From NCBI GenBank assembly GCA_026770705.1, contig JANJGN010000075.1, positions 1,426,001 to 1,490,000 of the forward strand: 64,000 bases of DNA, given 5' to 3'. Under the pieces are notes generated by a model, which was not told the DNA's origin, made no database searches, and worked only from the letters and a program-made list of their open reading frames with translations. Of the stretch, positions 1 through 64,000 are shown piece by piece (within the stretch, counting starts at the first letter, position 1; each line of letters starts with the position of its first letter). The stretch comes from Isurus oxyrinchus. Lineage: Eukaryota. The translations under genes were made by a program, and so were the position numbers.

Positions 1-224
1 TCGAGTTTCTTTTTTTTAATGCACGGTGCTGAACTTGAAAACAACAGCACACAGAATTTTAACCCTTCTTCGCGGAAACGGCCAACCCCGCTCTTCTCTC
101 GGGTTTGTACATGCGCAGTCAGGCAGCGGAAGACAGAAGTTGCTGTCAGTGACTCTCCAGGGAGGGCGCTATTGAGCTGCTCCGAGAACCGGGGAACTCT
201 TCCTGTCAAAGGGCCTCGACTCCT

Positions 225-470
225 GTTCCCTGGCTCCAGTTCCCACTAAATTGCTGAGCACCCAACTTCCCATCCTGGCTCCCAGGTCAGTCAGTATTGT
301 TCGTGGTTCTCTCCACAGGCGCCATCTTCCGTTTCAAACTTGTTTAGTCATGTCACTTCTCAACAAAAGAGAAGAGATAATGAACTTTCTGCACCTGCAA
401 GACACCGCCCCCATCTCCAACCTCCCTCTCCTCTCCCAAGTCCCTTGGGGTTGCCACCTTCAAAACATTT
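225..470 (+). mobile_element. Decayed L2-clade LINE ORF2 fragment (just upstream of and into the RT domain)
   Basis: Translation LLSTQLPILAP...PISNLPLLSQV resembles the L2 ORF2 motifs LLxxxLPxLxP and YRPISNLPFLSKV. Recognised by eye; boundaries approximate. Confidence 0.6.
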
Positions 471-671
471 GCCCATCATTTCTGGAGTTCCATGTTTCAA
501 ATTCTCCACGTGGAATGCAGTCCCTGTTGCCAACTCGAAATGGGATAGTAGGGAATTCACAAGCGACTCCATACGTGCATGCGACAAGAGTAAATTATGC
601 ATAATTACCGGTGTAACTGGGAAATGGGAGATACGTGTAATTTCTTCACAGAACAGGCACTGAACTGCAGA

Positions 672-1381
672 ATTAAAAATTAAAAGTAATGCTGGAAAAA
701 TCTCAACAGGACTAGCAGCATCTGGGGAGAGGGAAACAGATTTAACGTTTTACCTTGAATATGACGATTCTTTTGATATGAGGAGTGTTAGAATATTGAA
801 TGCAAGGTGAAGGGAAGGTGGAGCAAAAATAAAGAAGGTCACGGATTGGTTGGAGGGCTGCGAACATTAAATTACAGGGATTCCATGAAACAAAAGGCAA
901 AGGGAGATGGAATGGCAGTATTAAAGGAACAAGGCATTGGCCCAGAGCAGCTGCTAATAGCAGATTAAAGGTAAGCGCTGCCAGAAAGCAAAATAGCAGA
1001 ATGTGTTAACAGGAGAATAAAGGTCAGTGCTGCGTGAAAGCAAAACAAGAGAACAAGATACAAACTGGAAATCCGGCAAAATAGTACAAATGGAGAACAG
1101 AGTCGATGGTCGGAAGATGTTGAGTTCAGTTTCGAACCCATAAGGCTGGAAAACGCCTATTTGGAAGATGAGGGCCTGTTTCCCGAGTTTGTGTTGTTCT
1201 TCACTGGAACATTGCAACCGGCCGAGGGTAGAAATGTGAGCATGAGGGCAAGATGTTGAAGTGGATTACCAGCAGGGTCGGGGCCATGATTCTGGACTGG
1301 ACAGACATATTCCATAAAGTGAATCTTCCAAAAGTAGAGGATTGCACAGTACCGGCAACGAATGCAATGGATTAATTTCAT
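672..1381 (-). mobile_element. Penelope-like element remnant: GIY-YIG endonuclease C-terminus plus terminal repeat
   Basis: Minus-strand frames give LIHCIRCRYCAILY and LQCSSEEQHKLGKQALIFQIGVFQPYGFETELNIFR. These match the PLE endonuclease pattern (YCIxCxxCxxxYIG...RxxxExxxIxxLxTxxPxGLN). Positions 672-775 are a degenerate copy of the terminal repeat also seen at 4188 and 5908. Confidence 0.7.
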
Positions 1382-1384
1382 ATT

Positions 1385-1752
1385 TCCTTTGTTCTTTCAT
1401 GGAGTGTGGGTGTTACTGGCAGGATTAGTTTTTGTTACCCATCCCTAATTGCCCATGGACTGACTGGCTTGCTGTGCCATTTCAGAGGGCAGTGAAGAGT
1501 CAACCTCATACATATGGGTGGAAAGACACAAGTAAGCCAGTCCTGATAATGATGACGGGTTCCATTCCCTGAAGGATGTTAATGAACCAGAAGGGATTTT
1601 ACAGTAATCAATGGCGGATTCATGGTCATCATCACTGGGGGACGAGTTTTCCATTCCACATTTTGGTGCCTACATTTCGATTTGAACCTGTGTCTCCATT
1701 GGATGAGCCTGGGGCCCAACAATGCTAGTCCAATTACATTACCACTATTACC
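1385..1752 (-). mobile_element. Decayed tRNA-derived SINE of a common elasmobranch type
   Basis: Tail motif ttacccatccctaattgccc (reverse complement gggcaattagggatgggtaa) recurs at ~13975, ~18055, ~25780 and ~29425. A tRNA-like head (tttgaacc...ctagtcc...taccacta) lies at 1680-1750. Confidence 0.55.
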
Positions 1753-1888
1753 CTTCGTGAGTAGACGAGGGACAAGTAAATAGTTGCTTCACGTGAAAGG
1801 AGTGATTTTACTTCATAGAAGATCAGGCTCGAAGAGTTAAACTACAAATAGGAATTTGTGTTTGTTTATGTTCCCAGCATTCGCATGT

Positions 1889-1955
1889 GGGGATGTGGCT
1901 CAGTGATAGGGCACATGCTTCCGTGGTGTCACGGGGACGATCACTGGCATATCTA
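1889..1955 (+). pseudogene. tRNA-Ala-derived pseudogene
   Basis: GGGGATGTGGCTCAGTGATAGGGCACATGCTT...CGATCACTGGCATATCTA aligns to vertebrate tRNA-Ala (GGGGATGTAGCTCAGTGGTAGAGCGCATGCTT...CGATCCCCGGCATCTCCA). The anticodon arm is partly deleted and the B box is broken. Confidence 0.65.
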
Positions 1956-2224
1956 CTTAAACATTTCAATGCAGCGTTGCACAGCCTCACGCCTTTGCAC
2001 ACACAGGCATGGTAAACTCGCTTCATATGCGCAAAAAAGCGAACATTCGCCATCAACCTAATTCAATGAAGGGTGCGCCATCTGGTGGAATGGCTTCCAA
2101 GTACACCTGCTCACATAAGCAGAATAGCACCTGTGATTTTTCATTGAGACAACCGGGAAGACACACAGCCACACGTTTGTGCCTCAGTCTTTTGTCTGTT
2201 TGTTGCTTCAAGACACTCAGAGTT

Positions 2225-2560
2225 CAAACACTCGTTCAGCAGAGTTATGTCCTCTGCTACACAATGCCTGGGAGTTTGTGAATCGCTCCAAGTTGATAAA
2301 TAACTCACCTAGAGTATGCTGTCATGTTCTCGGCAGCACTCTTGAGGAAGGATGCAAAGGTTTCAGAATGGGTTGCAACAAGGTTATAACCAGTGTCGCT
2401 CCAGAGACAATGGGCTTCAATTCTGAGAAGTTGGTGCCAAGTCTGGGGCTTTTCCCCTTCGAGGAGGGGATGTTGAGAGGAGTATTGACAGAGGCATTCA
2501 AAATCACGAAGGACCTGGACAGAGTTGATGGGAAGAAAGAGCTCCCAGTGTTTGAGATGT
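2225..2560 (+). mobile_element. CR1-clade LINE 3' ORF2 fragment
   Basis: LGLFPFEEGMLRGVLTEAFKITKDLDRVD matches the CR1 C-terminal motif LGLFSLExRRLRGDLIEVYKIxKGxDRVD. Confidence 0.7.
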
Positions 2561-2583
2561 AGGGAGGGTTTGACATCCATGAA

Positions 2584-2742
2584 TGTATCGATTGTATCGA
2601 GGTTGGGCTGATTGTATCGAGATTGGGGTGATTTACCGAGGTAGGGCTGATTGTATCGATATTGGGGATATTGTATCGAGATTGGGGTGATCGTATTGAA
2701 TTTGGTGTGATTGTATCGAATTTGGGGTGATTGAATCGAGGC
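2584..2742. repeat. Minisatellite with a ~20-bp unit (tgattgtatcgagattgggg)
   Basis: About 8 imperfect tandem copies are directly visible. They explain the repetitive ORFs 2305-2877 and 2322-2912. Confidence 0.85.
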
Positions 2743-3039
2743 CTTGGTCTTGAAGGAAACCTGGACATCGGAGGGGGGCACCTTCTCTGGGTAGATGGCA
2801 CCTTCCCTATGAACGAAGCCTCCACCTTTCCCTGTCCCATCCATCCAGCCCAGTCTGTCATGGTGCCCGACTGGCACTTATATCCATTTCGCACCTTGGT
2901 GTGTCCTTTCACTTCTCTCGCACTTTATCTTTCTTAGGCAATCTCACTGTGTTTCTCCCTCTCATCCAAATTTCCCCTTCGCCAGCCCTCACCAAATTAT
3001 CATCAAAGGATTGGCACCTAGATATCTTCACTGCCGCTC

Positions 3040-3550
3040 TCCCTCAGCCACGGCAATGTGTGACTTCTCACCTCCCGTGACTGCATTTCCAATTCCGTGT
3101 ATTTTCTCTCCTCTGTGCTCGCTGCCCTCTTACGCTCTCTGTTCCCATGTCTCGATGGAAAGTTTCCAAACAGTATTACGGTCAGTCTCTTGGCCTTGTT
3201 ATCTTCGATGTCTTGCTCTCTACTAAAACCATGACTTTCCTCACGCCGCCCATTCTCCTGGTACAGCTCCTATGTCCGCTTAACTGCAAGGGACACATAC
3301 CTGAAAGGATATGGTGGGTATTTGGTTGAGTTGTCCACTGCTAGGTTGTGCCTGGAGGATGTAGAACAATAAAAGCTCCATCTCTCATCGAATAAAACCA
3401 TTCACCCTTCCAGGACCATACTGGGATACAGAGATAACCCCGGACTTCCTTTCCCTAATCCATAACTTATTCTGAAGCAATCTCACCTGCCTCCACACTC
3501 ACCTCCAAAAACAATTGCGAGGAGCTGATGGAACTCTTCGTCATTAAGTT
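3040..3550 (+). mobile_element. Decayed L2-clade LINE ORF2 fragment
   Basis: Pieces translate to RDNPGLPF and STLTSKNNCEELMELFVIK, resembling the L2 ORF2 linker between endonuclease and RT. Frameshifted; 5' boundary uncertain. Confidence 0.5.
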
Positions 3551-3559
3551 TGGGGCTCT

Positions 3560-3935
3560 CTAATCATTTGCCTCTTCCCATGCTAGCACATTCTGCTATT
3601 TTGCTCTCAGACAGCACCCTCCTTTATTCTGATATTATCACCTGTTCTGTGCGATTGCTTTGTTCCTTTAATACAATAATTAGCACTCGCTTTGCCTTGT
3701 GTTCAATTATGCCCTTTTCATTCAATCTATCCATCCTTTAACATATCCCTGACCTCCTTGAGCCCAGACGTAACCCCGCCCCCTCATTCAACAACATAGA
3801 GGTCATCACATCCCTATCTCTCCCTTCTGTTCGGAAGAAGACTCATTTGCGACTCAAAACACTAACTGCTTCTCTCTCCACAGTCGCTGCCAGTCCTGCA
3901 GAGTTTTTCCAGCTCCTTTTTTTATTTCAGATTCC
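3560..3935 (+). mobile_element. Penelope-like element 3' remnant with degenerate terminal repeat
   Basis: 3828-3935 (gttcggaagaagactc...gactcaaaac...ctgccagtcctgcagagtttttccagc) is a diverged copy of the 4188-4329 element. The upstream boundary is approximate. Confidence 0.5.
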
Positions 3936-4010
3936 AAGGGCAGATTATTTCCTCCCTCTTTCTCCCCAACCACATTTATAAATGCCTGTTAGGTCAGAAG
4001 CAGCTCGTTG

Positions 4011-4081
4011 TTCCCTTTGGTTTAGTGGCAGAGCGCGTGCTTTGCAGTTGGAATAGCCCGGTTCAATCTTTAGCATCCCGA
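4011..4081 (+). pseudogene. tRNA-Ala(TGC)-derived pseudogene
   Basis: TGGTTTAGTGGCAGAGCGCGTGCTTTGCA...GGTTCAATC...GCATCCCGA retains A-box, TGC anticodon loop and B-box similarity. The 5' acceptor strand is lost. Confidence 0.6.
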
Positions 4082-4187
4082 TGTTGCTAATTTTAGAGCT
4101 AAAATTCGGGAATTATTTTCAACCTTTTATCCAGAATGAATCTCCCATCACCCTCTCCTCATGCCTAGGAGACCCACCTTATCTTCC

Positions 4188-4329
4188 AAGTTCTGTCGAA
4201 GGGTCATGAGGACTCGAAACGTCAACTCTTTTCTTCTCCGCCGATGCTGCCAGACCTGCTGAGTTTTTCCAGGTAATTCTGTTTTGTTTTGGATTTCCAG
4301 CATCCGCAGTTTTCTTTGTTTTCAACTTT
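4188..4329 (+). mobile_element. Young Penelope-like terminal-repeat element with a hammerhead-like core and 9-bp TSD
   Basis: Near-identical to the arms of 5908-6177. Flanked by the direct repeat ttatcttcc (4179-4187 and 4330-4338). Contains CTGTCGA-A-GGGTC-atgag-GACTC-GAAAC from 4193. Confidence 0.75.
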
Positions 4330-4836
4330 TTATCTTCCCTGCACTCTGTCCTCAGCAGACGGCTGAAAACTCATTTCTCCTTCCTGGCTCCCATGTTGTG
4401 TGACATTCTTCACCGTTTTCTATTCGCAGCCATGGTCCTTCTCGCCTTCGAAAGCGCTTCCGGCAACCCACTTGACCGTCTCCCCTTCCCCCACCAAATG
4501 AATAGATGTGACCTCTGCATTTTTTCAAACCAGTGACCCCACCTCCAATCTCCCCGTCTTCTCCATCGACCATGAAGGTGGAAACCCCCATAACCGACTC
4601 CCACGCCCTTAAAGCGGCGTCCAACATTACTGAATCGCGACGTTTCAATCTTTCCAATTGAGATTGTGCCCCTGTCACTGCATGGGAAGGGATCAGATCA
4701 GAGTGTAGGTGAAATGACGTCTGACTCTGACAAAGATCAAAAACATATCTACAAAATGGGGGAGAGGCGGTAAATCGAGTTAGGTCCCTATAGATATAAC
4801 TAAAAGTAGAACAGGCAAGCAAATCCGCCAGCATCT

Positions 4837-4908
4837 GGGAATGGAGCTCAGTGCTGAAGCCTGGGTATTGCGTGTATGCGGCCCCGGGATCCATCCCCGC
4901 CATCACCG
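4837..4908 (+). pseudogene. tRNA-Ala(TGC)-derived pseudogene
   Basis: 72 nt, colinear with tRNA-Ala: GGGAATGGAGCTCAGTG...TTGCGTGTATGCGGCCCCGGGATCCATCCCCGCCATCACCG. T-loop and anticodon stem are mutated. Confidence 0.7.
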
Positions 4909-5067
4909 ATTCGCGAATTTTAAAGCAGAAGTGCGGAGATTCTGTTCAGTGCCCTCACTTTTAACAGCAAAGACAGACTCGCTTGTTTCACAGCTCGAGG
5001 GAAACCCATGAATGAAGTCCCGTCCGCCATTCTCTCGACACTTTTCACCCGGCGCAGTCAGTCATGG

Positions 5068-5200
5068 TAAAAGCACAATACTGCGGAAGCTGGGAATCTA
5101 AAACCAAAACGGAAAATGCTGGGAAATCTCAGCAGGTCCGACAGCCATCTGTGGAGAGTGAAACAGAGTTAACGTTTGGAACCCGTATGACTCTTCCAAC
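5068..5200 (-). mobile_element. Older Penelope-like terminal-repeat copy
   Basis: actgcggaagctgggaatct...ctcagcaggtccgacagc...gttaacgttt...tatgactcttccaacag is homologous to 5908-6056. Confidence 0.65.
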
Positions 5201-5520
5201 AGAGGACGGCAGTGAGAAGTGACAGAGAAGCTTTCTGGTTGAAGTCAGCGCAATCACCGCAACGCACAAGGGGATCGAGGTGAATGACTCATGTACTCTA
5301 CAGGATGAAGAGCATCCAACAGGGGGCGGTAGTGAGAAGTGACAGAGAAGCGTTCTGTTTGAAGTCAGCGCAGTCACCGCAACGCACAAGGGGATCGAGG
5401 TGAATGACTCATGTACTCTACAGGATGAAGAGCATCCAACAGGGGGCGGTAGTGAGAAGTGACTGAGCAGCTTTCTGGGTGAAGGCAGCGCTATTTTCGC
5501 AACTCAAAAGGAGATCGAGG
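5196..5520. repeat. Tandem repeat, 120-bp unit, ~2.7 copies
   Basis: Units start with ccaacag at 5196, 5316 and 5436. The first two are nearly identical. Confidence 0.9.
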
Positions 5521-5907
5521 AGGACCCACTGTCAGAGAAAATCCTCAAACATTACGTTGCTGCAGTGTTTCCATCCCTCGCTCCCCATCAAACGCAAAAC
5601 GTTTATCTTGGTTCTGAGTGAAATTTGTGACTGCATTTCTTTAATAAAACCCCTATAACTCAAGACCTAATCTGCCGGAGATCTGAGCTCTCTGTCAAAG
5701 GCTGGCATGGTTATGCAAGTCTATGGAGGGAGGAACGAGCTGTACAGACGTTTTCCGACACCTTCATTCAACTGCTCCGACAAAAAACATGACCGGTTTA
5801 CCTCCTGCATGTAAGTCAGTGCAGTTCACTGTGCGTTCCAGGTCAATATATCAAAATATATCCCAACATAATGTCACTATTAATTAAAACAAGCAGAGGA
5901 AGTACAT

Positions 5908-6177
5908 TAGATAAAAACAAAAAAAAAACTGCGGATGCTGGAAATCCAAAACAAAAACAGAATTACCTGGAAAAACTCAGCAGGTCTGGCAGCATCGGCG
6001 GAGAAGAAAAGAGTTGACGTTTTGAGTCCTCATGACCCTTCGACAGAACTTGATTTGAACTTGAACTAAATCAAGTTCTGTCGAAGGGTCATGAGGACTC
6101 GAAACGTCAACTCTTTTCTTCTCCGCCGATGCTGCCAGACCTGCTGAGTTTTTCCAGGTAATTTGGTTTTTGTTTTG
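5908..6177. mobile_element. Foldback (inverted dimer) Penelope-like terminal-repeat insertion with 13-bp TSD
   Basis: Arms 5947-6056 and 6068-6177 are near-perfect reverse complements around an 11-nt loop. The direct repeat agaggaagtacat lies at 5895-5907 and 6178-6190. Confidence 0.85.
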
Positions 6178-6484
6178 AGAGGAAGTACATACTCCATTAT
6201 GAGTCTGAAAGCAAAACTTTGAGAATCTTCGAAACGAGACCTGAGTCAATTGTGATCCTTGAACCTTGAAAAGTTCAACTAGTTACTCGCCAACAACCGA
6301 TTCCATCACGTTTCACATCTGCAAAACTACCAACAGAGTTCAACGGAAGAACTTTGGAAAGCGAGTTTTCGCTTCCCACAAAGTGTAGGCTGCAGAGTCG
6401 TTCAGAATATGAAGGCAAATGTATTCATATTCTGGAAAAAATGCAGTAAACTGAGAGGCAGCGACAGAGTAACAGACAGAAAGA

Positions 6485-6590
6485 GGTGTGTGTGTGGGGG
6501 GGGGGGTGGAGGTGGTGGGGGTGGGGGTGGGGAGTGGTGGGGTGGATGGGGGAGATAGAGAAAAAGAGAGAGAGAGAGAGAGAGAGAGGT
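6485..6590. repeat. GT / G-rich / (GA)n low-complexity tract
   Basis: Directly visible. A similar G-rich tract lies at 6963-7045. Confidence 0.85.
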
Positions 6591-7464
6591 GATCTGTTCA
6601 ATCAGTGTAGGCTGCCATCACCGCTAACTGATTATTTGTTGCTGCTGTGTACGTACAGCCCCTTGTCAATCCTATTGCTGTGTTCCCATGAGTTTAAATA
6701 AGAGGGCGCTGGATGAAATAATTGGAAAGCAGGAGGAAATAATTTAAATTGCTAACTGAACCTTTTAAGCTTAATCCCTTTATTTCGGGAAATTTAAGGT
6801 CGGAATTCAAAAATCGGTAAGAAGTGAAGAAAGTCCTTTAGGCGGGACAGTTTCAGCTCAATTCTTTCCCACTGAGGAGAATAGGGAAGCCACAAATTAA
6901 CATCATGAATATTCCCGTCGCCTTCATTTCTGATGGTGGATGAGAGAGTGCTGGAGCAAGATGGTGTGTGTGTGTTTGGTGGGTGGAGGGGGTGGGGGTG
7001 GGGGTCGTGGGGTTGGGGGGGGGGGGGCGTTGGGGTGGGCGGGGAGACTTAAAAGTAATGGTTACCAGCTGCAATACAGCTCAATCTCTCTGTCACATTA
7101 CACAACCTCGTGTATATTCGCTGCACAAAATAACAGGGGCTGCTCAATTGAGGTTCTGTTTTTGATTGTTTTATTATATTTAGAAATTGACACTGGAGTG
7201 TTTTAAATCGACACCGGGAGATGGAAGTGAGGAATGATCCCTCCCAGATTTAGTGTTCCTGACCATATTGAATGACTAAATCCCAACGACAAACATAATA
7301 TGTCAGGTCGTTTTTCCTGCTTTATAGTCTTTTGTAGCCAATTGAACACGTGGTCATTGTTTAACTTTCAAAGGTTAACATTTTCTACCATGCAGCGATC
7401 ACATCCATATTTCACTCTATGCTGTACAAAATTCTGTAACGTTTCTTTAACTGTCTTGACCAGC

Positions 7465-7593
7465 GCATTTCCGCCCAGCCTCTATTTCCTCTCTCATTGA
7501 AGGCTTCCTGGTTTGAACTTCTGAGCCTTGGAGTAAGGCATTCAGCTGCCACTCCTTCCAGTTCTCACGTCTCGAAGTAGCTCGAATTGGAAC
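7465..7593 (+). promoter_or_regulatory. Putative TATA-less leukocyte-type promoter / 5' UTR of the Ig receptor gene
   Basis: A GC box (ccgccc), a PU-box-like atttcctct and an Ets-like gcttcctg lie within ~130 bp upstream of the ATG at 7594. Motif-based inference only. Confidence 0.4.
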
Positions 7594-7624
7594 ATGGAGA
7601 CAGGCGTCTGGTTACTGCTCTTTG
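7594..7624 (+). CDS. Ig receptor exon 1, first half of the leader (METGVWLLLF)
   Basis: ATG in good context (aacATGG), 10 codons + 1 nt, then the donor gtgagt. Phase-1 join to 39108 gives the signal peptide METGVWLLLFVAFAVQMSVSQ. The link across 31.5 kb is inferred. Confidence 0.65.
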
Positions 7625-8329
7625 GTGAGTCGTGAAGCAATTTTATATTGACACTACTGGCTTTCTGGCCTGTGTGGTGTATGATTGAGTGGCTTGCAAA
7701 GGGAGAGTGAGACTGAGACCTGAGGTGTCCGCTCCCTGGTAGCTGAAAGAATTAAAGCGACAACTGGTTTTGTGTGCATCATATGAGGTTGGATTATCAG
7801 TGTGGAAACTTGACTGTGTTGAATAATCGGTGAGGAATGGTGTGGGAGTGAATCTGCTTTTCGTTTACGGGAGATGTGAGCGATTTAGATCAGAGCAGAG
7901 AGTAGAGAGCGTGTCTGCTGCTGATAGTCACCTCCTAGCACCAGTGCAAAACATCGATAAGTGGGTGTCAGCTGAGGATACTGACATCGCCATGTTCTAC
8001 ACTTTCTGTAATCAGCCTGTTTCAATGGAAAACAGTGGCCGAGATCAGACACCAAACAGGTCCTTCGCACTGAAGGACAAGGCGGAGAGGCACTTTCCCC
8101 AGAACTGTGTTCAAGGGTAACTTACCCCTTTCAGTTAAGGGAGAGGGCGAGATGGAGAAATCAAACACTAACGCTGCTGTTTGTGTCTGACTGTGTGTGT
8201 CACGAGTTCAGCTGGTTAGCTTGGAGCATCCCCTGAGGCCTTGAGTTGAACTGAATAATGTCCAGTCCATTACTGGAGAAACGGTGAATGTAACCAGAGA
8301 TGAAGCAATTCAGTGAAGTTGGGTGACTG

Positions 8330-8720
8330 GAGAAACTTGTCTTGTTTCGTTTATTGTTTTTCCTTATATTTTGGACGCAGCATGCTAAGGAGAAACCTTA
8401 CACAGATGTGTTCAAAATCCTATTGATATTTCAAAGACAGCACAGCGAGATCCTATCTCATTTCGCAAATGTGCCCGTAAATATCAATGAAAGAATTAAA
8501 ATATCTGGCTGAGTGGAAATTAGCAGATATATTCTCATGCTGAGGGTTGGATTGATCTGGAATAGTCTTTCTGTAAGAATGGTGGAAGCAGATTCGACCA
8601 GAACTTTGAGAAATAATTTGAATGGAACGGATTAGTTACGGATATGAGGTTGGGATATGTGGAGAAAGTTGCAGAGCCAGAATAAGTAGGATGGTGAATG
8701 GCCTCCATCTGCCCTGTAAT
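8330..8720 (+). mobile_element. Decayed CR1 3' end
   Basis: Ordered CR1 3' motifs: atgtgttcaaaatc, tgatctggaatagtct, ggtggaagcagattc, gaatggcctcc...ctgtaa. Confidence 0.5.
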
Positions 8721-11239
8721 GTGTCAAAATCCTCTTCTGTGCATTAAAGTAAGATTCACAGTCCATCATTTAGTTTTCGTTGTGTTTGAGATCTCCATCT
8801 AGGGGACATACTGACTCTACCAATGGGCCCGATTCCCCCGAGTCACTGCTGAGAATCTCGGCCGATATTCGCTCCGTTATACCTCCTCTCTGTTATTCTT
8901 CATGGATGCGTGCATGCGCAGTTGGAGGGTGAAGATCTGCCTCTGTCATCACTGTTAATTTCAGGTGACAGAACCCTTTCAGTGTCTGCACTCTTACAAG
9001 AACACCTAATGCTGTTGGAGGGCGGCTGTGGCGTTCACCTCCTGTCGGGAACATGCAACTACAGGAGAAATAGTGAGAGAAATTGGAGAAGGCTTGTTGC
9101 CAAAAATCATTGAATGTTTAATAATTGTGCTTTGGACACTTTGTGAACAAAACTCCCTGCTCCCCGCCCCAACCACGCTCCAAACCGAGGTTACGTCCCG
9201 GTTTCTTTGAACCAGCACTTTTCCACGTTAAAAATATTGACTTGTGCTATTCCGCCTTTGTTGATATTCCTGTTCCTTCAGTGCTGAACATTTTCCATGG
9301 TTTTCCATTCCTTTCCAACAGTGAAACTGAATTTGAGGCGCTTTGTGATATTTGTGATTGTGTGCAAAATATCTGGACACCTCAACATTACTGGAGAGTA
9401 GACATCTTACAATTAAACAGCAAAGGTTAAGTTTTTCAAAGACAGTGAATCAAGTATCTTCCACCCCAGGGCCAATCGCACAACTGTCAAAGGGAATAGT
9501 CAGAGCCCTCTCACTTGAAAGCATCAAGCTCTATCTTTAGAATATTTTCGATGTAAAGTTTTCACCGTCAGGACTACCAGTTCGGAAGGACATGCCAGCT
9601 TTTGCTAGTTCTATCTCTATGAATGTTGGTGGAATAGGGAATTTATTCTCTGATGTTAATGTAAGAAAAGCAGAAGCAGAGCAAGATACAGGCTGAACAG
9701 AGTTCCAAGAAATTCTATTCACTCTAGTAACTCATTCAGCCTTCTGGAGTTGAACATAATGCTTAGATATAGATCTGCACTGTGAGTAGACAGTAATGTT
9801 CTACAAACTGTGTTAGAAACGCTTTTGGGGCTCAGAGATTATCTCTGAATCTATCCATATGCAAACATCTTTTTTTTTTAAACTGAAGGGTGCTGTGTTT
9901 ATAAACTCCATTCTCTTTTCTTCCGAATTGTTCCTCCTTCTGTATAGGTGAGGAATCCACGAGGGGAGGAATATTAAATACTTCAATGCTTGGAACATGT
10001 CTAGAATCCACAATTCTCCTTAGAAAACGTCCATAATTCCTATGGCGTCTGCTATAAATGTTGTGGCTAATAGTAATTAACAGTTCTGAGCTTCGATTGA
10101 AAGCATAGCATGAGGATTCTTGAAGTACATTTTAATTCAATCGATTTGTGAATGTCCATGGTTATCATGCAATGTGCTTCATAGTTGCCCGATTTCCATG
10201 GAGAGGAGATGCTGGCGGCACCAATCAGCTCAGAGCTCCGAGGCCACCGAAGGAAGCCAAATATGGCGATACCACCTCAATGCCTGCCCACTCCGGGGAG
10301 CGAGCATGCGCTGTAGGAGTTTAAATTTCCCCAGCATCGCCACTGACCTCAGGTCAAGCAACCCATACAGTGTCTTCAGACAAAATGAACACTTAACTGA
10401 AAGCGTAGTTTGAACAAGCGCGAGTTTGTATGGTGAATCAGTATCATCGAAAGATAAGACCAAACTCTGGCGTAGAATATTTTCACATAAATTAGAAATA
10501 TTCTAATGCATTTATTTTGAGAGATTAATTTGTTCCTGAGTCACCCTCCTAACTGACAGTTGCTCAGTTCCTCTTTCTTAGCACTAAATCTTCTTCAAAT
10601 TGAATCCACTGCCTTCCGCTATGGTGCAAGTTCTATTACCACCTTCATTAACACAGATAGTTTTCAGCATGTTTGCTGATTTTTCTATCTCTTTCCCATT
10701 TGTCATCGAATTCCAGGAGCCTTGTGATGTATTGCAGCGTTTGTATGTTGTTGGGATATTTAAAAGAATAATGCAGTCAGCCCCCAGATCTAGGACCTTG
10801 CATTAACCCCACTTCCAACATTCACCCAGCAACGTATGAGAACGTAACTGAGATATGTATCTGCAGTGTGGGCGGAGACTAATGTCCATCAGGAAAGACA
10901 GGGCTTCATCTTTCTACTATCCTCTGAATCTGTCTCTCAGTCTCCATCTTTAACAACCCAAATTGCCACCATCAACAACTCCTTCCATTGCAGAATGGAA
11001 CTCCAGCACTTGCAGTGGACCTGCTGTTTGTTGATCTCTAAAGAAATTCCATATTTGAACACAAATTCCACCCAGCTGCTTTTATGGGTCTATCAGTCAA
11101 GGATTCACTGAATCTCAAATGGATGCTTTTTTTTAAAACATTTTTGTTTTAACTGCAGGGCGTGGGTACATAGAATCTAATAGTGAATAATTGGATTGCT
11201 CTTTGAAAGACCCACTCCAGAGCTCATTTGTCTGAAATT

Positions 11240-12260
11240 AAAAGGAACATAGAAGCAAGTGGCGGCCATTCAGCTCCTGGAGCCTGCTCTGCATTTCAAT
11301 TAGGCCCATCCTCTAGCTCACCGCTATTTTCCTGCACTGTCCCCATAACCCTTGATATCTTCTGAATCAGGAAACTTATCGATGATTGCCTTGAAGATGG
11401 TAAATGAATGAGCCTCCACTGCCCTCTGGGGTACCGAATCCCAGAACGTTACCATACTCTGAGTGAAGACTTCCCTCCCAACCTAAGTCCTAAATATCCT
11501 CCTGCCCACAACCCTGTAATTATTAGACTCTGTCCCCTTGTTTGTCATCACCCAGACAGGGATCCTATGTCCTGGCATCTGCCCTGTCGAGCCCCATAAG
11601 AATGTTGTGTGATTGAAATAGATCACCTCTCAGCCTTCAGAACTTTTGAAAACACAAGCCTAGTCTCCTCAATGTCTCTCAGAGGCAAATCCCGCCGTTG
11701 CAGGCATCACCCCTGTGAACCAGAGTGGATCTCGGTCTGTGGCAAGTGCATCATTCCTCAGGTAAGGAGGCCAGAACTGTACTTAATCCTCCAGATTCGG
11801 CCTTACCATGGCTCTGAACAAAAGCCGCATGCATTTTTTTAACTCCTGTGCAGTACTCATTTTGCAGTGAAGTTCAACATACCATTTGCTTTCCTAATTG
11901 ATTGCTGAATCTACATGTTAACTTTCAGTGACATATGGACAAGGACGCCCGATTCCACAGACTTCCCAATCTCACTATTTATGATACATTCTGCTTTTCT
12001 GCTTTCCCTACCAAAGTGGATACCATTACATTTTTACATTTTACCTTCCATCCGCCGTATTCATGCCCACCGGCTTTGCCCGTCTAGATCCCCTTGAAGC
12101 CTCCTTGCACCCTGCTCACAACTCATACTTCCATCTAAATGTGTGTCAACATAAAAAATTGTAAATGTTATCTATTTCCCTCACATCCGATTGATTGATG
12201 TAGATTATGAACAGCTGGGGCCCAGAAACTAAATGTTGCATCACCTCATTTTAGTCACTG
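11240..12260 (-). mobile_element. Decayed CR1 LINE (3' part)
   Basis: Reverse-oriented CR1 3' UTR (ggccattcagctcctggagcctgctctgcatttcaat), followed by typical antisense ORF2 remnants (ccagaactgtac, ccaaagtggatacc, gaacagctggggccc). Confidence 0.65.
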
Positions 12261-12919
12261 CCTGGGAAAGTGGGAATTGCACTGTTACCCTCAGCCTGAC
12301 ACATTTTAAATTATTTGCTTTGCTCGCGTTTTATTGTGTATTAAACAGATGTATTTCTTCCTTTCCGATTTCTCACCAACATTCACAAATTTTCCCACCC
12401 CTCCCCTTAAAATAATTCCTATTCCTCACTGCCACGTTGGGAAATATGCGCTAAAATTCATCATATATAAGTAGAATCATCTCAGTTTCCCCAGGTTCTC
12501 GACAGAACTGGAGCCTCTCAACCGGGTAATATTCCCCAAAAGTCAACTTAAACTTCTGTGCTCCGTGGAGAACATTGACAACTGGTGCATTTTCTCCAAA
12601 TAACTGAAACCACGATGATTAATTTCACGCATTGAGCTGCATCTGCTGCATTCCACTATTCCCCTGCTCCCCACTTTTAGCCTCGTTGGGCATTTCTCCT
12701 CACTGTAACCTGATCTTCAGTCTTGTCGTTCCAACTCCCCTGTCCTCACACCCATGACCATTGCGGGATTAGGTTTCCAGTGATACACAGCACGTCATTC
12801 CTTGCCCTCATTCTCAGTAAACAATTGGCAATCTGTTCTGTCTCTTAGAGGTTGAACCTTTGAAAGCATGACTTGCCAGCCTGTTCTGGCACGATTATTC
12901 ATTTAAAGAATTGCTTTGT

Positions 12920-15900
12920 GCCTGACAGTACACTTCAATTTAACACATTTAATGTCTTTGATGCGCCCAGTTACATCCAGTCATTGAGATGTTGTAAAAA
13001 ACTGGTACAATATTAAATATGTTTCTGTATTTAGAAGTCTCGATTCAATTTTGAAGATCAAAGAACCAGAGAACCAGAAACTGCTGCTGTTTCTCTGAGA
13101 GTGTTCATCCTCTTAGGACGGCTTAATATTATTTAAGCCTGAAGTCGTGTAAAAATGTTGATCTATATTATTGTGTTCAGTGTGTTCGACCAAACTGCTC
13201 ACTCTGATGTACTGTTCATGCCGTGAGGACTAAATTTCACTTGATCAAAAATGAAGGGTTCCAAGGCTGAACACAGGGATTTCCAGTTGCTGCATTTTCT
13301 ATCACTTCTCGCAAAATATCCTTTGAAATTACTTGCATTCACAGCAGAGAAACACACCGTTCGGCACAACAGCTTTATGATGGTATAGATATTCCAGACC
13401 ATCCTCCTCGCACCCTCGTTTATCCAATGTTACCACCCCTTCCTCATAATGCTTTTCCAAATAATTTCCCCCTGAAAATTATCAATTCTGTCACCCTCAA
13501 CTACTCCACGATGTACTATGTTCCACATTCTGCCCGCTTCCTGGATTAAGATTTATCTCCTGAATTCCTCATTGCATATGTTGAAGTATATTCTGATCTC
13601 TTGGTTTTATTGCTAGATACTGACTCTGTGACATGACTTGGAGAATAGTGAAATCACACTTCTCGAAATGGGAGCCTGTTGGTCTGCCCACAGCATGCAT
13701 AGGGCCGATAGTCTGGCTGGTTTTGGGTTTCCTATGTGACTTCCAGTCAGCTCAGTGCTCCAAAACAACCTAAAGGAAGCATCTGTCAAGTGTTGTGACA
13801 CAGCTGCTGATTATTCTCTGATATTAGTCCCTTGATTAGAAGTGGGCATGCACTGCAGGAGGCGAAGTACCTTTTGGGCGAGAAATCTACTGTCCTTAAA
13901 TGAATTGGCCTACATGTGAATCTAGGCACACAGCATTGTGGGTGACTATTAACAATGTGTTCTAAATGAGGGGAATTGTGGATGGGCAATAAATTCTGGC
14001 GTAGAGAGCGATACCCACATCTGATGAATGAGAAGGAAAAAAAAGTTTGAAGCAGCTCGAAAAGCCTGTTGTCCTGTCTCACCACTGATGTCCGTTATAA
14101 AATCAATACCTGATTTCAATCTGGATCAGGTGTTGGGGTGGGCTATCTACTGTGGATGTGGATGATTCAACAATGAGCCTCATAGCGTGATATGGAAAGT
14201 TCCATTGCAGGAAAACACCAGAACACAATTAGAACCATTCTGATTAATTATTTTGGGCTGTTCTGTTAATTGTATTTCAATGTCGTTACTGACAGTGACT
14301 AAGTTCCTGTTTCTTTGAACTGAACGCCCATCAATTTGAAACCACTCCCTTCCGCTCTAACGCCTACGTGCTATTAATATCATCTGTAATACTGGCCACT
14401 TTCAGAATGTTTGCATATTTTTTAGTTACTTTCCCAACTTTCAGCTGCTTTAGATATACCTTCTGTTAGTCGGGAGCTGGTATTTTTACCAGCTGTACAA
14501 GTAACTGCTTGTTGTGAATAATTCAGGCAGCGTTTACATTTGAAACTTGAAAGAACTCCACTTCCTCATTCAGCCAGCTGGAGCTGAGCATATCACTGAG
14601 ATATAGATTTGCAGAGTGGGCGGAGACTAATGACCAACAATGCAGCAGTGCATCTTTGTGTTGAGAATTCACCTCTCAATTAGCAGAATCCATTGTTTCA
14701 ATTCACTCTCAATGTCTCCGCCTTTCCACGTTGGAACTCTGACACTTGCGTTCACATTATGTTCCTTGGTCTGGACACGTGTGGGGATATGCAAATATGT
14801 TCAGTGTTTGCACACACAATCCACCCAGCTGCTCTTCTTTGAGTTTTACTGAAGCTTTTATTCGGTCAGAAAATGGACCATTTGAGATTTTTTAAAACCC
14901 ATTTCAGTTGAGTTCTGCACCTAAGGCAAAGGGGATACATTGACGATTGCCATTAATTGTTAATAGTGTTTGCAAATGGATACCCATTACAATAAATGAC
15001 TGGAGGTATTGAAATCTTATACCCGAGGAGGTCATTCGGCCCACCCTTTCTGTGCTGGATTTTTTATGAGCTGCTAAATATTGTACAATGCCCCAATTTT
15101 AATTTTGCTAACGTACAAATTATACATGTTGAAAAGCATGTAAAGTGGTGTTTGTAAAGCGCATATGGAATCATTTGCACCATAATTTCAATGTTTCCCT
15201 TCCAAACCTAAACATTCCATTCATTTTTAACCCTTTTTGTGAGATCATATGAACATTTGTTCATTAGAAATTGGAGCAGCGGAAGGCCATTCACACACTC
15301 GATCCTGCTCCGCCGTTCAATGAGATCATGGCTAACCTAATTGCAACCTCCCTTGTCTGGTCCCAGGCATCTTGCGGTCATTGTACATCACAGCGTTGAA
15401 TATATTAAATATCCCTGCCTTCACTGCTCCCTGATGAAGATTGATCCCATGAGAACAAATTCATCTTCGAATCCGTTCAACTCTGTGAATCCTTCTTTGT
15501 AAACTGTGCCAACTAATTCTCACTCCCCCCACAGGGTGAACATTCCCCTAGATTCTAGTCTGTAAAACACCTTCAATACCTTGTATGCTTCTATCAGTCC
15601 AGCTCCCAGGTTTAAAAGTGTGATTGAGTATTGGTCCTATTTTTTCAGCCTTTCCTTATCTCTTTGTCCAAGCTTTCAGCAAAACTTGTGTGAACTGCCC
15701 CTAATGACTACATAATATTAGTTACTTGAGGAAGCCAAAATGGCAGACAGTACTGTTGGTCTCACCAATGCTCTGCTCAAATGCAGTGAGATCCCTATAT
15801 TTAAACTCAATCCCATTTGCACCGAAATGACAATATTTAATTTTCCTTCATTGTTCCATGTTATATCTTCATTTCATTTCTCTGTAATTCATGAATAATG

Positions 15901-18900
15901 CTCCCAGATCCATCTCTGCTAGAGTATTGTGCGGACCCTCACATTGTATTTAAAATCCTGCTTTTCCATTTTATTAAACCATGTGGATTAGGACATATTT
16001 TCCCAGATTATACTCTATCTGATACATTTATGGCCAGCCACTCACCTGCTTGTATCTGTTGCAAATTCACCATATGCTTCACCAGTCTCCCCTCCGAAAG
16101 GACCAATTCCTAATTGATGATTTATCCTTCCTGTCTGATATAATTTTTATTAATGCTTTTTGTCCCTTTCTGTTTGTACACTGTTATATGATGCGCACAT
16201 CCTGAATCTGTTGGCATGATGCAATGTCCATTTGTGTTAAGTGTTTTAAAGGTGTTTTGTGGAATATTTAGTAACTGCTTCGCATTGGAAGTAGGTTACA
16301 TTAATTTGTATGAATAAATGAATGCAGGGAGATTCACTATGTAAGTCCACGTACATTACTGGTCTCTTATACATTAATTAATTAATGTTGTTTTCATTAT
16401 ATTCAATAAATGTTGCCACAATATATTGTCATCCAATTTGTTTTGACACATGTCGATCCATTGCTTTTCCAGACAAGGTTTAAATTGCTCTTTTTTTCTG
16501 AGATGATGTGTTTCTGACCTGAAACAACAGTTTTCCATTGCAAACATTTGTTCTCAGTCTGAAATTCAGCCAGGCACTTCAGCAAATTATTGATCCGTTA
16601 TTATTTTTTTTTCCACTTTGCATTAGGTCCATACGTGAAGTTTGAAGTTGGTGTTCGTTCACCAATCATGCTTGTTACTTTGAATTGAAACACTAATAGA
16701 GTTTCATTTTTAGGTTGCACTTTCTCTTTCGGCCTGCTTGATTTAGGCACATTCTTGAAATAGATATCTGTATAGATTGCCGAGAATAATACCCTTCAGT
16801 TAACACATTGCAGCAGCTGCATTTTATGGCCTACATATATCCTGTTACCTGCTTTGGTTCCAATAGTTAGTGCAGCGAACCATTCAATAATGGAGTACAA
16901 GGACACAGACAGAAGGACCGTCAGAGACAGATGCACACCCAATGACAGACATGCAGACAGTGACAGACACACAGACAGTGACAGACACAAGAAAAGGGAT
17001 AAGCATAGAAACAGATTTTAAAGAAACAGAGAGACACAGAGACGGTGACAGGCACACATACAGGGACAAAAACACTGATGCGACAGGCGCACGGATTGAG
17101 GAATAAATAAACACACAGGCAGACTCACAGAAAATGACAGAGACGCTGACAAAGGCAGACAATGGTACAGCAACAGAGGCACAGAGTGTGACAGGCAGGC
17201 ACACAGAGAAACAGTATAAGTAACATGGAGACAAGCACTGTGACAGACACACGAAAGACACAGAGTCAGCAACATTCACACAGCCAGAGACCATCACACA
17301 GCCAGCGACAGAATCACCAACAAGGATAGACACGCTGACAGAAACTGGTATGCAGAGAGTGTCAGACACACATACAGTGACAGAAACAAAGGCAGTGAAA
17401 GACATACAAAAAGTGCTAGAAATGCAGACAGTGACAAACATCGAGAGAGGTGGGCGCACAGAGTGAAGAAGCACAGACAGGGAACAAAAAAAAGACAGGG
17501 ACATGCACACAGAAAATGAGAGGCACACAGGCCCTGACAGACACAAAGACAATGAGAGAAGCCCAGACAGAGTCAGGCACATCGACAGGGACTGTCACAC
17601 ACATTGAGACATTTACACATGTCACTTATCCACAGGGAAACATTTTTGACCTAACTATAACCTGTGATTCAGATACATTTCTGAGAATCATCTCTTTAGT
17701 TTGTTCTCTGTCATTTTTTTTCTAACAACTAGATATCCATGTTTTTTTTTTAAACTCATATTTCACTCTTCCTGCTTCCTGATGTCTACATGTATGTGAA
17801 CACTCTTCTCAATTTCAGATGTTAGGCCACTGACCTACAGTTCCCTGCTCACTGCCTTCTTCCTTTTCTAGGCAATAGATGTTAGAATTCCGATTTACCA
17901 AGCAGCTGATAACTTAAAGAACCTAGGGAATTTTGGAAGATTACAAACAGTGTAAACTTCACTGTCACTGGAACTCCCTTCCTAACAACACTTACCTACA
18001 CGACAGGGACTGCAGCTGTTCAAGAAGGCGGCTCACCAGGGGCTTCCCAAGGGTCAGTTAAGGGTTGACGATGCATGTTGGACGAGCGAGCGATGCCCAC
18101 ACTTGGTAAATGAATAAAACATATATATCACAGCTGTTCCTTGTTTTAAGACCCCAGGAAACAGACCATCGATTGCAGAAGACTTGCCAGCCTTTCAGTC
18201 CCTTGGTTTTCGCATTTTTTTTTTCTCCAGGGATTGTGGTTGTTTTAGCTTCCTCCTTCTTCATTCTCTGCCATTCTTTGGGTGCCTTCGTTGCATCCAC
18301 TACCAGGTTCTTGATGCCCAACATTAATTCGCCAGTCTCCCCCTCTCAGGGACCAATGCACATTTTGGCTTTTGCCTTAATTTTCTCAAACTTGTTTAAG
18401 ATTTTTCTTCAGTCTGTAAATAGACGATGACTTGGAGCTCGAATCCTCAAGCCGTTGGTGGATTATAATGTGTCTGCTTATTAAAAACTTCTGAGCTGCT
18501 TTTTGGAATGTTTAATAATTGATTTGTATTTGAAGCAGCTTACATTGAATAGTTTGACTAATTGAGTGCAGGATTATTCAGTCTGCTTGTCTGCACTACT
18601 GGCGGTGTTGTAATGCGGAATTAATTATTTAAACTATTCAAAGTATTTAATACAAATTCTCACAATGTATTTTCATGCAATGTGTTTTAACACATGACTG
18701 TCTCTGGACGATTTTTTCTACTCTCAATGGTTAAATTGTTTTGTGCCTCAGATGATGTGTTTCTGCTGTGAAACCGCTGGTTTGCGTTAGAAACACTCTC
18801 TGTCTCTGTGAAATTCGCACAGTTACATTTCCAAATGTTTCACCTGTTGATATTTAATTTTCATTCAATATCCATTTAGTTGATATGCGAAGTGTGATGC

Positions 18901-20460
18901 ATGTAACAGTTAACAAACTACTCTTTTTATGGTGAATTGAAGCACTTATCAGTTCTTATTATTTAGACAGCATCTTCTCATTTAGTCGCCAGGCGTTAGT
19001 CACATCATTGAGATAGAGATCTGTATAGGGGCGGAGACTAATGTAAACAATTTGCAGCAGCTTCTCTTTCTGCTGAAATTTCATCATGTACCTTCCTGAG
19101 GTTTGTTTTTTGTTCAACTTCAAAACTGCTAATCAATGAATTCGTTCCATTATGCTGCTCACAGACATAGACATGGACTCAGATGGAGGAAGGTACGCAG
19201 ACAGAGACAAACACATACACAGAGTCAGGCACATAGACTGAGATACTGACACAGAGTCAGAAACACCGACAGACACACCGACACACGTACAGGCAGAGAG
19301 ACACATGAAGATACATACACACAGGGACAGACTGACAGAGAGAGAGGAGGAAAGAAAGAGAGGAATGCAAATGCCGAGGCGTACAGGTAGATGCACTGTC
19401 AGACATAGACACACACACAGACAGAGAGAGACATAGGGAGAGAAACAAACGCAGACAAAAGGCATACAAGCAGACACAGACAGCGACAGATACACAGACA
19501 GAGACATTTAAACAAATATACCATAACCACAGAGAACATTATAAATTCCTCCAGATCCTCACGCATGGTTCCTTCTCTGTGAGCTCCGTGGCCTCCTACA
19601 GCTGAATCCTGAGGAGAAATGTCTAATGATGACAGTCGAGAGATAGAGTAAGGGTTGAAACTGGAGGCATAGATCAACCTCATCCTGCGTCCTTCCCCCA
19701 ATCCAGCATAAGTGGGATCGGAATGCCAGTGGATTCCCCTCCAGACTCCATTCCTGCTTGTGAACTTATCCAGACAGCACCACGTTTCCCCTGCTCCCCC
19801 TCTGCTCCTCCAAAATCCAGGTCATCTACTTTCCACCCCTCCCCCCAATGGATGCAATTTTTCCTTATTCGCATGATCAATCCCATATATGATTTGGAAA
19901 CCTCCAGCATGTTTCATCATAGCCTCCTGTGTTCTGTATCAGTCTGTGTGTCTGTCTCAGTCTGTGTGTCTGAGTTTTAGTGTCCCATTAATGAATTTCT
20001 CGCAATAAGGAGAACGATCCCAGCTTGTCCTACCACTCCACATAACTGAAGCCCCCTCATCCCTGGTACCAATGTAGCCAATATCCCTTCCAGCCTTTCC
20101 AAGTCTTGGACATCCTCCCTAAATTTGACGCAAGAATTGGACACAATGTCCCAGATGACGCCTAGCTGATAATTTATGCATTTTCAGAATGGATTCCTCT
20201 ATTCTGTACATGTTAGCGTTTATGTTTAGCATCACAATTACTGCAGGATAGTTTTTCCACATTTTCTTCAACGTTTGCATCGGAACATCCGAACAATGAG
20301 CAGGAGTAGGCCATTCGGCCCCTTCTGCCTGCTCTGACATTTAATAAATTCATGGATGATCTGATAGTAACGTCATCTGAATCCCTCCTACCCCGATAAC
20401 GTATCACACCCTTGTTTACCAAGAATCTATCCACCTCTGCCTTAACAATATTCAAAAACT
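12920..20460. repeat. Higher-order segmental repeat, unit 1 (modules A-B-C)
   Basis: Starts cttcaatttaacacatttaat...cattgagatg, which recurs at ~20470 and ~28412. Carries cassettes at 14597, 16756 and 19009. Boundaries approximate. Confidence 0.75.
16895..17620. repeat. Degenerate (AC/AG)n microsatellite tract
   Basis: Built from acag/acac/agag units. Paralogous tracts at ~19160-19510, 24250-25040, 26878-27440, 33220-33885 and 35165-35335. Confidence 0.9.
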
Positions 20461-23400
20461 GACATTACCCTTCATTTCAACACATTTAATTTGTCTTATG
20501 CGCCAAAATGCATTCAGACATTGAGATGTTTGAAGATGCTGGCGCAATACTAAATAAGCTTCTGTAATTAAAAGTCTTGAATTCAGTTTTGATGATAAAT
20601 GAATTTTTGAGAAACAACAGCTGCTGCTGTTGCTCTCACAGTCCTGATGCTTTAATCTGGATCAGATAATGGACTGGGGAATTCAACGTGAACAGGATCA
20701 TTCATCAGCGACAGTCATCGGGAGATTTGGAAAGTTAAATTGGAGAAAAACGCTTGAAAACAATTAGGGAACATTTTGATGAATGTATTTTCTGTTGTTT
20801 TGTTAATTATAATTCAGTTTCGTTACTGCAGACACTAAGCTCCTGTTTATTTGAACTGAAGCCCCATGAAGTTGAACCTGCTCCTTTCCGCTCTAGTGCC
20901 TAAGTGCCGTCACATTCCTCTTTAATACTGGCCACTTTCGGAAGGTTTGCTTATTTTTCAGTCATGTTCCCAGCCTTAAGCTGTTTTCAAAATACCTTCT
21001 CTTAGCTTTGAGCTGGTGTCTTTAGCAACTCTAGAACTAAAGAGTTATCTTCAATAATTCAGGCAGCGTTTACATTTGGAAACTTAAATTAACTCCACTT
21101 CCTCATTCAACCTGCGAGAACTGAGCATGTCACTGAGATACAAATCTGCAGGGTGGGCGGAGACTAATGACCAACAATACAACAGTCTACCTTTGTGTTC
21201 AGTATTCACCTCTCAATTACCATATCCCATTGTTTCAGTTCCACTGTCAATGTCTCCAACTATTACATATTGGAGGTCTGACACATTCACATTGTATTTC
21301 TTGGTCTGGACACATGTCCGGATCTGCAAAGATGCTTAAAGTTTGCACACACAGTACAGCCTGTTGGTTTCATTTGGCATTCTCTGAAGCTTTCATTTGG
21401 TCAGTAAATGGAATTTTGTGAGATTTTAAACTTATTTCAGTTATTTTTTATGCTTAAGTCAAAGGGCAAACATTGGCGCCTCCCATTAATTTGTGGTAAT
21501 ATTTGCAAATGAAAACCCAGTACAACAAATAAAACTAGAGGTATTGAAATCTTAGACCAGAGGAGGCAATAGGAACCGTCCTTTCTGTGCTGGACTTTGT
21601 AATTGCTGCTAATTATGTGCAATTTAAATTTTGCAAAGATATTTTTTTCCAGTTGAATTGTATGTCTTTGTAAAGTTCATATGGAATCATTTTGCACCAC
21701 GCTATCAATACCCCTCTGACAAAGTTAAACATTCCATTCATTTTTAGACCCTTATGTGAGATCATATGATCATTAGGTCATTAGAAATGGGAGCAGGTGT
21801 AGGCCATTCAAACACTCGATCCTGCTCTGCCATTCAATGAGATCAAGACTGATCAAATTGTGGCCTTCCTTGTCTGGCCCGCATGCACCTTGACGTCTTT
21901 CCACATCACAGCTTTAATATATTAATTGTCCCAGCCTCCACTGCCATTTGAAAGAAGATAACTCTTGTGGAAACAAATTCCTCTCTGACTCCGTTCCACT
22001 GGGTGAACCCTGTTTTCTAAACTATTTCTTAATCCCCCCACGGGGTGAACATTCTCCTTGTATTTAGTCTGTAAAATACATTCAATATCTTGCATACTTC
22101 TGCAAGTCCAGTTCTCAGGTTTCGAAGTGCGATTGAGGATTGAACCAATCTTCTAAGCCTTTCCTGATCTCTTCAGACAAGCTTTCAGTGAATTTGTGTG
22201 AACTGCTCCTAATGATAATATACCGCTCCTTACGTAAGGAGGCCAAAGTGGCAGACAGTACTGTTGGTGTGATCTCACCAATGTTCTGCACAATTGCAGT
22301 GAGGTTCCCTACATTAACGCTCAATAGCCATTGCCCAAAGTGACAAGATTCCATTTTCCTTCATCGTAATTTGTTGCACGTTGTTTGTATCTCTCTGAAA
22401 TTAATGAGCAAGGGCAGCCAAACCCCGCTATAGTAGAGAATTTTGCAGCCTCTCTAACTGTAGTTAATATTCTGATTTCCTATTTCATCCCGCCATTTGG
22501 AAAAGTTCATATTTTCCCAGATTTACTCCATCTGACAAATTGATGGCCAGTCAATCACCTGATTGTATCTGATTCAGATTCACGATATGCTTCTCACAAC
22601 CTTCTTTCCTGCTCATCTTTGTAGCCTTGCCAACTGCGTTACAGCGCACACGCCACATTCTCAGCCAAGCATTCACATGGTTGGTAAATGTTTGAAGCTC
22701 CAGCAAAGATCACTGTAGCACTCCAATCGTTACACCTTGCTGACCTGAACATGGTCAATTTTCCCCTCCTCTCGGGTTCAAGTTAGTTTTCCAGTCCTCT
22801 AACCTTGCTCAAATATCACCCACAACAGCAAGAGCTCTTATTTTGTGCGCTGGTTTTTTAATGCATGGTGGGTTATCAAACTACGTTTGCAAATTGAAAA
22901 TGAGGACACCTGCTGATTCCCCTTTGCCTAGTCTGCTTGTTGGACCCTCAAAGAGCACCGACATTTGACAAACTCCATTTCCCTTAAAGACAATCTTGTT
23001 GACACTGCTGGATTGTAGCATGATTTTATTACTGTCCTGCTGCTACACCCTTAGTAATGGATCTGAATTATTCATAAGGTTAGATATTAGGCAATCGGCC
23101 TATAGTTCCCTGCTGCTTCTTGCCTTAATACTTTCTAGAATGTAGGTGTTACAATTCCAAATTCCAAGCAGCAGAGAGCTGCCCAGAGTCGAGAGAATTT
23201 TAGAGGATTACAAACAATGTATCCATTGTCACTGTTGTCGTCTCCTTTAGGACCCCAGGATGCTGGTCATGATTCCAGGAGGCTTGTCAGTCTTTATTTC
23301 CATTAGTGCTCCCAGTACTTCATTCTCCAGTGATTGTGTTTGTTTTAGCTTCCTCCCTCTTGATTTTCCTCCATGCCTTGGATGATTCTTGTGTCATCAA

Positions 23401-26400
23401 GTGCAAAGACTGATTTAAAAATGATCGTTCAAACGCTTTGCCATTTCCTTACTTCCCCCTTAGTACTTCGCCAGTCTCCCCGTCAACGGGACTAATTCTC
23501 AACTGGCAATTTGGTTTACCTGTTTCATACACTTCTTGAAGCTTTGTTTTCCTGTCTGTACACTGTTAAACAGCACGAATATCTTGAATCAGCTGGCATG
23601 ATGCAATGTGCATGTGTGTGAAGAGGATCAAAGATGTGTGGAATAATTTGTGTCATAATCGCTTTGGAAGCAGGTTACATTTACTTGCATGAATAATTGA
23701 GCGCAGGGAGTTTAAGAATATATGTCCACAAACATTGCTGGTCTTTTATCCAAGAATTAATCAATATTTTTATCCAATCTATTTGAACACATGTCGATGC
23801 ATTGCTTTTCCAGAAAATGGTTTAAATTGCCCTTTTATTGAGATTATATTTTTCTGACCTGAAACTACACGTTTCCGTTGTAAACATTTGCTGTCACTGT
23901 GAAGTTCAGCCAGACACTTAGCAAATGTTTTATCCATTGTTATTTAATTTTCTTCCACTCTGCATTTGGTCAATACGCGAATTGTGCCTTCGGTGACAAT
24001 GAGTAAAGTAAGTTTGTTACCGTAATTTGAAACACAAATAGTGTCTCCATTTTTAGGTTACTTTCTCTTTTGGCCTGCTTGAGTTGGGTACTTTCTTGAG
24101 AGAGAGATCTGTATAGAGGCCGGAGACTAATTTCCTTCAGTTAACACATTGCAGAAGATGCCTTTTATGGTCTACATTTATCTTGTTACCTTCATTGCTT
24201 CCAATATGAAAGCTTGTTGTTTGTGCAGCAAACCATTCCATAATGGTTCACAAAGAAACAGACTGAAGCACCGACAGAGACAGATGCTCAGACAGTGACA
24301 GACACACAGACAGCGAATGACACATGGAAAGGAACAGGTATAGAGACTGAGACAGATACAAAAGACACAGAAAGACACTCAAACAGTAACATACACACAG
24401 TCCTGGGCAGAAACACAGAATGACACAGGCACACAGACAGAGGCAAACATGAAGACACAGACAGAGACACAGATAGTAACAGATGCACAGACAGAGGCAG
24501 TGACTAGTGCAGTAACAGAGGCGCAGAGTTTGACAGGCAGGTACACAGAGACATGGAAAGCGGCATGCTGACAATGGCAGTATCAGGCACACGACAGAGA
24601 CAGAGACAGTAACAGGCTGAGGCAATCACACAGATAGCGACAGAAACATCAACAGGGACAGACATGCAGACAGGAACTGTTACACAGAGCATGGTAAGAC
24701 AGACAGATGGTGACAGACAGAAAGGCCGTGAAAGACAGACAGACAGTGACGGAGACACAGACAGTGACAAACACACAGACAGTGGCAGAAACGCAGACAG
24801 TGACAGGCACACAGACAGAGACAGAGACATTGATAGAGACAGGCATACAGGCAGTGTCAGGAACAGGCAGAGATGGGCGCACATAGTGAAGAAGCACATA
24901 AAGGGAAAGAGGCAAAGGCAGGTACTGGCATGCAAACAAGGACATGCACACAGGCAGTGACAGGCACACAGACAGTGGTAGAAACAAAGAACCAGACAGG
25001 CACACAGATAGAGACTGTCCCACACATTGAGACATTTACACAACTCACTTATCCACAGTGAAATATGTTTCACTGGAGCCTCCTTCACTGTTTCATTTCT
25101 GTTCACGTTTGCCCCTCTTTATACCGTGGGATATCCAGGGAAACGATGAGGCCTGAAGGTAAACGGCCATTCTGGGCCATAGAGTGATAGGGAGAGCTCT
25201 CCATGCTAAACATCCATCACACAGTCCCTGCGGGCAGCCCACCTCCCAAATCCTAGGTTTGGGATTGTAAACCTGAAGGCCCTCATCGCTGGTACAATTT
25301 TGGACAACCTTCTTTCAAACATTTCAAAGGCCTGGAAATCCTTTCTCAAGTGTGTTGCCCAGACATCGTCACATTGACTCAGCTGCGGTCTAAGCTGTGA
25401 TTCAGTTTTGTTTATGAGAATCATCTCCTGAGTTTGTTCTCTATTATTTATGTCCAGCAATTAGATATCCATTTGTAAAAAATAAAATTTCACTTCTCCT
25501 GCCTCTTGTAGACTACGTGCATGTGAACTGTCTTCTCAGTGTCAGATGTTTGGTAACTGGTCTACAGATCCCTTTTTACTATCTTCCTCATTTCTGGACA
25601 ATAGATGTTAGGTTTTCAATTTTCCAAGCCATTGGTAAATTGCATTAAGAATCTAGGGAATTTTCGAAGATTACAAGAGGTGCAAACTTCACTGTCACTG
25701 GAACTCACTTCCTAACAGCAGTGCCGGTGTACCTACAACACGGGGCCTGCCGCTGTTCAAGAAGCCGGTTCACATCAAGGGGCAATTTGGGAGGATAAAT
25801 GCTGGAGGAGCCAATTAAGCCCACACTCGGTAAAAGAAGAAAAATATTTTAAGACCCCAGGATGCAGGCTATCGATGACAGAAACATTGCCAGCCTTTCG
25901 CTCCATTGGTTTTCACAATGTTTTTTAGTCACTGATTTTATTTGTTTTAGCTTCCCCGTTTCTTGATTCTCAGCCATTATTTGAATGCATTTGTTCCATC
26001 CCATACCAGGTACTTGATTCCCATTATTAATTCGTCAGCATCCCCCTCCCAGGGACCAATGCACATTTTGGCTTCTGGCTTCTTTTTCACATACTTGATG
26101 AAGCTTTATTTTTTTGTTCTCTCTGCAAATAGACGCTGATGTGGCGCTCAAATCTTCAACATGTTGGCAAAATGCAACGTGTCTGTTCATTATCAACTTC
26201 TGAGCTGCTTTCTAGAATGTTTAATATCTGATTTGTATTTGAAACAGCTCGCATTTAACTGTTTGAATAATTGAGTGCAGGACGATTGACTTTGTCTGCA
26301 CAACTAGCAGACAAAGCAGAATTAATTATTTAAACTATTCAGAGTATTTAATACAACTTCTCACAATGTATTTTCAATCAATGTGTTTCAACACATGCCT

Positions 26401-28403
26401 GCCTTTGGGCCATTGTTTCTACTGTCAAGGGTTCAATTTTTTTTGTGTGCCAGAGATGATGTGTTTCTGCTGTGAAACCAGAGGTTTCCGTTACGAACAA
26501 TTACTCTCTCTATAAAATACAGACAGTTACATTTCCAAATCTTTCACCTATTAATATTTAATTTGCTTTCACTATCCATTTAGTTGATATGCGATGTGTG
26601 ATGCATATGACAGTTAATAAACTACTCTTGTTATGGTGAATTGAAACACTGCTCGGTTCTTATTATTTAGACACCACTTTCTCCTTTACTCGGCTGGAGA
26701 TGGTCACATCATTGAGATAGAGGGCGGTATTGGGGCGGAGAGTAATGTCCTTAAATAAACATATTGCAGCAGCTGCTCTTACTGCTCAAAATTTTTCGTT
26801 TACCTTCCTGAGGTGATTTTTTTTCAACTTCAAAGGCTGCTGCTAATGTATGAATTTATTCCAAAATGGTGCTGGCCGACAGAGACAGAGACTCAGACGG
26901 AGGCAGTAACGCAGACAGAGACAAACACATAGACAGAGTCAGACACATTGACAAAGATAGTAACACAGAGTCATAAACACCGACAGGCACACAGACACTG
27001 ATACAGGGAAAGAGACACATGCAGATGCAGACACACAGGCAGAGACTGTCAGAGAGAGAGAGAGAGAATGTTATAGAGAGAGACTTTCAAACACACAGGC
27101 ATACAGGTAGATACACTCTCAGGAAAAGGCAGACACACAGGCAGAGTGTGACAAAGGGAGAGAATCATACGCGCTCAAAGAGGCATACACACAGACACAG
27201 ACAGCGACAGATAGAGACAGAAACAGAGCATTTCATAAACACACAGAGAGACAGGCTACAGACAGGGGCAGGGACACAGAGGGACTCATACGCACAGAGA
27301 GATAGAAACACAGACACAGACAGACACAGGGAAAAGGACTCATAAGCACAGAGACAAACAGGTGAACAGTGAGACTCATACGCACACAGAGAGCTGAACA
27401 CACTCCCACAGACAGCGTTAGATACAGAGAAAGAGACATTTATTCAAATAGCCCTTTATCAGAGAGAAAATTTTAAGATTCTTCAGATCCTCAGGCACTG
27501 TTTCTATTCTGAGCTCCGGGGTCTCACGTGACGGCTCAGTCCAGAGGGTAAATGTCAAATGATGAGAACCGAGTGAAAGAGTGAGGGGTGAGTGTGGTGA
27601 CATACACCACCCTCATCCTGCTTCCGCCTCCCAAACCAAAATGAGCGGGAATGGAATATCTCAGGATTCTGCAGCTCGAAACACATCCCCTCCAGACTCC
27701 AGTCCCGCTTTACAACTTATCCAGACAGAGTCATGTTTCCACGTGATTGCTTTTCGAATCCCCCGAAATCAGTCATCTGCTTACCGACCCTTCCTCCAGT
27801 GAATGCAATTTCTCCTTATTCATACAGCAAATCCCTTATATGATTTGGGAGCATCCTGTTTGTTTCCTCATAGCCATCTCCCTGTGTCTGTGTGTCTGCC
27901 TCAATCCGTGGGTCTGAGTCTGTGTGAAACATTATTGAATTTCTCGCAATTAGGAGACCGATCCCCGCATTTCCTATCTCTCCACAGAACTGAAGTCCCC
28001 TCATCCCCGGTACCAATGTGCCCAATATCCTATACACCCTATCCAAGTCTTTGACATCCTCCCTTAAGCTGATGCAAGAATTGAACATGATGTCCCCGCT
28101 GAGGCCTTGCTGATGACGCATGTATTTTGAGAACCGATTCCTCTCTTTTGTAATTGTTTGCCTTTATGTTTAGCATTACAATTCTTGCAGTTTTGCTTTT
28201 CCACAGTTTCTTCAACGTTTGTATATGAACATACGAACAAGGAGAAGGAATAGGACATTCCGCTCCTTCAGCCTGCTCTGCTATTTAATAAAATCATGGC
28301 TGATCTGATGGTTAGGTCATCTGAATCCCTACTACCCCGATAACGTATCAACACCTTGCATATGGATAATCTATCTACTTCTGCTTTTAAAATGTTCAAT
28401 CAC
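20461..28403. repeat. Higher-order segmental repeat, unit 2 (modules A-B-C)
   Basis: Same order of blocks as unit 1, with cassettes at 21134, 24097 and 26713. Includes an old antisense CR1 (~21760-23500) shared with the other units. Confidence 0.75.
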
Positions 28404-31400
28404 TGACAGAACCCTTCATCTTAACCCATTTAATTTGTGTGGTGCGTCAAAATACATCCAAACGTTGAGATGCTTGAAGACCCTGGTGCTATTGTAAATA
28501 TGTTTCTGTAATTAATAGTCTTGAATTCAGTTTTGATGATGAATGAATGCCTGAGAACCAGCAGCTGCTGCTTTTACTCTCACAGTTCTGATGCTCTTAG
28601 AAAGGCTGCATACTATTTAAGTCTGAAGTTATGTCCAAAATATTGTAACAATATGTTTGTATTCAGTGTGTTCAGACATAACCTTCAGTATGATGTAACT
28701 TTCTTGCTGTGAGCGTTAAATTTCACTTGACCAGTAGTGAAGGGCTTCGATGCTGAACACAGTGACCTTCGGTTAGTGCAAAGTTTGTCACTTCATGCCT
28801 AATATCGATTGAAATTATTTGCATTTAAAGCAGAAAAAGACATCAGTCGGCCCAGAAGCTCTATGCTGTTATTGAAGCTGCACACCATCTTCCTCCCACT
28901 TTGGTTTATCCAACGTTATCATCTCTTCCTCACAGTCGTTTTCACCCACATGTTTACAGACACGTTTCCCCTGAAAGACATCAACTCTATCGTCCTCAAC
29001 TACTCCACGAGGTGCAATATGGGATATTCTGCCCACTCCCTGGGTGAAGTTATATATCTTGAATTCCACACTGACTCTGTGAAATGACGTAGAGGCCAAT
29101 GAATTTCACCTTTGGAAATGGGAATCTGATTGTTTGGAAAATGACCTTGGCAGGGCCGAAGGTCTGTTTAGTCCTGGTTGTCCTATGTGATTACCAGTCC
29201 GCTCAGTGCTCAAAATCCACAGAAAATGAACATCGGACGATTGTTGTGACACAGCTGCTGGTTATTCTGATATTTGTTCTGTGCTGCGAAGTGGGCATGC
29301 CAGGAAAGAGCGTGAATTTTCATTAGGGAACGAAATCAGCTGCTCTCTCCTGGTCTGGCCGACGTGTGGCTCCAGACACACAACAATTTGGTTCACTCTT
29401 TAATATCTCCTCGCAATGAGGGGAGTAAGGCATGGGCAATAAATGCCGGCTTAGCCAGTGATGCCCACATCCCATTAATGAACAAACAATAAAGTTAGAA
29501 ACAATTCAAAGGCCTATAGGCCTTTAACACCACAATTGACTGGGGGAACGCTATTAAATCAAGATCTACTTTCAAACTGGATCAGATAATGTGATGGTGT
29601 ATTCAGCGTGGGCGGGGTTCATTTACCAGTGAGCGTCATTTGGAAAGTTGAACTGGAGGAAAGCACTTGAATACAATTAGGGAACATTCTGGTAAATTTA
29701 TTTTGGGCTATTCTGTTAATTCTAATTCAATGTCGTCACTAACAGGAGCTAAGTTCCTGTTTCTTTGAACTGAAGCTCCATCAAGTTGAAACTGTTCCCT
29801 TCCGCTCCAACGTCTAAGTGCTATCACGTTCGTTATTAATAATGATCATCTTCAGTATGTTTGTTTATTTTTCAGTCATGCTCCTAGCCTTTAGCTGCTT
29901 TCAATGTACCTTCTGTTAGCTTTGAGCTGGTGTCTCTACCAACTGTACAACAAAACAGAAACTTGAATATACTCCACTTCCTCTTTCAGTTTCCTAGCCC
30001 TGAGCATATCACTGAGATAGAGATCTGCAGTGTGGGCGGAGACTAATGACCAACAGTGCTGCAGTCTATCTTTGTGTTCAGAATTCACGTCTCAATTACC
30101 GAATTCCATCGTTTCAATTCCACTGTCAATGCCTCCAACTGTTCCATGCTGCAGCTCTGACAAATTCACGTTGTGTTTCTTGTTCTGGACATATGTGGGG
30201 ATCTGCAAAGATTCTCAGTGTTTGTACACACAGTGCACCCAGCAGCTCTCCTTTGACGTTCACTGAAGCTTTCATCCAGTCAGTTCATGGATCTTTAGTG
30301 AACTTTTCAACTTATTTCAATTGAGTTCTGTGCTTAAGACAAAGGGAATTTACTGATGACAACCAATGATTGTTGATAGTGTTTGCAAATGGAGGCTCAA
30401 TACAACAAATACAATTAGAATTATAGATACAATTATCTGCAGAGACCATTCGTCCTGTCCTTTCTGTGCTGGATATTTTAAGTGCTGTTAGATATGGTAC
30501 AATGCCCCCAATTTAATTGTCGTAAATATCCCAAATTAATCCTATTAAAATTTATATAGAGTGCTCGTTGTGATGTTTCTATGGAATCATATTGCACATT
30601 TCAACGTCCCTCTTGCAAATTTAACCTTTCCCTGCATTTTAAACCCTCCCGTAAGATCATAAGATCGTTAGTTCAATCGGAATAGGAGCATGTGTAGGCC
30701 ATTCAGTTCCTCGAGCCTGCTGCACCGTTCCATGCGATCATTGCTGATTTAATTGTGGCCTTCAATCCACTTATTTCCTTCGCTCCATGGACCTTTACGT
30801 CATTGTGGATCACAACTTTGATTTTATTAAATGTCCCTGCCTCCATTGCTCTCTGGTGAAGATAACTCCAGGGGAGGCAAATTCCTCTTCCATTCCGTTT
30901 TACTGGGCGACTCCTTCTTTGTAAACTGCGGGCCCCACTTCTCATTCACCCCACTGGGAGAATATTATCTTAGTATCTAGATTGTAGTGCACCTCTGTGT
31001 CTTGTGTGCTTCTCTAAGCACAGGTATCAGAATTCTCAGCACCATTGAGCACAGGCTGAATCTGTTCAGCCTTCTCTGAAGATAATCACTTCAAGCCAAG
31101 TTTCAGTGAAACTTGTGTGAACTGCCCCTCATACAAAAATACCCTTCCTTTATCTGGAAAGCAAAATTGTAGAAAAAACTCTTGTTTCAATCTCGCTAAT
31201 GTTCTGTAGAATTGTGGTGACGTTCGCTGCAGTTAAACTGAATCCCTTTTTGCAAAAAATGTCCATATTTATATTTATTCTATCGTTTTATGTTGTATGT
31301 TAATTGTACTTCGCTGTGATCCATATGCAAGGACACTCAGGTCCCTCTCTACCAGAACATTTTGTAGTTTATCCCCATTATAATTAACATACTTTTTCTT

Positions 31401-34400
31401 TTTTTCTGTCATTTGGAAAAGTTTGCATTTTCCCAGGTTACACTCCCTCTACCCAAATGATTGCCAATCACTCACTTGCTTTCTCCTTTGCAGACTCGTC
31501 GTATCCTCCTCATGAATTGCTTTCCTGCCTATTTTTGTATCATTGCAAATGTGTTCACAATTCATCCCAATCCCTTCACCCAAACCTCATGTTGTTGATA
31601 AATTGTTATAGTTCCCTGTGACACATCACTCGTTCCAGTGTGCCAACCTGAATATGCTCCATTTTCCCCACCTCTCCGCTTCCAGTTAGTTTTCCAAATC
31701 CCCTATCCCTGCCCTTATATCACCCACAATATAATGGGATATGATTGGTGCTGCATTATGATTTAACGTGGTGGTTTATCCAATCGCATTTGCAAATCCA
31801 ATTATACTGGACCAACATGTTCCCCATTGTTGAGTATGTTTGTTACATGCTCAAAGAGCACAAACCTTTACCAAACAACATTTTATTTACACAAGAAGAT
31901 GTTAACTCTGCCTAATTATAGTTTGATTTTTTTATATGTCCTGCTACTACATCCTTAATAATAAATTGTAACATTTCCAGAAAGTCAGGTGCTATCTAAC
32001 AATCCTGTAGACCCCTATTCTTTGTTCATATGCTCCTTTCTAGAATTTAGGTGCTGCTTTAGCATGTTTCCAATCAATCGGAAGCTTTCCAGAATTAGGG
32101 AATATTTGATGATTGCAACCAATGTATCTATTAATTCTGCTGCACCTTACTTTAGGACCCCTGGATGCAGGCCATCGATTCCCGGAGCCATGTCAGTCAT
32201 GAGTTCCATTAGTCTTCCCAGCACTTTTTTCTCTAATGACCCTGTTTTTATTAGTTTCCTCCCTTTCGATTTTCTTCCATGCCTTGGATGATGCGTTTGT
32301 GAGTGTGGGTTAGTATGTGCGTGTACGCATGATTGTGATCTAGTGCGAATACGGGTTTTAAAATACTTGTACACATTCTTGCCATTTCCTTATTCCCCGT
32401 TAGTAACGTGTCTGTTTCCCCCTCTAATGGACCAATTCTCCCTTTGTCTTTATATATAATTTACTTTTAAATGATATTTTTTAGCATTGTATTTTCCTGT
32501 ATGTTTTTATACTGTCATATACCGAGCAAACCCTGAATTTGTTGGCAAGATGCAATGTGTATTTGTGTTAATAGCTTCAAAGATGTTTTGTGGAACATTT
32601 CGTAACTTAATGGTGTAGGAAGTTACTTGAATTTAATTGCATGAGTGAATGAGTTCAGGGAGATTCAGTATTTTAGTCAGCGAAAATTGGTGGGCTATTG
32701 ATTAGTGAGTAATTAATGATTAATTAATACATATTTCAAAGTAATCAATAAAGATTTTCATTTTTTATTCAATCAGAGTGTTTGATAACGTGTCTCTCCC
32801 TTTACCATTGCTTTTCCAGTAAAGGGTTAAATTCTATTGGACTGAGATTATGTGCTTCTGATCTGAAACCACAGCTTTATATTGCGTTCGGAAATATTGT
32901 CATTTAAAAAAAAATCTATTGATGTTTAATTGTTCTCCACTCGCCATTAAATTCATACGCGAAGTGTGAAGTTGTTGACAGTTTATAAGCTACACTTGCA
33001 AATGTGAATTATAAGATTAATCGTGTCTCCTTTTTAGGGGCACTTTCTCTTTTGGTCTACTTGAATTGTTCACATCCTTGAGATAGATCTGGAAGAGGAC
33101 GGAGACTAATGTCCTTCAGTTAATACGTTTCTGCAGCTGGACTTTATGTTCTACATTTTTAATGTTACATTCACTTGTTACCTTAACTTGCAGTTAATGC
33201 AGCAAAGCATTCCATCATGGTGCACAGAGAAGACAGACAGACAGACAGACAGACAGACACAGAGCAACAGATACACTGACAATTAGAGAAAGACAGTCAG
33301 TGACAGCCAGACATTCAATACAGAAACACAAAACATTTCAAGCACTCGGAGACTGAGAGATAGGCAGTGGCAGGCAGACCGGCAGAGACAGACATACATA
33401 CATTGACAGAGACAAAAATAGTGGCAGGTAAACATTCAAGATTGAAGCACAGACAGTTTAAGGCACACCGACAGACACACAGGCAATGACAGACATACAG
33501 GCGACCACACAGATACACAGACAGGGACAGACACAAAGACAGACACAGAGTCAGAGTTAGGCACAAACACAGTGGGAAACATATATAGGCAGACACGTAC
33601 ACGGAGACAGTCATACAAAGAGAGATAGGCTCACAGGCAGAAACAGCTAAACGACAAGAGATAGGTACACAGACAGAAGCAGATAGACTGTCACAGAGAC
33701 AGAGACAGTCACGCAGAAAGAGAACGACACATAATTTGAGGCAGATACAGAGTAAAATAGGAAAGTAAATGGAGAGACGCAGAGTGACAAGAAACAGACA
33801 TAGTGATACAAACATTAAGGCAGAGGCAGCCACAAAAACATGAGTCAGAGAACCAGGTAGTGGCAGTCACACACACTGAGACATTTTCACAAGCCCCTTA
33901 TTCATAGAGAAACATTTTTTGAGCAGGCCCTCGCTCACGGTGTCACCTTCCTCTCCTTTGCCGCTCTTTATACCGTGGAGTATCCACGGGAACGAGGAGG
34001 CCTGAAGATAAACGACCATCATAGATCATGGAGGGATAGATAGAGCTCAACATGTTAAAACATCCGTCGCACACTCCCTGTAGATGGCCCGCCTTCCAAA
34101 TCTCCGGATTGGGATGGTAAAGCCAAAGACACTCATCCCTGATATAGTTTTGGACAACCACTTTTTAAACGTTCCAAAGGCCCGGAAAACCTTTCTAAAG
34201 TGTTTTGCTCAGTCATGGCGACAATAACTTAGCTCTGGCCTAACCGATGATTCAATTATGCATTCGTGAATCACGTCATTCTTTTCTTGCCTTTGATTGT
34301 TCTTTGAACAACTGGATATCCAATCAGACATTTTTTTCCACCGCTCTCAGAGACGAATTCTCATTTTGTCTGTTATCTTCCTTTTCATATTCTTGCTGAA

Positions 34401-37400
34401 GCTTTTTTATTCATGTCTGCAAATAGACGATGATGTGGCTCTCGAATCCTTAACATGCACCCTGTGTGCTTATTAACAATTTCTGAACTGCTTTGCGGAA
34501 TATTTAATAACTGATTTATATTTGAAGTAATTTGCATTTAATTGTTTGAATAATTAATTGCAGGATGATTCAGCCAGAATATCCGCACCACTGCTGGTGA
34601 TTTATTGCAGGATGAATTATTTAATCCGATCAAAGTATTTAACACAAATTTTTAAATAATGTTTTCAATCAATGTCCAATGTGTATCAACACAATTCAGT
34701 CTCTGGATCATTGCTTCCAATCCCAAGGATAAATTGATTTGAGCCTGAGATGATTTGTTTCTGCTGTAAAATCACGGGTTTCTGTTACAAACACTTTGTG
34801 TCTTTGTAAAATTCAGGCAGTTACATTTCCAAATATTTCACCGAAAGATATTTAATTTTCATACTCTCTCCATTTAGTTGATATGCGAAGTATCATGCTT
34901 GTGACAGTCAGTTAACTACTCTTGTTACTGTGAATAGAAACAGTACTCGGCTCTTATTATTTTGACGGCACTTCCTCATTTACTCGGCAGGAGTTAGTCA
35001 CGTCATTGAGATAGAGATCTATATAGGGGTGGAGACTAATGTCCTTAAATAAACACTTTGCAGCAGCTGCTCTTTCTGCTCAAATTTAATATGTACCATC
35101 CTGAGTATATTTTTCAAATTCAAAGCAACTGCTAATGTATGGATTCATTCCATTATGGTTCTCGCCGACACAGACAGAGACTCAGGCGGAAGCAGGCATG
35201 CAGACAGAGTCGGACACACACACATAGTCAGGCACATAGACAAGGATAGGCTCACAGAGTAAGATACACCGACAGACAGAGACAAACACAGAGAGAGACT
35301 CATGCGTACACAGATATATCGATACACAGACAGTGATATTTATACCAAAATTCTTTAACCATAGAGAAAAGAGAAATAATCTCTAGGTCCTCACTCACTG
35401 CCTCTTCTCTCTGAGCTCACCAGGTCTCGTGTGACAACTGAAGCCAGCAGGTTAATGCTAATTGTTAAAATTAAGGCATCGAAAGGGGGCTGAATCTGGG
35501 GACATAAATCAACCTCATCCTGCGGCCTTCTCCCAAAACCAAACTGAGTGGGATCGGAATGCCAGGGGAGTTTGGATCTCACAACAGATCCCTTCCAGTC
35601 CCCAACCCCGCTTGACAACCTATGCAGACAGTGCCATATTTCTCCTTCTCCCCCCGCACGCCCCCCCCCCCGCTTTCTTTTGAAATCGCCAGAAATCACA
35701 GAATCACAAAGTGCAGAAGCCCTTCGAGTTTGCACCGACACGTGAGGAAACACCTGACCTACGAACGCAGTCCCATTTACCAGCACATGGACGATAGCCT
35801 TGAAGGTTATGACGTGCCAAGTGCTCCACCAGGTGCTTTTTAAAGGATGTGAGGCAACCCCCCTCCACCACTCTCCCAGACAACGCATTCTAGATCGTCA
35901 CTACCCTCAGGGTAAAAAAACATTTCCTCACATCCCCCAAAACCTCCTGCCCCTCATCTTGAACTTATGTCAACTCGTGCCTGACCCTTAAATTATGGTG
36001 AACAGCTGCTCCCTATACACACTTTCCATGCCACTCATAATCTGGCACACCTCGATCAGTTCGTCCCTCAGTCTTCTCTGCTTCAACGAAAACAACACAA
36101 AACTATCCAACCTCTCTTCATAACTTAAATGTTTCATCCCAGGCAATATCCTGGTGTACCTCCTCTGCACCCCATCAGTGCAATCACATCCTTCCTATAA
36201 TGTGGCGGCCAGAACTGCTCACAATACTTCAGCTGTGGCCTCACCAAGGTTCTATAGAACTCCAACATGGCCACCCTACTTTTGTAACCTACACCTCGAT
36301 TGATAAAGGCAAGTGTCCTATATGCCTTTTTTACTACCTCATTGACATGCTCATCTGCCTTCAGAGATCTATGGACAGACCCGCCAAGGTCCCTTTGTTC
36401 CTGAGAACTTTCGAGTGTCATGCCGTTCATTGAATACTTCCTTGTCCAATTACTTCTTCCAGTGTGTATCACTTCACACTTTTCCAGGTTAAATTCCATC
36501 TGCTACTTGTCTTTCCATTACACCATCCTGTGTATATCTTCCTGTAGCCCAAGAAACTGGACTTCACTGTGAACCACTCAGCCAATCATTGTGTCATCAG
36601 AAAAAATTAGTAATCCTTCACCCCATTTAGTCATCTATGTCGTTTATATAAATGGCGAAAAATAGGGGACCTTACATGGATCCCTGTGGTATGCCACTGG
36701 ACATTGGCTTCCCCACTAAAACATCCGTCTGTCATCACACTCTGCCTCCTACAACATTGCCAATTCTAATCCTCCTTATCACATTACCCTGTATCCTAAG
36801 TGCATTTGCCTTTTTGATAACTCTCCAACCTGGAACCTTGTTCTGGCTTTGGTGAAATCCATAGAAACTACATAAACTGCACTACCCTCGTCTACACACC
36901 TGGTCAGCTCCTCAAATAATTTAATCAGATTTGCTAAGGATCTGGGTCATCTGCTTACCACCCCACCAGCCAGTGGATACAACAACTCCTTATTCCATCA
37001 ATCAAACACTTTTATGATTTGGAAACCTCCAGCAAGTGTCCTCATAGCCTTCTCTGTTCTTTGTCAGTATGTGAATCTGCCTCACTCCCTATGTCTGAGT
37101 CTGTGTCCCATTAATGAATTTCTCACAATCAGGAGAACGACCCCCCCACTTTCCCTATCTCTCCACATAACTGAAGATCCCTCATCCCTGATAGCATTGT
37201 GTCCAATATCCTTTCCATTCTTTCCAAGTCTTTTACATACTCCCTAAAGTTGATATCAGGATTCAGTAGGATATTCCAGATGACGCCTAACCGATGATTT
37301 ATGCATTTTTGAGAATCACTTCCTGTTTTATTTGGCGCAGATGCTTCAACGTTGACTTAAGGACATAAGATAAAGGAGCAGGAATAGGCCATTTGGCCCC

Positions 37401-37520
37401 TCCATTCTGTGCTGCAATTTAATAAAATCATGGCTGATCTGACAGTTGCTGCAGCTGCACTCCTCTTACAACGATAATCTATCACCCTGTTGCTTACAAA
37501 GAATCTATCCACCTCTGGCT
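28404..37520. repeat. Higher-order segmental repeat, unit 3 (modules A-B-C)
   Basis: Cassettes at 30013, 33079 and 35007. Shares the antisense CR1 (~30650-32450) and has a unit-specific younger CR1 at ~35695-36940. Confidence 0.75.
35695..36940 (-). mobile_element. Relatively young CR1 LINE fragment (RT C-terminal region)
   Basis: MEFNLEKCEVIH...RDLG...YRTLVRPQLKYCEQFWPPHYRKDVIAL and QRRYTRILPGMKHLSYEERL...RRLRDELIEV are hallmark CR1 ORF2 sequences. It interrupts module C in unit 3 only. Confidence 0.9.
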
Positions 37521-37870
37521 AGGAAATATCAAACATTCCACTTCCATCCTCTTTTCAGAAAGAGACTTCCAAAGACTCACGACTCACTGAGTGTAAAGAA
37601 GAAAATATTCATCTTCGTTTTAAATGGGCGATCCCTGAGTTTTAAGAGTGACCCCTAGTTCTAGATTATCCCAAAAGAGGAAAAATCATATCCACACCCA
37701 CCCGGTCAAGGCTACTCAGGATCTTATGTGTTTCAATGAAGTCGCATCTTACTTATCTAAACTCCAGCTGATACAAGCCTGGACTGTCCAACCTTTTCTC
37801 ATAAAACAACCCACCCATTTCAGGACAAAATTTGGTTAGCCGTCTCTGAATTGCTTCCACCGTGTTTCTG
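37360..37870 (-). mobile_element. CR1 3' end
   Basis: aggagcaggaataggccatttggcccc...atcatggctgatct...agagacttccaaagactcacgact is an antisense CR1 3' UTR / ORF2 end. Confidence 0.65.
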
Positions 37871-38679
37871 ACATCTTGAAATATGGGTGGATGTGAACTC
37901 TCTTCCTGCACACTTTGGAGCATTTAACAATTTCCTTCAAGATGCCTTTTCTTCTGTTTCCTCTCTTAGTGCATTACCTCTCAATTCTCTTCATGAATTA
38001 TCATCCACAGTTCATCAGGCTGCCCATGTCCACCTGAAATCTGCTTCTATGCTGCTCCCTCTTTACTAAAATTTCAAACTCACTAGATTTACAGCTGCCC
38101 GCAGATGTTGGCAGGTTCGGCTTAGAAAATAAAGATCGGGAAACTGAACAAGATATAGGAAAATGAGGAGGTCATTTAACACTTAAAGTCTTTGACACCA
38201 TTAAATTAGATGATCGCCACGCAGCCAGTGGAAGCGGTGACGTAGTGGTTTATCACTGGAATAATAATGCACAGTTATGGTTTATCGATTTTTTTTTCCA
38301 ATCCCAGGTGGAGGAGTTACCATGCAACCAGTGTGGATTACTGAAAAATGCCAATTGCCTGCGTCCAAAATACCAAACAGTTCTCAAAGACAATTGGATA
38401 GTAAATGTTAGCTGAGCCAGTGATCCCCTATGAGCGAATGTAAGAGCAAAGATACATGCTAGTCTCTGATTGATAGCAAATAATACTGTTAATTCGGAAA
38501 TAAGTAAACCATTGACATCGCCTTTGTCAGCAGATTTTTTCAATCTTATATCACCTTAGTTTCTAAGTTCACTCCTCAAGGCTCTGGCACTATCATCGTG
38601 CCTGTGCCTCCCAGTCCTAGACTGCAGTTGTTGGGTGAGAGTGGAAATACTGAACTTGTCCTACTGACAGCATAGAGAT

Positions 38680-39040
38680 ATAGGAGTAGATTTGATGGCG
38701 GTATTCAAAATACCGATGGATTTTGATGGACTGGATAAGGAGAAAGTGAATCCAGTGGTGGAAGAGTCGGTAACCAGAGGACACACAATTGAACATAATA
38801 ATCAAAAGAACCAAAGGGGACACGATGAGGTCACATTTCTTTACAGACAGCGAGTTGTTGTGACTTGGAATGCCACTCCTGAAATAGAATTATGAACATG
38901 TGGAATAGAATTTGATAACTATCTGCGTGGAAAAGATAATTCAGGGGTATTGGGAAAAGCAGGGACTGGGATTAATTGAAAAGCTCCATAAACGAGTTGA
39001 CAAATATACAAGGGCCTTCTTTGAATTGTATTGTATCATT
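38680..39040 (+). mobile_element. CR1 3' end
   Basis: VFKIPMDFDGLDKEK...VTRGH...QRVVVTWNA matches the CR1 terminal ORF2 motif. Confidence 0.7.
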
Positions 39041-39107
39041 CCAGGATTCTTGGGAGCAAGGGAATGTGCTGGTCTTCATTTAATCAATTCATCTTCTCTC
39101 TTTTCAG

Positions 39108-39140
39108 TGGCTTTTGCAGTTCAGATGAGCGTGTCTCAAT
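39108..39140 (+). CDS. Ig receptor exon 2, 33-bp leader mini-exon (VAFAVQMSVSQ)
   Basis: Strong acceptor ttctctcttttcag and donor gtaagt, phase 1-1. Split leaders with a mini-exon are typical of LRC and FcR family genes. Confidence 0.8.
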
Positions 39141-41369
39141 GTAAGTATTGACATTTCTCTTTTAAATCCTGCCAATGAATAATCCATTCCCATTCTGTTA
39201 AATCAATCAGTCCGCTGTAATCGAATTGAATTTGGTTGCTGTAACCCTTCGTGTTGTATCATTGATAGCTGCAATGCAACATGTATAATAGCAGTTGTTA
39301 GTGCGATGACGCTATGATAAATGCCCTTTTTTACACTTTATCCCATTTCCTTTCTCTGCCGGAAATGACGAGGCAGAAATCCAGTATTGGAGGTGGTCAC
39401 AGACCAATGTTCTATTGAGTGTTAAAGTGACTTCGACATTTGTTTTCATTTCCCATTCCAAGTGCTCACGTTCCTTATAAGGACGAAGGAGGCCACGGTT
39501 TCATTTATGTCTGTTCAGCCTTTCAATGCCAGCGTAACTGATCTCTCTGTTCCCTCCTTTTATATACTTTGTTACATAACCGCTAACAACCTAATCTAAC
39601 AGACTATCCATTTACCTGGTCTGCAGTTATTCTGCAGTAGCAGGTTCAAGCTTTATCTCGCCTCAGCACTTTCTTGTCAGCATCGTCATTGGCAGGATTA
39701 GTTTCAATTTCAAGTTTACCTCTCATTGGTTTGCATTCGGAAACGAGTGGCATAGAATACCTCTAACTCGTCCAGGAAACAGTTCGTTTACCAGAAACAC
39801 CTCAATTTCATCCAATTATATTCTACACTCAGCATTGTACATGCAGCCTGTTGTCATAATTCACACCATGTAGCCCAGATACCATTTTCTAAAGCTGAAG
39901 AGGCCACATCTCACAAATATCTTCCCTGTCCACTGAACTAGCCCGTATCAGCATCTCTTACTCTTCAATGGATCAACCAGAGCAACTGTTGATTTCCATT
40001 TCGAACAACGGTTAACTCAGTTAAAAGAAATGTGTTACTCATGTAGTTGTCTGTGTTATTGTGTTTTCCGACTAGCTTTGACTAATACCTTGTTCAGGAA
40101 GGTCGCATCCCACATGCTGGTGGAATCCCCTCCCTGCCCCATCAGAGCAGTTTTGATCGCACTGCAGCACTAAATATGAGAGTAGAATACGCTCTACTGC
40201 ACCTCTGTCACTTTCCTCTCTGTCCAACACCGTTAGCCACCGTTACTTCTGTATAATCTGTAGTTGAGCACTCAAAGAGAGCCGCCTCTGACAGTCTCTT
40301 AGTGACAATTGCATTTATATAGCGGTTTTAATGCTGTAACACGCTGCAAGGTGCTTCACCGGAACTATTATGCAGGCAGCAGCTCGAATTTTCAGTTACT
40401 GGGGCGAGCTTCAATCATGCGCTTTGATCTAACGTCGCAGTCCAACTGATGACAGTTCTACGTCCGTTCTGAGGTCAAAATGTCCAAGAATATCCTACTC
40501 CAAACGTTGATGAAGTCACAGCGAAACCCCCAACCCGCCCCATTCTTTGGGATCCAGAGGTGACTTGACAGGGATCATGTGGAGAAGATGCTTCCTCTGA
40601 GGGAATAACCTAGAATGTATTGTCCAGGTTCAAAAGTAGTGGCCGCGCATTTTATGCAGAGATGAGCAGAATGGTTTTGTCTCTCAGAGGGTGGTGAGTC
40701 TTGGAACTCCATACCTCAAAAGGCGAATATTGAGTATTTGAACATTTTTTGAAGGCAGATCGATATTTATCCTTTATTAAAGAGGTGGTTAAACGTTCTC
40801 GGGAATCGGCAGAAAATTGTATTTGTGCTGACATCAAGTCAGTCATGATCTGACTGAATGGCGCAGCAGACTGGAAGGGCCGAGTGGCCTAATCCTGTCC
40901 CTAATTCGTTTACTTGTGTGTCGATATGTTCGAGTTTCTGCACCCTGAATTGAACAGTAATTGTTACAATTTGGCTCTCATTCCCCACCCTGAGACAGGG
41001 ACGACCACCCATCGTTTTGGATTATCTTTGTTCGACAGCCCGTACGGAATTTGGTATCACTCCATCCTGAAAAAGAAAGATCTGGTGTTTGCCCCCACTC
41101 CAAATACTTTAGCTTCATTAATCAGGCCGATATTCACCCCGGCGCCAGTAAGGCATTAGCGCTGCACTGTCGGCGATACACGCATTTACTTTAGGACTTG
41201 ATCTGCATCATCCAGAACGCCACCACTTGCCGCCCCCCAGCCCACTACCCCCCCTCCTAACCCCCCCACGCCCCCCCCGCCCCCCCCCCCCCCCCCCCGC
41301 CAATAATAATGCTTAGGGTGTGAATCACTTTTGCAGGTACATGTATACATGTTAGTTCTTGCTCTCCAT

Positions 41370-41830
41370 AAGCCAGGCCTACACTCCCAAGGTGCGACTG
41401 CTGAGGGAGCTCTGTTCTACCGGAGGTACGGGCTCATGCTCTTTGCTCTCCAGGACATGATCTCCATAATCCATTCAACACACCGGTGGCAGTCCTGAAA
41501 GAACACTGCACTATCAGAGGGGGTTTCCATCTGATGAGATATTATGAACATCACTCATTTCAGGTGAAGACTATATAAACCATGGACAGTATTTCTAAGA
41601 AAGTCATTGGGCAGCTCTTCAACGTGTCCTGAGGTCAATTGTTTGCCCATAATTACGTTATTAAGTTTTCCTTATATCAATACTGTTTCTGCAAGCTTAC
41701 TCAGCGAAATGTTGCTCCATTTCACCATTCGGAATATTTCACTATCAGTTCAGTGTTTGTAAAGCTGTCTGGGTCGTGCTGTGTTGCTAAGAAGGGCTTT
41801 GAAATACATTTTGATGTCTCCGTTACTTTG
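41370..41830 (+). mobile_element. DeuSINE / SacSINE1-like SINE remnant (duplicated at ~43558-44030)
   Basis: Contains ctgagggag...cactgcactatcagagg...tctgatgaga...tcaggtg, resembling the Deu domain, followed by an L2-like tail (aagggctttgaaatacattttga). Confidence 0.5.
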
Positions 41831-41987
41831 TAGCCAAAAACCGAACTCACCGTTTGTGGAATCTGTGCCCCGGATGTAAAACACTTCCCTTCCACACAGA
41901 TCAATGGACATTGAGCTAGTAAGGTTCAAGTGTACATGACATTACCTTGACCCACTTCTCATCATTCTTTCATTTATTCCACAACAG

Positions 41988-42281
41988 TTAAACTATCAAA
42001 ACCAGTGATAAGACTTGATCAATGGACTGGGGTTTATGTTTTCGGAGAGAGGGTCACCATTACCTGCACTGTGACGGCAGATGATCGGGATAAAATTTTC
42101 TACATTTACAGAGGGGACCAGAATCTGTCCCTCTCACAGTTCACCACAAAGTACAACATTCGAACAGCTCGTGTTACCGCTGAAACAGATGGAGAACAAT
42201 ACAGCTGCGCATATAACGTTTCTGTCAATGGTCGGTGGATAGATTCCCCGGTGAGCGAGCCTGTGATGGTGACTGTAACAG
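41988..42281 (+). CDS. Ig-domain exon D1a (C2/I-type, LRC/FcR-like)
   Basis: 294 bp, cag/gtcagt, phase 1-1, open. KLSKPVIRLD...GERVTITC...FYIYRG...YSCAY...SPVSEPVMVTVT, with two Cys 46 residues apart. Confidence 0.9.
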
Positions 42282-44185
42282 GTCAGTGACCGGGAACATA
42301 AATTGTTACATGAGAATAAATCACTGCTTGTATTTTTTTACACAACCATGTTGTAGACATTGCAACAAATGTAACGTGCAATGTACAGAGGAAGCAGTGG
42401 AACCGAATGACCTTCGATTTAATTTCTCAACCCGTGACAGCCTTTGTGAATGAATCGAAGCGGAATGAACCCGCTGTCCAATGTCAGTGATGGCAGGGAC
42501 TGAGTAGGGTATGAGCGAAGGCAGGAGTCGGGTGTGGGGGGTGGGGGGGGGGAGGGTTGGTGGGTGACGGGGCAGGCAGCAGCTCGAATTTTCAGTTACT
42601 GGGGCGAGCTTCAATCATGCGCTTTGATCTAACGTCGCAGTCCAACTGATGACAGTTCTACGTCCGTTCTGAGGTCAAAATGTCCAAGAATATCCTACTC
42701 CAAACGTTGATGAAGTCACAGCGAAACCCCCAACCCGCCCCATTCTTTGGGATCCAGAGGTGACTTGACAGGGAGCATGTGGAGAAGATGCTTCCTCTTA
42801 GGGAATAACCTAGAAAGTATTGTCCAGGTTCAAAAGTAGTGGCCGCACATTTTATGCAGAGATGAGCAGAATGGTTTTCTCTCTCAGAGGGTGGTGAGTC
42901 TTGGAACTCCATACCTCAAAAGGCGAATATTGAGTATTTGAACATGTTTTGAAGGCAGATCGATATTTATCCTTTATTAAAGAGGTGGTTAAACGTTCTC
43001 GGGAATCGGCAGAAAATTGTATTTGTGCTGACATCAAGTCAGTCATGATCTGACTGAATGGCGCAGCAGACTGGAAGGGCCGAGTGGCCTAATCCTGTCC
43101 CTAATTCGTTTACTTGTATGTCGATATGTTCGAGTTTCTGCACCCTGAATGGAACAGTAATTGTTACAATTTGGCTCTCATTCCCCACCCTGAGACTGGG
43201 ACGACCACCCATCGTTTTATCTTTGTTCGACAGCCCGTACGGAATTTGGTATCACTCCATCCTGAAAAAGAAAGATCTGGTGTTTTCCCCCACTCCAAAT
43301 ACTTTAGCTTCATTAATCAGGCCGATATTCACCCCGGCGCCAGTAAGGCATTAGCGCTGCACTGACGGCGATACACGCATTTACTTTAGGACTTGATCTG
43401 CATCATCCAGAACGCCACCACTTACCGCCCCCCAGCCCACTACCCCCCCCTCCTAACCCCCCCACGCACCCCCCCCCCCCCCACCCCCCCCCCCCCGCCA
43501 ATAATAATGCTTAGGGTGTGAATCACTTTTGCAGGTACATGTATACATGTTAGTTCTTGCTCTCCATAAGCCAGGCCTACACTCCCAAGGTGCGACTGCT
43601 GAGGGAGCTCTGTTCTACCGGAGGTACGGGCTCATGCTCTTTGCTCTCCAGGATATGATCTCCATAATCCATTCAACACACCAGTGGCAGTCCTGAAAGA
43701 ACACTGCACTATCAGAGGGGGTTTCCATCTGATGAGATGTTATGAACATCACTCATTTCAGGTGAAGACTAAATAAACCATGGACAGTATTTCTAAGAAA
43801 GTCATTGGGCAGTTCTTCAACGTGTCCTGAGGTCAATTGTTAGCCCATAATTACGTTATTAAGTTTTCCTTATATCAATACTGTTTCTGCAAGCTTACTC
43901 AGCGAAATGTTGCTCCATTTCACCATTCGGAATATTTCACTATCAGTTCAGTGTTTGTAAAGCTGTCTGGGTCGTGCTGTGTTGCTAAGAAGGGCTTTGA
44001 AATACATTTTGATGTCTCCGTTACTTTGTAGCCAAAAACCGAACTCACCGTTTGTGGAATCTGTGTCCCGGATGTAAAACACTTCCCTTCCACACAGATC
44101 AATGGACATTGAGCTAGTAACGTTCAAGTGTACATGACATTCCCTTGATCCACTTCTCATCATTCTTTCATTTATTCCACAACAG

Positions 44186-44479
44186 CTAAACTATCAAAAC
44201 CAGTGATAAGACTTGATCAATGGACTGGGGTTTATGTTTTCGGAGAGAGGGTCACCATTACCTGCACTGTGACGGCAGATGATCGGGATAAAATTTTCTA
44301 CATTTACAGAGGGGACCAGAATCTGTTCTTCTCACAGTTCACCACAAAGTACAACATTGGAACGGCTCATGTTACCGCTGGAACAGATGGAGAACAATAC
44401 AGCTGCGCATATAACGTTTCTGTCAATGGTCGGTGGATAGATTCCCCGGTGAGCGAGCCTGTGATGGTGACTGTAACAG
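44186..44479 (+). CDS. Ig-domain exon D1b (duplicate of D1a)
   Basis: 294 bp, cag/gtcagt, phase 1-1, open. Differs from D1a at 7 nucleotides. Confidence 0.9.
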
Positions 44480-45769
44480 GTCAGTGACCGGGAACATAAA
44501 CTGTTACATGAGAATAAATCACTGCTTGTATTTTTTTTTTACACAACCATGTTGTCGACATTGCAACAAATGTAACGTGCAATGTACAGAGGAAGCAGTG
44601 GAACCGAATGACCTTCGATTTAATTTCTCAACCCGTGACAGCCTTTGTGAATGAATCGAAGCGGAATGAACCCGCTGTGCAATGTCAGTGATGGCAGGGA
44701 CTGAGTAGGGTATGAGTGAAGGCAGGAGTCGGGGGGGGTGGTGGTGGTGGGGGGGGGGGGGGGGGGGGGGGGGGTGGGGCGGTGGGGGGGGTGGTGGTGG
44801 GTGACGGGGCAGGCAGCAGCTCGAATTTTCAGTTACTGGGGCGAGCTTCAATCATGCGCTTTGATCTAACGTCGCAGTCCAACTGATGACAGTTCTACGT
44901 CCGTTCTGAGGTCAAAATGTCCAAGAATATCCTACTCCAAACGTTGATGAAGTCACAGCGAAACCCCCAACCCGCCCCATTCTTTGGGATCCAGAGGTGA
45001 CTTGACAGGGAGCATGTGGAGAAGATGCTTCCTCTGAGGGAATAACCTAGAATGTATTGTCCAGGTTCAAAAGCAGTGGCCGCGCATTTTATGCAGAGAT
45101 GAGCAGAATGGTTTTCTCTCTCAGAGGGTGGTGAGTCTTGGAACTCTATACCTCAAAAGGCGAATATTGAGTATTTGAATATTTTTTGAAGGCAGATCGA
45201 TATAGATCCTTTATTAACGCGGGGATGGGAAAGTTGAAAGTTTCTCGGGAATCGGCAGGAAATTGTGTTTAAGGTGACATCAGGTCAGCCATGATCTGAC
45301 TGAATGGCGCAGCAGGCTGGAAGGAGCCGAGTGGCCTAATCCTGTCCCTATTTCGTATATTTGTATGTTGATATGTTCGAGTTTCTGCACCCAGAATTGA
45401 ACAGTTATTGCCACATTTTCGCTCTCATTCCCCACACTGAAACTGGGACGAACACCTGTCATTTTGGATTATCTGTATTCGACAGCCCGTACGGAATTTG
45501 GTATCACTCCCTCCTGAAAATGGAAGATCTGTTGTTTGCTCCCACTCCAAATACTTCAGCTTCATTAATCAGGCCGATATTCACCCCGGCGCCAGTAAGG
45601 AGTTAGCGCTGCACTGGCGGAGGCGCATGCATTTACTTTAGGACTTGATCTGCATCATCCAGGCCGACATCACACGCCTTCCGCCCCCCGCCGCCTCAAC
45701 CTATCCCCCATAATAATGCTGAGTGAGTGACGCACTCTTGGAGGTACATGTACATCTGTTAGAACTTGT

Positions 45770-46240
45770 TCTGCAAAAACCAGGCCGACAGTCCCCCGAT
45801 AGTAATACTGAGGGTGTGCCACACTGTCGGGGGTAGATGTATATACTCTAGGATTTGAGGTCCATTTTCCAGAACGACAATGCCTGACACTAGTACTGAG
45901 GTACTGCTGCACACTTGGAGACAGGTTTATTTAGTCCAGTACTTGAGCTCCATAATACAGACCGACACTCAGCCAGCGCCAGTGCTGAGGGGGTTCTGCA
46001 AAGCTATTTATACTCTAGGACTTGAGTTCGGGAATGCAGCCCGACAATCCTCAGGCAGGACAAAATGCTGCACTGTCGGAGGGAGATGTATATCCTCCAG
46101 GGCTTGAACTCCATAATCGAGGCGGACACTCCTCCTGGTGTCAATACTGAGGGAGTGCTGCAGTCTCGGAGGAAAATGTACATCTTTTACAGTCTACAGG
46201 CCTTCATCTCCATAATCTAGTCAACATGCCGGTGCCAGTT
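45770..46240 (+). repeat. ~90-bp tandem repeat derived from a DeuSINE segment
   Basis: Unit approximately ggacttgagctccataatccaggccgacactccc..gtgccagtactgagggagtgctgcactgtcggaggtagatgtatatactct. Further arrays at ~47020-47300, 50020-50440, 52660-52950, 54770-55075 and 56480-56580. Confidence 0.75.
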
Positions 46241-46241
46241 C

Positions 46242-46426
46242 TGCATTGTGACTGGAGGTGTTCGGGAGATAATCTTCTATTTTTATGAAGATGATGCACT
46301 GCAGTACTCTAGCCAAAGTGGCACAAATGACAATATTGGAACATTCCCGCTTAATGGTAGAATTTCCATCTGGGGTCGGCACCAAACTTCTCGAAGTAGC
46401 GAGTCCGTGGCCGTGAAAACCATTAC
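46242..46426 (+). pseudogene. Truncated Ig pseudo-exon (D2/D4-like)
   Basis: CIVTGGVREIIFYFYEDD...GTFPLNGR-ISIWGRHQTSRSSESVAVKTIT, then gtgagt. The 5' part and acceptor are replaced by satellite, and the second-Cys segment is deleted. Confidence 0.85.
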
Positions 46427-47569
46427 GTGAGTGACAGAGAATCGAATGGTTAATACTGTTCACCAGGCTTGGCATATTCACAAATTCAGATCCCTGCTTC
46501 AAAATCAAACGGTCAGTGATTGGGAAGAGGAGTTTCCAAGAAAGCCGTGACTCCATTGCTCAAGTTCTGACTTTCTCTCTGAGAGAAAGGCCCCGAATTC
46601 AACAGCTGGTCATCAACTACCACTGCAAGTGCTGAGACGGGAAGGGGAGGAAAGAAGGAGGAGGCTGTGAAGGGACAGTCAGCATTGAAGCAATGTGTCA
46701 CTGGGGGAGGAGGGGTTGCCCATTGCTGGGTGACGTCACGGTCTAACTCGGGATTGGGTAATGATCCTTCTGACATCATACTGGGTCCGAGTGCCCAACC
46801 CTCACCATTGAAGCGGTCACACAAGAGAGAAACCACAACGCAGAATCCAACTGCGGCGGGGAAAGATGTACCGTCCAAACCTTTCATCGTTTGGCTTTCA
46901 TACTCCACATTGATGCTGTAACTTGGCACCTTTGTTGTGGACTATATTCACTGATGTCCTTATCTAGACTTTAGCACGCTACACTAAGTAAGAAGGTTGA
47001 ATAATCAACTCCCATTCCAGACTGAGCTCAATAATCCAGGATGTCTCACTCACACAGAACGACAGTGCTGAGGGAGTGCTGCACTGCCTGAGGTCGATGT
47101 ACACACACTGTGATTTGAGTACCATATTGCAAACTGACACTTCCCCGCTGTAATCACTGAGGTAGCGCTGCTCTGTCGGAGGTAGGTGTATATACTCCAG
47201 GATTTGAACACAATAATCCAGGCCAACACTAACCACCCACACCCCTCGCCCTCCCAGTGCCAGAACCGAGGGTGTGCTGCATTGGCGGAGGTAGATGAGT
47301 GCACGAATGACCCTTAGCTTCAGCCCCGAAGTCCTCCGACACAGTGGGCGAAAGGGGGGGATTTGTAATTTCAGATGTGCTGTGTTTCAAATGAGAAAAT
47401 GTAAACAAAGTCTGGATTCCCGCCTCTCAGGTATCTGCATGGGGCCTCACTTGCCTTCACTTCACAGAGCATCAATCCGTAATTCTGTCCGCTTCATGTC
47501 ACCCAATATCAATCCATCAGAACACCTCACTCACAAGGTGCACATTATCCGGTCATTGTCTCATTATTG

Positions 47570-47768
47570 TTAATGTGTAAAGATAATCAACCTTTGTCCT
47601 CTTATCAAATCATCACAAAGAACAACACTGGAACATTCACTGTGCCCGTTACAAACCAAGGAGGGTGGGTGAGGTGGCGGTTGTGGGGGGGGGCGGTAAC
47701 ATTGTATATAAAGGGCCGCCGTCAATGGAGTTACCATCCCAGTAAATTTGCGAATGTCATTGTAGCAG
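47570..47768 (+). pseudogene. Half Ig pseudo-exon
   Basis: KDNQPLSSYQIITKNNTGTFTV...ANVIVAG, then gtgagt. Disrupted by a G-rich expansion; no 5' half. Confidence 0.7.
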
Positions 47769-49128
47769 GTGAGTGATTACGAACGCGAGTGCTAATATAT
47801 CTATTCAATCATTCCTGCGAATTAGAGAATAAATCCTTGTTTAACATCCTCTAACTCTCAGGGGGACATTGTGTTCATCTCTTGTCTACTCCTGATCCAC
47901 AACACTGACCCATTTCTGCCAGTGTTACCATTAATCACAATCAGAAAATGCAACAGCACGGACGGGGGCCACTCGGCCCATTTTGCCTGTGCAAACTCTT
48001 TGAAGAAGCTATCAATTTTTCATTTTGTTACGAGATGTGGCAATAAATGGCAAGGATAGAATTAAATTGCCTCTTACTCCTTGCCATTTAGAAGGCAAGT
48101 TATAATCACTCACAGTGATTATCCAAAATTTCTGCCAAATTATGCATTTAAAATCTTTTTCCAGCTCCATTGAAAGTTACTGTTAAATCTGTGTTCACCT
48201 TTTTCTGGTTACACTGACAAATGAACCACCGGAAAATCTGATACTAGTTACGATCGTTCATTGGAACATTTGCAAGGAGAGAACCACCTCAAAGCAGCTT
48301 GAGGGAGCACTCTGCAAAATTACAAGTGTGTAGCTTATTTATGTATCACTGATCACGTACAAGAACAGTGTTCAGAATCCAATCTTGTCAGCATATAGGT
48401 TTACATTACACAGGTATCTATGGATCCAGGCACACACAGTCCCCTTCACCCAGGCAGAGCCTTCACACCTTATCTAGGCTAGGACAATCTGTCCTACCCT
48501 TAACTATTGAAGAGCACATTTAACCGATGTTGTTTTCATTCTCCGTCTCCAGTCTGACTCCCAAGGCTTTTCTGGTGATTGCAGGCCCTAAGGGTGTGCG
48601 AGGTTCACCTGGGAACCTCTAAATTTTAATGCACTTGATATCACTGGCTGCCTGGAAATTTGAGGTAATTGCCTTTCAATAAATTCTTCCTGCATTTCCC
48701 TTACACTCAAGTATTTCCCATCCGTAATTGCCCTTTTCAAGGTGGTGATGAGCTGCGTCTTTGACAATTTGCCATCCACCTGGTTAATGGAGGCACACAT
48801 GCACACGAAACTCACGCATATGCACACAGGCATGTACAACACAGATACACACAGCAACAAGCACAGAATTAGATAGATCACAAACCACCCGATATTCCAT
48901 TTCAATTTTGAAAAAGAACGAGTTTTTTTGAAATGTGCTTTGAAATGTGTGACTTATTTGTTAAGTTTAATCAAAATCCCAACTCACCCTTTATCGAATC
49001 TCTTTTGGTGATGTCAACAGTCTCCTTCAATATGGATCAATTTCCTTTGTGCCACCAAAAAAATACGGTATATTACATTTGTACAACTCATTTATAATTG
49101 CCATGTTCATTGACCTTTTTAAAAACAG

Positions 49129-49416
49129 AGCCGCTAAGAAAACCACTGATATCGCTTGATGAATCGACATGTTTGTATGTAATTGGAGAGACGGTCACCA
49201 TGACCTGCACTGTGACAGGAGATGATCGGGATAAAACCTTCAATTTTTACAAAGATGATGCACGGAAGTACTCTAGGCGAATTGCCACCAATGCTGGAAC
49301 ATTCCGGGTTACTGGTAGAAGTAGCGAAGGGCGATACCAATGTGAATACGTAATTTCCATCAGAGGTCGGCATTTAACATCCCGAAAGAGCGAGGCAGTG
49401 GCTCTGACTACGACAG
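49129..49416 (+). CDS. Ig-domain exon D2
   Basis: 288 bp, cag/gtgagt, phase 1-1, open. EPLRKPLISLD...GETVTMTC...FNFYKD...GRYQCEY...SRKSEAVALTTT. Confidence 0.88.
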
Positions 49417-50721
49417 GTGAGTGACAGGGAACAGAGATTGTTAATACCTGTACTCACAAGGTTTGGTATATTCACAAATTCAGGTCCCTGCATCAAAATG
49501 AAACGCTCAGTGATCGGGGAGAGGAGATTATGGGAAAATCTTTGACTTCATTGCTCAAGTCCTGACGCGTTCCCTGAAAGAATAGATCCTGAATTCACCC
49601 ATTGGGCATTCAACGACCAGTGCTAGTGTTGAGATGGGAATGGTAGGAAAGCGAGAGTAGGTTGTAAGGGGACAGTCAGCAGCTGAAGGATTCAGCCACT
49701 GGAGGTGGGTGTATCTAATGTTGGGTGACGTCACTGTCAAGCTCTGGATTGGGCGATGCTCTTTCTGACATCATACTGGGATCGAGTTTCCAGCCCCGGC
49801 CATTGAGGCGGTCACAAAATACATAAAACACATCCCAAAACCAGCACGTGGTAAGGCATGATGTAGCGTCCGATCCTTTCAACTTTCACTTTTATTGTCT
49901 ACTATTATGCTGGCAATACTTGCATTTGTCTTGGACTACCGTCATTCCTGTACTCATCAAGAATATAGCACGCTACTCTAAAGTCATAAAGTTATCTGAT
50001 CAAGCGCCATTTCAGACTGGAGATCTATCACCCAGGTCGACATTCTCCCAGGTGCTAGTACAAAACATGGGCTGCACTGTCGGAGGTAGATGTGCAATAC
50101 CTTGCACCTGAGCTCCGTAATCCTACACTATAATACCCCACTCCCAATATTGAGGGAGTGTTCCACTGTCGGAGGTAAATGTATTCATTCCTGGACTTCA
50201 GCTCCATAATTCACGCTGGCACTCCTCTGGTGCCAGTACTGAAGGCTTGCTCCTCTCTTATAGATAGATGTACATACTCTAGGGCTTGAGCTCCCACAAT
50301 CCAGGCTGAACATGCCCTCGGTGCTGGAACAGAGGGTGCGTTCCACTGTCGGAGATGGATGCATTTACTCCATGAATGAAGGTCCCTAATCCAGGCCGAC
50401 ATTCCCCAGTGCCAAGACTGAGTGAGTGCTGAACTGTAGGTGCTATATGAATGCCCTATTGGACGTTAACGCCAGGATCCAAGTTCCCTGACAGAGTGAG
50501 GGTAATGTGCGAGAGTTGTAATTTCAAAAATACTGTGTTATAGATGAGCAAGTAATGAACGTCTGGAGGCTCGGCTCTCAGTTGTCTGTACGTGGTCCCA
50601 CTTGCCTTTACCTCACAGAACATTAATCGTAAGTCCTGCCCTTTCTCCTGTGTCCAAATATGAATCCATCAGAACACATCACTCACAATCTGCACATTAT
50701 CCGACCATTGTCTCATTACCG

Positions 50722-50907
50722 TTCTTGTGCAAAGATAATCAACATTTCTTCTCTTATCAAATCGTCACAAAGGACAATTGTGGAACATTCAAACATACAA
50801 ACCAATGAGTGGGAGGGGGCGGGGGTAACATTGTAAATATAGACCCTCCGTCAAGGGAAGGGAGTTAGAATCCCAGCTTAGTGAATCTGTGAATGTCACG
50901 ATAGCAG
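50722..50907 (+). pseudogene. Half Ig pseudo-exon (paralog of 47570-47768)
   Basis: KDNQHFFSYQIVTKDNCGTF, then a stop, then SQLSESVNVTIAG ending at the weak donor gtgatt. Confidence 0.7.
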
Positions 50908-51768
50908 GTGATTGAGGGGAAACAGCAGATGTGCCCATTCAAACACACCTGCTCATTATAGGAATAATCCTAGCTGCACATTGCCGAACAATCAAGGGGG
51001 CTTTGTGTTCATCTCATGTCTAATACTGATCAAAACTCTGATCTGCTGTTGTCAGTGCCACCATTACTCACAGAATCAGAAAATGCAAAAGCACAGACGG
51101 AGACAACTTGCCAATGCAAGTTCTTTGAAGGAGCTATTAACATTTCATTTATTTACGAGTTGTGGCAATAAATGGCAAGAAATTATTTGCCGCTTCTTTG
51201 TTGCGCATTAGAAGGCAAGTTATATTCACTCCCAAGCATTTATCCAAAATTATCAGCTAAATTATCCCTTAGCAATGTTTATACAGATTTGTTTGCAAGT
51301 TGCTGTTTAATCTGCTACCACGTCAAAAAATTGCCATCCATGATTTCCCTTTGGAAGGTCCTGATGAGCCGCTTTTTTTGACCGGCTGCAGTCAACCTGT
51401 TTCATGGAGGCACACACGCGCACGAAACGCAAGCCCACGCGCCCACAAACATGCACGCACACGCACGCAAACACAGGAACGCACAAAGACAGACAAACAC
51501 TGCAACACGCACAGAATTAACTCTCTCACAACTCGCCTGATACACTGTTGCAATTTTGAAAAAGAGTTTTCCAAATGCGCTTTTAAATATATTATTTATT
51601 TTTTAAGTTCAGTCAACACCCCGACTCACCCTTCATCGAATCTCATTCGCTGAAGTTAACGGACTCCTTCGGTACGGCTCAATTGTCTTTGTGGTACCAA
51701 CCATTACAGAACATTACATTCGGGCGACTCAGTTACAATTGACTTGTCCATTTTTTTTAAAATCACAG

Positions 51769-52062
51769 AGCCGTTAAGAAAACCAGTTATAACACTTGAT
51801 CAATGGACAGGAGTGTATGTAATAGGGGAGACGGGGACCATGACCTGCACTGCGACTGGGGATGATCGGGAGAAAATCTTATCTTTTTAGAAAGATGACG
51901 AACGACAGTATTCCTGGCAAATTGACACAAATGACAATACTGGAACATTCCCGGTTAGAGGTAGAATTAGCGAAGGGCTATTCCAATGTCAATACAGAGT
52001 TTCCGTCAGAGATCGGCATCTAACATCTCCAAAGAGCGAGGCTGTGGCCGTGACTATCACAG
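51769..52062 (+). pseudogene. Full-length Ig exon D3 with an in-frame stop
   Basis: 294 bp, intact cag/gtgagt, phase 1-1. TAG at 51888-51890 sits at the position that is Tyr in paralogs (FYKD); otherwise colinear with D2 and D4. Confidence 0.88.
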
Positions 52063-53624
52063 GTGAGTGACAGGAATAGAGACTGTTAACATCTCTATTC
52101 AGTAGAATTAGCATATTCACAAATTCAGAACACTGCATCAAAATAAAATGTACAGTTTTCAGGGAGAAGACCACATGCGAAAACCATTGACTTCATTGCT
52201 CAAGTCCTGATTAGTTCCCTGAAAGAACGGGTCCTGAATTCACCCGCTGGGCATCAACTAACACTGTAAGTGTTGAGGTGGGAAGAAAGCAGGAGGAGGA
52301 TGTGAGGGCATAGTCAGCAGCTGAAGGATTCTGCCAATGGGGGAGGGAGCGTCTATTGCTGTGTGACGTCACGGCCTACCTCAGTGTTGGTTGATGCCCT
52401 TCCTGATATTATACCAGGCTCAATGGTCCAAACACGGCTATTGAGGCGTCCAAGCAATAGAAAAACCACATCACAAAACCATATGCGGTGTGTCATGATG
52501 TACCTTCCAATCCTTTCACCGTTTGCCTTTAATTCTCCGTACTGATGCCGACGTTACCTGTTTTGTCATGGAAAATCTTCATTCCTTCCTCACCAAGAAT
52601 ATAGCACGCTAGCCAAAGTCAGAAGCCTGTGTGATCAAACTCCACTTCAGACTGGCAATCAATCATCCAGGACCACGCTCCCCCTGGTGCCAGTACTGAG
52701 GAGGTGCAGCATTGTCGGATATAGGTGCGTATTACCTTCGACTTGAGCTCTATAATAGAGACCCACACCACACCCGGTGCCAGTACTGAAGGCTTGCTCC
52801 ACTGTCATAGGTAGATGTTTATACCCTTGCACTTGTGCTCCCATAATCAGGGCTGACCATGTCCCCGGTGCCGGTGCAGACGGAGCGCTGCACAGTCGGT
52901 GGTAGGTGTATCTACTCCAGGACTTAAACTCCATAATCCAGATCCACTGCTGAGTGAGTGCTGAACAGTAGGAACTTGATGGATGCCCTATCGGACGTTA
53001 AGACCAGTGTCCAAGCTCCCTGATAGATTGAGTAAAGTGGGAGAGTTGTAATAATTGACGTAAAGGATTTCAGATGAGCCAATGATAAAAAGTCTAGAGT
53101 CCCGCCTCTCAGGTGTCCTTACGCGGTCCCACTTGCCTTTACTGCTGACCATTTGAAGCCCATATGGTACACGGAGGCACACGCGCACATGAAATGCACG
53201 AGCACATGAACACGCACGCACAAGCCCACACAAGCATGCACACAGACACTACACACAGAAAGGGACACAAACATGTGCACACACGCACACACTTCCTCAA
53301 AGAATCTCAAACAAATAGTCTCAAACCCATCCAAGCACAGACACGCACACACACATCAACAGTCAGATTTAGATATATCAAAGAGCGCCTGAAAGTCTGT
53401 TGCAACATTGAAAGAGAAAAAAATTCTGAAATGCGCTTTGAAATTTATTATTTATTTGTTAAATTTAATCAATTCCGCAACTCAACCTTTCTCAAACGCA
53501 TTCACTGATGAACACAGTCTCCCTCGGCGTGGGTCAATTGAATTTGTGGGACAACTAGTTACTGTACATTACATTCGTGCGATTCTTTTATAATTGACTT
53601 TTTATTGTTTTTTTTATATCACAG

Positions 53625-53918
53625 AGCCGCTAAGAAAACCAAAGTTAACACTTGATCAGTCGACAGGGGTGTATGTTGTAGGGGAGATGATCACCATGAC
53701 CTGCACTGTGACTGGGGATGTTCGGGAGAAAACCTTCTACTTTTACAGATTTGATGCACAGCTGCACTCATGGCAAATTGACACACATGACAATACTGGA
53801 ACATTCCGGGTTAATGGTAGAAGTATCAACGGGCGATACCAATGCCTATTCGGAATGTCAATCAGAGGTCGGCAACTAACATCCTCAAAGAGTGAGGCTG
53901 TGACTGTGACTGCCACAG
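53625..53918 (+). CDS. Ig-domain exon D4
   Basis: 294 bp, cag/gtgagt, phase 1-1, open. EPLRKPKLTLD...MTC...FYFYRF...GRYQCLF...SSKSEAVTVTAT. Confidence 0.9.
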
Positions 53919-55586
53919 GTGAGTGACAGAGAACAGAGATTATTAATATGTCTATTCACCAGGGTTGGCATATTCACAATTTCAGATCCCTGCATCAAAA
54001 TGAAACAGTGTTCGGGGAGAGGAGTGTATGCGAAAACTATTGACTATATTGCTCAAGTCCTGCCACTTCCCCTGTAAGAATGTGTCCCGAATACACCAAC
54101 TGGGCATCAACTACCACTGCAAGTGTTGAGACGGGAAGGGCAGAGCAGCAGAAGTAGGGTCATGCGGGGTGTGGGTGGACAGTGAGCAGCTGAAGGATCC
54201 TGCCACAGCGTGATGGAGTGTCCATGTTGAGTGACGTTACCGTCCACCTTGCGATTGGCTTGTGCTCTTTCTGAAATCATAGTGGGCCTTACTGTCCAAA
54301 CATGACCATTGAGGCGGTCAAACAATAGGGAAACCACATCCCAAATCCGACATTCCCTGGGACTGGATGCACCGTTCAAACCTTTCACTGTTAGGGTTTC
54401 ATTTACAGTTAAATTCATTCATGGGATGTGGGCCTCCCTGGCTGTGGCAACAAGTATTACCCATCCCTCTTTGTCCTTGAGAAAGTTGTGGTGAGATGCT
54501 TTCTTGAACAGCTGCAGGCCATGTGGTGTGAATACACCCACAGAGCTGTTCCAGGATTTTGCCCCAGCGACAGTGAAGGAACGCCAATATATTCGCAAGT
54601 CAATGTGTTGAGTAAATTGGAGTGAAATTAGAGGTGGCAGTTTTCTTAAATATCCGCTGCTGAAATTACCTCAGCTTGTGCTGTACTATCGTCATTCACG
54701 ACCTCAGCAAATCTGTAGCACGCTACACAAAGTCAGAAGGTTGCGTGATCAATCCTAACTCCTTGTGGAGCTCCATATCCCGGAAGTCTGATCCAGACAG
54801 TGCCAGAACTGAGGGAATGCAGCTCTGTCGGCGGTACACTCTAGGGCTTGAGCTTCATAATCCAGACCGATACACCCCCGGTACCAGTGCTGAGGGAAAG
54901 TTGCTTTGCCGGAGGTAGATGTAAACAATCTAGCACTTGAGCTCCATAATCCATGCCGACACTCGCCCGGTGTCTGTCCTGAGAGAGTGCTGCACTGTCG
55001 GAGGTAGATTTATATACTCAACGATTTGACATCCATAATGAAGGCTGGATCTCACCCGGTTCCAATGCTAAGGGACTCACTGATCTCACCTAATTCTAAT
55101 GGGGCATTCAAATGAGCGCCCAGTCAGCAGTTTCGTGTTGCTTTAAAATAAGTAGCTGCATTTTCGTGAATCAGATCAGTGGCAACATCTCTTCGGTATC
55201 CACTGGCCAAAAAACATCGTTTAAACAACATCACCGAGGGAGAAATCACTGAGTGTGCCGCCATTAATTGATGTCCGTCAATGGCATCTTGCTGTGCCCA
55301 AATCAGCTGGTGCGATTCCTCAATTACCATGTTGAATACACTTCAGTCGCACTTTGTCAGCTGCGGAGCTGTTAGGGAAGGCCCGATTTCCGGATTGGCG
55401 TTTGGAAATGGGTTTACTTATCCTCCTTCCTGAATCATCACATGCTGACCTCCACATTTGTAAAGTCTCAAACACTTGTAAACACGGTGCTTCGACACAG
55501 ATCAATTATTGTACTTATAATGTGCTGCTGTCCATGGAAAGGCTCTGATCCATATCTCAAAGATCCTTTCATTCACTTTACCACAG

Positions 55587-55880
55587 ATCCGCTAAAAACC
55601 CCAGTGATATATCTTGATCAGACCACGGGTGTGTATGCAGCAGGAGAGACGATCAACATGACCTGCACCGTGACTGGAGATAATCGAGAGAAAATGTTTC
55701 ATTTTTATAAAGGACATCAACAGCTGCCCTTTAATACAACCAGCAGAACTTCCAAAACGTTCACATTCCCGAATAGCGGTCTAAGCCACAGCGGACAATA
55801 CCGATGTCAATATAGTGTTACCGTCCAGAGCAGGCAGTTCGATTCTAAACAGAGCCAGGCTGTTACGGTGACCATAGAAG
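55587..55880 (+). CDS. Ig-domain exon D5
   Basis: 294 bp, cag/gtgagt, phase 1-1, open. DPLKTPVIYLD...NMTC...FHFYKG...HSGQYRCQY...SKQSQAVTVTIE. Confidence 0.9.
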
Positions 55881-56811
55881 GTGAGTGACAGAGTACAGAT
55901 ATTTAAACATTCCTATTAATGGTGTTGGTATTCTCAAGTAAACAACGCTTCATTCACTGGAACAATATGAATCGTTTCAAGAAAGCGGAGATGGAGTCCA
56001 AATGATCAGCGATCTCATTCCACATATTTTTCCGTTGGGGGCTGAATTCACCCGCTGCACATGTGCTGTGATTGCAGGGGCTGGTGTGGGTATGAGAGGA
56101 AGGCAGGTGTGTGATGTGAGGAGACAGTCGGCAGCTGAAATGTTCTGTCACTGGGGGACGCCAGTGTCCAGTGGTTGGAAATGTCACCGTCTTAATTGGC
56201 ATTGAATTAGGCCCAGTCGGAAATTTTGTGTTCCGTTAAAATAAACAGTGGCTTTTTTGTGAGTTATATCAGTGGGAAATTCGCTTCGGTGTTCAAGGCC
56301 ACAGCACCAACGCAGAGTTACACGTCGGTGCTGGTTCATTCTCACGAATTGGCTTTATTTCCATATATTTTAATGTTAGATGCATTGGTCTGTCTCAACA
56401 TTAGAAAAAAAACTATTTTTGCAGCACTATCGCCTGAAGTATAAGGCATTGGAGTCAAATTTCACTTCAGTTCATGAGTTCCTCAAATGCAGCCGGACAC
56501 TCCACCCGCTGCCTTTACTGTGGGAGTGCTGCACTGTCGTGGGTAGATGCTTATAGTCTCGGACTTGAGCTCCATAATCCAGAAGTCTTTAGTAACTTTG
56601 CAAAGCTCGATGAAAATCGCACTTAACAATCGCTGAACTGCGAGAAATTTCCCAGCTTCTCAGTCTCTCTCCACGCCGAACTCCCTCCTCTCTCAAAGCT
56701 TTCCAGAAAATTGCCCCTGCCTGCTTGACAGGGCTTCGCTATCCCTCCCAAATTGTGACGCCCCTAATTGGGCACAGCATTCGACGTGAGGGCTATCCAG
56801 TAAAATAACAG

Positions 56812-57570
56812 CAAAATTCAGCGGATATTGAAAATCTGAAATAAAAACAGAAAATGCTGGAGGGCTCAGCAGATCTGGCAGCGTCTGCTGAGTTAGAATC
56901 AAGAGTTAACGTTTCGATTCTCTATGACTTTTCTTCAGAGTTGGGGAGGGGTGTGGAGAAGCTGGAGTAGAGCAGCAGGACAGGGATAAGTGGACACTCA
57001 AGGAAGATTGACAAGTGTGGCAGGAAGAAAAGACAATTGAGTGTTAGTGGTAGCTTTGAAGGCCAAAGAAGATGGTAATAGCGGCTGAAAGTTAAGGTCG
57101 CAGAATGTGTCAATGTCAGGACTGAGGTTATCACTGACAGCAAAACAGGTTACAGATGGGCCTGGCAGGGAGAAGGTACCGGAAACATATGAAGATGCAG
57201 GAGACAGTTCATGACTGAGGTTGTTGAAATCGACGTTAAGTCCAAAAGGCTTAAAAGTGCTCAATTAACACATTCTTACCATATCTTTATGCAATTATTA
57301 GCATCTTCTTTCGTCTTTCACACTTTCAGTACCATTCCATTTGTCTTGTGTCAATGACATCCTTCTCAAATTTCAGCTGAGCTCCCAACTCCACATGACC
57401 ATCAATTTTGTTCCACCTGCTCCACCCTCTTTCACTATTTAATCCATCACATTTCTAATTACCTTTAGGTCTGAAGAAGAGTCCTCTGGACTGGAAACGT
57501 GAGGCCTGTTTTCCGGCCACACATCCTGCCTGAACTCTTGAGTCTTTGCTCCATGTTCTGTTTTGATATA
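56812..57570. mobile_element. Penelope-like element remnant with inverted terminal repeats
   Basis: Minus strand: endonuclease tail LSTFKPFGLNVDFNNL (57264 downward) and CTGAAGA...GAAAC at 56938-56911. Plus strand: inverted copy with CTGAAGA-stem-GAAAC at 57471-57498. Confidence 0.7.
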
Positions 57571-57691
57571 AGGACTAAGCAGCGTTTCATGAAATTTTAG
57601 CATTAGTTATTTTTTGGTAATATTCATTTTTGGCAAAAGTCAGTATTGAATTTTGAATCAATCGTTCCTACATATTCGATTCTAATACCAG

Positions 57692-58051
57692 GTCTTCCCG
57701 AACCATACATATCCGTGGATCTAGTGCAGTTGTTCAGGGCAGGAATGTTACATTTCACTGTACAAATCCCGGGGCAATCCTACCATCACGTTTTACCTAC
57801 ACAGATAAGGTGATGCGAATCACGATGGGTTCAAGTCTCCTGCTTCAGGGATCAATTCTGTCACCTTCACCATCAAGAATGTCGACTGTGCCTGATTTAT
57901 CCCAATTTTGTTGATTTGGTTTTCATTTAAAAGATTATCAAGAATGTCGATCACTCTGAGATAGGAATTTATAACTGTCGGTTTGATGCACTGATTAACG
58001 GAGGAAATCTATCCTCGGCTCTGAGTGACCCTATGCACATCACTGTAATAC
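57692..58051 (+). pseudogene. Membrane-proximal Ig pseudo-exon of a distinct LILR/A1BG-like type
   Basis: Reconstruction: LPEPYISVD/SSAVVQGRNVTFHC.../TFYLHR*G...VTFTIKNVDHSEIGIYNCRF...SALSDPMHITVI. It has two frameshifts, a TAA, a 51-bp insertion and no canonical donor. Confidence 0.85.
57886..57936 (+). mobile_element. 51-bp insertion with 14-bp TSD (probable extremely 5'-truncated LINE tail)
   Basis: atcaagaatgtcga is duplicated at 57872-57885 and 57937-57950. Removing the insert and one copy restores the frame IKNVDHS. Confidence 0.8.
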
Positions 58052-58062
58052 TGTGTGCTGTT

Positions 58063-59152
58063 TACTTAAAGAATAACCTCCCCTCTGGTAATCTTGCCAA
58101 TTATCTTTAACCTGTGATGCCTGGCTTGAATCTGTCCCGCCCGTGTATGGAGCTTCGGCCTGTTTAGCTAATGAAGTTACATCAGCAATTCGAAATGTTC
58201 AATTAAACTACCAATTAACATTCATACCAGGTCAGTAAATGCAACACTTTCCACGCTTCCGATCTATTTTGCGAAGTGTTTTTCTTTAGGCAGATTCGTA
58301 GTTTACATATCCATCCGACAGTAGTAAAAGATGTTACAGTTTCAATTTCAACCTGTGCCCTTTACCTGATTAGACGAAGGAGCGCACTTAACAGTTCAAA
58401 CTGGCTTCCAAATGAGAGCAGCCTGTTCTCTTCTCCCGTGTGCAGTATTGACCCAGTGAAATCACACTTCTTCCCATTAGCCTGGATTAATACAATAATT
58501 GCATGGCAGTAGATAATCGGCTAGTATCCAAGGAAACATTTGAGGATACAATAGCGCAAGTTAGAAGCCGACCAATTGCATTTGAGCATTCTACTGGGTC
58601 ATTCCGGCAGGGGTATTAACACACCACCCGCCTGCCAGAGCCTTGCCAATTTCATCGCTGTTTGGCTTTCTTTGTTTAAAGCAGTGTTTTCATGTGTGCC
58701 ATCGATACATGGGATTGAATTCAGGCTGTGAATACCAAAGGCCGCAACAGTTATCCATGTAATGTAACTCTTTCGAGTACAAACCCGTTTCATCTGTTTC
58801 AGATGAAGTTATATTGTTTCATAGTTTTGCCATTGTGAGATTTGAACTCTTGATCTTGGGGGTTACAAACCCAGTACCATAACCACTTGGATATTTAGGT
58901 CAAGCTATCCAAGTAATGTAAAGCCTAAAGAAAAACACTTCACAAAACGGATCGGAAGTGAGGAAAGTGCTGCATCTTCTGACCCGGAAAGAATGTTAAC
59001 TGGTAATTTAAGAGAACGGTTCGAAATGCTGATGTAATTTGTTTAGCTAAACAGGCCGGATCTCCGTGCACTGCCGGTGAGTAATTCGAACCAGGGAGCT
59101 CAGTTTAAAGTGAATTGGCAAAACAACCTGCGTGGAGGTTATACTTTAAGTA
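58063..59152. repeat. Long imperfect inverted repeat (~230-bp arms)
   Basis: 58063-58291 is the diverged reverse complement of 58923-59152, e.g. ggcctgtttagcta / tagctaaacaggcc and gaagtgtttttctttaggc / gcctaaagaaaaacacttc. Confidence 0.85.
58768..58905 (-). mobile_element. Short (138-bp) tRNA-derived SINE with 16-bp TSD
   Basis: Minus strand has an A-box-like tatccaagtgg and a B box gagttcaaatct. Flanked by tatccatgtaatgtaa (58752-58767) and tatccaagtaatgtaa (58906-58921). Confidence 0.75.
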
Positions 59153-59506
59153 TTTTTTTTTTGTGATCTGAAACACGACAGAGTGCAATTCAACAGTTTT
59201 AAAACCTGAACTGAGAATACATATTAAAATAAAATTTGCAGGGCTAAGAGGAAAGAACGAATGGGATAAGACCGTGGATTAATTGACCATGTCTTTCAAG
59301 GGTTCGGCGCATGCGCGATGGGCCGAATGGTCTTCTCTGCTGGATAATTTTCTTACTCTGTTTTTGTATCTCTCTCTGTCTCTGACCCTCTGTTTTCTAT
59401 GGCACTCGTGCCCCAACTGTTGTGCTGATTAAGCTGCAGATTATTGCCTTGGTTGTAGAAGATGTTAATTAACACTGTACTATTCTTCCCCCTTTACGTC
59501 ATTCAG

Positions 59507-59599
59507 AAAATAATCCTGTTGCTCTGGCTGCTGGTGTTGGTTCTGCTTTGGGTCTGATTCTTCTCCTTGCTCTCTTGGGTGTCTGCCTCTGGATAAAAG
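59507..59599 (+). CDS. Transmembrane exon (ENNPVALAAGVGSALGLILLLALLGVCLWIK)
   Basis: 93 bp, cag/gtaggt, phase 1-1. Hydrophobic span of ~25 residues with no charged residue. Confidence 0.9.
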
Positions 59600-60787
59600 G
59601 TAGGTCAGACCACGTGTAACAACCAGTCATTACAAATGAACCGATGAAGATAACTGTAGACAATGTGTGGTCAGTATGAACTAAATCCCTAAAACACCAA
59701 CGGCCTAAACTTCAACATTAAATGTAGGGTGATCCCTGTATGAAGGGTGAAATAGTCAATTGCAAACTCATGGGTGGAAATTACCCTTGGGTGGAATAGC
59801 AAGACCGGGAATATCACATCAACCACCTGTCAGAAGCTCCATCCAATACCGGCGTCATTGATTTCACAAGAGCTGAACAGATGGATGGTTCATGATGCGG
59901 TCCTCAGCCGCCCTGCTGCGTTTGGGCAGCTGTCCAGGACATATCACCTTGTTAGAATTGTTCCTAGGCTGGGGATGGAATAAGCAGTATCGCATTCAAA
60001 AATCCAACAAATTCAAATATCTACAGCAAAACTCTTAGGTTGAGAAGAATGGAGGGAGAGATCAGTGTCGTGATTTTATAGAGGTTGTTCAGAGAAACGA
60101 TGGAATGGAATCTGGAACAGGGCAGGAAATCAGGATTAGACAAATGTAAGCAGACTCCAGCTGCTGTAATGTAAGCTGGGTCAGGTATAAGAAAGTTTTT
60201 CAATCACTAATGGGGCTAAAAGGAATTACAACAGGTTATGTCCTGGAGAGGAACGTCTTGGAATCATTGACAAAACGTATGGAATTTGCAATGGGATTGG
60301 GGCACAGTGCAGTGTGGGGGCAGGGGGGGATGGGGGGATGAGTGAGGCTGCGTTCAGCGGCCTTCCTTATCTGGACGATTCTGACTTTTGAATGTCAGTG
60401 ACAATCCATTTCTCCATTCTGCACTGTACTTCCTAGCCCACTGCCATTCTACCCTTGGGTAACCCTCTGCAAACTAATGGTACATTTGCTTTGATATCGC
60501 CCCCTGCCACCCCCACATCCCCCCACCCCCCCTGCCCCCGCTCCTCAGCATCCCCCCTTTCTGAGACACACAGACTGCTCAATGGGCATTTTCCCTTAAG
60601 AAATGCTCCCTAACCTTGATGTTGAAAGACTCGCAAACAAGCTTTCCTTCAACCAATGTACCAGACTAATCTGATCTGAACGTTAGAGTGGCTTGTTACC
60701 AATCCTTACCTGGCTGGACAACTCCACCCATGAGCACTCAAACTTCTATTCTGTTCCGGACTTCTAATCCTTATGTTTCCTTCTCAG

Positions 60788-60815
60788 GGAAGAAGAAAAG
60801 CAATATGGAATCCAG
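60788..60815 (+). CDS. Cytoplasmic exon 1 (GKKKSNMESR)
   Basis: Acceptor tttccttctcag and donor gtgaga, phase 1-2. Basic stop-transfer residues follow the TM. Confidence 0.8.
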
Positions 60816-61032
60816 GTGAGACCATAAGGTGTTGCATTTCAATGACATGTGACCAACATTATGATCAGAAGCCATTATTTAGGCAATTTCTATTCTAGGA
60901 AAGCATTGTGTATTTTTCATTTAAACACGAGGTCTCCACTTCACACCTGCACTCTAATCTTCATTTCCGTGGCTTTGTTGGCGTGCTCTGCGCGTTTAAT
61001 TTATATATAATGTCCTTTTAAATCCTGCAGCA

Positions 61033-61104
61033 TTGAGATGCTGGACATCGAGACTGGGGCCTCCTACACGCGAAACGAGAGCTCCACCACCAAGCTACAG
61101 CCCT
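61033..61104 (-). pseudogene. tRNA-Ala(CGC)-derived pseudogene (intronic)
   Basis: Minus strand AGGGCTGTAGCTTGGTGGTGGAGCTCTCGTTTCGCGTGTAGGAGGCCCCAGTCTCGATGTCCAGCATCTCAA is 72 nt and colinear with tRNA-Ala. Stems are mismatched. Confidence 0.65.
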
Positions 61105-61239
61105 ACCTGCGCCTGCTTTCTCTACTGTGTTGTTGAATTAATGCAGAAGCGGAGGAATATAATTAACCCTTTCAAATATTTCTGCCATTGAATCACTGAT
61201 TGTGAACCAACTCCAGTTTTTTCTCTCGGAGGGTGTTTT

Positions 61240-61670
61240 TTTTTTTCTGTGGAACCCTCTCACCCAGAGAGCAGTGGATGCTGAATATGCTCAAGGCTGA
61301 CAAATGGAGTTTGTCTTGTTCATAGGCAATTGTGTCGAGGGGCATGTGGGCAGACAGGAAAGTGGAGTTGAAACCCCAATCAGGTGAGCCATGTTCTTAT
61401 GGAATGGCGGAGCAGGTTCGAGGGCTGAATCGCCTTCCCTTGTTCTTAAGCCCCCCAGGGTAATTAGGGATCCGAATTAAGAACAGGAGTAGTCCACGCT
61501 GCCCCTCGAAACGACTCCGCCATTCAGTACGGTAATGGATGATCCAATTGGAAACTGAAACCCACATGTGCGTCCAAGGCGAGCAACCTTTCACCCGCTT
61601 GCTATTCAGGTATCTCTCTCTCCCTACCTTAAGATCATTCAAAGATTCGGCCTCTACCGCCATTTGAGGC
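61240..61670. mobile_element. Two tail-to-tail CR1 3' ends
   Basis: ~61240-61445 (+) ends ggaatggcggagcaggttcgagggctgaat. ~61480-61670 (-) is a reverse-oriented homolog. Confidence 0.6.
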
Positions 61671-61945
61671 CGATTCGTGCGCGTGCTCTTTCACCCTTTG
61701 CGCGCAGCCTTACTTTCAAACATGTGCGCGCATTTCATTCCCTTCATAAATTCTGTCTTTGTTCTCTGTAATAATCTGGGTTTGACACAGTTTAATAGAA
61801 ACATGCTCCTGGTCACGCAAACAGGAAAGCTTTTACACTAAACATGGGAATCCCGCCTCCTGTCTATTCAATGCCTGCCTCATGTGTTTAATGACACGGG
61901 TCATATCAGATTAAGTGACTACCTGATCTTTTCTATTGTTTGAAG

Positions 61946-61989
61946 GAACGCGGTGCCCTCTGGAGAGCAAAACAACGAACACCTGACAT
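61946..61989 (+). CDS. Cytoplasmic exon 2 (RNAVPSGEQNNEHLT + first base of Tyr)
   Basis: Acceptor tctattgtttgaag and donor gtgagt, phase 2-1. In frame with both neighbouring exons. Confidence 0.75.
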
Positions 61990-63039
61990 GTGAGTTCAGA
62001 TTGAAATTCCCACAATCAGAATTGTCTTTTGTGCTCAAAAATTTGTCAGCGCGTCATGAATAATAACCGGCAGGGAATGTTGAGCAGTTTGCAGAAAACA
62101 TTGAAAATGAAAGCTTAAAAGTTGCAGAGTAGGAAGTGTATCAGGAATTGCAGTTATACAAATTGCTAAATGAAGCGACGAAAGTTAACTCTCCTTTCAC
62201 GCTCCAAGCAGGTGATTTCGGAAGGGATAGAATTGAAAAGTCAAAAGGTTAAGTGGAATGTGCGGCAAAACTAGTACCGAAAACAATGCTGGTCGGCGTA
62301 GGATAAAAACACATGTACAGAGACAGTTGAGTGAGTCTAAAATATTTACCAGGATGATCGAAAAATGTCTAACATTCAGCAGGGGTTTAGAATCGCTGGG
62401 CCTCATTGCTAATGAAAATGGGAGGCTGAGGGATTGGCTAATCGAGTTCTTTGAAACACAATCATATTTCTAGTTGTGGGAGATAGAAAAATCAGAGGCG
62501 ATGAACACGGTAGCTCCCTCGTGAAGCAATAGTGTGATATGAATGTAATAATCTGAAAGAAAAAGACGAAAGACTTGCATTCATGAAATAATTTACACAA
62601 CCAATGGACGCCTCCAAAGCGCTTTGCAATTGTTATGGATCTGATTTTCCAGAGAGGTTAATCATTAGAAACACCAAACTTAATTTACGGACTGCAGCAG
62701 CAGTCACATGCTTCCATCAATCTCCACAACTCGGAGAACTCCCATTCTAAGGTCCCCCGGGATCATTTTCATCATCCAAGGTAGCAGATGGAGCCTTTCT
62801 TTGCAGATCGACGCAGCAGTGCAGCGCCCCCTCAGTGCTGCACTGTTATGCCAGCTTTGTTTTTCGTCCGGAAACCCGGGCGTTGGACTTCAACTGGGAA
62901 TGTTTACCCAGATATGCTGGGATTATGGAACACGCCCTGGGAGTGGTCGACCCGAAACATTTAGAAGTTTTTAAGAGGAGGCTGGGTGAAATATGAGGCA
63001 TAAGTGAGGTTTAAACTGACTGACTTGAAGCAAAGAAAC

Positions 63040-63320
63040 CTAGAATATAGGAGCAGACGTAGATCATTCGGCTCTTAAAACCTACTCCACCATTCAATCT
63101 GATCAAGGCTGATTACTTATCTCAACTCCATACTCTCTCTTTCGCTCCATAACACTTGACACTTTTAGATTCTATAATTCTATTTCCTTCTTAAATATAT
63201 TTAGTAATTTGTCCTTCACAGCCATCTGTGGGAGAGCATTTCAGAGCTTCAACGCACTGAGTGAAGAAGTTTCTCCTTTGCTCAGTCTTAAGTGGTCTCC
63301 CCTGTGCGTTGAGCCTGTAA
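63040..63320 (-). mobile_element. CR1 3' end
   Basis: Minus frame LKTEQRRNFFTQCVEALKCSP matches the CR1 terminal motif RRNFFTQRVV. Confidence 0.7.
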
Positions 63321-63673
63321 CACCTTGCCACATCATATTGAATTTGTGATGCTGGTAAGCATAGAGAGCCACTCAGAGTCAATCTGCTACTCATTCCCGG
63401 GGAAAAACCTGCAGGATCTATTTCCTGGATTGAGAAGAACATGGGGCTGAAAGACCAATTTTGGAAGTGTGTTCGCTCCATCACGAGCTATCTAAGGCCT
63501 CTTTGTGCTGGTTGAAGATTAGTTGCTCCCATCTGTTGGCAGCGAGGGTTACTTAATGAAGCATCCTCGAGAAAACAGACCTACCATAGACATCAAACTC
63601 TTCCCTGAAAGGGACAAATGTTGTCAGCACTTACTCATCAATGTTATTTTTAACATGTTTTGGTTTTATTTAG

Positions 63674-63714
63674 ACGCTGATCTTATCCTACAAACAAATC
63701 CGAAGGGAGAAGAT
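63674..63714 (+). CDS. Cytoplasmic exon 3 (YADLILQTNPKGED); completes the ITIM; gene continues beyond the window
   Basis: Acceptor ggttttatttag and donor gtaagt, phase 1-0. T+AC makes Tyr, giving LTYADL. No stop codon is reached. Confidence 0.8.
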
Positions 63715-63727
63715 GTAAGTTGCAATT

Positions 63728-64000
63728 GGTGCTGTGGGCGGTTGAGGAGTTGGGCGTTCTGTGGGCGGCGGAGGGGGGGGGGGGGTGTTGCTGTGGGCGG
63801 TTGAGAGGTTGGGGGTGCTGTGGGCGGTTGAGGGGTTGGGGGTGCTGTGGGCGGTTGAGGGGTTGGGGGTGCTGTGGGCGGTTGAGGGGTGGGTGGTTGC
63901 TGTGGGCGGCTGAGGGGGGAGCGGGTTGCTGTGGGCGGCTGAGGGGAGAGTGGATTGCTGTGGTCGGCTGAGGGTGGGGGGATGGCTGTGGGCGGTTGAG
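63728..64000. repeat. G-rich minisatellite, ~27-bp unit (gctgtgggcggttgaggggttgggggt)
   Basis: About 10 copies visible, running off the window end. Confidence 0.9.

Follow-up and report, generated by a model that had tools for sequence, protein, structure and literature searches.

Gene structure at the locus

The window, by which we mean the whole 64-kb stretch of DNA analysed, contains a receptor gene of eleven exons on the forward strand (Table 1), and no other gene was recognised within it. The exons encode a leader, five immunoglobulin (Ig) domains (D1 to D5), an uncharged transmembrane segment (TM) and a cytoplasmic tail bearing the motif LTYADL, all of which the original prediction had listed and all of which are present. 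Verified base by base, the exons have the lengths given there (31+33+294+294+288+294+294+93+28+44+41 = 1734 nt) and yield 578 codons with zero in-frame stops; the introns are bounded by GT-AG in 10/10 cases, a GT donor lies directly 3' of exon 11, and the exon phases, in order, are 1,1,1,1,1,1,1,1,2,1,0. That inventory stands for the eleven exons that it named, but it overlooked five broken Ig exons interspersed among them, out of ten Ig exons in the gene. We treat the mRNA of the five-domain model as a hypothesis, since other splice routes among the broken exons are conceivable.

Table 1. Exons, broken exons and repeats of the receptor gene, in window coordinates
Feature	Position	Strand	Remarks
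Exon 1 (coding part): leader codons 1-10 plus 1 nt	7594..7624	+	Sole exon-1-like site
Old tandem array, units about 6.5-9 kb, 65-77% identical	10700..37520	.	Inside 31,483-nt intron 1
Exon 2, leader mini-exon, 33 nt	39108..39140	+	Single copy in window
Ig exon D1	41988..42281	+	85% identical to Carcharodon P0005
Ig exon D2	44186..44479	+	Recent 2.2-kb tandem duplicate of D1; 7/294 nt differ
Broken Ig exon, D3/D4 type	46242..46426	+	Lacks acceptor and 5' portion; internally deleted
Broken Ig exon, second type	47468..47768	+	Splice sites kept; frameshifts and stops
Ig exon D3, open; unpaired extra Cys; mRNA inclusion uncertain	49129..49416	+	
Broken Ig exon, second type	50619..50907	+	Duplicate of 47468-47768
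Pseudo-exon, D3/D4 type, full length	51769..52062	+	AG/GT intact; one in-frame TAG at 51888-51890
Ig exon D4, open; 7/45 subtype-conserved positions changed; mRNA inclusion uncertain	53625..53918	+	
Ig exon D5; its sister is d4 of Carcharodon P0005 (support 100/99)	55587..55880	+	
Broken membrane-proximal Ig exon	57692..58050	+	Frameshifted twice; TAA at 57806
TM exon, uncharged, inhibitory type	59507..59599	+	
Cytoplasmic exon 1	60788..60815	+	
Cytoplasmic exon 2; last base is first base of ITIM Tyr codon	61946..61989	+	
Cytoplasmic exon 3; completes LTYADL	63674..63714	+	

The leader is split over two exons of 31 and 33 nt, as expected for the LRC, a feature that is common to FcR-like genes. 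Exon 1 scored 18.6 against a family PSSM, the runner-up among 88 candidates (ATG, 30 nt and GT) scoring 1.9, and the leader of 21 aa shares 57-76% identity with those of six full-length paralogs. KIR leader exons measure 34 and 36 nt. The leader of KIR3DX is placed on exons 1-2 in a passage of a published account (PMC8562567). An exon 1 taken from another gene of the cluster, or two genes fused in the window, would fit an intron 1 of 31.5 kb filled by a large old tandem array, and RefSeq does contain a fused model in the same family (P0002); we nevertheless consider this highly improbable, since the 64-kb window yielded a single copy each of exon 1, the mini-exon and the TM exon, and no activating-type TM exon.

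No remnants of Ig, TM or leader exons were detected in the intron 1 array, and a search of intron 1 for hidden genes gave no family exon. Among 84 stop-free segments near the repeated motif (chosen from 300 candidates), one gave a weak, below-cut-off DUF match; five other long ORFs had zero Pfam matches, and Rfam gave zero matches across the 64 kb. Repeat gaps were divisible by three in 17/90 and 43/246 cases, in a codon-periodicity test whose positive control failed too.

Intact and broken Ig exons

All five intact exons proposed to encode Ig domains match Pfam Ig models, their best E-values ranging from 6e-11 to 6e-4; D3, D4 and D5 pass a curated cut-off, which D1 and D2 miss. The predicted FxFYK/R of the C strand and the SxxSxxVxVT domain end describe the set overall, except that D1 and D2 read FYIYR and D3 ends in VALT. 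D5 is 87% identical to its match in Carcharodon and 76% to that in Cetorhinus. The broken exon nearest the TM (57692..58050) encodes the domain type that is usual at the membrane-proximal position in the family and is the family's most LILR-like domain; it carries a 51-nt insert flanked by 14-nt direct repeats (57872 and 57937), and a canonical donor is absent at the expected place.

For a full-length receptor to be made, the pseudo-exon at 51769-52062 must be skipped, and its skipping is only assumed, because its splice sites are as good as those of D3 and D4. Turnover of the ectodomain may proceed by tandem exon duplication and decay, which would lead to an mRNA with three to five Ig domains from which the broken exons are skipped. 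In neutral simulations, D3 and D4 each stayed open in about 1-2% of cases at an indel rate that is rough and probably too high, and in 35-39% when stops alone were counted. The dN/dS values among D3, D4 and the pseudo-exon (0.56-0.90) do not separate live from dead exons.

In a tree of shark domains, the terminal branches of D3 (0.24) and D4 (0.30) are long and near that of the pseudo-exon (0.23), although missing orthologous domains alone may explain their length. Such branches, together with the five broken Ig exons, the intact splice sites of the pseudo-exon and the 41 pseudogenes among 103 chicken CHIR loci mentioned in one passage of a chicken study (PMC1458963), are what might be expected of a decaying or non-productive locus, in which splicing of the stop-bearing exon would lead to nonsense-mediated decay or to a short secreted D1-D3 protein. 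We think this unlikely, as the leader, D1, D2, D5, TM and tail exons are intact, these exons show 82-87% identity with the Carcharodon ortholog over the parts that its model includes, and D3 and D4 so rarely stay open in the simulations, rough as the indel rate is.

An ortholog in the great white shark and a family in elasmobranchs

The best matches to the gene are shark and ray proteins, in agreement with the shark origin suggested earlier, and sequence comparison identifies it as a lamniform shark gene and the 1:1 ortholog of RefSeq model P0005 of the great white shark (Carcharodon carcharias). In the tree, which contains shark domains only, orthology is supported at 99/96 for the D1/D2 clade and 100/99 for D5. 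P0005, whose name ("Fc receptor-like protein 5 isoform X2") is automatic, likewise has D5 followed directly by the TM. Its D1-type domains number three full and one partial; it has none of the D3/D4 type and no leader, and it stops before the ITIM.

Members occur in no fewer than eleven genera of sharks and rays, with 2-10 Ig domains per shark protein, and the family is already auto-annotated in RefSeq under a mixture of names ("FCRL5", "IGSF1-like", "KIR3DL1", "LILRA6"). Among 52 named proteins of sharks and rays, 21 have Tyr-motif tails (17 with two or more motifs, 4 with one); in five of the 52 the TM reads P-I-R-L, a C-terminal Glu is present and the tail is short. A search for charged-TM paralogs, as the original prediction had advised, thus yielded Arg-TM activating-type forms in three shark genera. 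The Arg and the C-terminal Glu are present in 5/5 of these and the Asn at -3 (NxxR) is missing in 5/5; NxxR is not diagnostic of the LRC, because Xenopus FCRL and SLAM receptors use it too. The uncharged TM, the ITIM motif and the existence of paralogs of both signalling types support the membership in a paired-receptor family and the inhibitory design that had been claimed for the gene. Perca SRCR-Ig proteins were the only named members obtained from amphibians, reptiles or bony fish; of 144 proteins scored, the 58 in which every domain fell below 35 bits were omitted, so that the list of distant relatives is incomplete.

Affinity to LRC and FCRL receptors

The affinity to LRC-type receptors put forward at the outset is borne out for single domains, which are nearest to LRC receptors (CHIR, PirB/LILR, LAIR1, NKp46) by both structure and profile scores. 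The predicted D5 model (pLDDT 92.9) rested on 20 alignment rows, with D1-D4 and P0143 aligned off the D5 columns; LRC structures fill the first 15 places among 998 aligned chains, the nearest being CHIR-AB1 (Z 14.7, rmsd 1.5, 91 aligned) and PirB D1, and the best Fc receptor reached Z 12.2. For the membrane-proximal domain of a paralog, structural Z was 15.2 with LILRB4 D1, 14.7 with CHIR-AB1, 11.9 with FCRLA and 11.2 with an FCRL5 chain comprising residues 20-282, D4-D9 lying outside it. Foldseek E-values were too flat for ranking families, and ESM Atlas neighbours were mixed (MILR1/allergin-1, FCRL, HIDE1, IGSF1-like, LILRA6).

With a profile of the proximal domain, PirB D1 scored 41.4 bits, and FCRL5 scored 45.2 bits summed over nine domains, none of which passes alone. 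Per-domain bests with the distal profile were 22.1 bits for CHIR-AB1, which has a single domain, 16.4 for CADM4, 15.7 for FCRL5, 14.9 for LRIG1 and 11.1 for PirB, and a broad profile found a bat LILR/PIR as its best named non-chondrichthyan match. LRC likeness by sequence is clear for the proximal domain of the paralogs and weak for the distal domains. The membrane-proximal domain, the source of the strongest LRC signal, is the one lost from this gene.

Whole-protein sequence searches ranked FCRL5 first, and two unnamed related groups, for which hhalign gives 99.3% with the distal profile of the shark family, strongly favour FCRL5 (349 and 184 bits) over PirB (96 and 96). "FCRL5" is also frequent among the RefSeq names, and Xenopus FCRLs, according to a published account (PMC2413239), have an Arg-bearing TM as well. 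A receptor with the same inhibitory function could therefore belong to a shark FCRL/LITR branch or to a separate old lineage with FCRL and LRC features, which we regard as a minority reading of distinctly lower probability. By single domains, FCRL5 does no better than the unrelated CADM4 and LRIG1 and falls below CHIR-AB1; the structure comparisons favour the LRC (FCRL5 being compared over residues 20-282); and the leader mini-exon has 33 nt, against 21 nt in FCRL1-6. Leader exons of 30/21 nt are attributed in the same account to FCRL1-6, FcgRI, FCRLB and only a fraction of Xenopus XFL (PMC2413239), and the 31/33-nt exons of the shark gene depart from this pattern. Word-limited searches returned zero LITR-named proteins among 25, 37 and 23 matches.

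We consider an LRC rather than FCRL placement of the family likely, and the gene itself to be probably a functional inhibitory leukocyte receptor of a clustered elasmobranch paired Ig-receptor family, LRC-like in build and most likely related to the LRC (CHIR, LILR/PIR, LAIR1). Chicken CHIRs (CHIR-B, CHIR-AB1) rank first by structure for D5 and share first place for the proximal domain of the paralog, and they too are paired receptors encoded in clusters rich in decayed copies, but they have 1-2 Ig domains and are only 20-29% identical to the shark proteins. With LILRB/PIR-B, LAIR1, NKp46 and KIR the family shares a leader divided between exons, Ig domains encoded by single exons, the ITIM tail and paired Arg-TM activating forms; it differs in having P-I-R-L in place of NxxR in the activating TM, and in the loss of the proximal domain from the shark gene described here. 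FCRL1-6, Xenopus XFL and teleost LITR share long tandem Ig arrays without the C-strand Trp, an uncharged TM and a Tyr-motif tail, yet per-domain scores are at background level and structural Z is lower for those FCRL domains compared.

Predicted signalling and ligands

By sequence, the gene product has the type I topology, Ig domains, uncharged TM and ITIM-consensus motif of an inhibitory receptor; LTYADL matches the published consensus (I/L/V/S)xYxx(L/V) (PMC6182393). The tail aligns with those of 8 paralogs, each of which has two Tyr motifs, the second being T-[LI]-Y-A-x-V, and a last exon with such a second motif probably lies past the window end. The distal Ig domains would bind a cell-surface or soluble ligand, upon which a Src-family kinase would phosphorylate LTYADL and the second motif. 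The phosphorylated motifs could then recruit SHP-1/SHP-2, as fish LITR tails are stated to do via their ITIMs in a section of one study (PMC4810170), and dampen signals from activating receptors, including the Arg-TM paralogs, which presumably couple to an FcR-gamma-type adaptor.

Some CHIRs bind IgY. For the shark receptor, we weigh candidate ligands with LRC biology as the prior. A self ligand, MHC class I for instance, would be our first choice, although some other or microbial ligand seems to us an equally plausible, if tentative, candidate; an immunoglobulin Fc appears rather unlikely, and collagen or matrix would be a long shot.

Origin and significance of the family

We found no description of this receptor family in the literature searched, with most subscription journals outside that scope. 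A 2021 Immunogenetics paper (Wang, Belosevic, Stafford) reportedly describes one LRC-like gene in elephant shark. The portion of a 2014 paper that addresses sharks gives no FCRL, FcR-gamma or C2-only LRC homologues there and places their origin in bony fish (PMC4016189). The LRC, whose flanking genes are TTYH1, LENG8/9, RPS9, TSEN34, MBOAT7, CNOT3 and PRPF31, is described in part of another source as unclear in age, first function and bony-fish counterparts (PMC6557307).

Our data suggest that receptors of this kind date back to the first jawed vertebrates, and if the domains are truly CHIR/LILR-like, activating/inhibitory Ig-receptor pairs would date to the jawed-vertebrate ancestor. Speculatively, and less likely than not, the family as a whole may descend from a primordial LRC (or an LRC/FCRL ancestor), with an ITIM/Arg-TM split predating the divergence of cartilaginous and bony fish, and may include the hitherto missing receptors of sharks that recognise MHC class I or the Fc of IgM/IgW/IgNAR, while in this gene the skipping of exons, along with read-through across the intron interrupting the ITIM Tyr codon, would give rise to variant ectodomains and to decoys without the ITIM. 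The value lies in the family, this single gene being ordinary in design: its members are concrete candidates for NK/myeloid self-recognition or antibody receptors in sharks. Expression calls for shark "fcrl5/fcrl3", such as those in bamboo shark B cells (PMC11372145), may rest on automatic names.

A receptor gene with a probable LRC-like inhibitory design

The window locus is a real gene of known receptor design that the original prediction read correctly. Its 11-exon model (7594-63714) is exact, with 1734 nt, 578 codons and no stops, GT-AG at 10/10 introns, and Ig exons that are phase 1 at both ends and all match Pfam Ig models. As predicted, the product comprises a 21-residue leader, five Ig domains (D1-D5) lacking the C-strand Trp, an uncharged transmembrane (TM) segment and LTYADL. 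The weakest link of the model is intron 1, which spans 31,483 nt. Exon 1 scored 18.6 against a leader profile built from eight paralogs, with the runner-up among 88 candidate sites in the window at 1.9, and both the mini-exon and the TM exon are single within the 64 kb, making the predicted 7624/39108 junction likely. Intron 1 contains an old tandem array in which a 15-base GC-box-like motif, set in a conserved stretch of ~150 nt, occurs nine times, always on the + strand and only within the array (0.04 expected). No coding remnants were recognised in this array.

Profile searches of the window revealed five additional Ig exons, each broken, that the original prediction had missed (see table). 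D1 and D2 differ at 7/294 nt, and the Ig-exon region as a whole has expanded by tandem duplication. Production of the full-length receptor requires skipping of the broken exons. Among D3, D4 and the pseudo-exon, dN/dS was 0.56-0.90; in a rough neutral simulation the frames of D3 and D4 each survived in 1-2% of runs, a figure that rose to 35-39% when stops alone were counted. At 45 subtype-conserved positions, D4 carries seven changes, the pseudo-exon nine and D3 three (named domains, 0-8). The insert in the dead proximal exon resembles one with a target-site duplication, and no second copy of it was found in the window.

Features of the window
Feature	Position	Remarks
D1	41988-42281	intact
D2	44186-44479	intact
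Broken Ig exon	46242-46426	5' part gone
Broken Ig exon, second type	47468-47768	frameshifted copy
D3	49129-49416	open; possibly still used
Broken Ig exon, second type	50619-50907	frameshifted copy
Pseudo-exon	51769-52062	full length, good splice sites, one TAG at 51888
D4	53625-53918	open; possibly still used
D5	55587-55880	intact
Broken membrane-proximal Ig exon, family-typical type	57692-58050	two frameshifts, one stop; canonical donor absent at expected place
Insert in proximal exon, with its repeats	57872-57950	51 nt, flanked by 14-nt direct repeats
Intron 10 read-through	61990-62070	short Tyr-free tail
Tandem array, intron 1	10700-37520	
Match in intron 1	8015-8122	residues 291-326 of P0002, 69%
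Short element	4187-4322, 5914-6052, 6072-6177	three copies, 96-97% identical
Decayed coding-like segments	11860-12129, 36293-36547	minus strand
Minisatellite	63727-64000	G-rich, up to window end

Ortholog and cytoplasmic tail

D5 is 87% identical to its Carcharodon counterpart and 76% to that of Cetorhinus, so a lamniform origin of the DNA is very probable. A tree was built from 71 of 157 shark domains: those of Carcharodon and Cetorhinus in full, those of three outgroup proteins, and six exons of the window. In it, D1 and D2 grouped with P0005, the Carcharodon RefSeq model 'Fc receptor-like protein 5 isoform X2' (99/96), and D5 paired with the final domain of that model (100/99). Because P0005 joins D5 directly to the TM and lacks a D3/D4-type domain, the loss of the proximal exon appears to predate the split between the two species, and a three-domain isoform of the window gene is plausible.

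Beyond the point where the last exon in the window stops, eight paralog tails go on to reach T-[LI]-Y-A-x-V, which fits an ITSM consensus, or S-T-Y-A-V-V; a second Tyr motif is therefore expected past base 64000. Intron 10 splits the ITIM Tyr codon. The tail produced by reading through its donor begins like the C-terminus of another RefSeq model, P0010; both P0010 and P0005 end in stretches that correspond to portions of this tail, possibly reflecting ITIM-less isoforms or annotation artefacts.

An elasmobranch family of paired receptors

All 25 proteins matched by a five-domain profile belong to sharks and rays. The family has named members in Carcharodon, Cetorhinus, Mustelus, Scyliorhinus, Rhincodon, Heptranchias, Pristiophorus, Pristis, Mobula, Hypanus and Hemitrygon; their automatic names range from 'FCRL5' to 'HSPG2-like'. 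Clustering of the genes is indicated by a longest contig of 2.72 Mb listed for seven Carcharodon proteins alike and one of 5.39 Mb for five from Cetorhinus. Among 52 named proteins, some of them isoforms of one gene, two or more Tyr motifs occur in 17 and a single motif in four; a further 14 combine an uncharged TM with a motif-free tail (several being truncated models), and no TM was detected in 12. The charged-TM paralogs that had been anticipated are represented by the other five, with a TM that starts P-I-R-L and ends in Glu, and a short tail.

Elephant shark reportedly has two genes related to FCRL and one that is LRC-like (Wang, Belosevic, Stafford; Immunogenetics, 2021). If true, priority for an LRC-like gene among cartilaginous fishes can no longer be claimed, but the expanded paired family of sharks and rays is unaffected. 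Partial prior art probably exists, and the family proteins are already in RefSeq. The elasmobranch family is apparently undescribed, no published description having been found in the literature searched, and the significance of the locus lies in this family and its bearing on LRC age. According to PMC4016189, no homologues of FCRL, FcR-gamma or C2-only LRC receptors were found in sharks; PMC11372145 reports B cells of bamboo shark with 'fcgr1a-like, fcrl3, fcrl5', which may or may not belong to the family considered here.

LRC or FCRL

The structurally nearest chain to the D5 model (pLDDT 92.9) is CHIR-AB1 (Z 14.7 at rmsd 1.5 over 91 aligned positions), level with PirB D1 (Z 13.9), and NKp46 and LAIR1 come next. 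LRC receptors take each of the first 15 places among 998 chains, and Fc receptors reach at best 12.2. The proximal domain of the paralog P0024 gave 15.2 with LILRB4 D1, 14.7 with CHIR-AB1 and 11.9 with FCRLA. A proximal-domain profile from ten members scored PirB D1 at 41.4 bits, LILRA3 at 33.9 and CHIR-AB1 at 32.9, versus 45.2 for FCRL5 summed over nine domains, none passing alone. With the distal profile the signal is weaker (CHIR-AB1 22.1, unrelated CADM4 16.4, best FCRL5 domain 15.7, best PirB 11.1). The best named match to a broad profile outside chondrichthyans is a bat LILR/PIR, and the leader mini-exon has 33 nt, versus 21 nt in FCRL1-6 (PMC2413239).

Other evidence speaks against an LRC placement: whole-protein rankings are headed by FCRL5. 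Two large unnamed multi-Ig receptor groups (alignments A8 and A9) that share the distal-domain signature of the shark family, and may link it to tetrapod families, also score FCRL5 far above PirB by sequence. Atlas neighbours are mixed, the structural comparison covered residues 20-282 of FCRL5, short of its D4-D9, and the activating TM of the paralogs has no Asn where the NxxR motif would require one, although Xenopus FCRL and SLAM receptors share this motif in any case (PMC6557307). On balance, the window gene is probably LRC-related.

Gene anatomy, Tyr motif and paired paralogs are seen directly; function, ligand and family placement we infer. By analogy with established ITIM biology, including catfish LITRs, whose tails recruit SHP-1/2 (PMC4810170), ligand binding would lead to tail phosphorylation and phosphatase recruitment, damping activating signals, and we conclude that the gene would work like an LRC inhibitory receptor. 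LRC ligands, which include MHC class I, Ig Fc and collagen (PMC6557307), are so varied that the fold cannot choose among them for this receptor.

Other observations

In Perca P0170-P0172 and P0174, SRCR domains are combined with Ig domains related to the shark family, and some of the unnamed hits (P0049, P0095 and P0101 are examples) have an N-terminus that looks SRCR-like by eye. From the intron 1 match to the fused Carcharodon model P0002, non-coding sequence downstream of exon 1 would seem to be conserved at a paralogous locus. The decayed segments, which match the non-Ig tail of the model P0021, are probably LINE remnants, and the short element, two copies of which adjoin in inverted orientation, is probably a young SINE.
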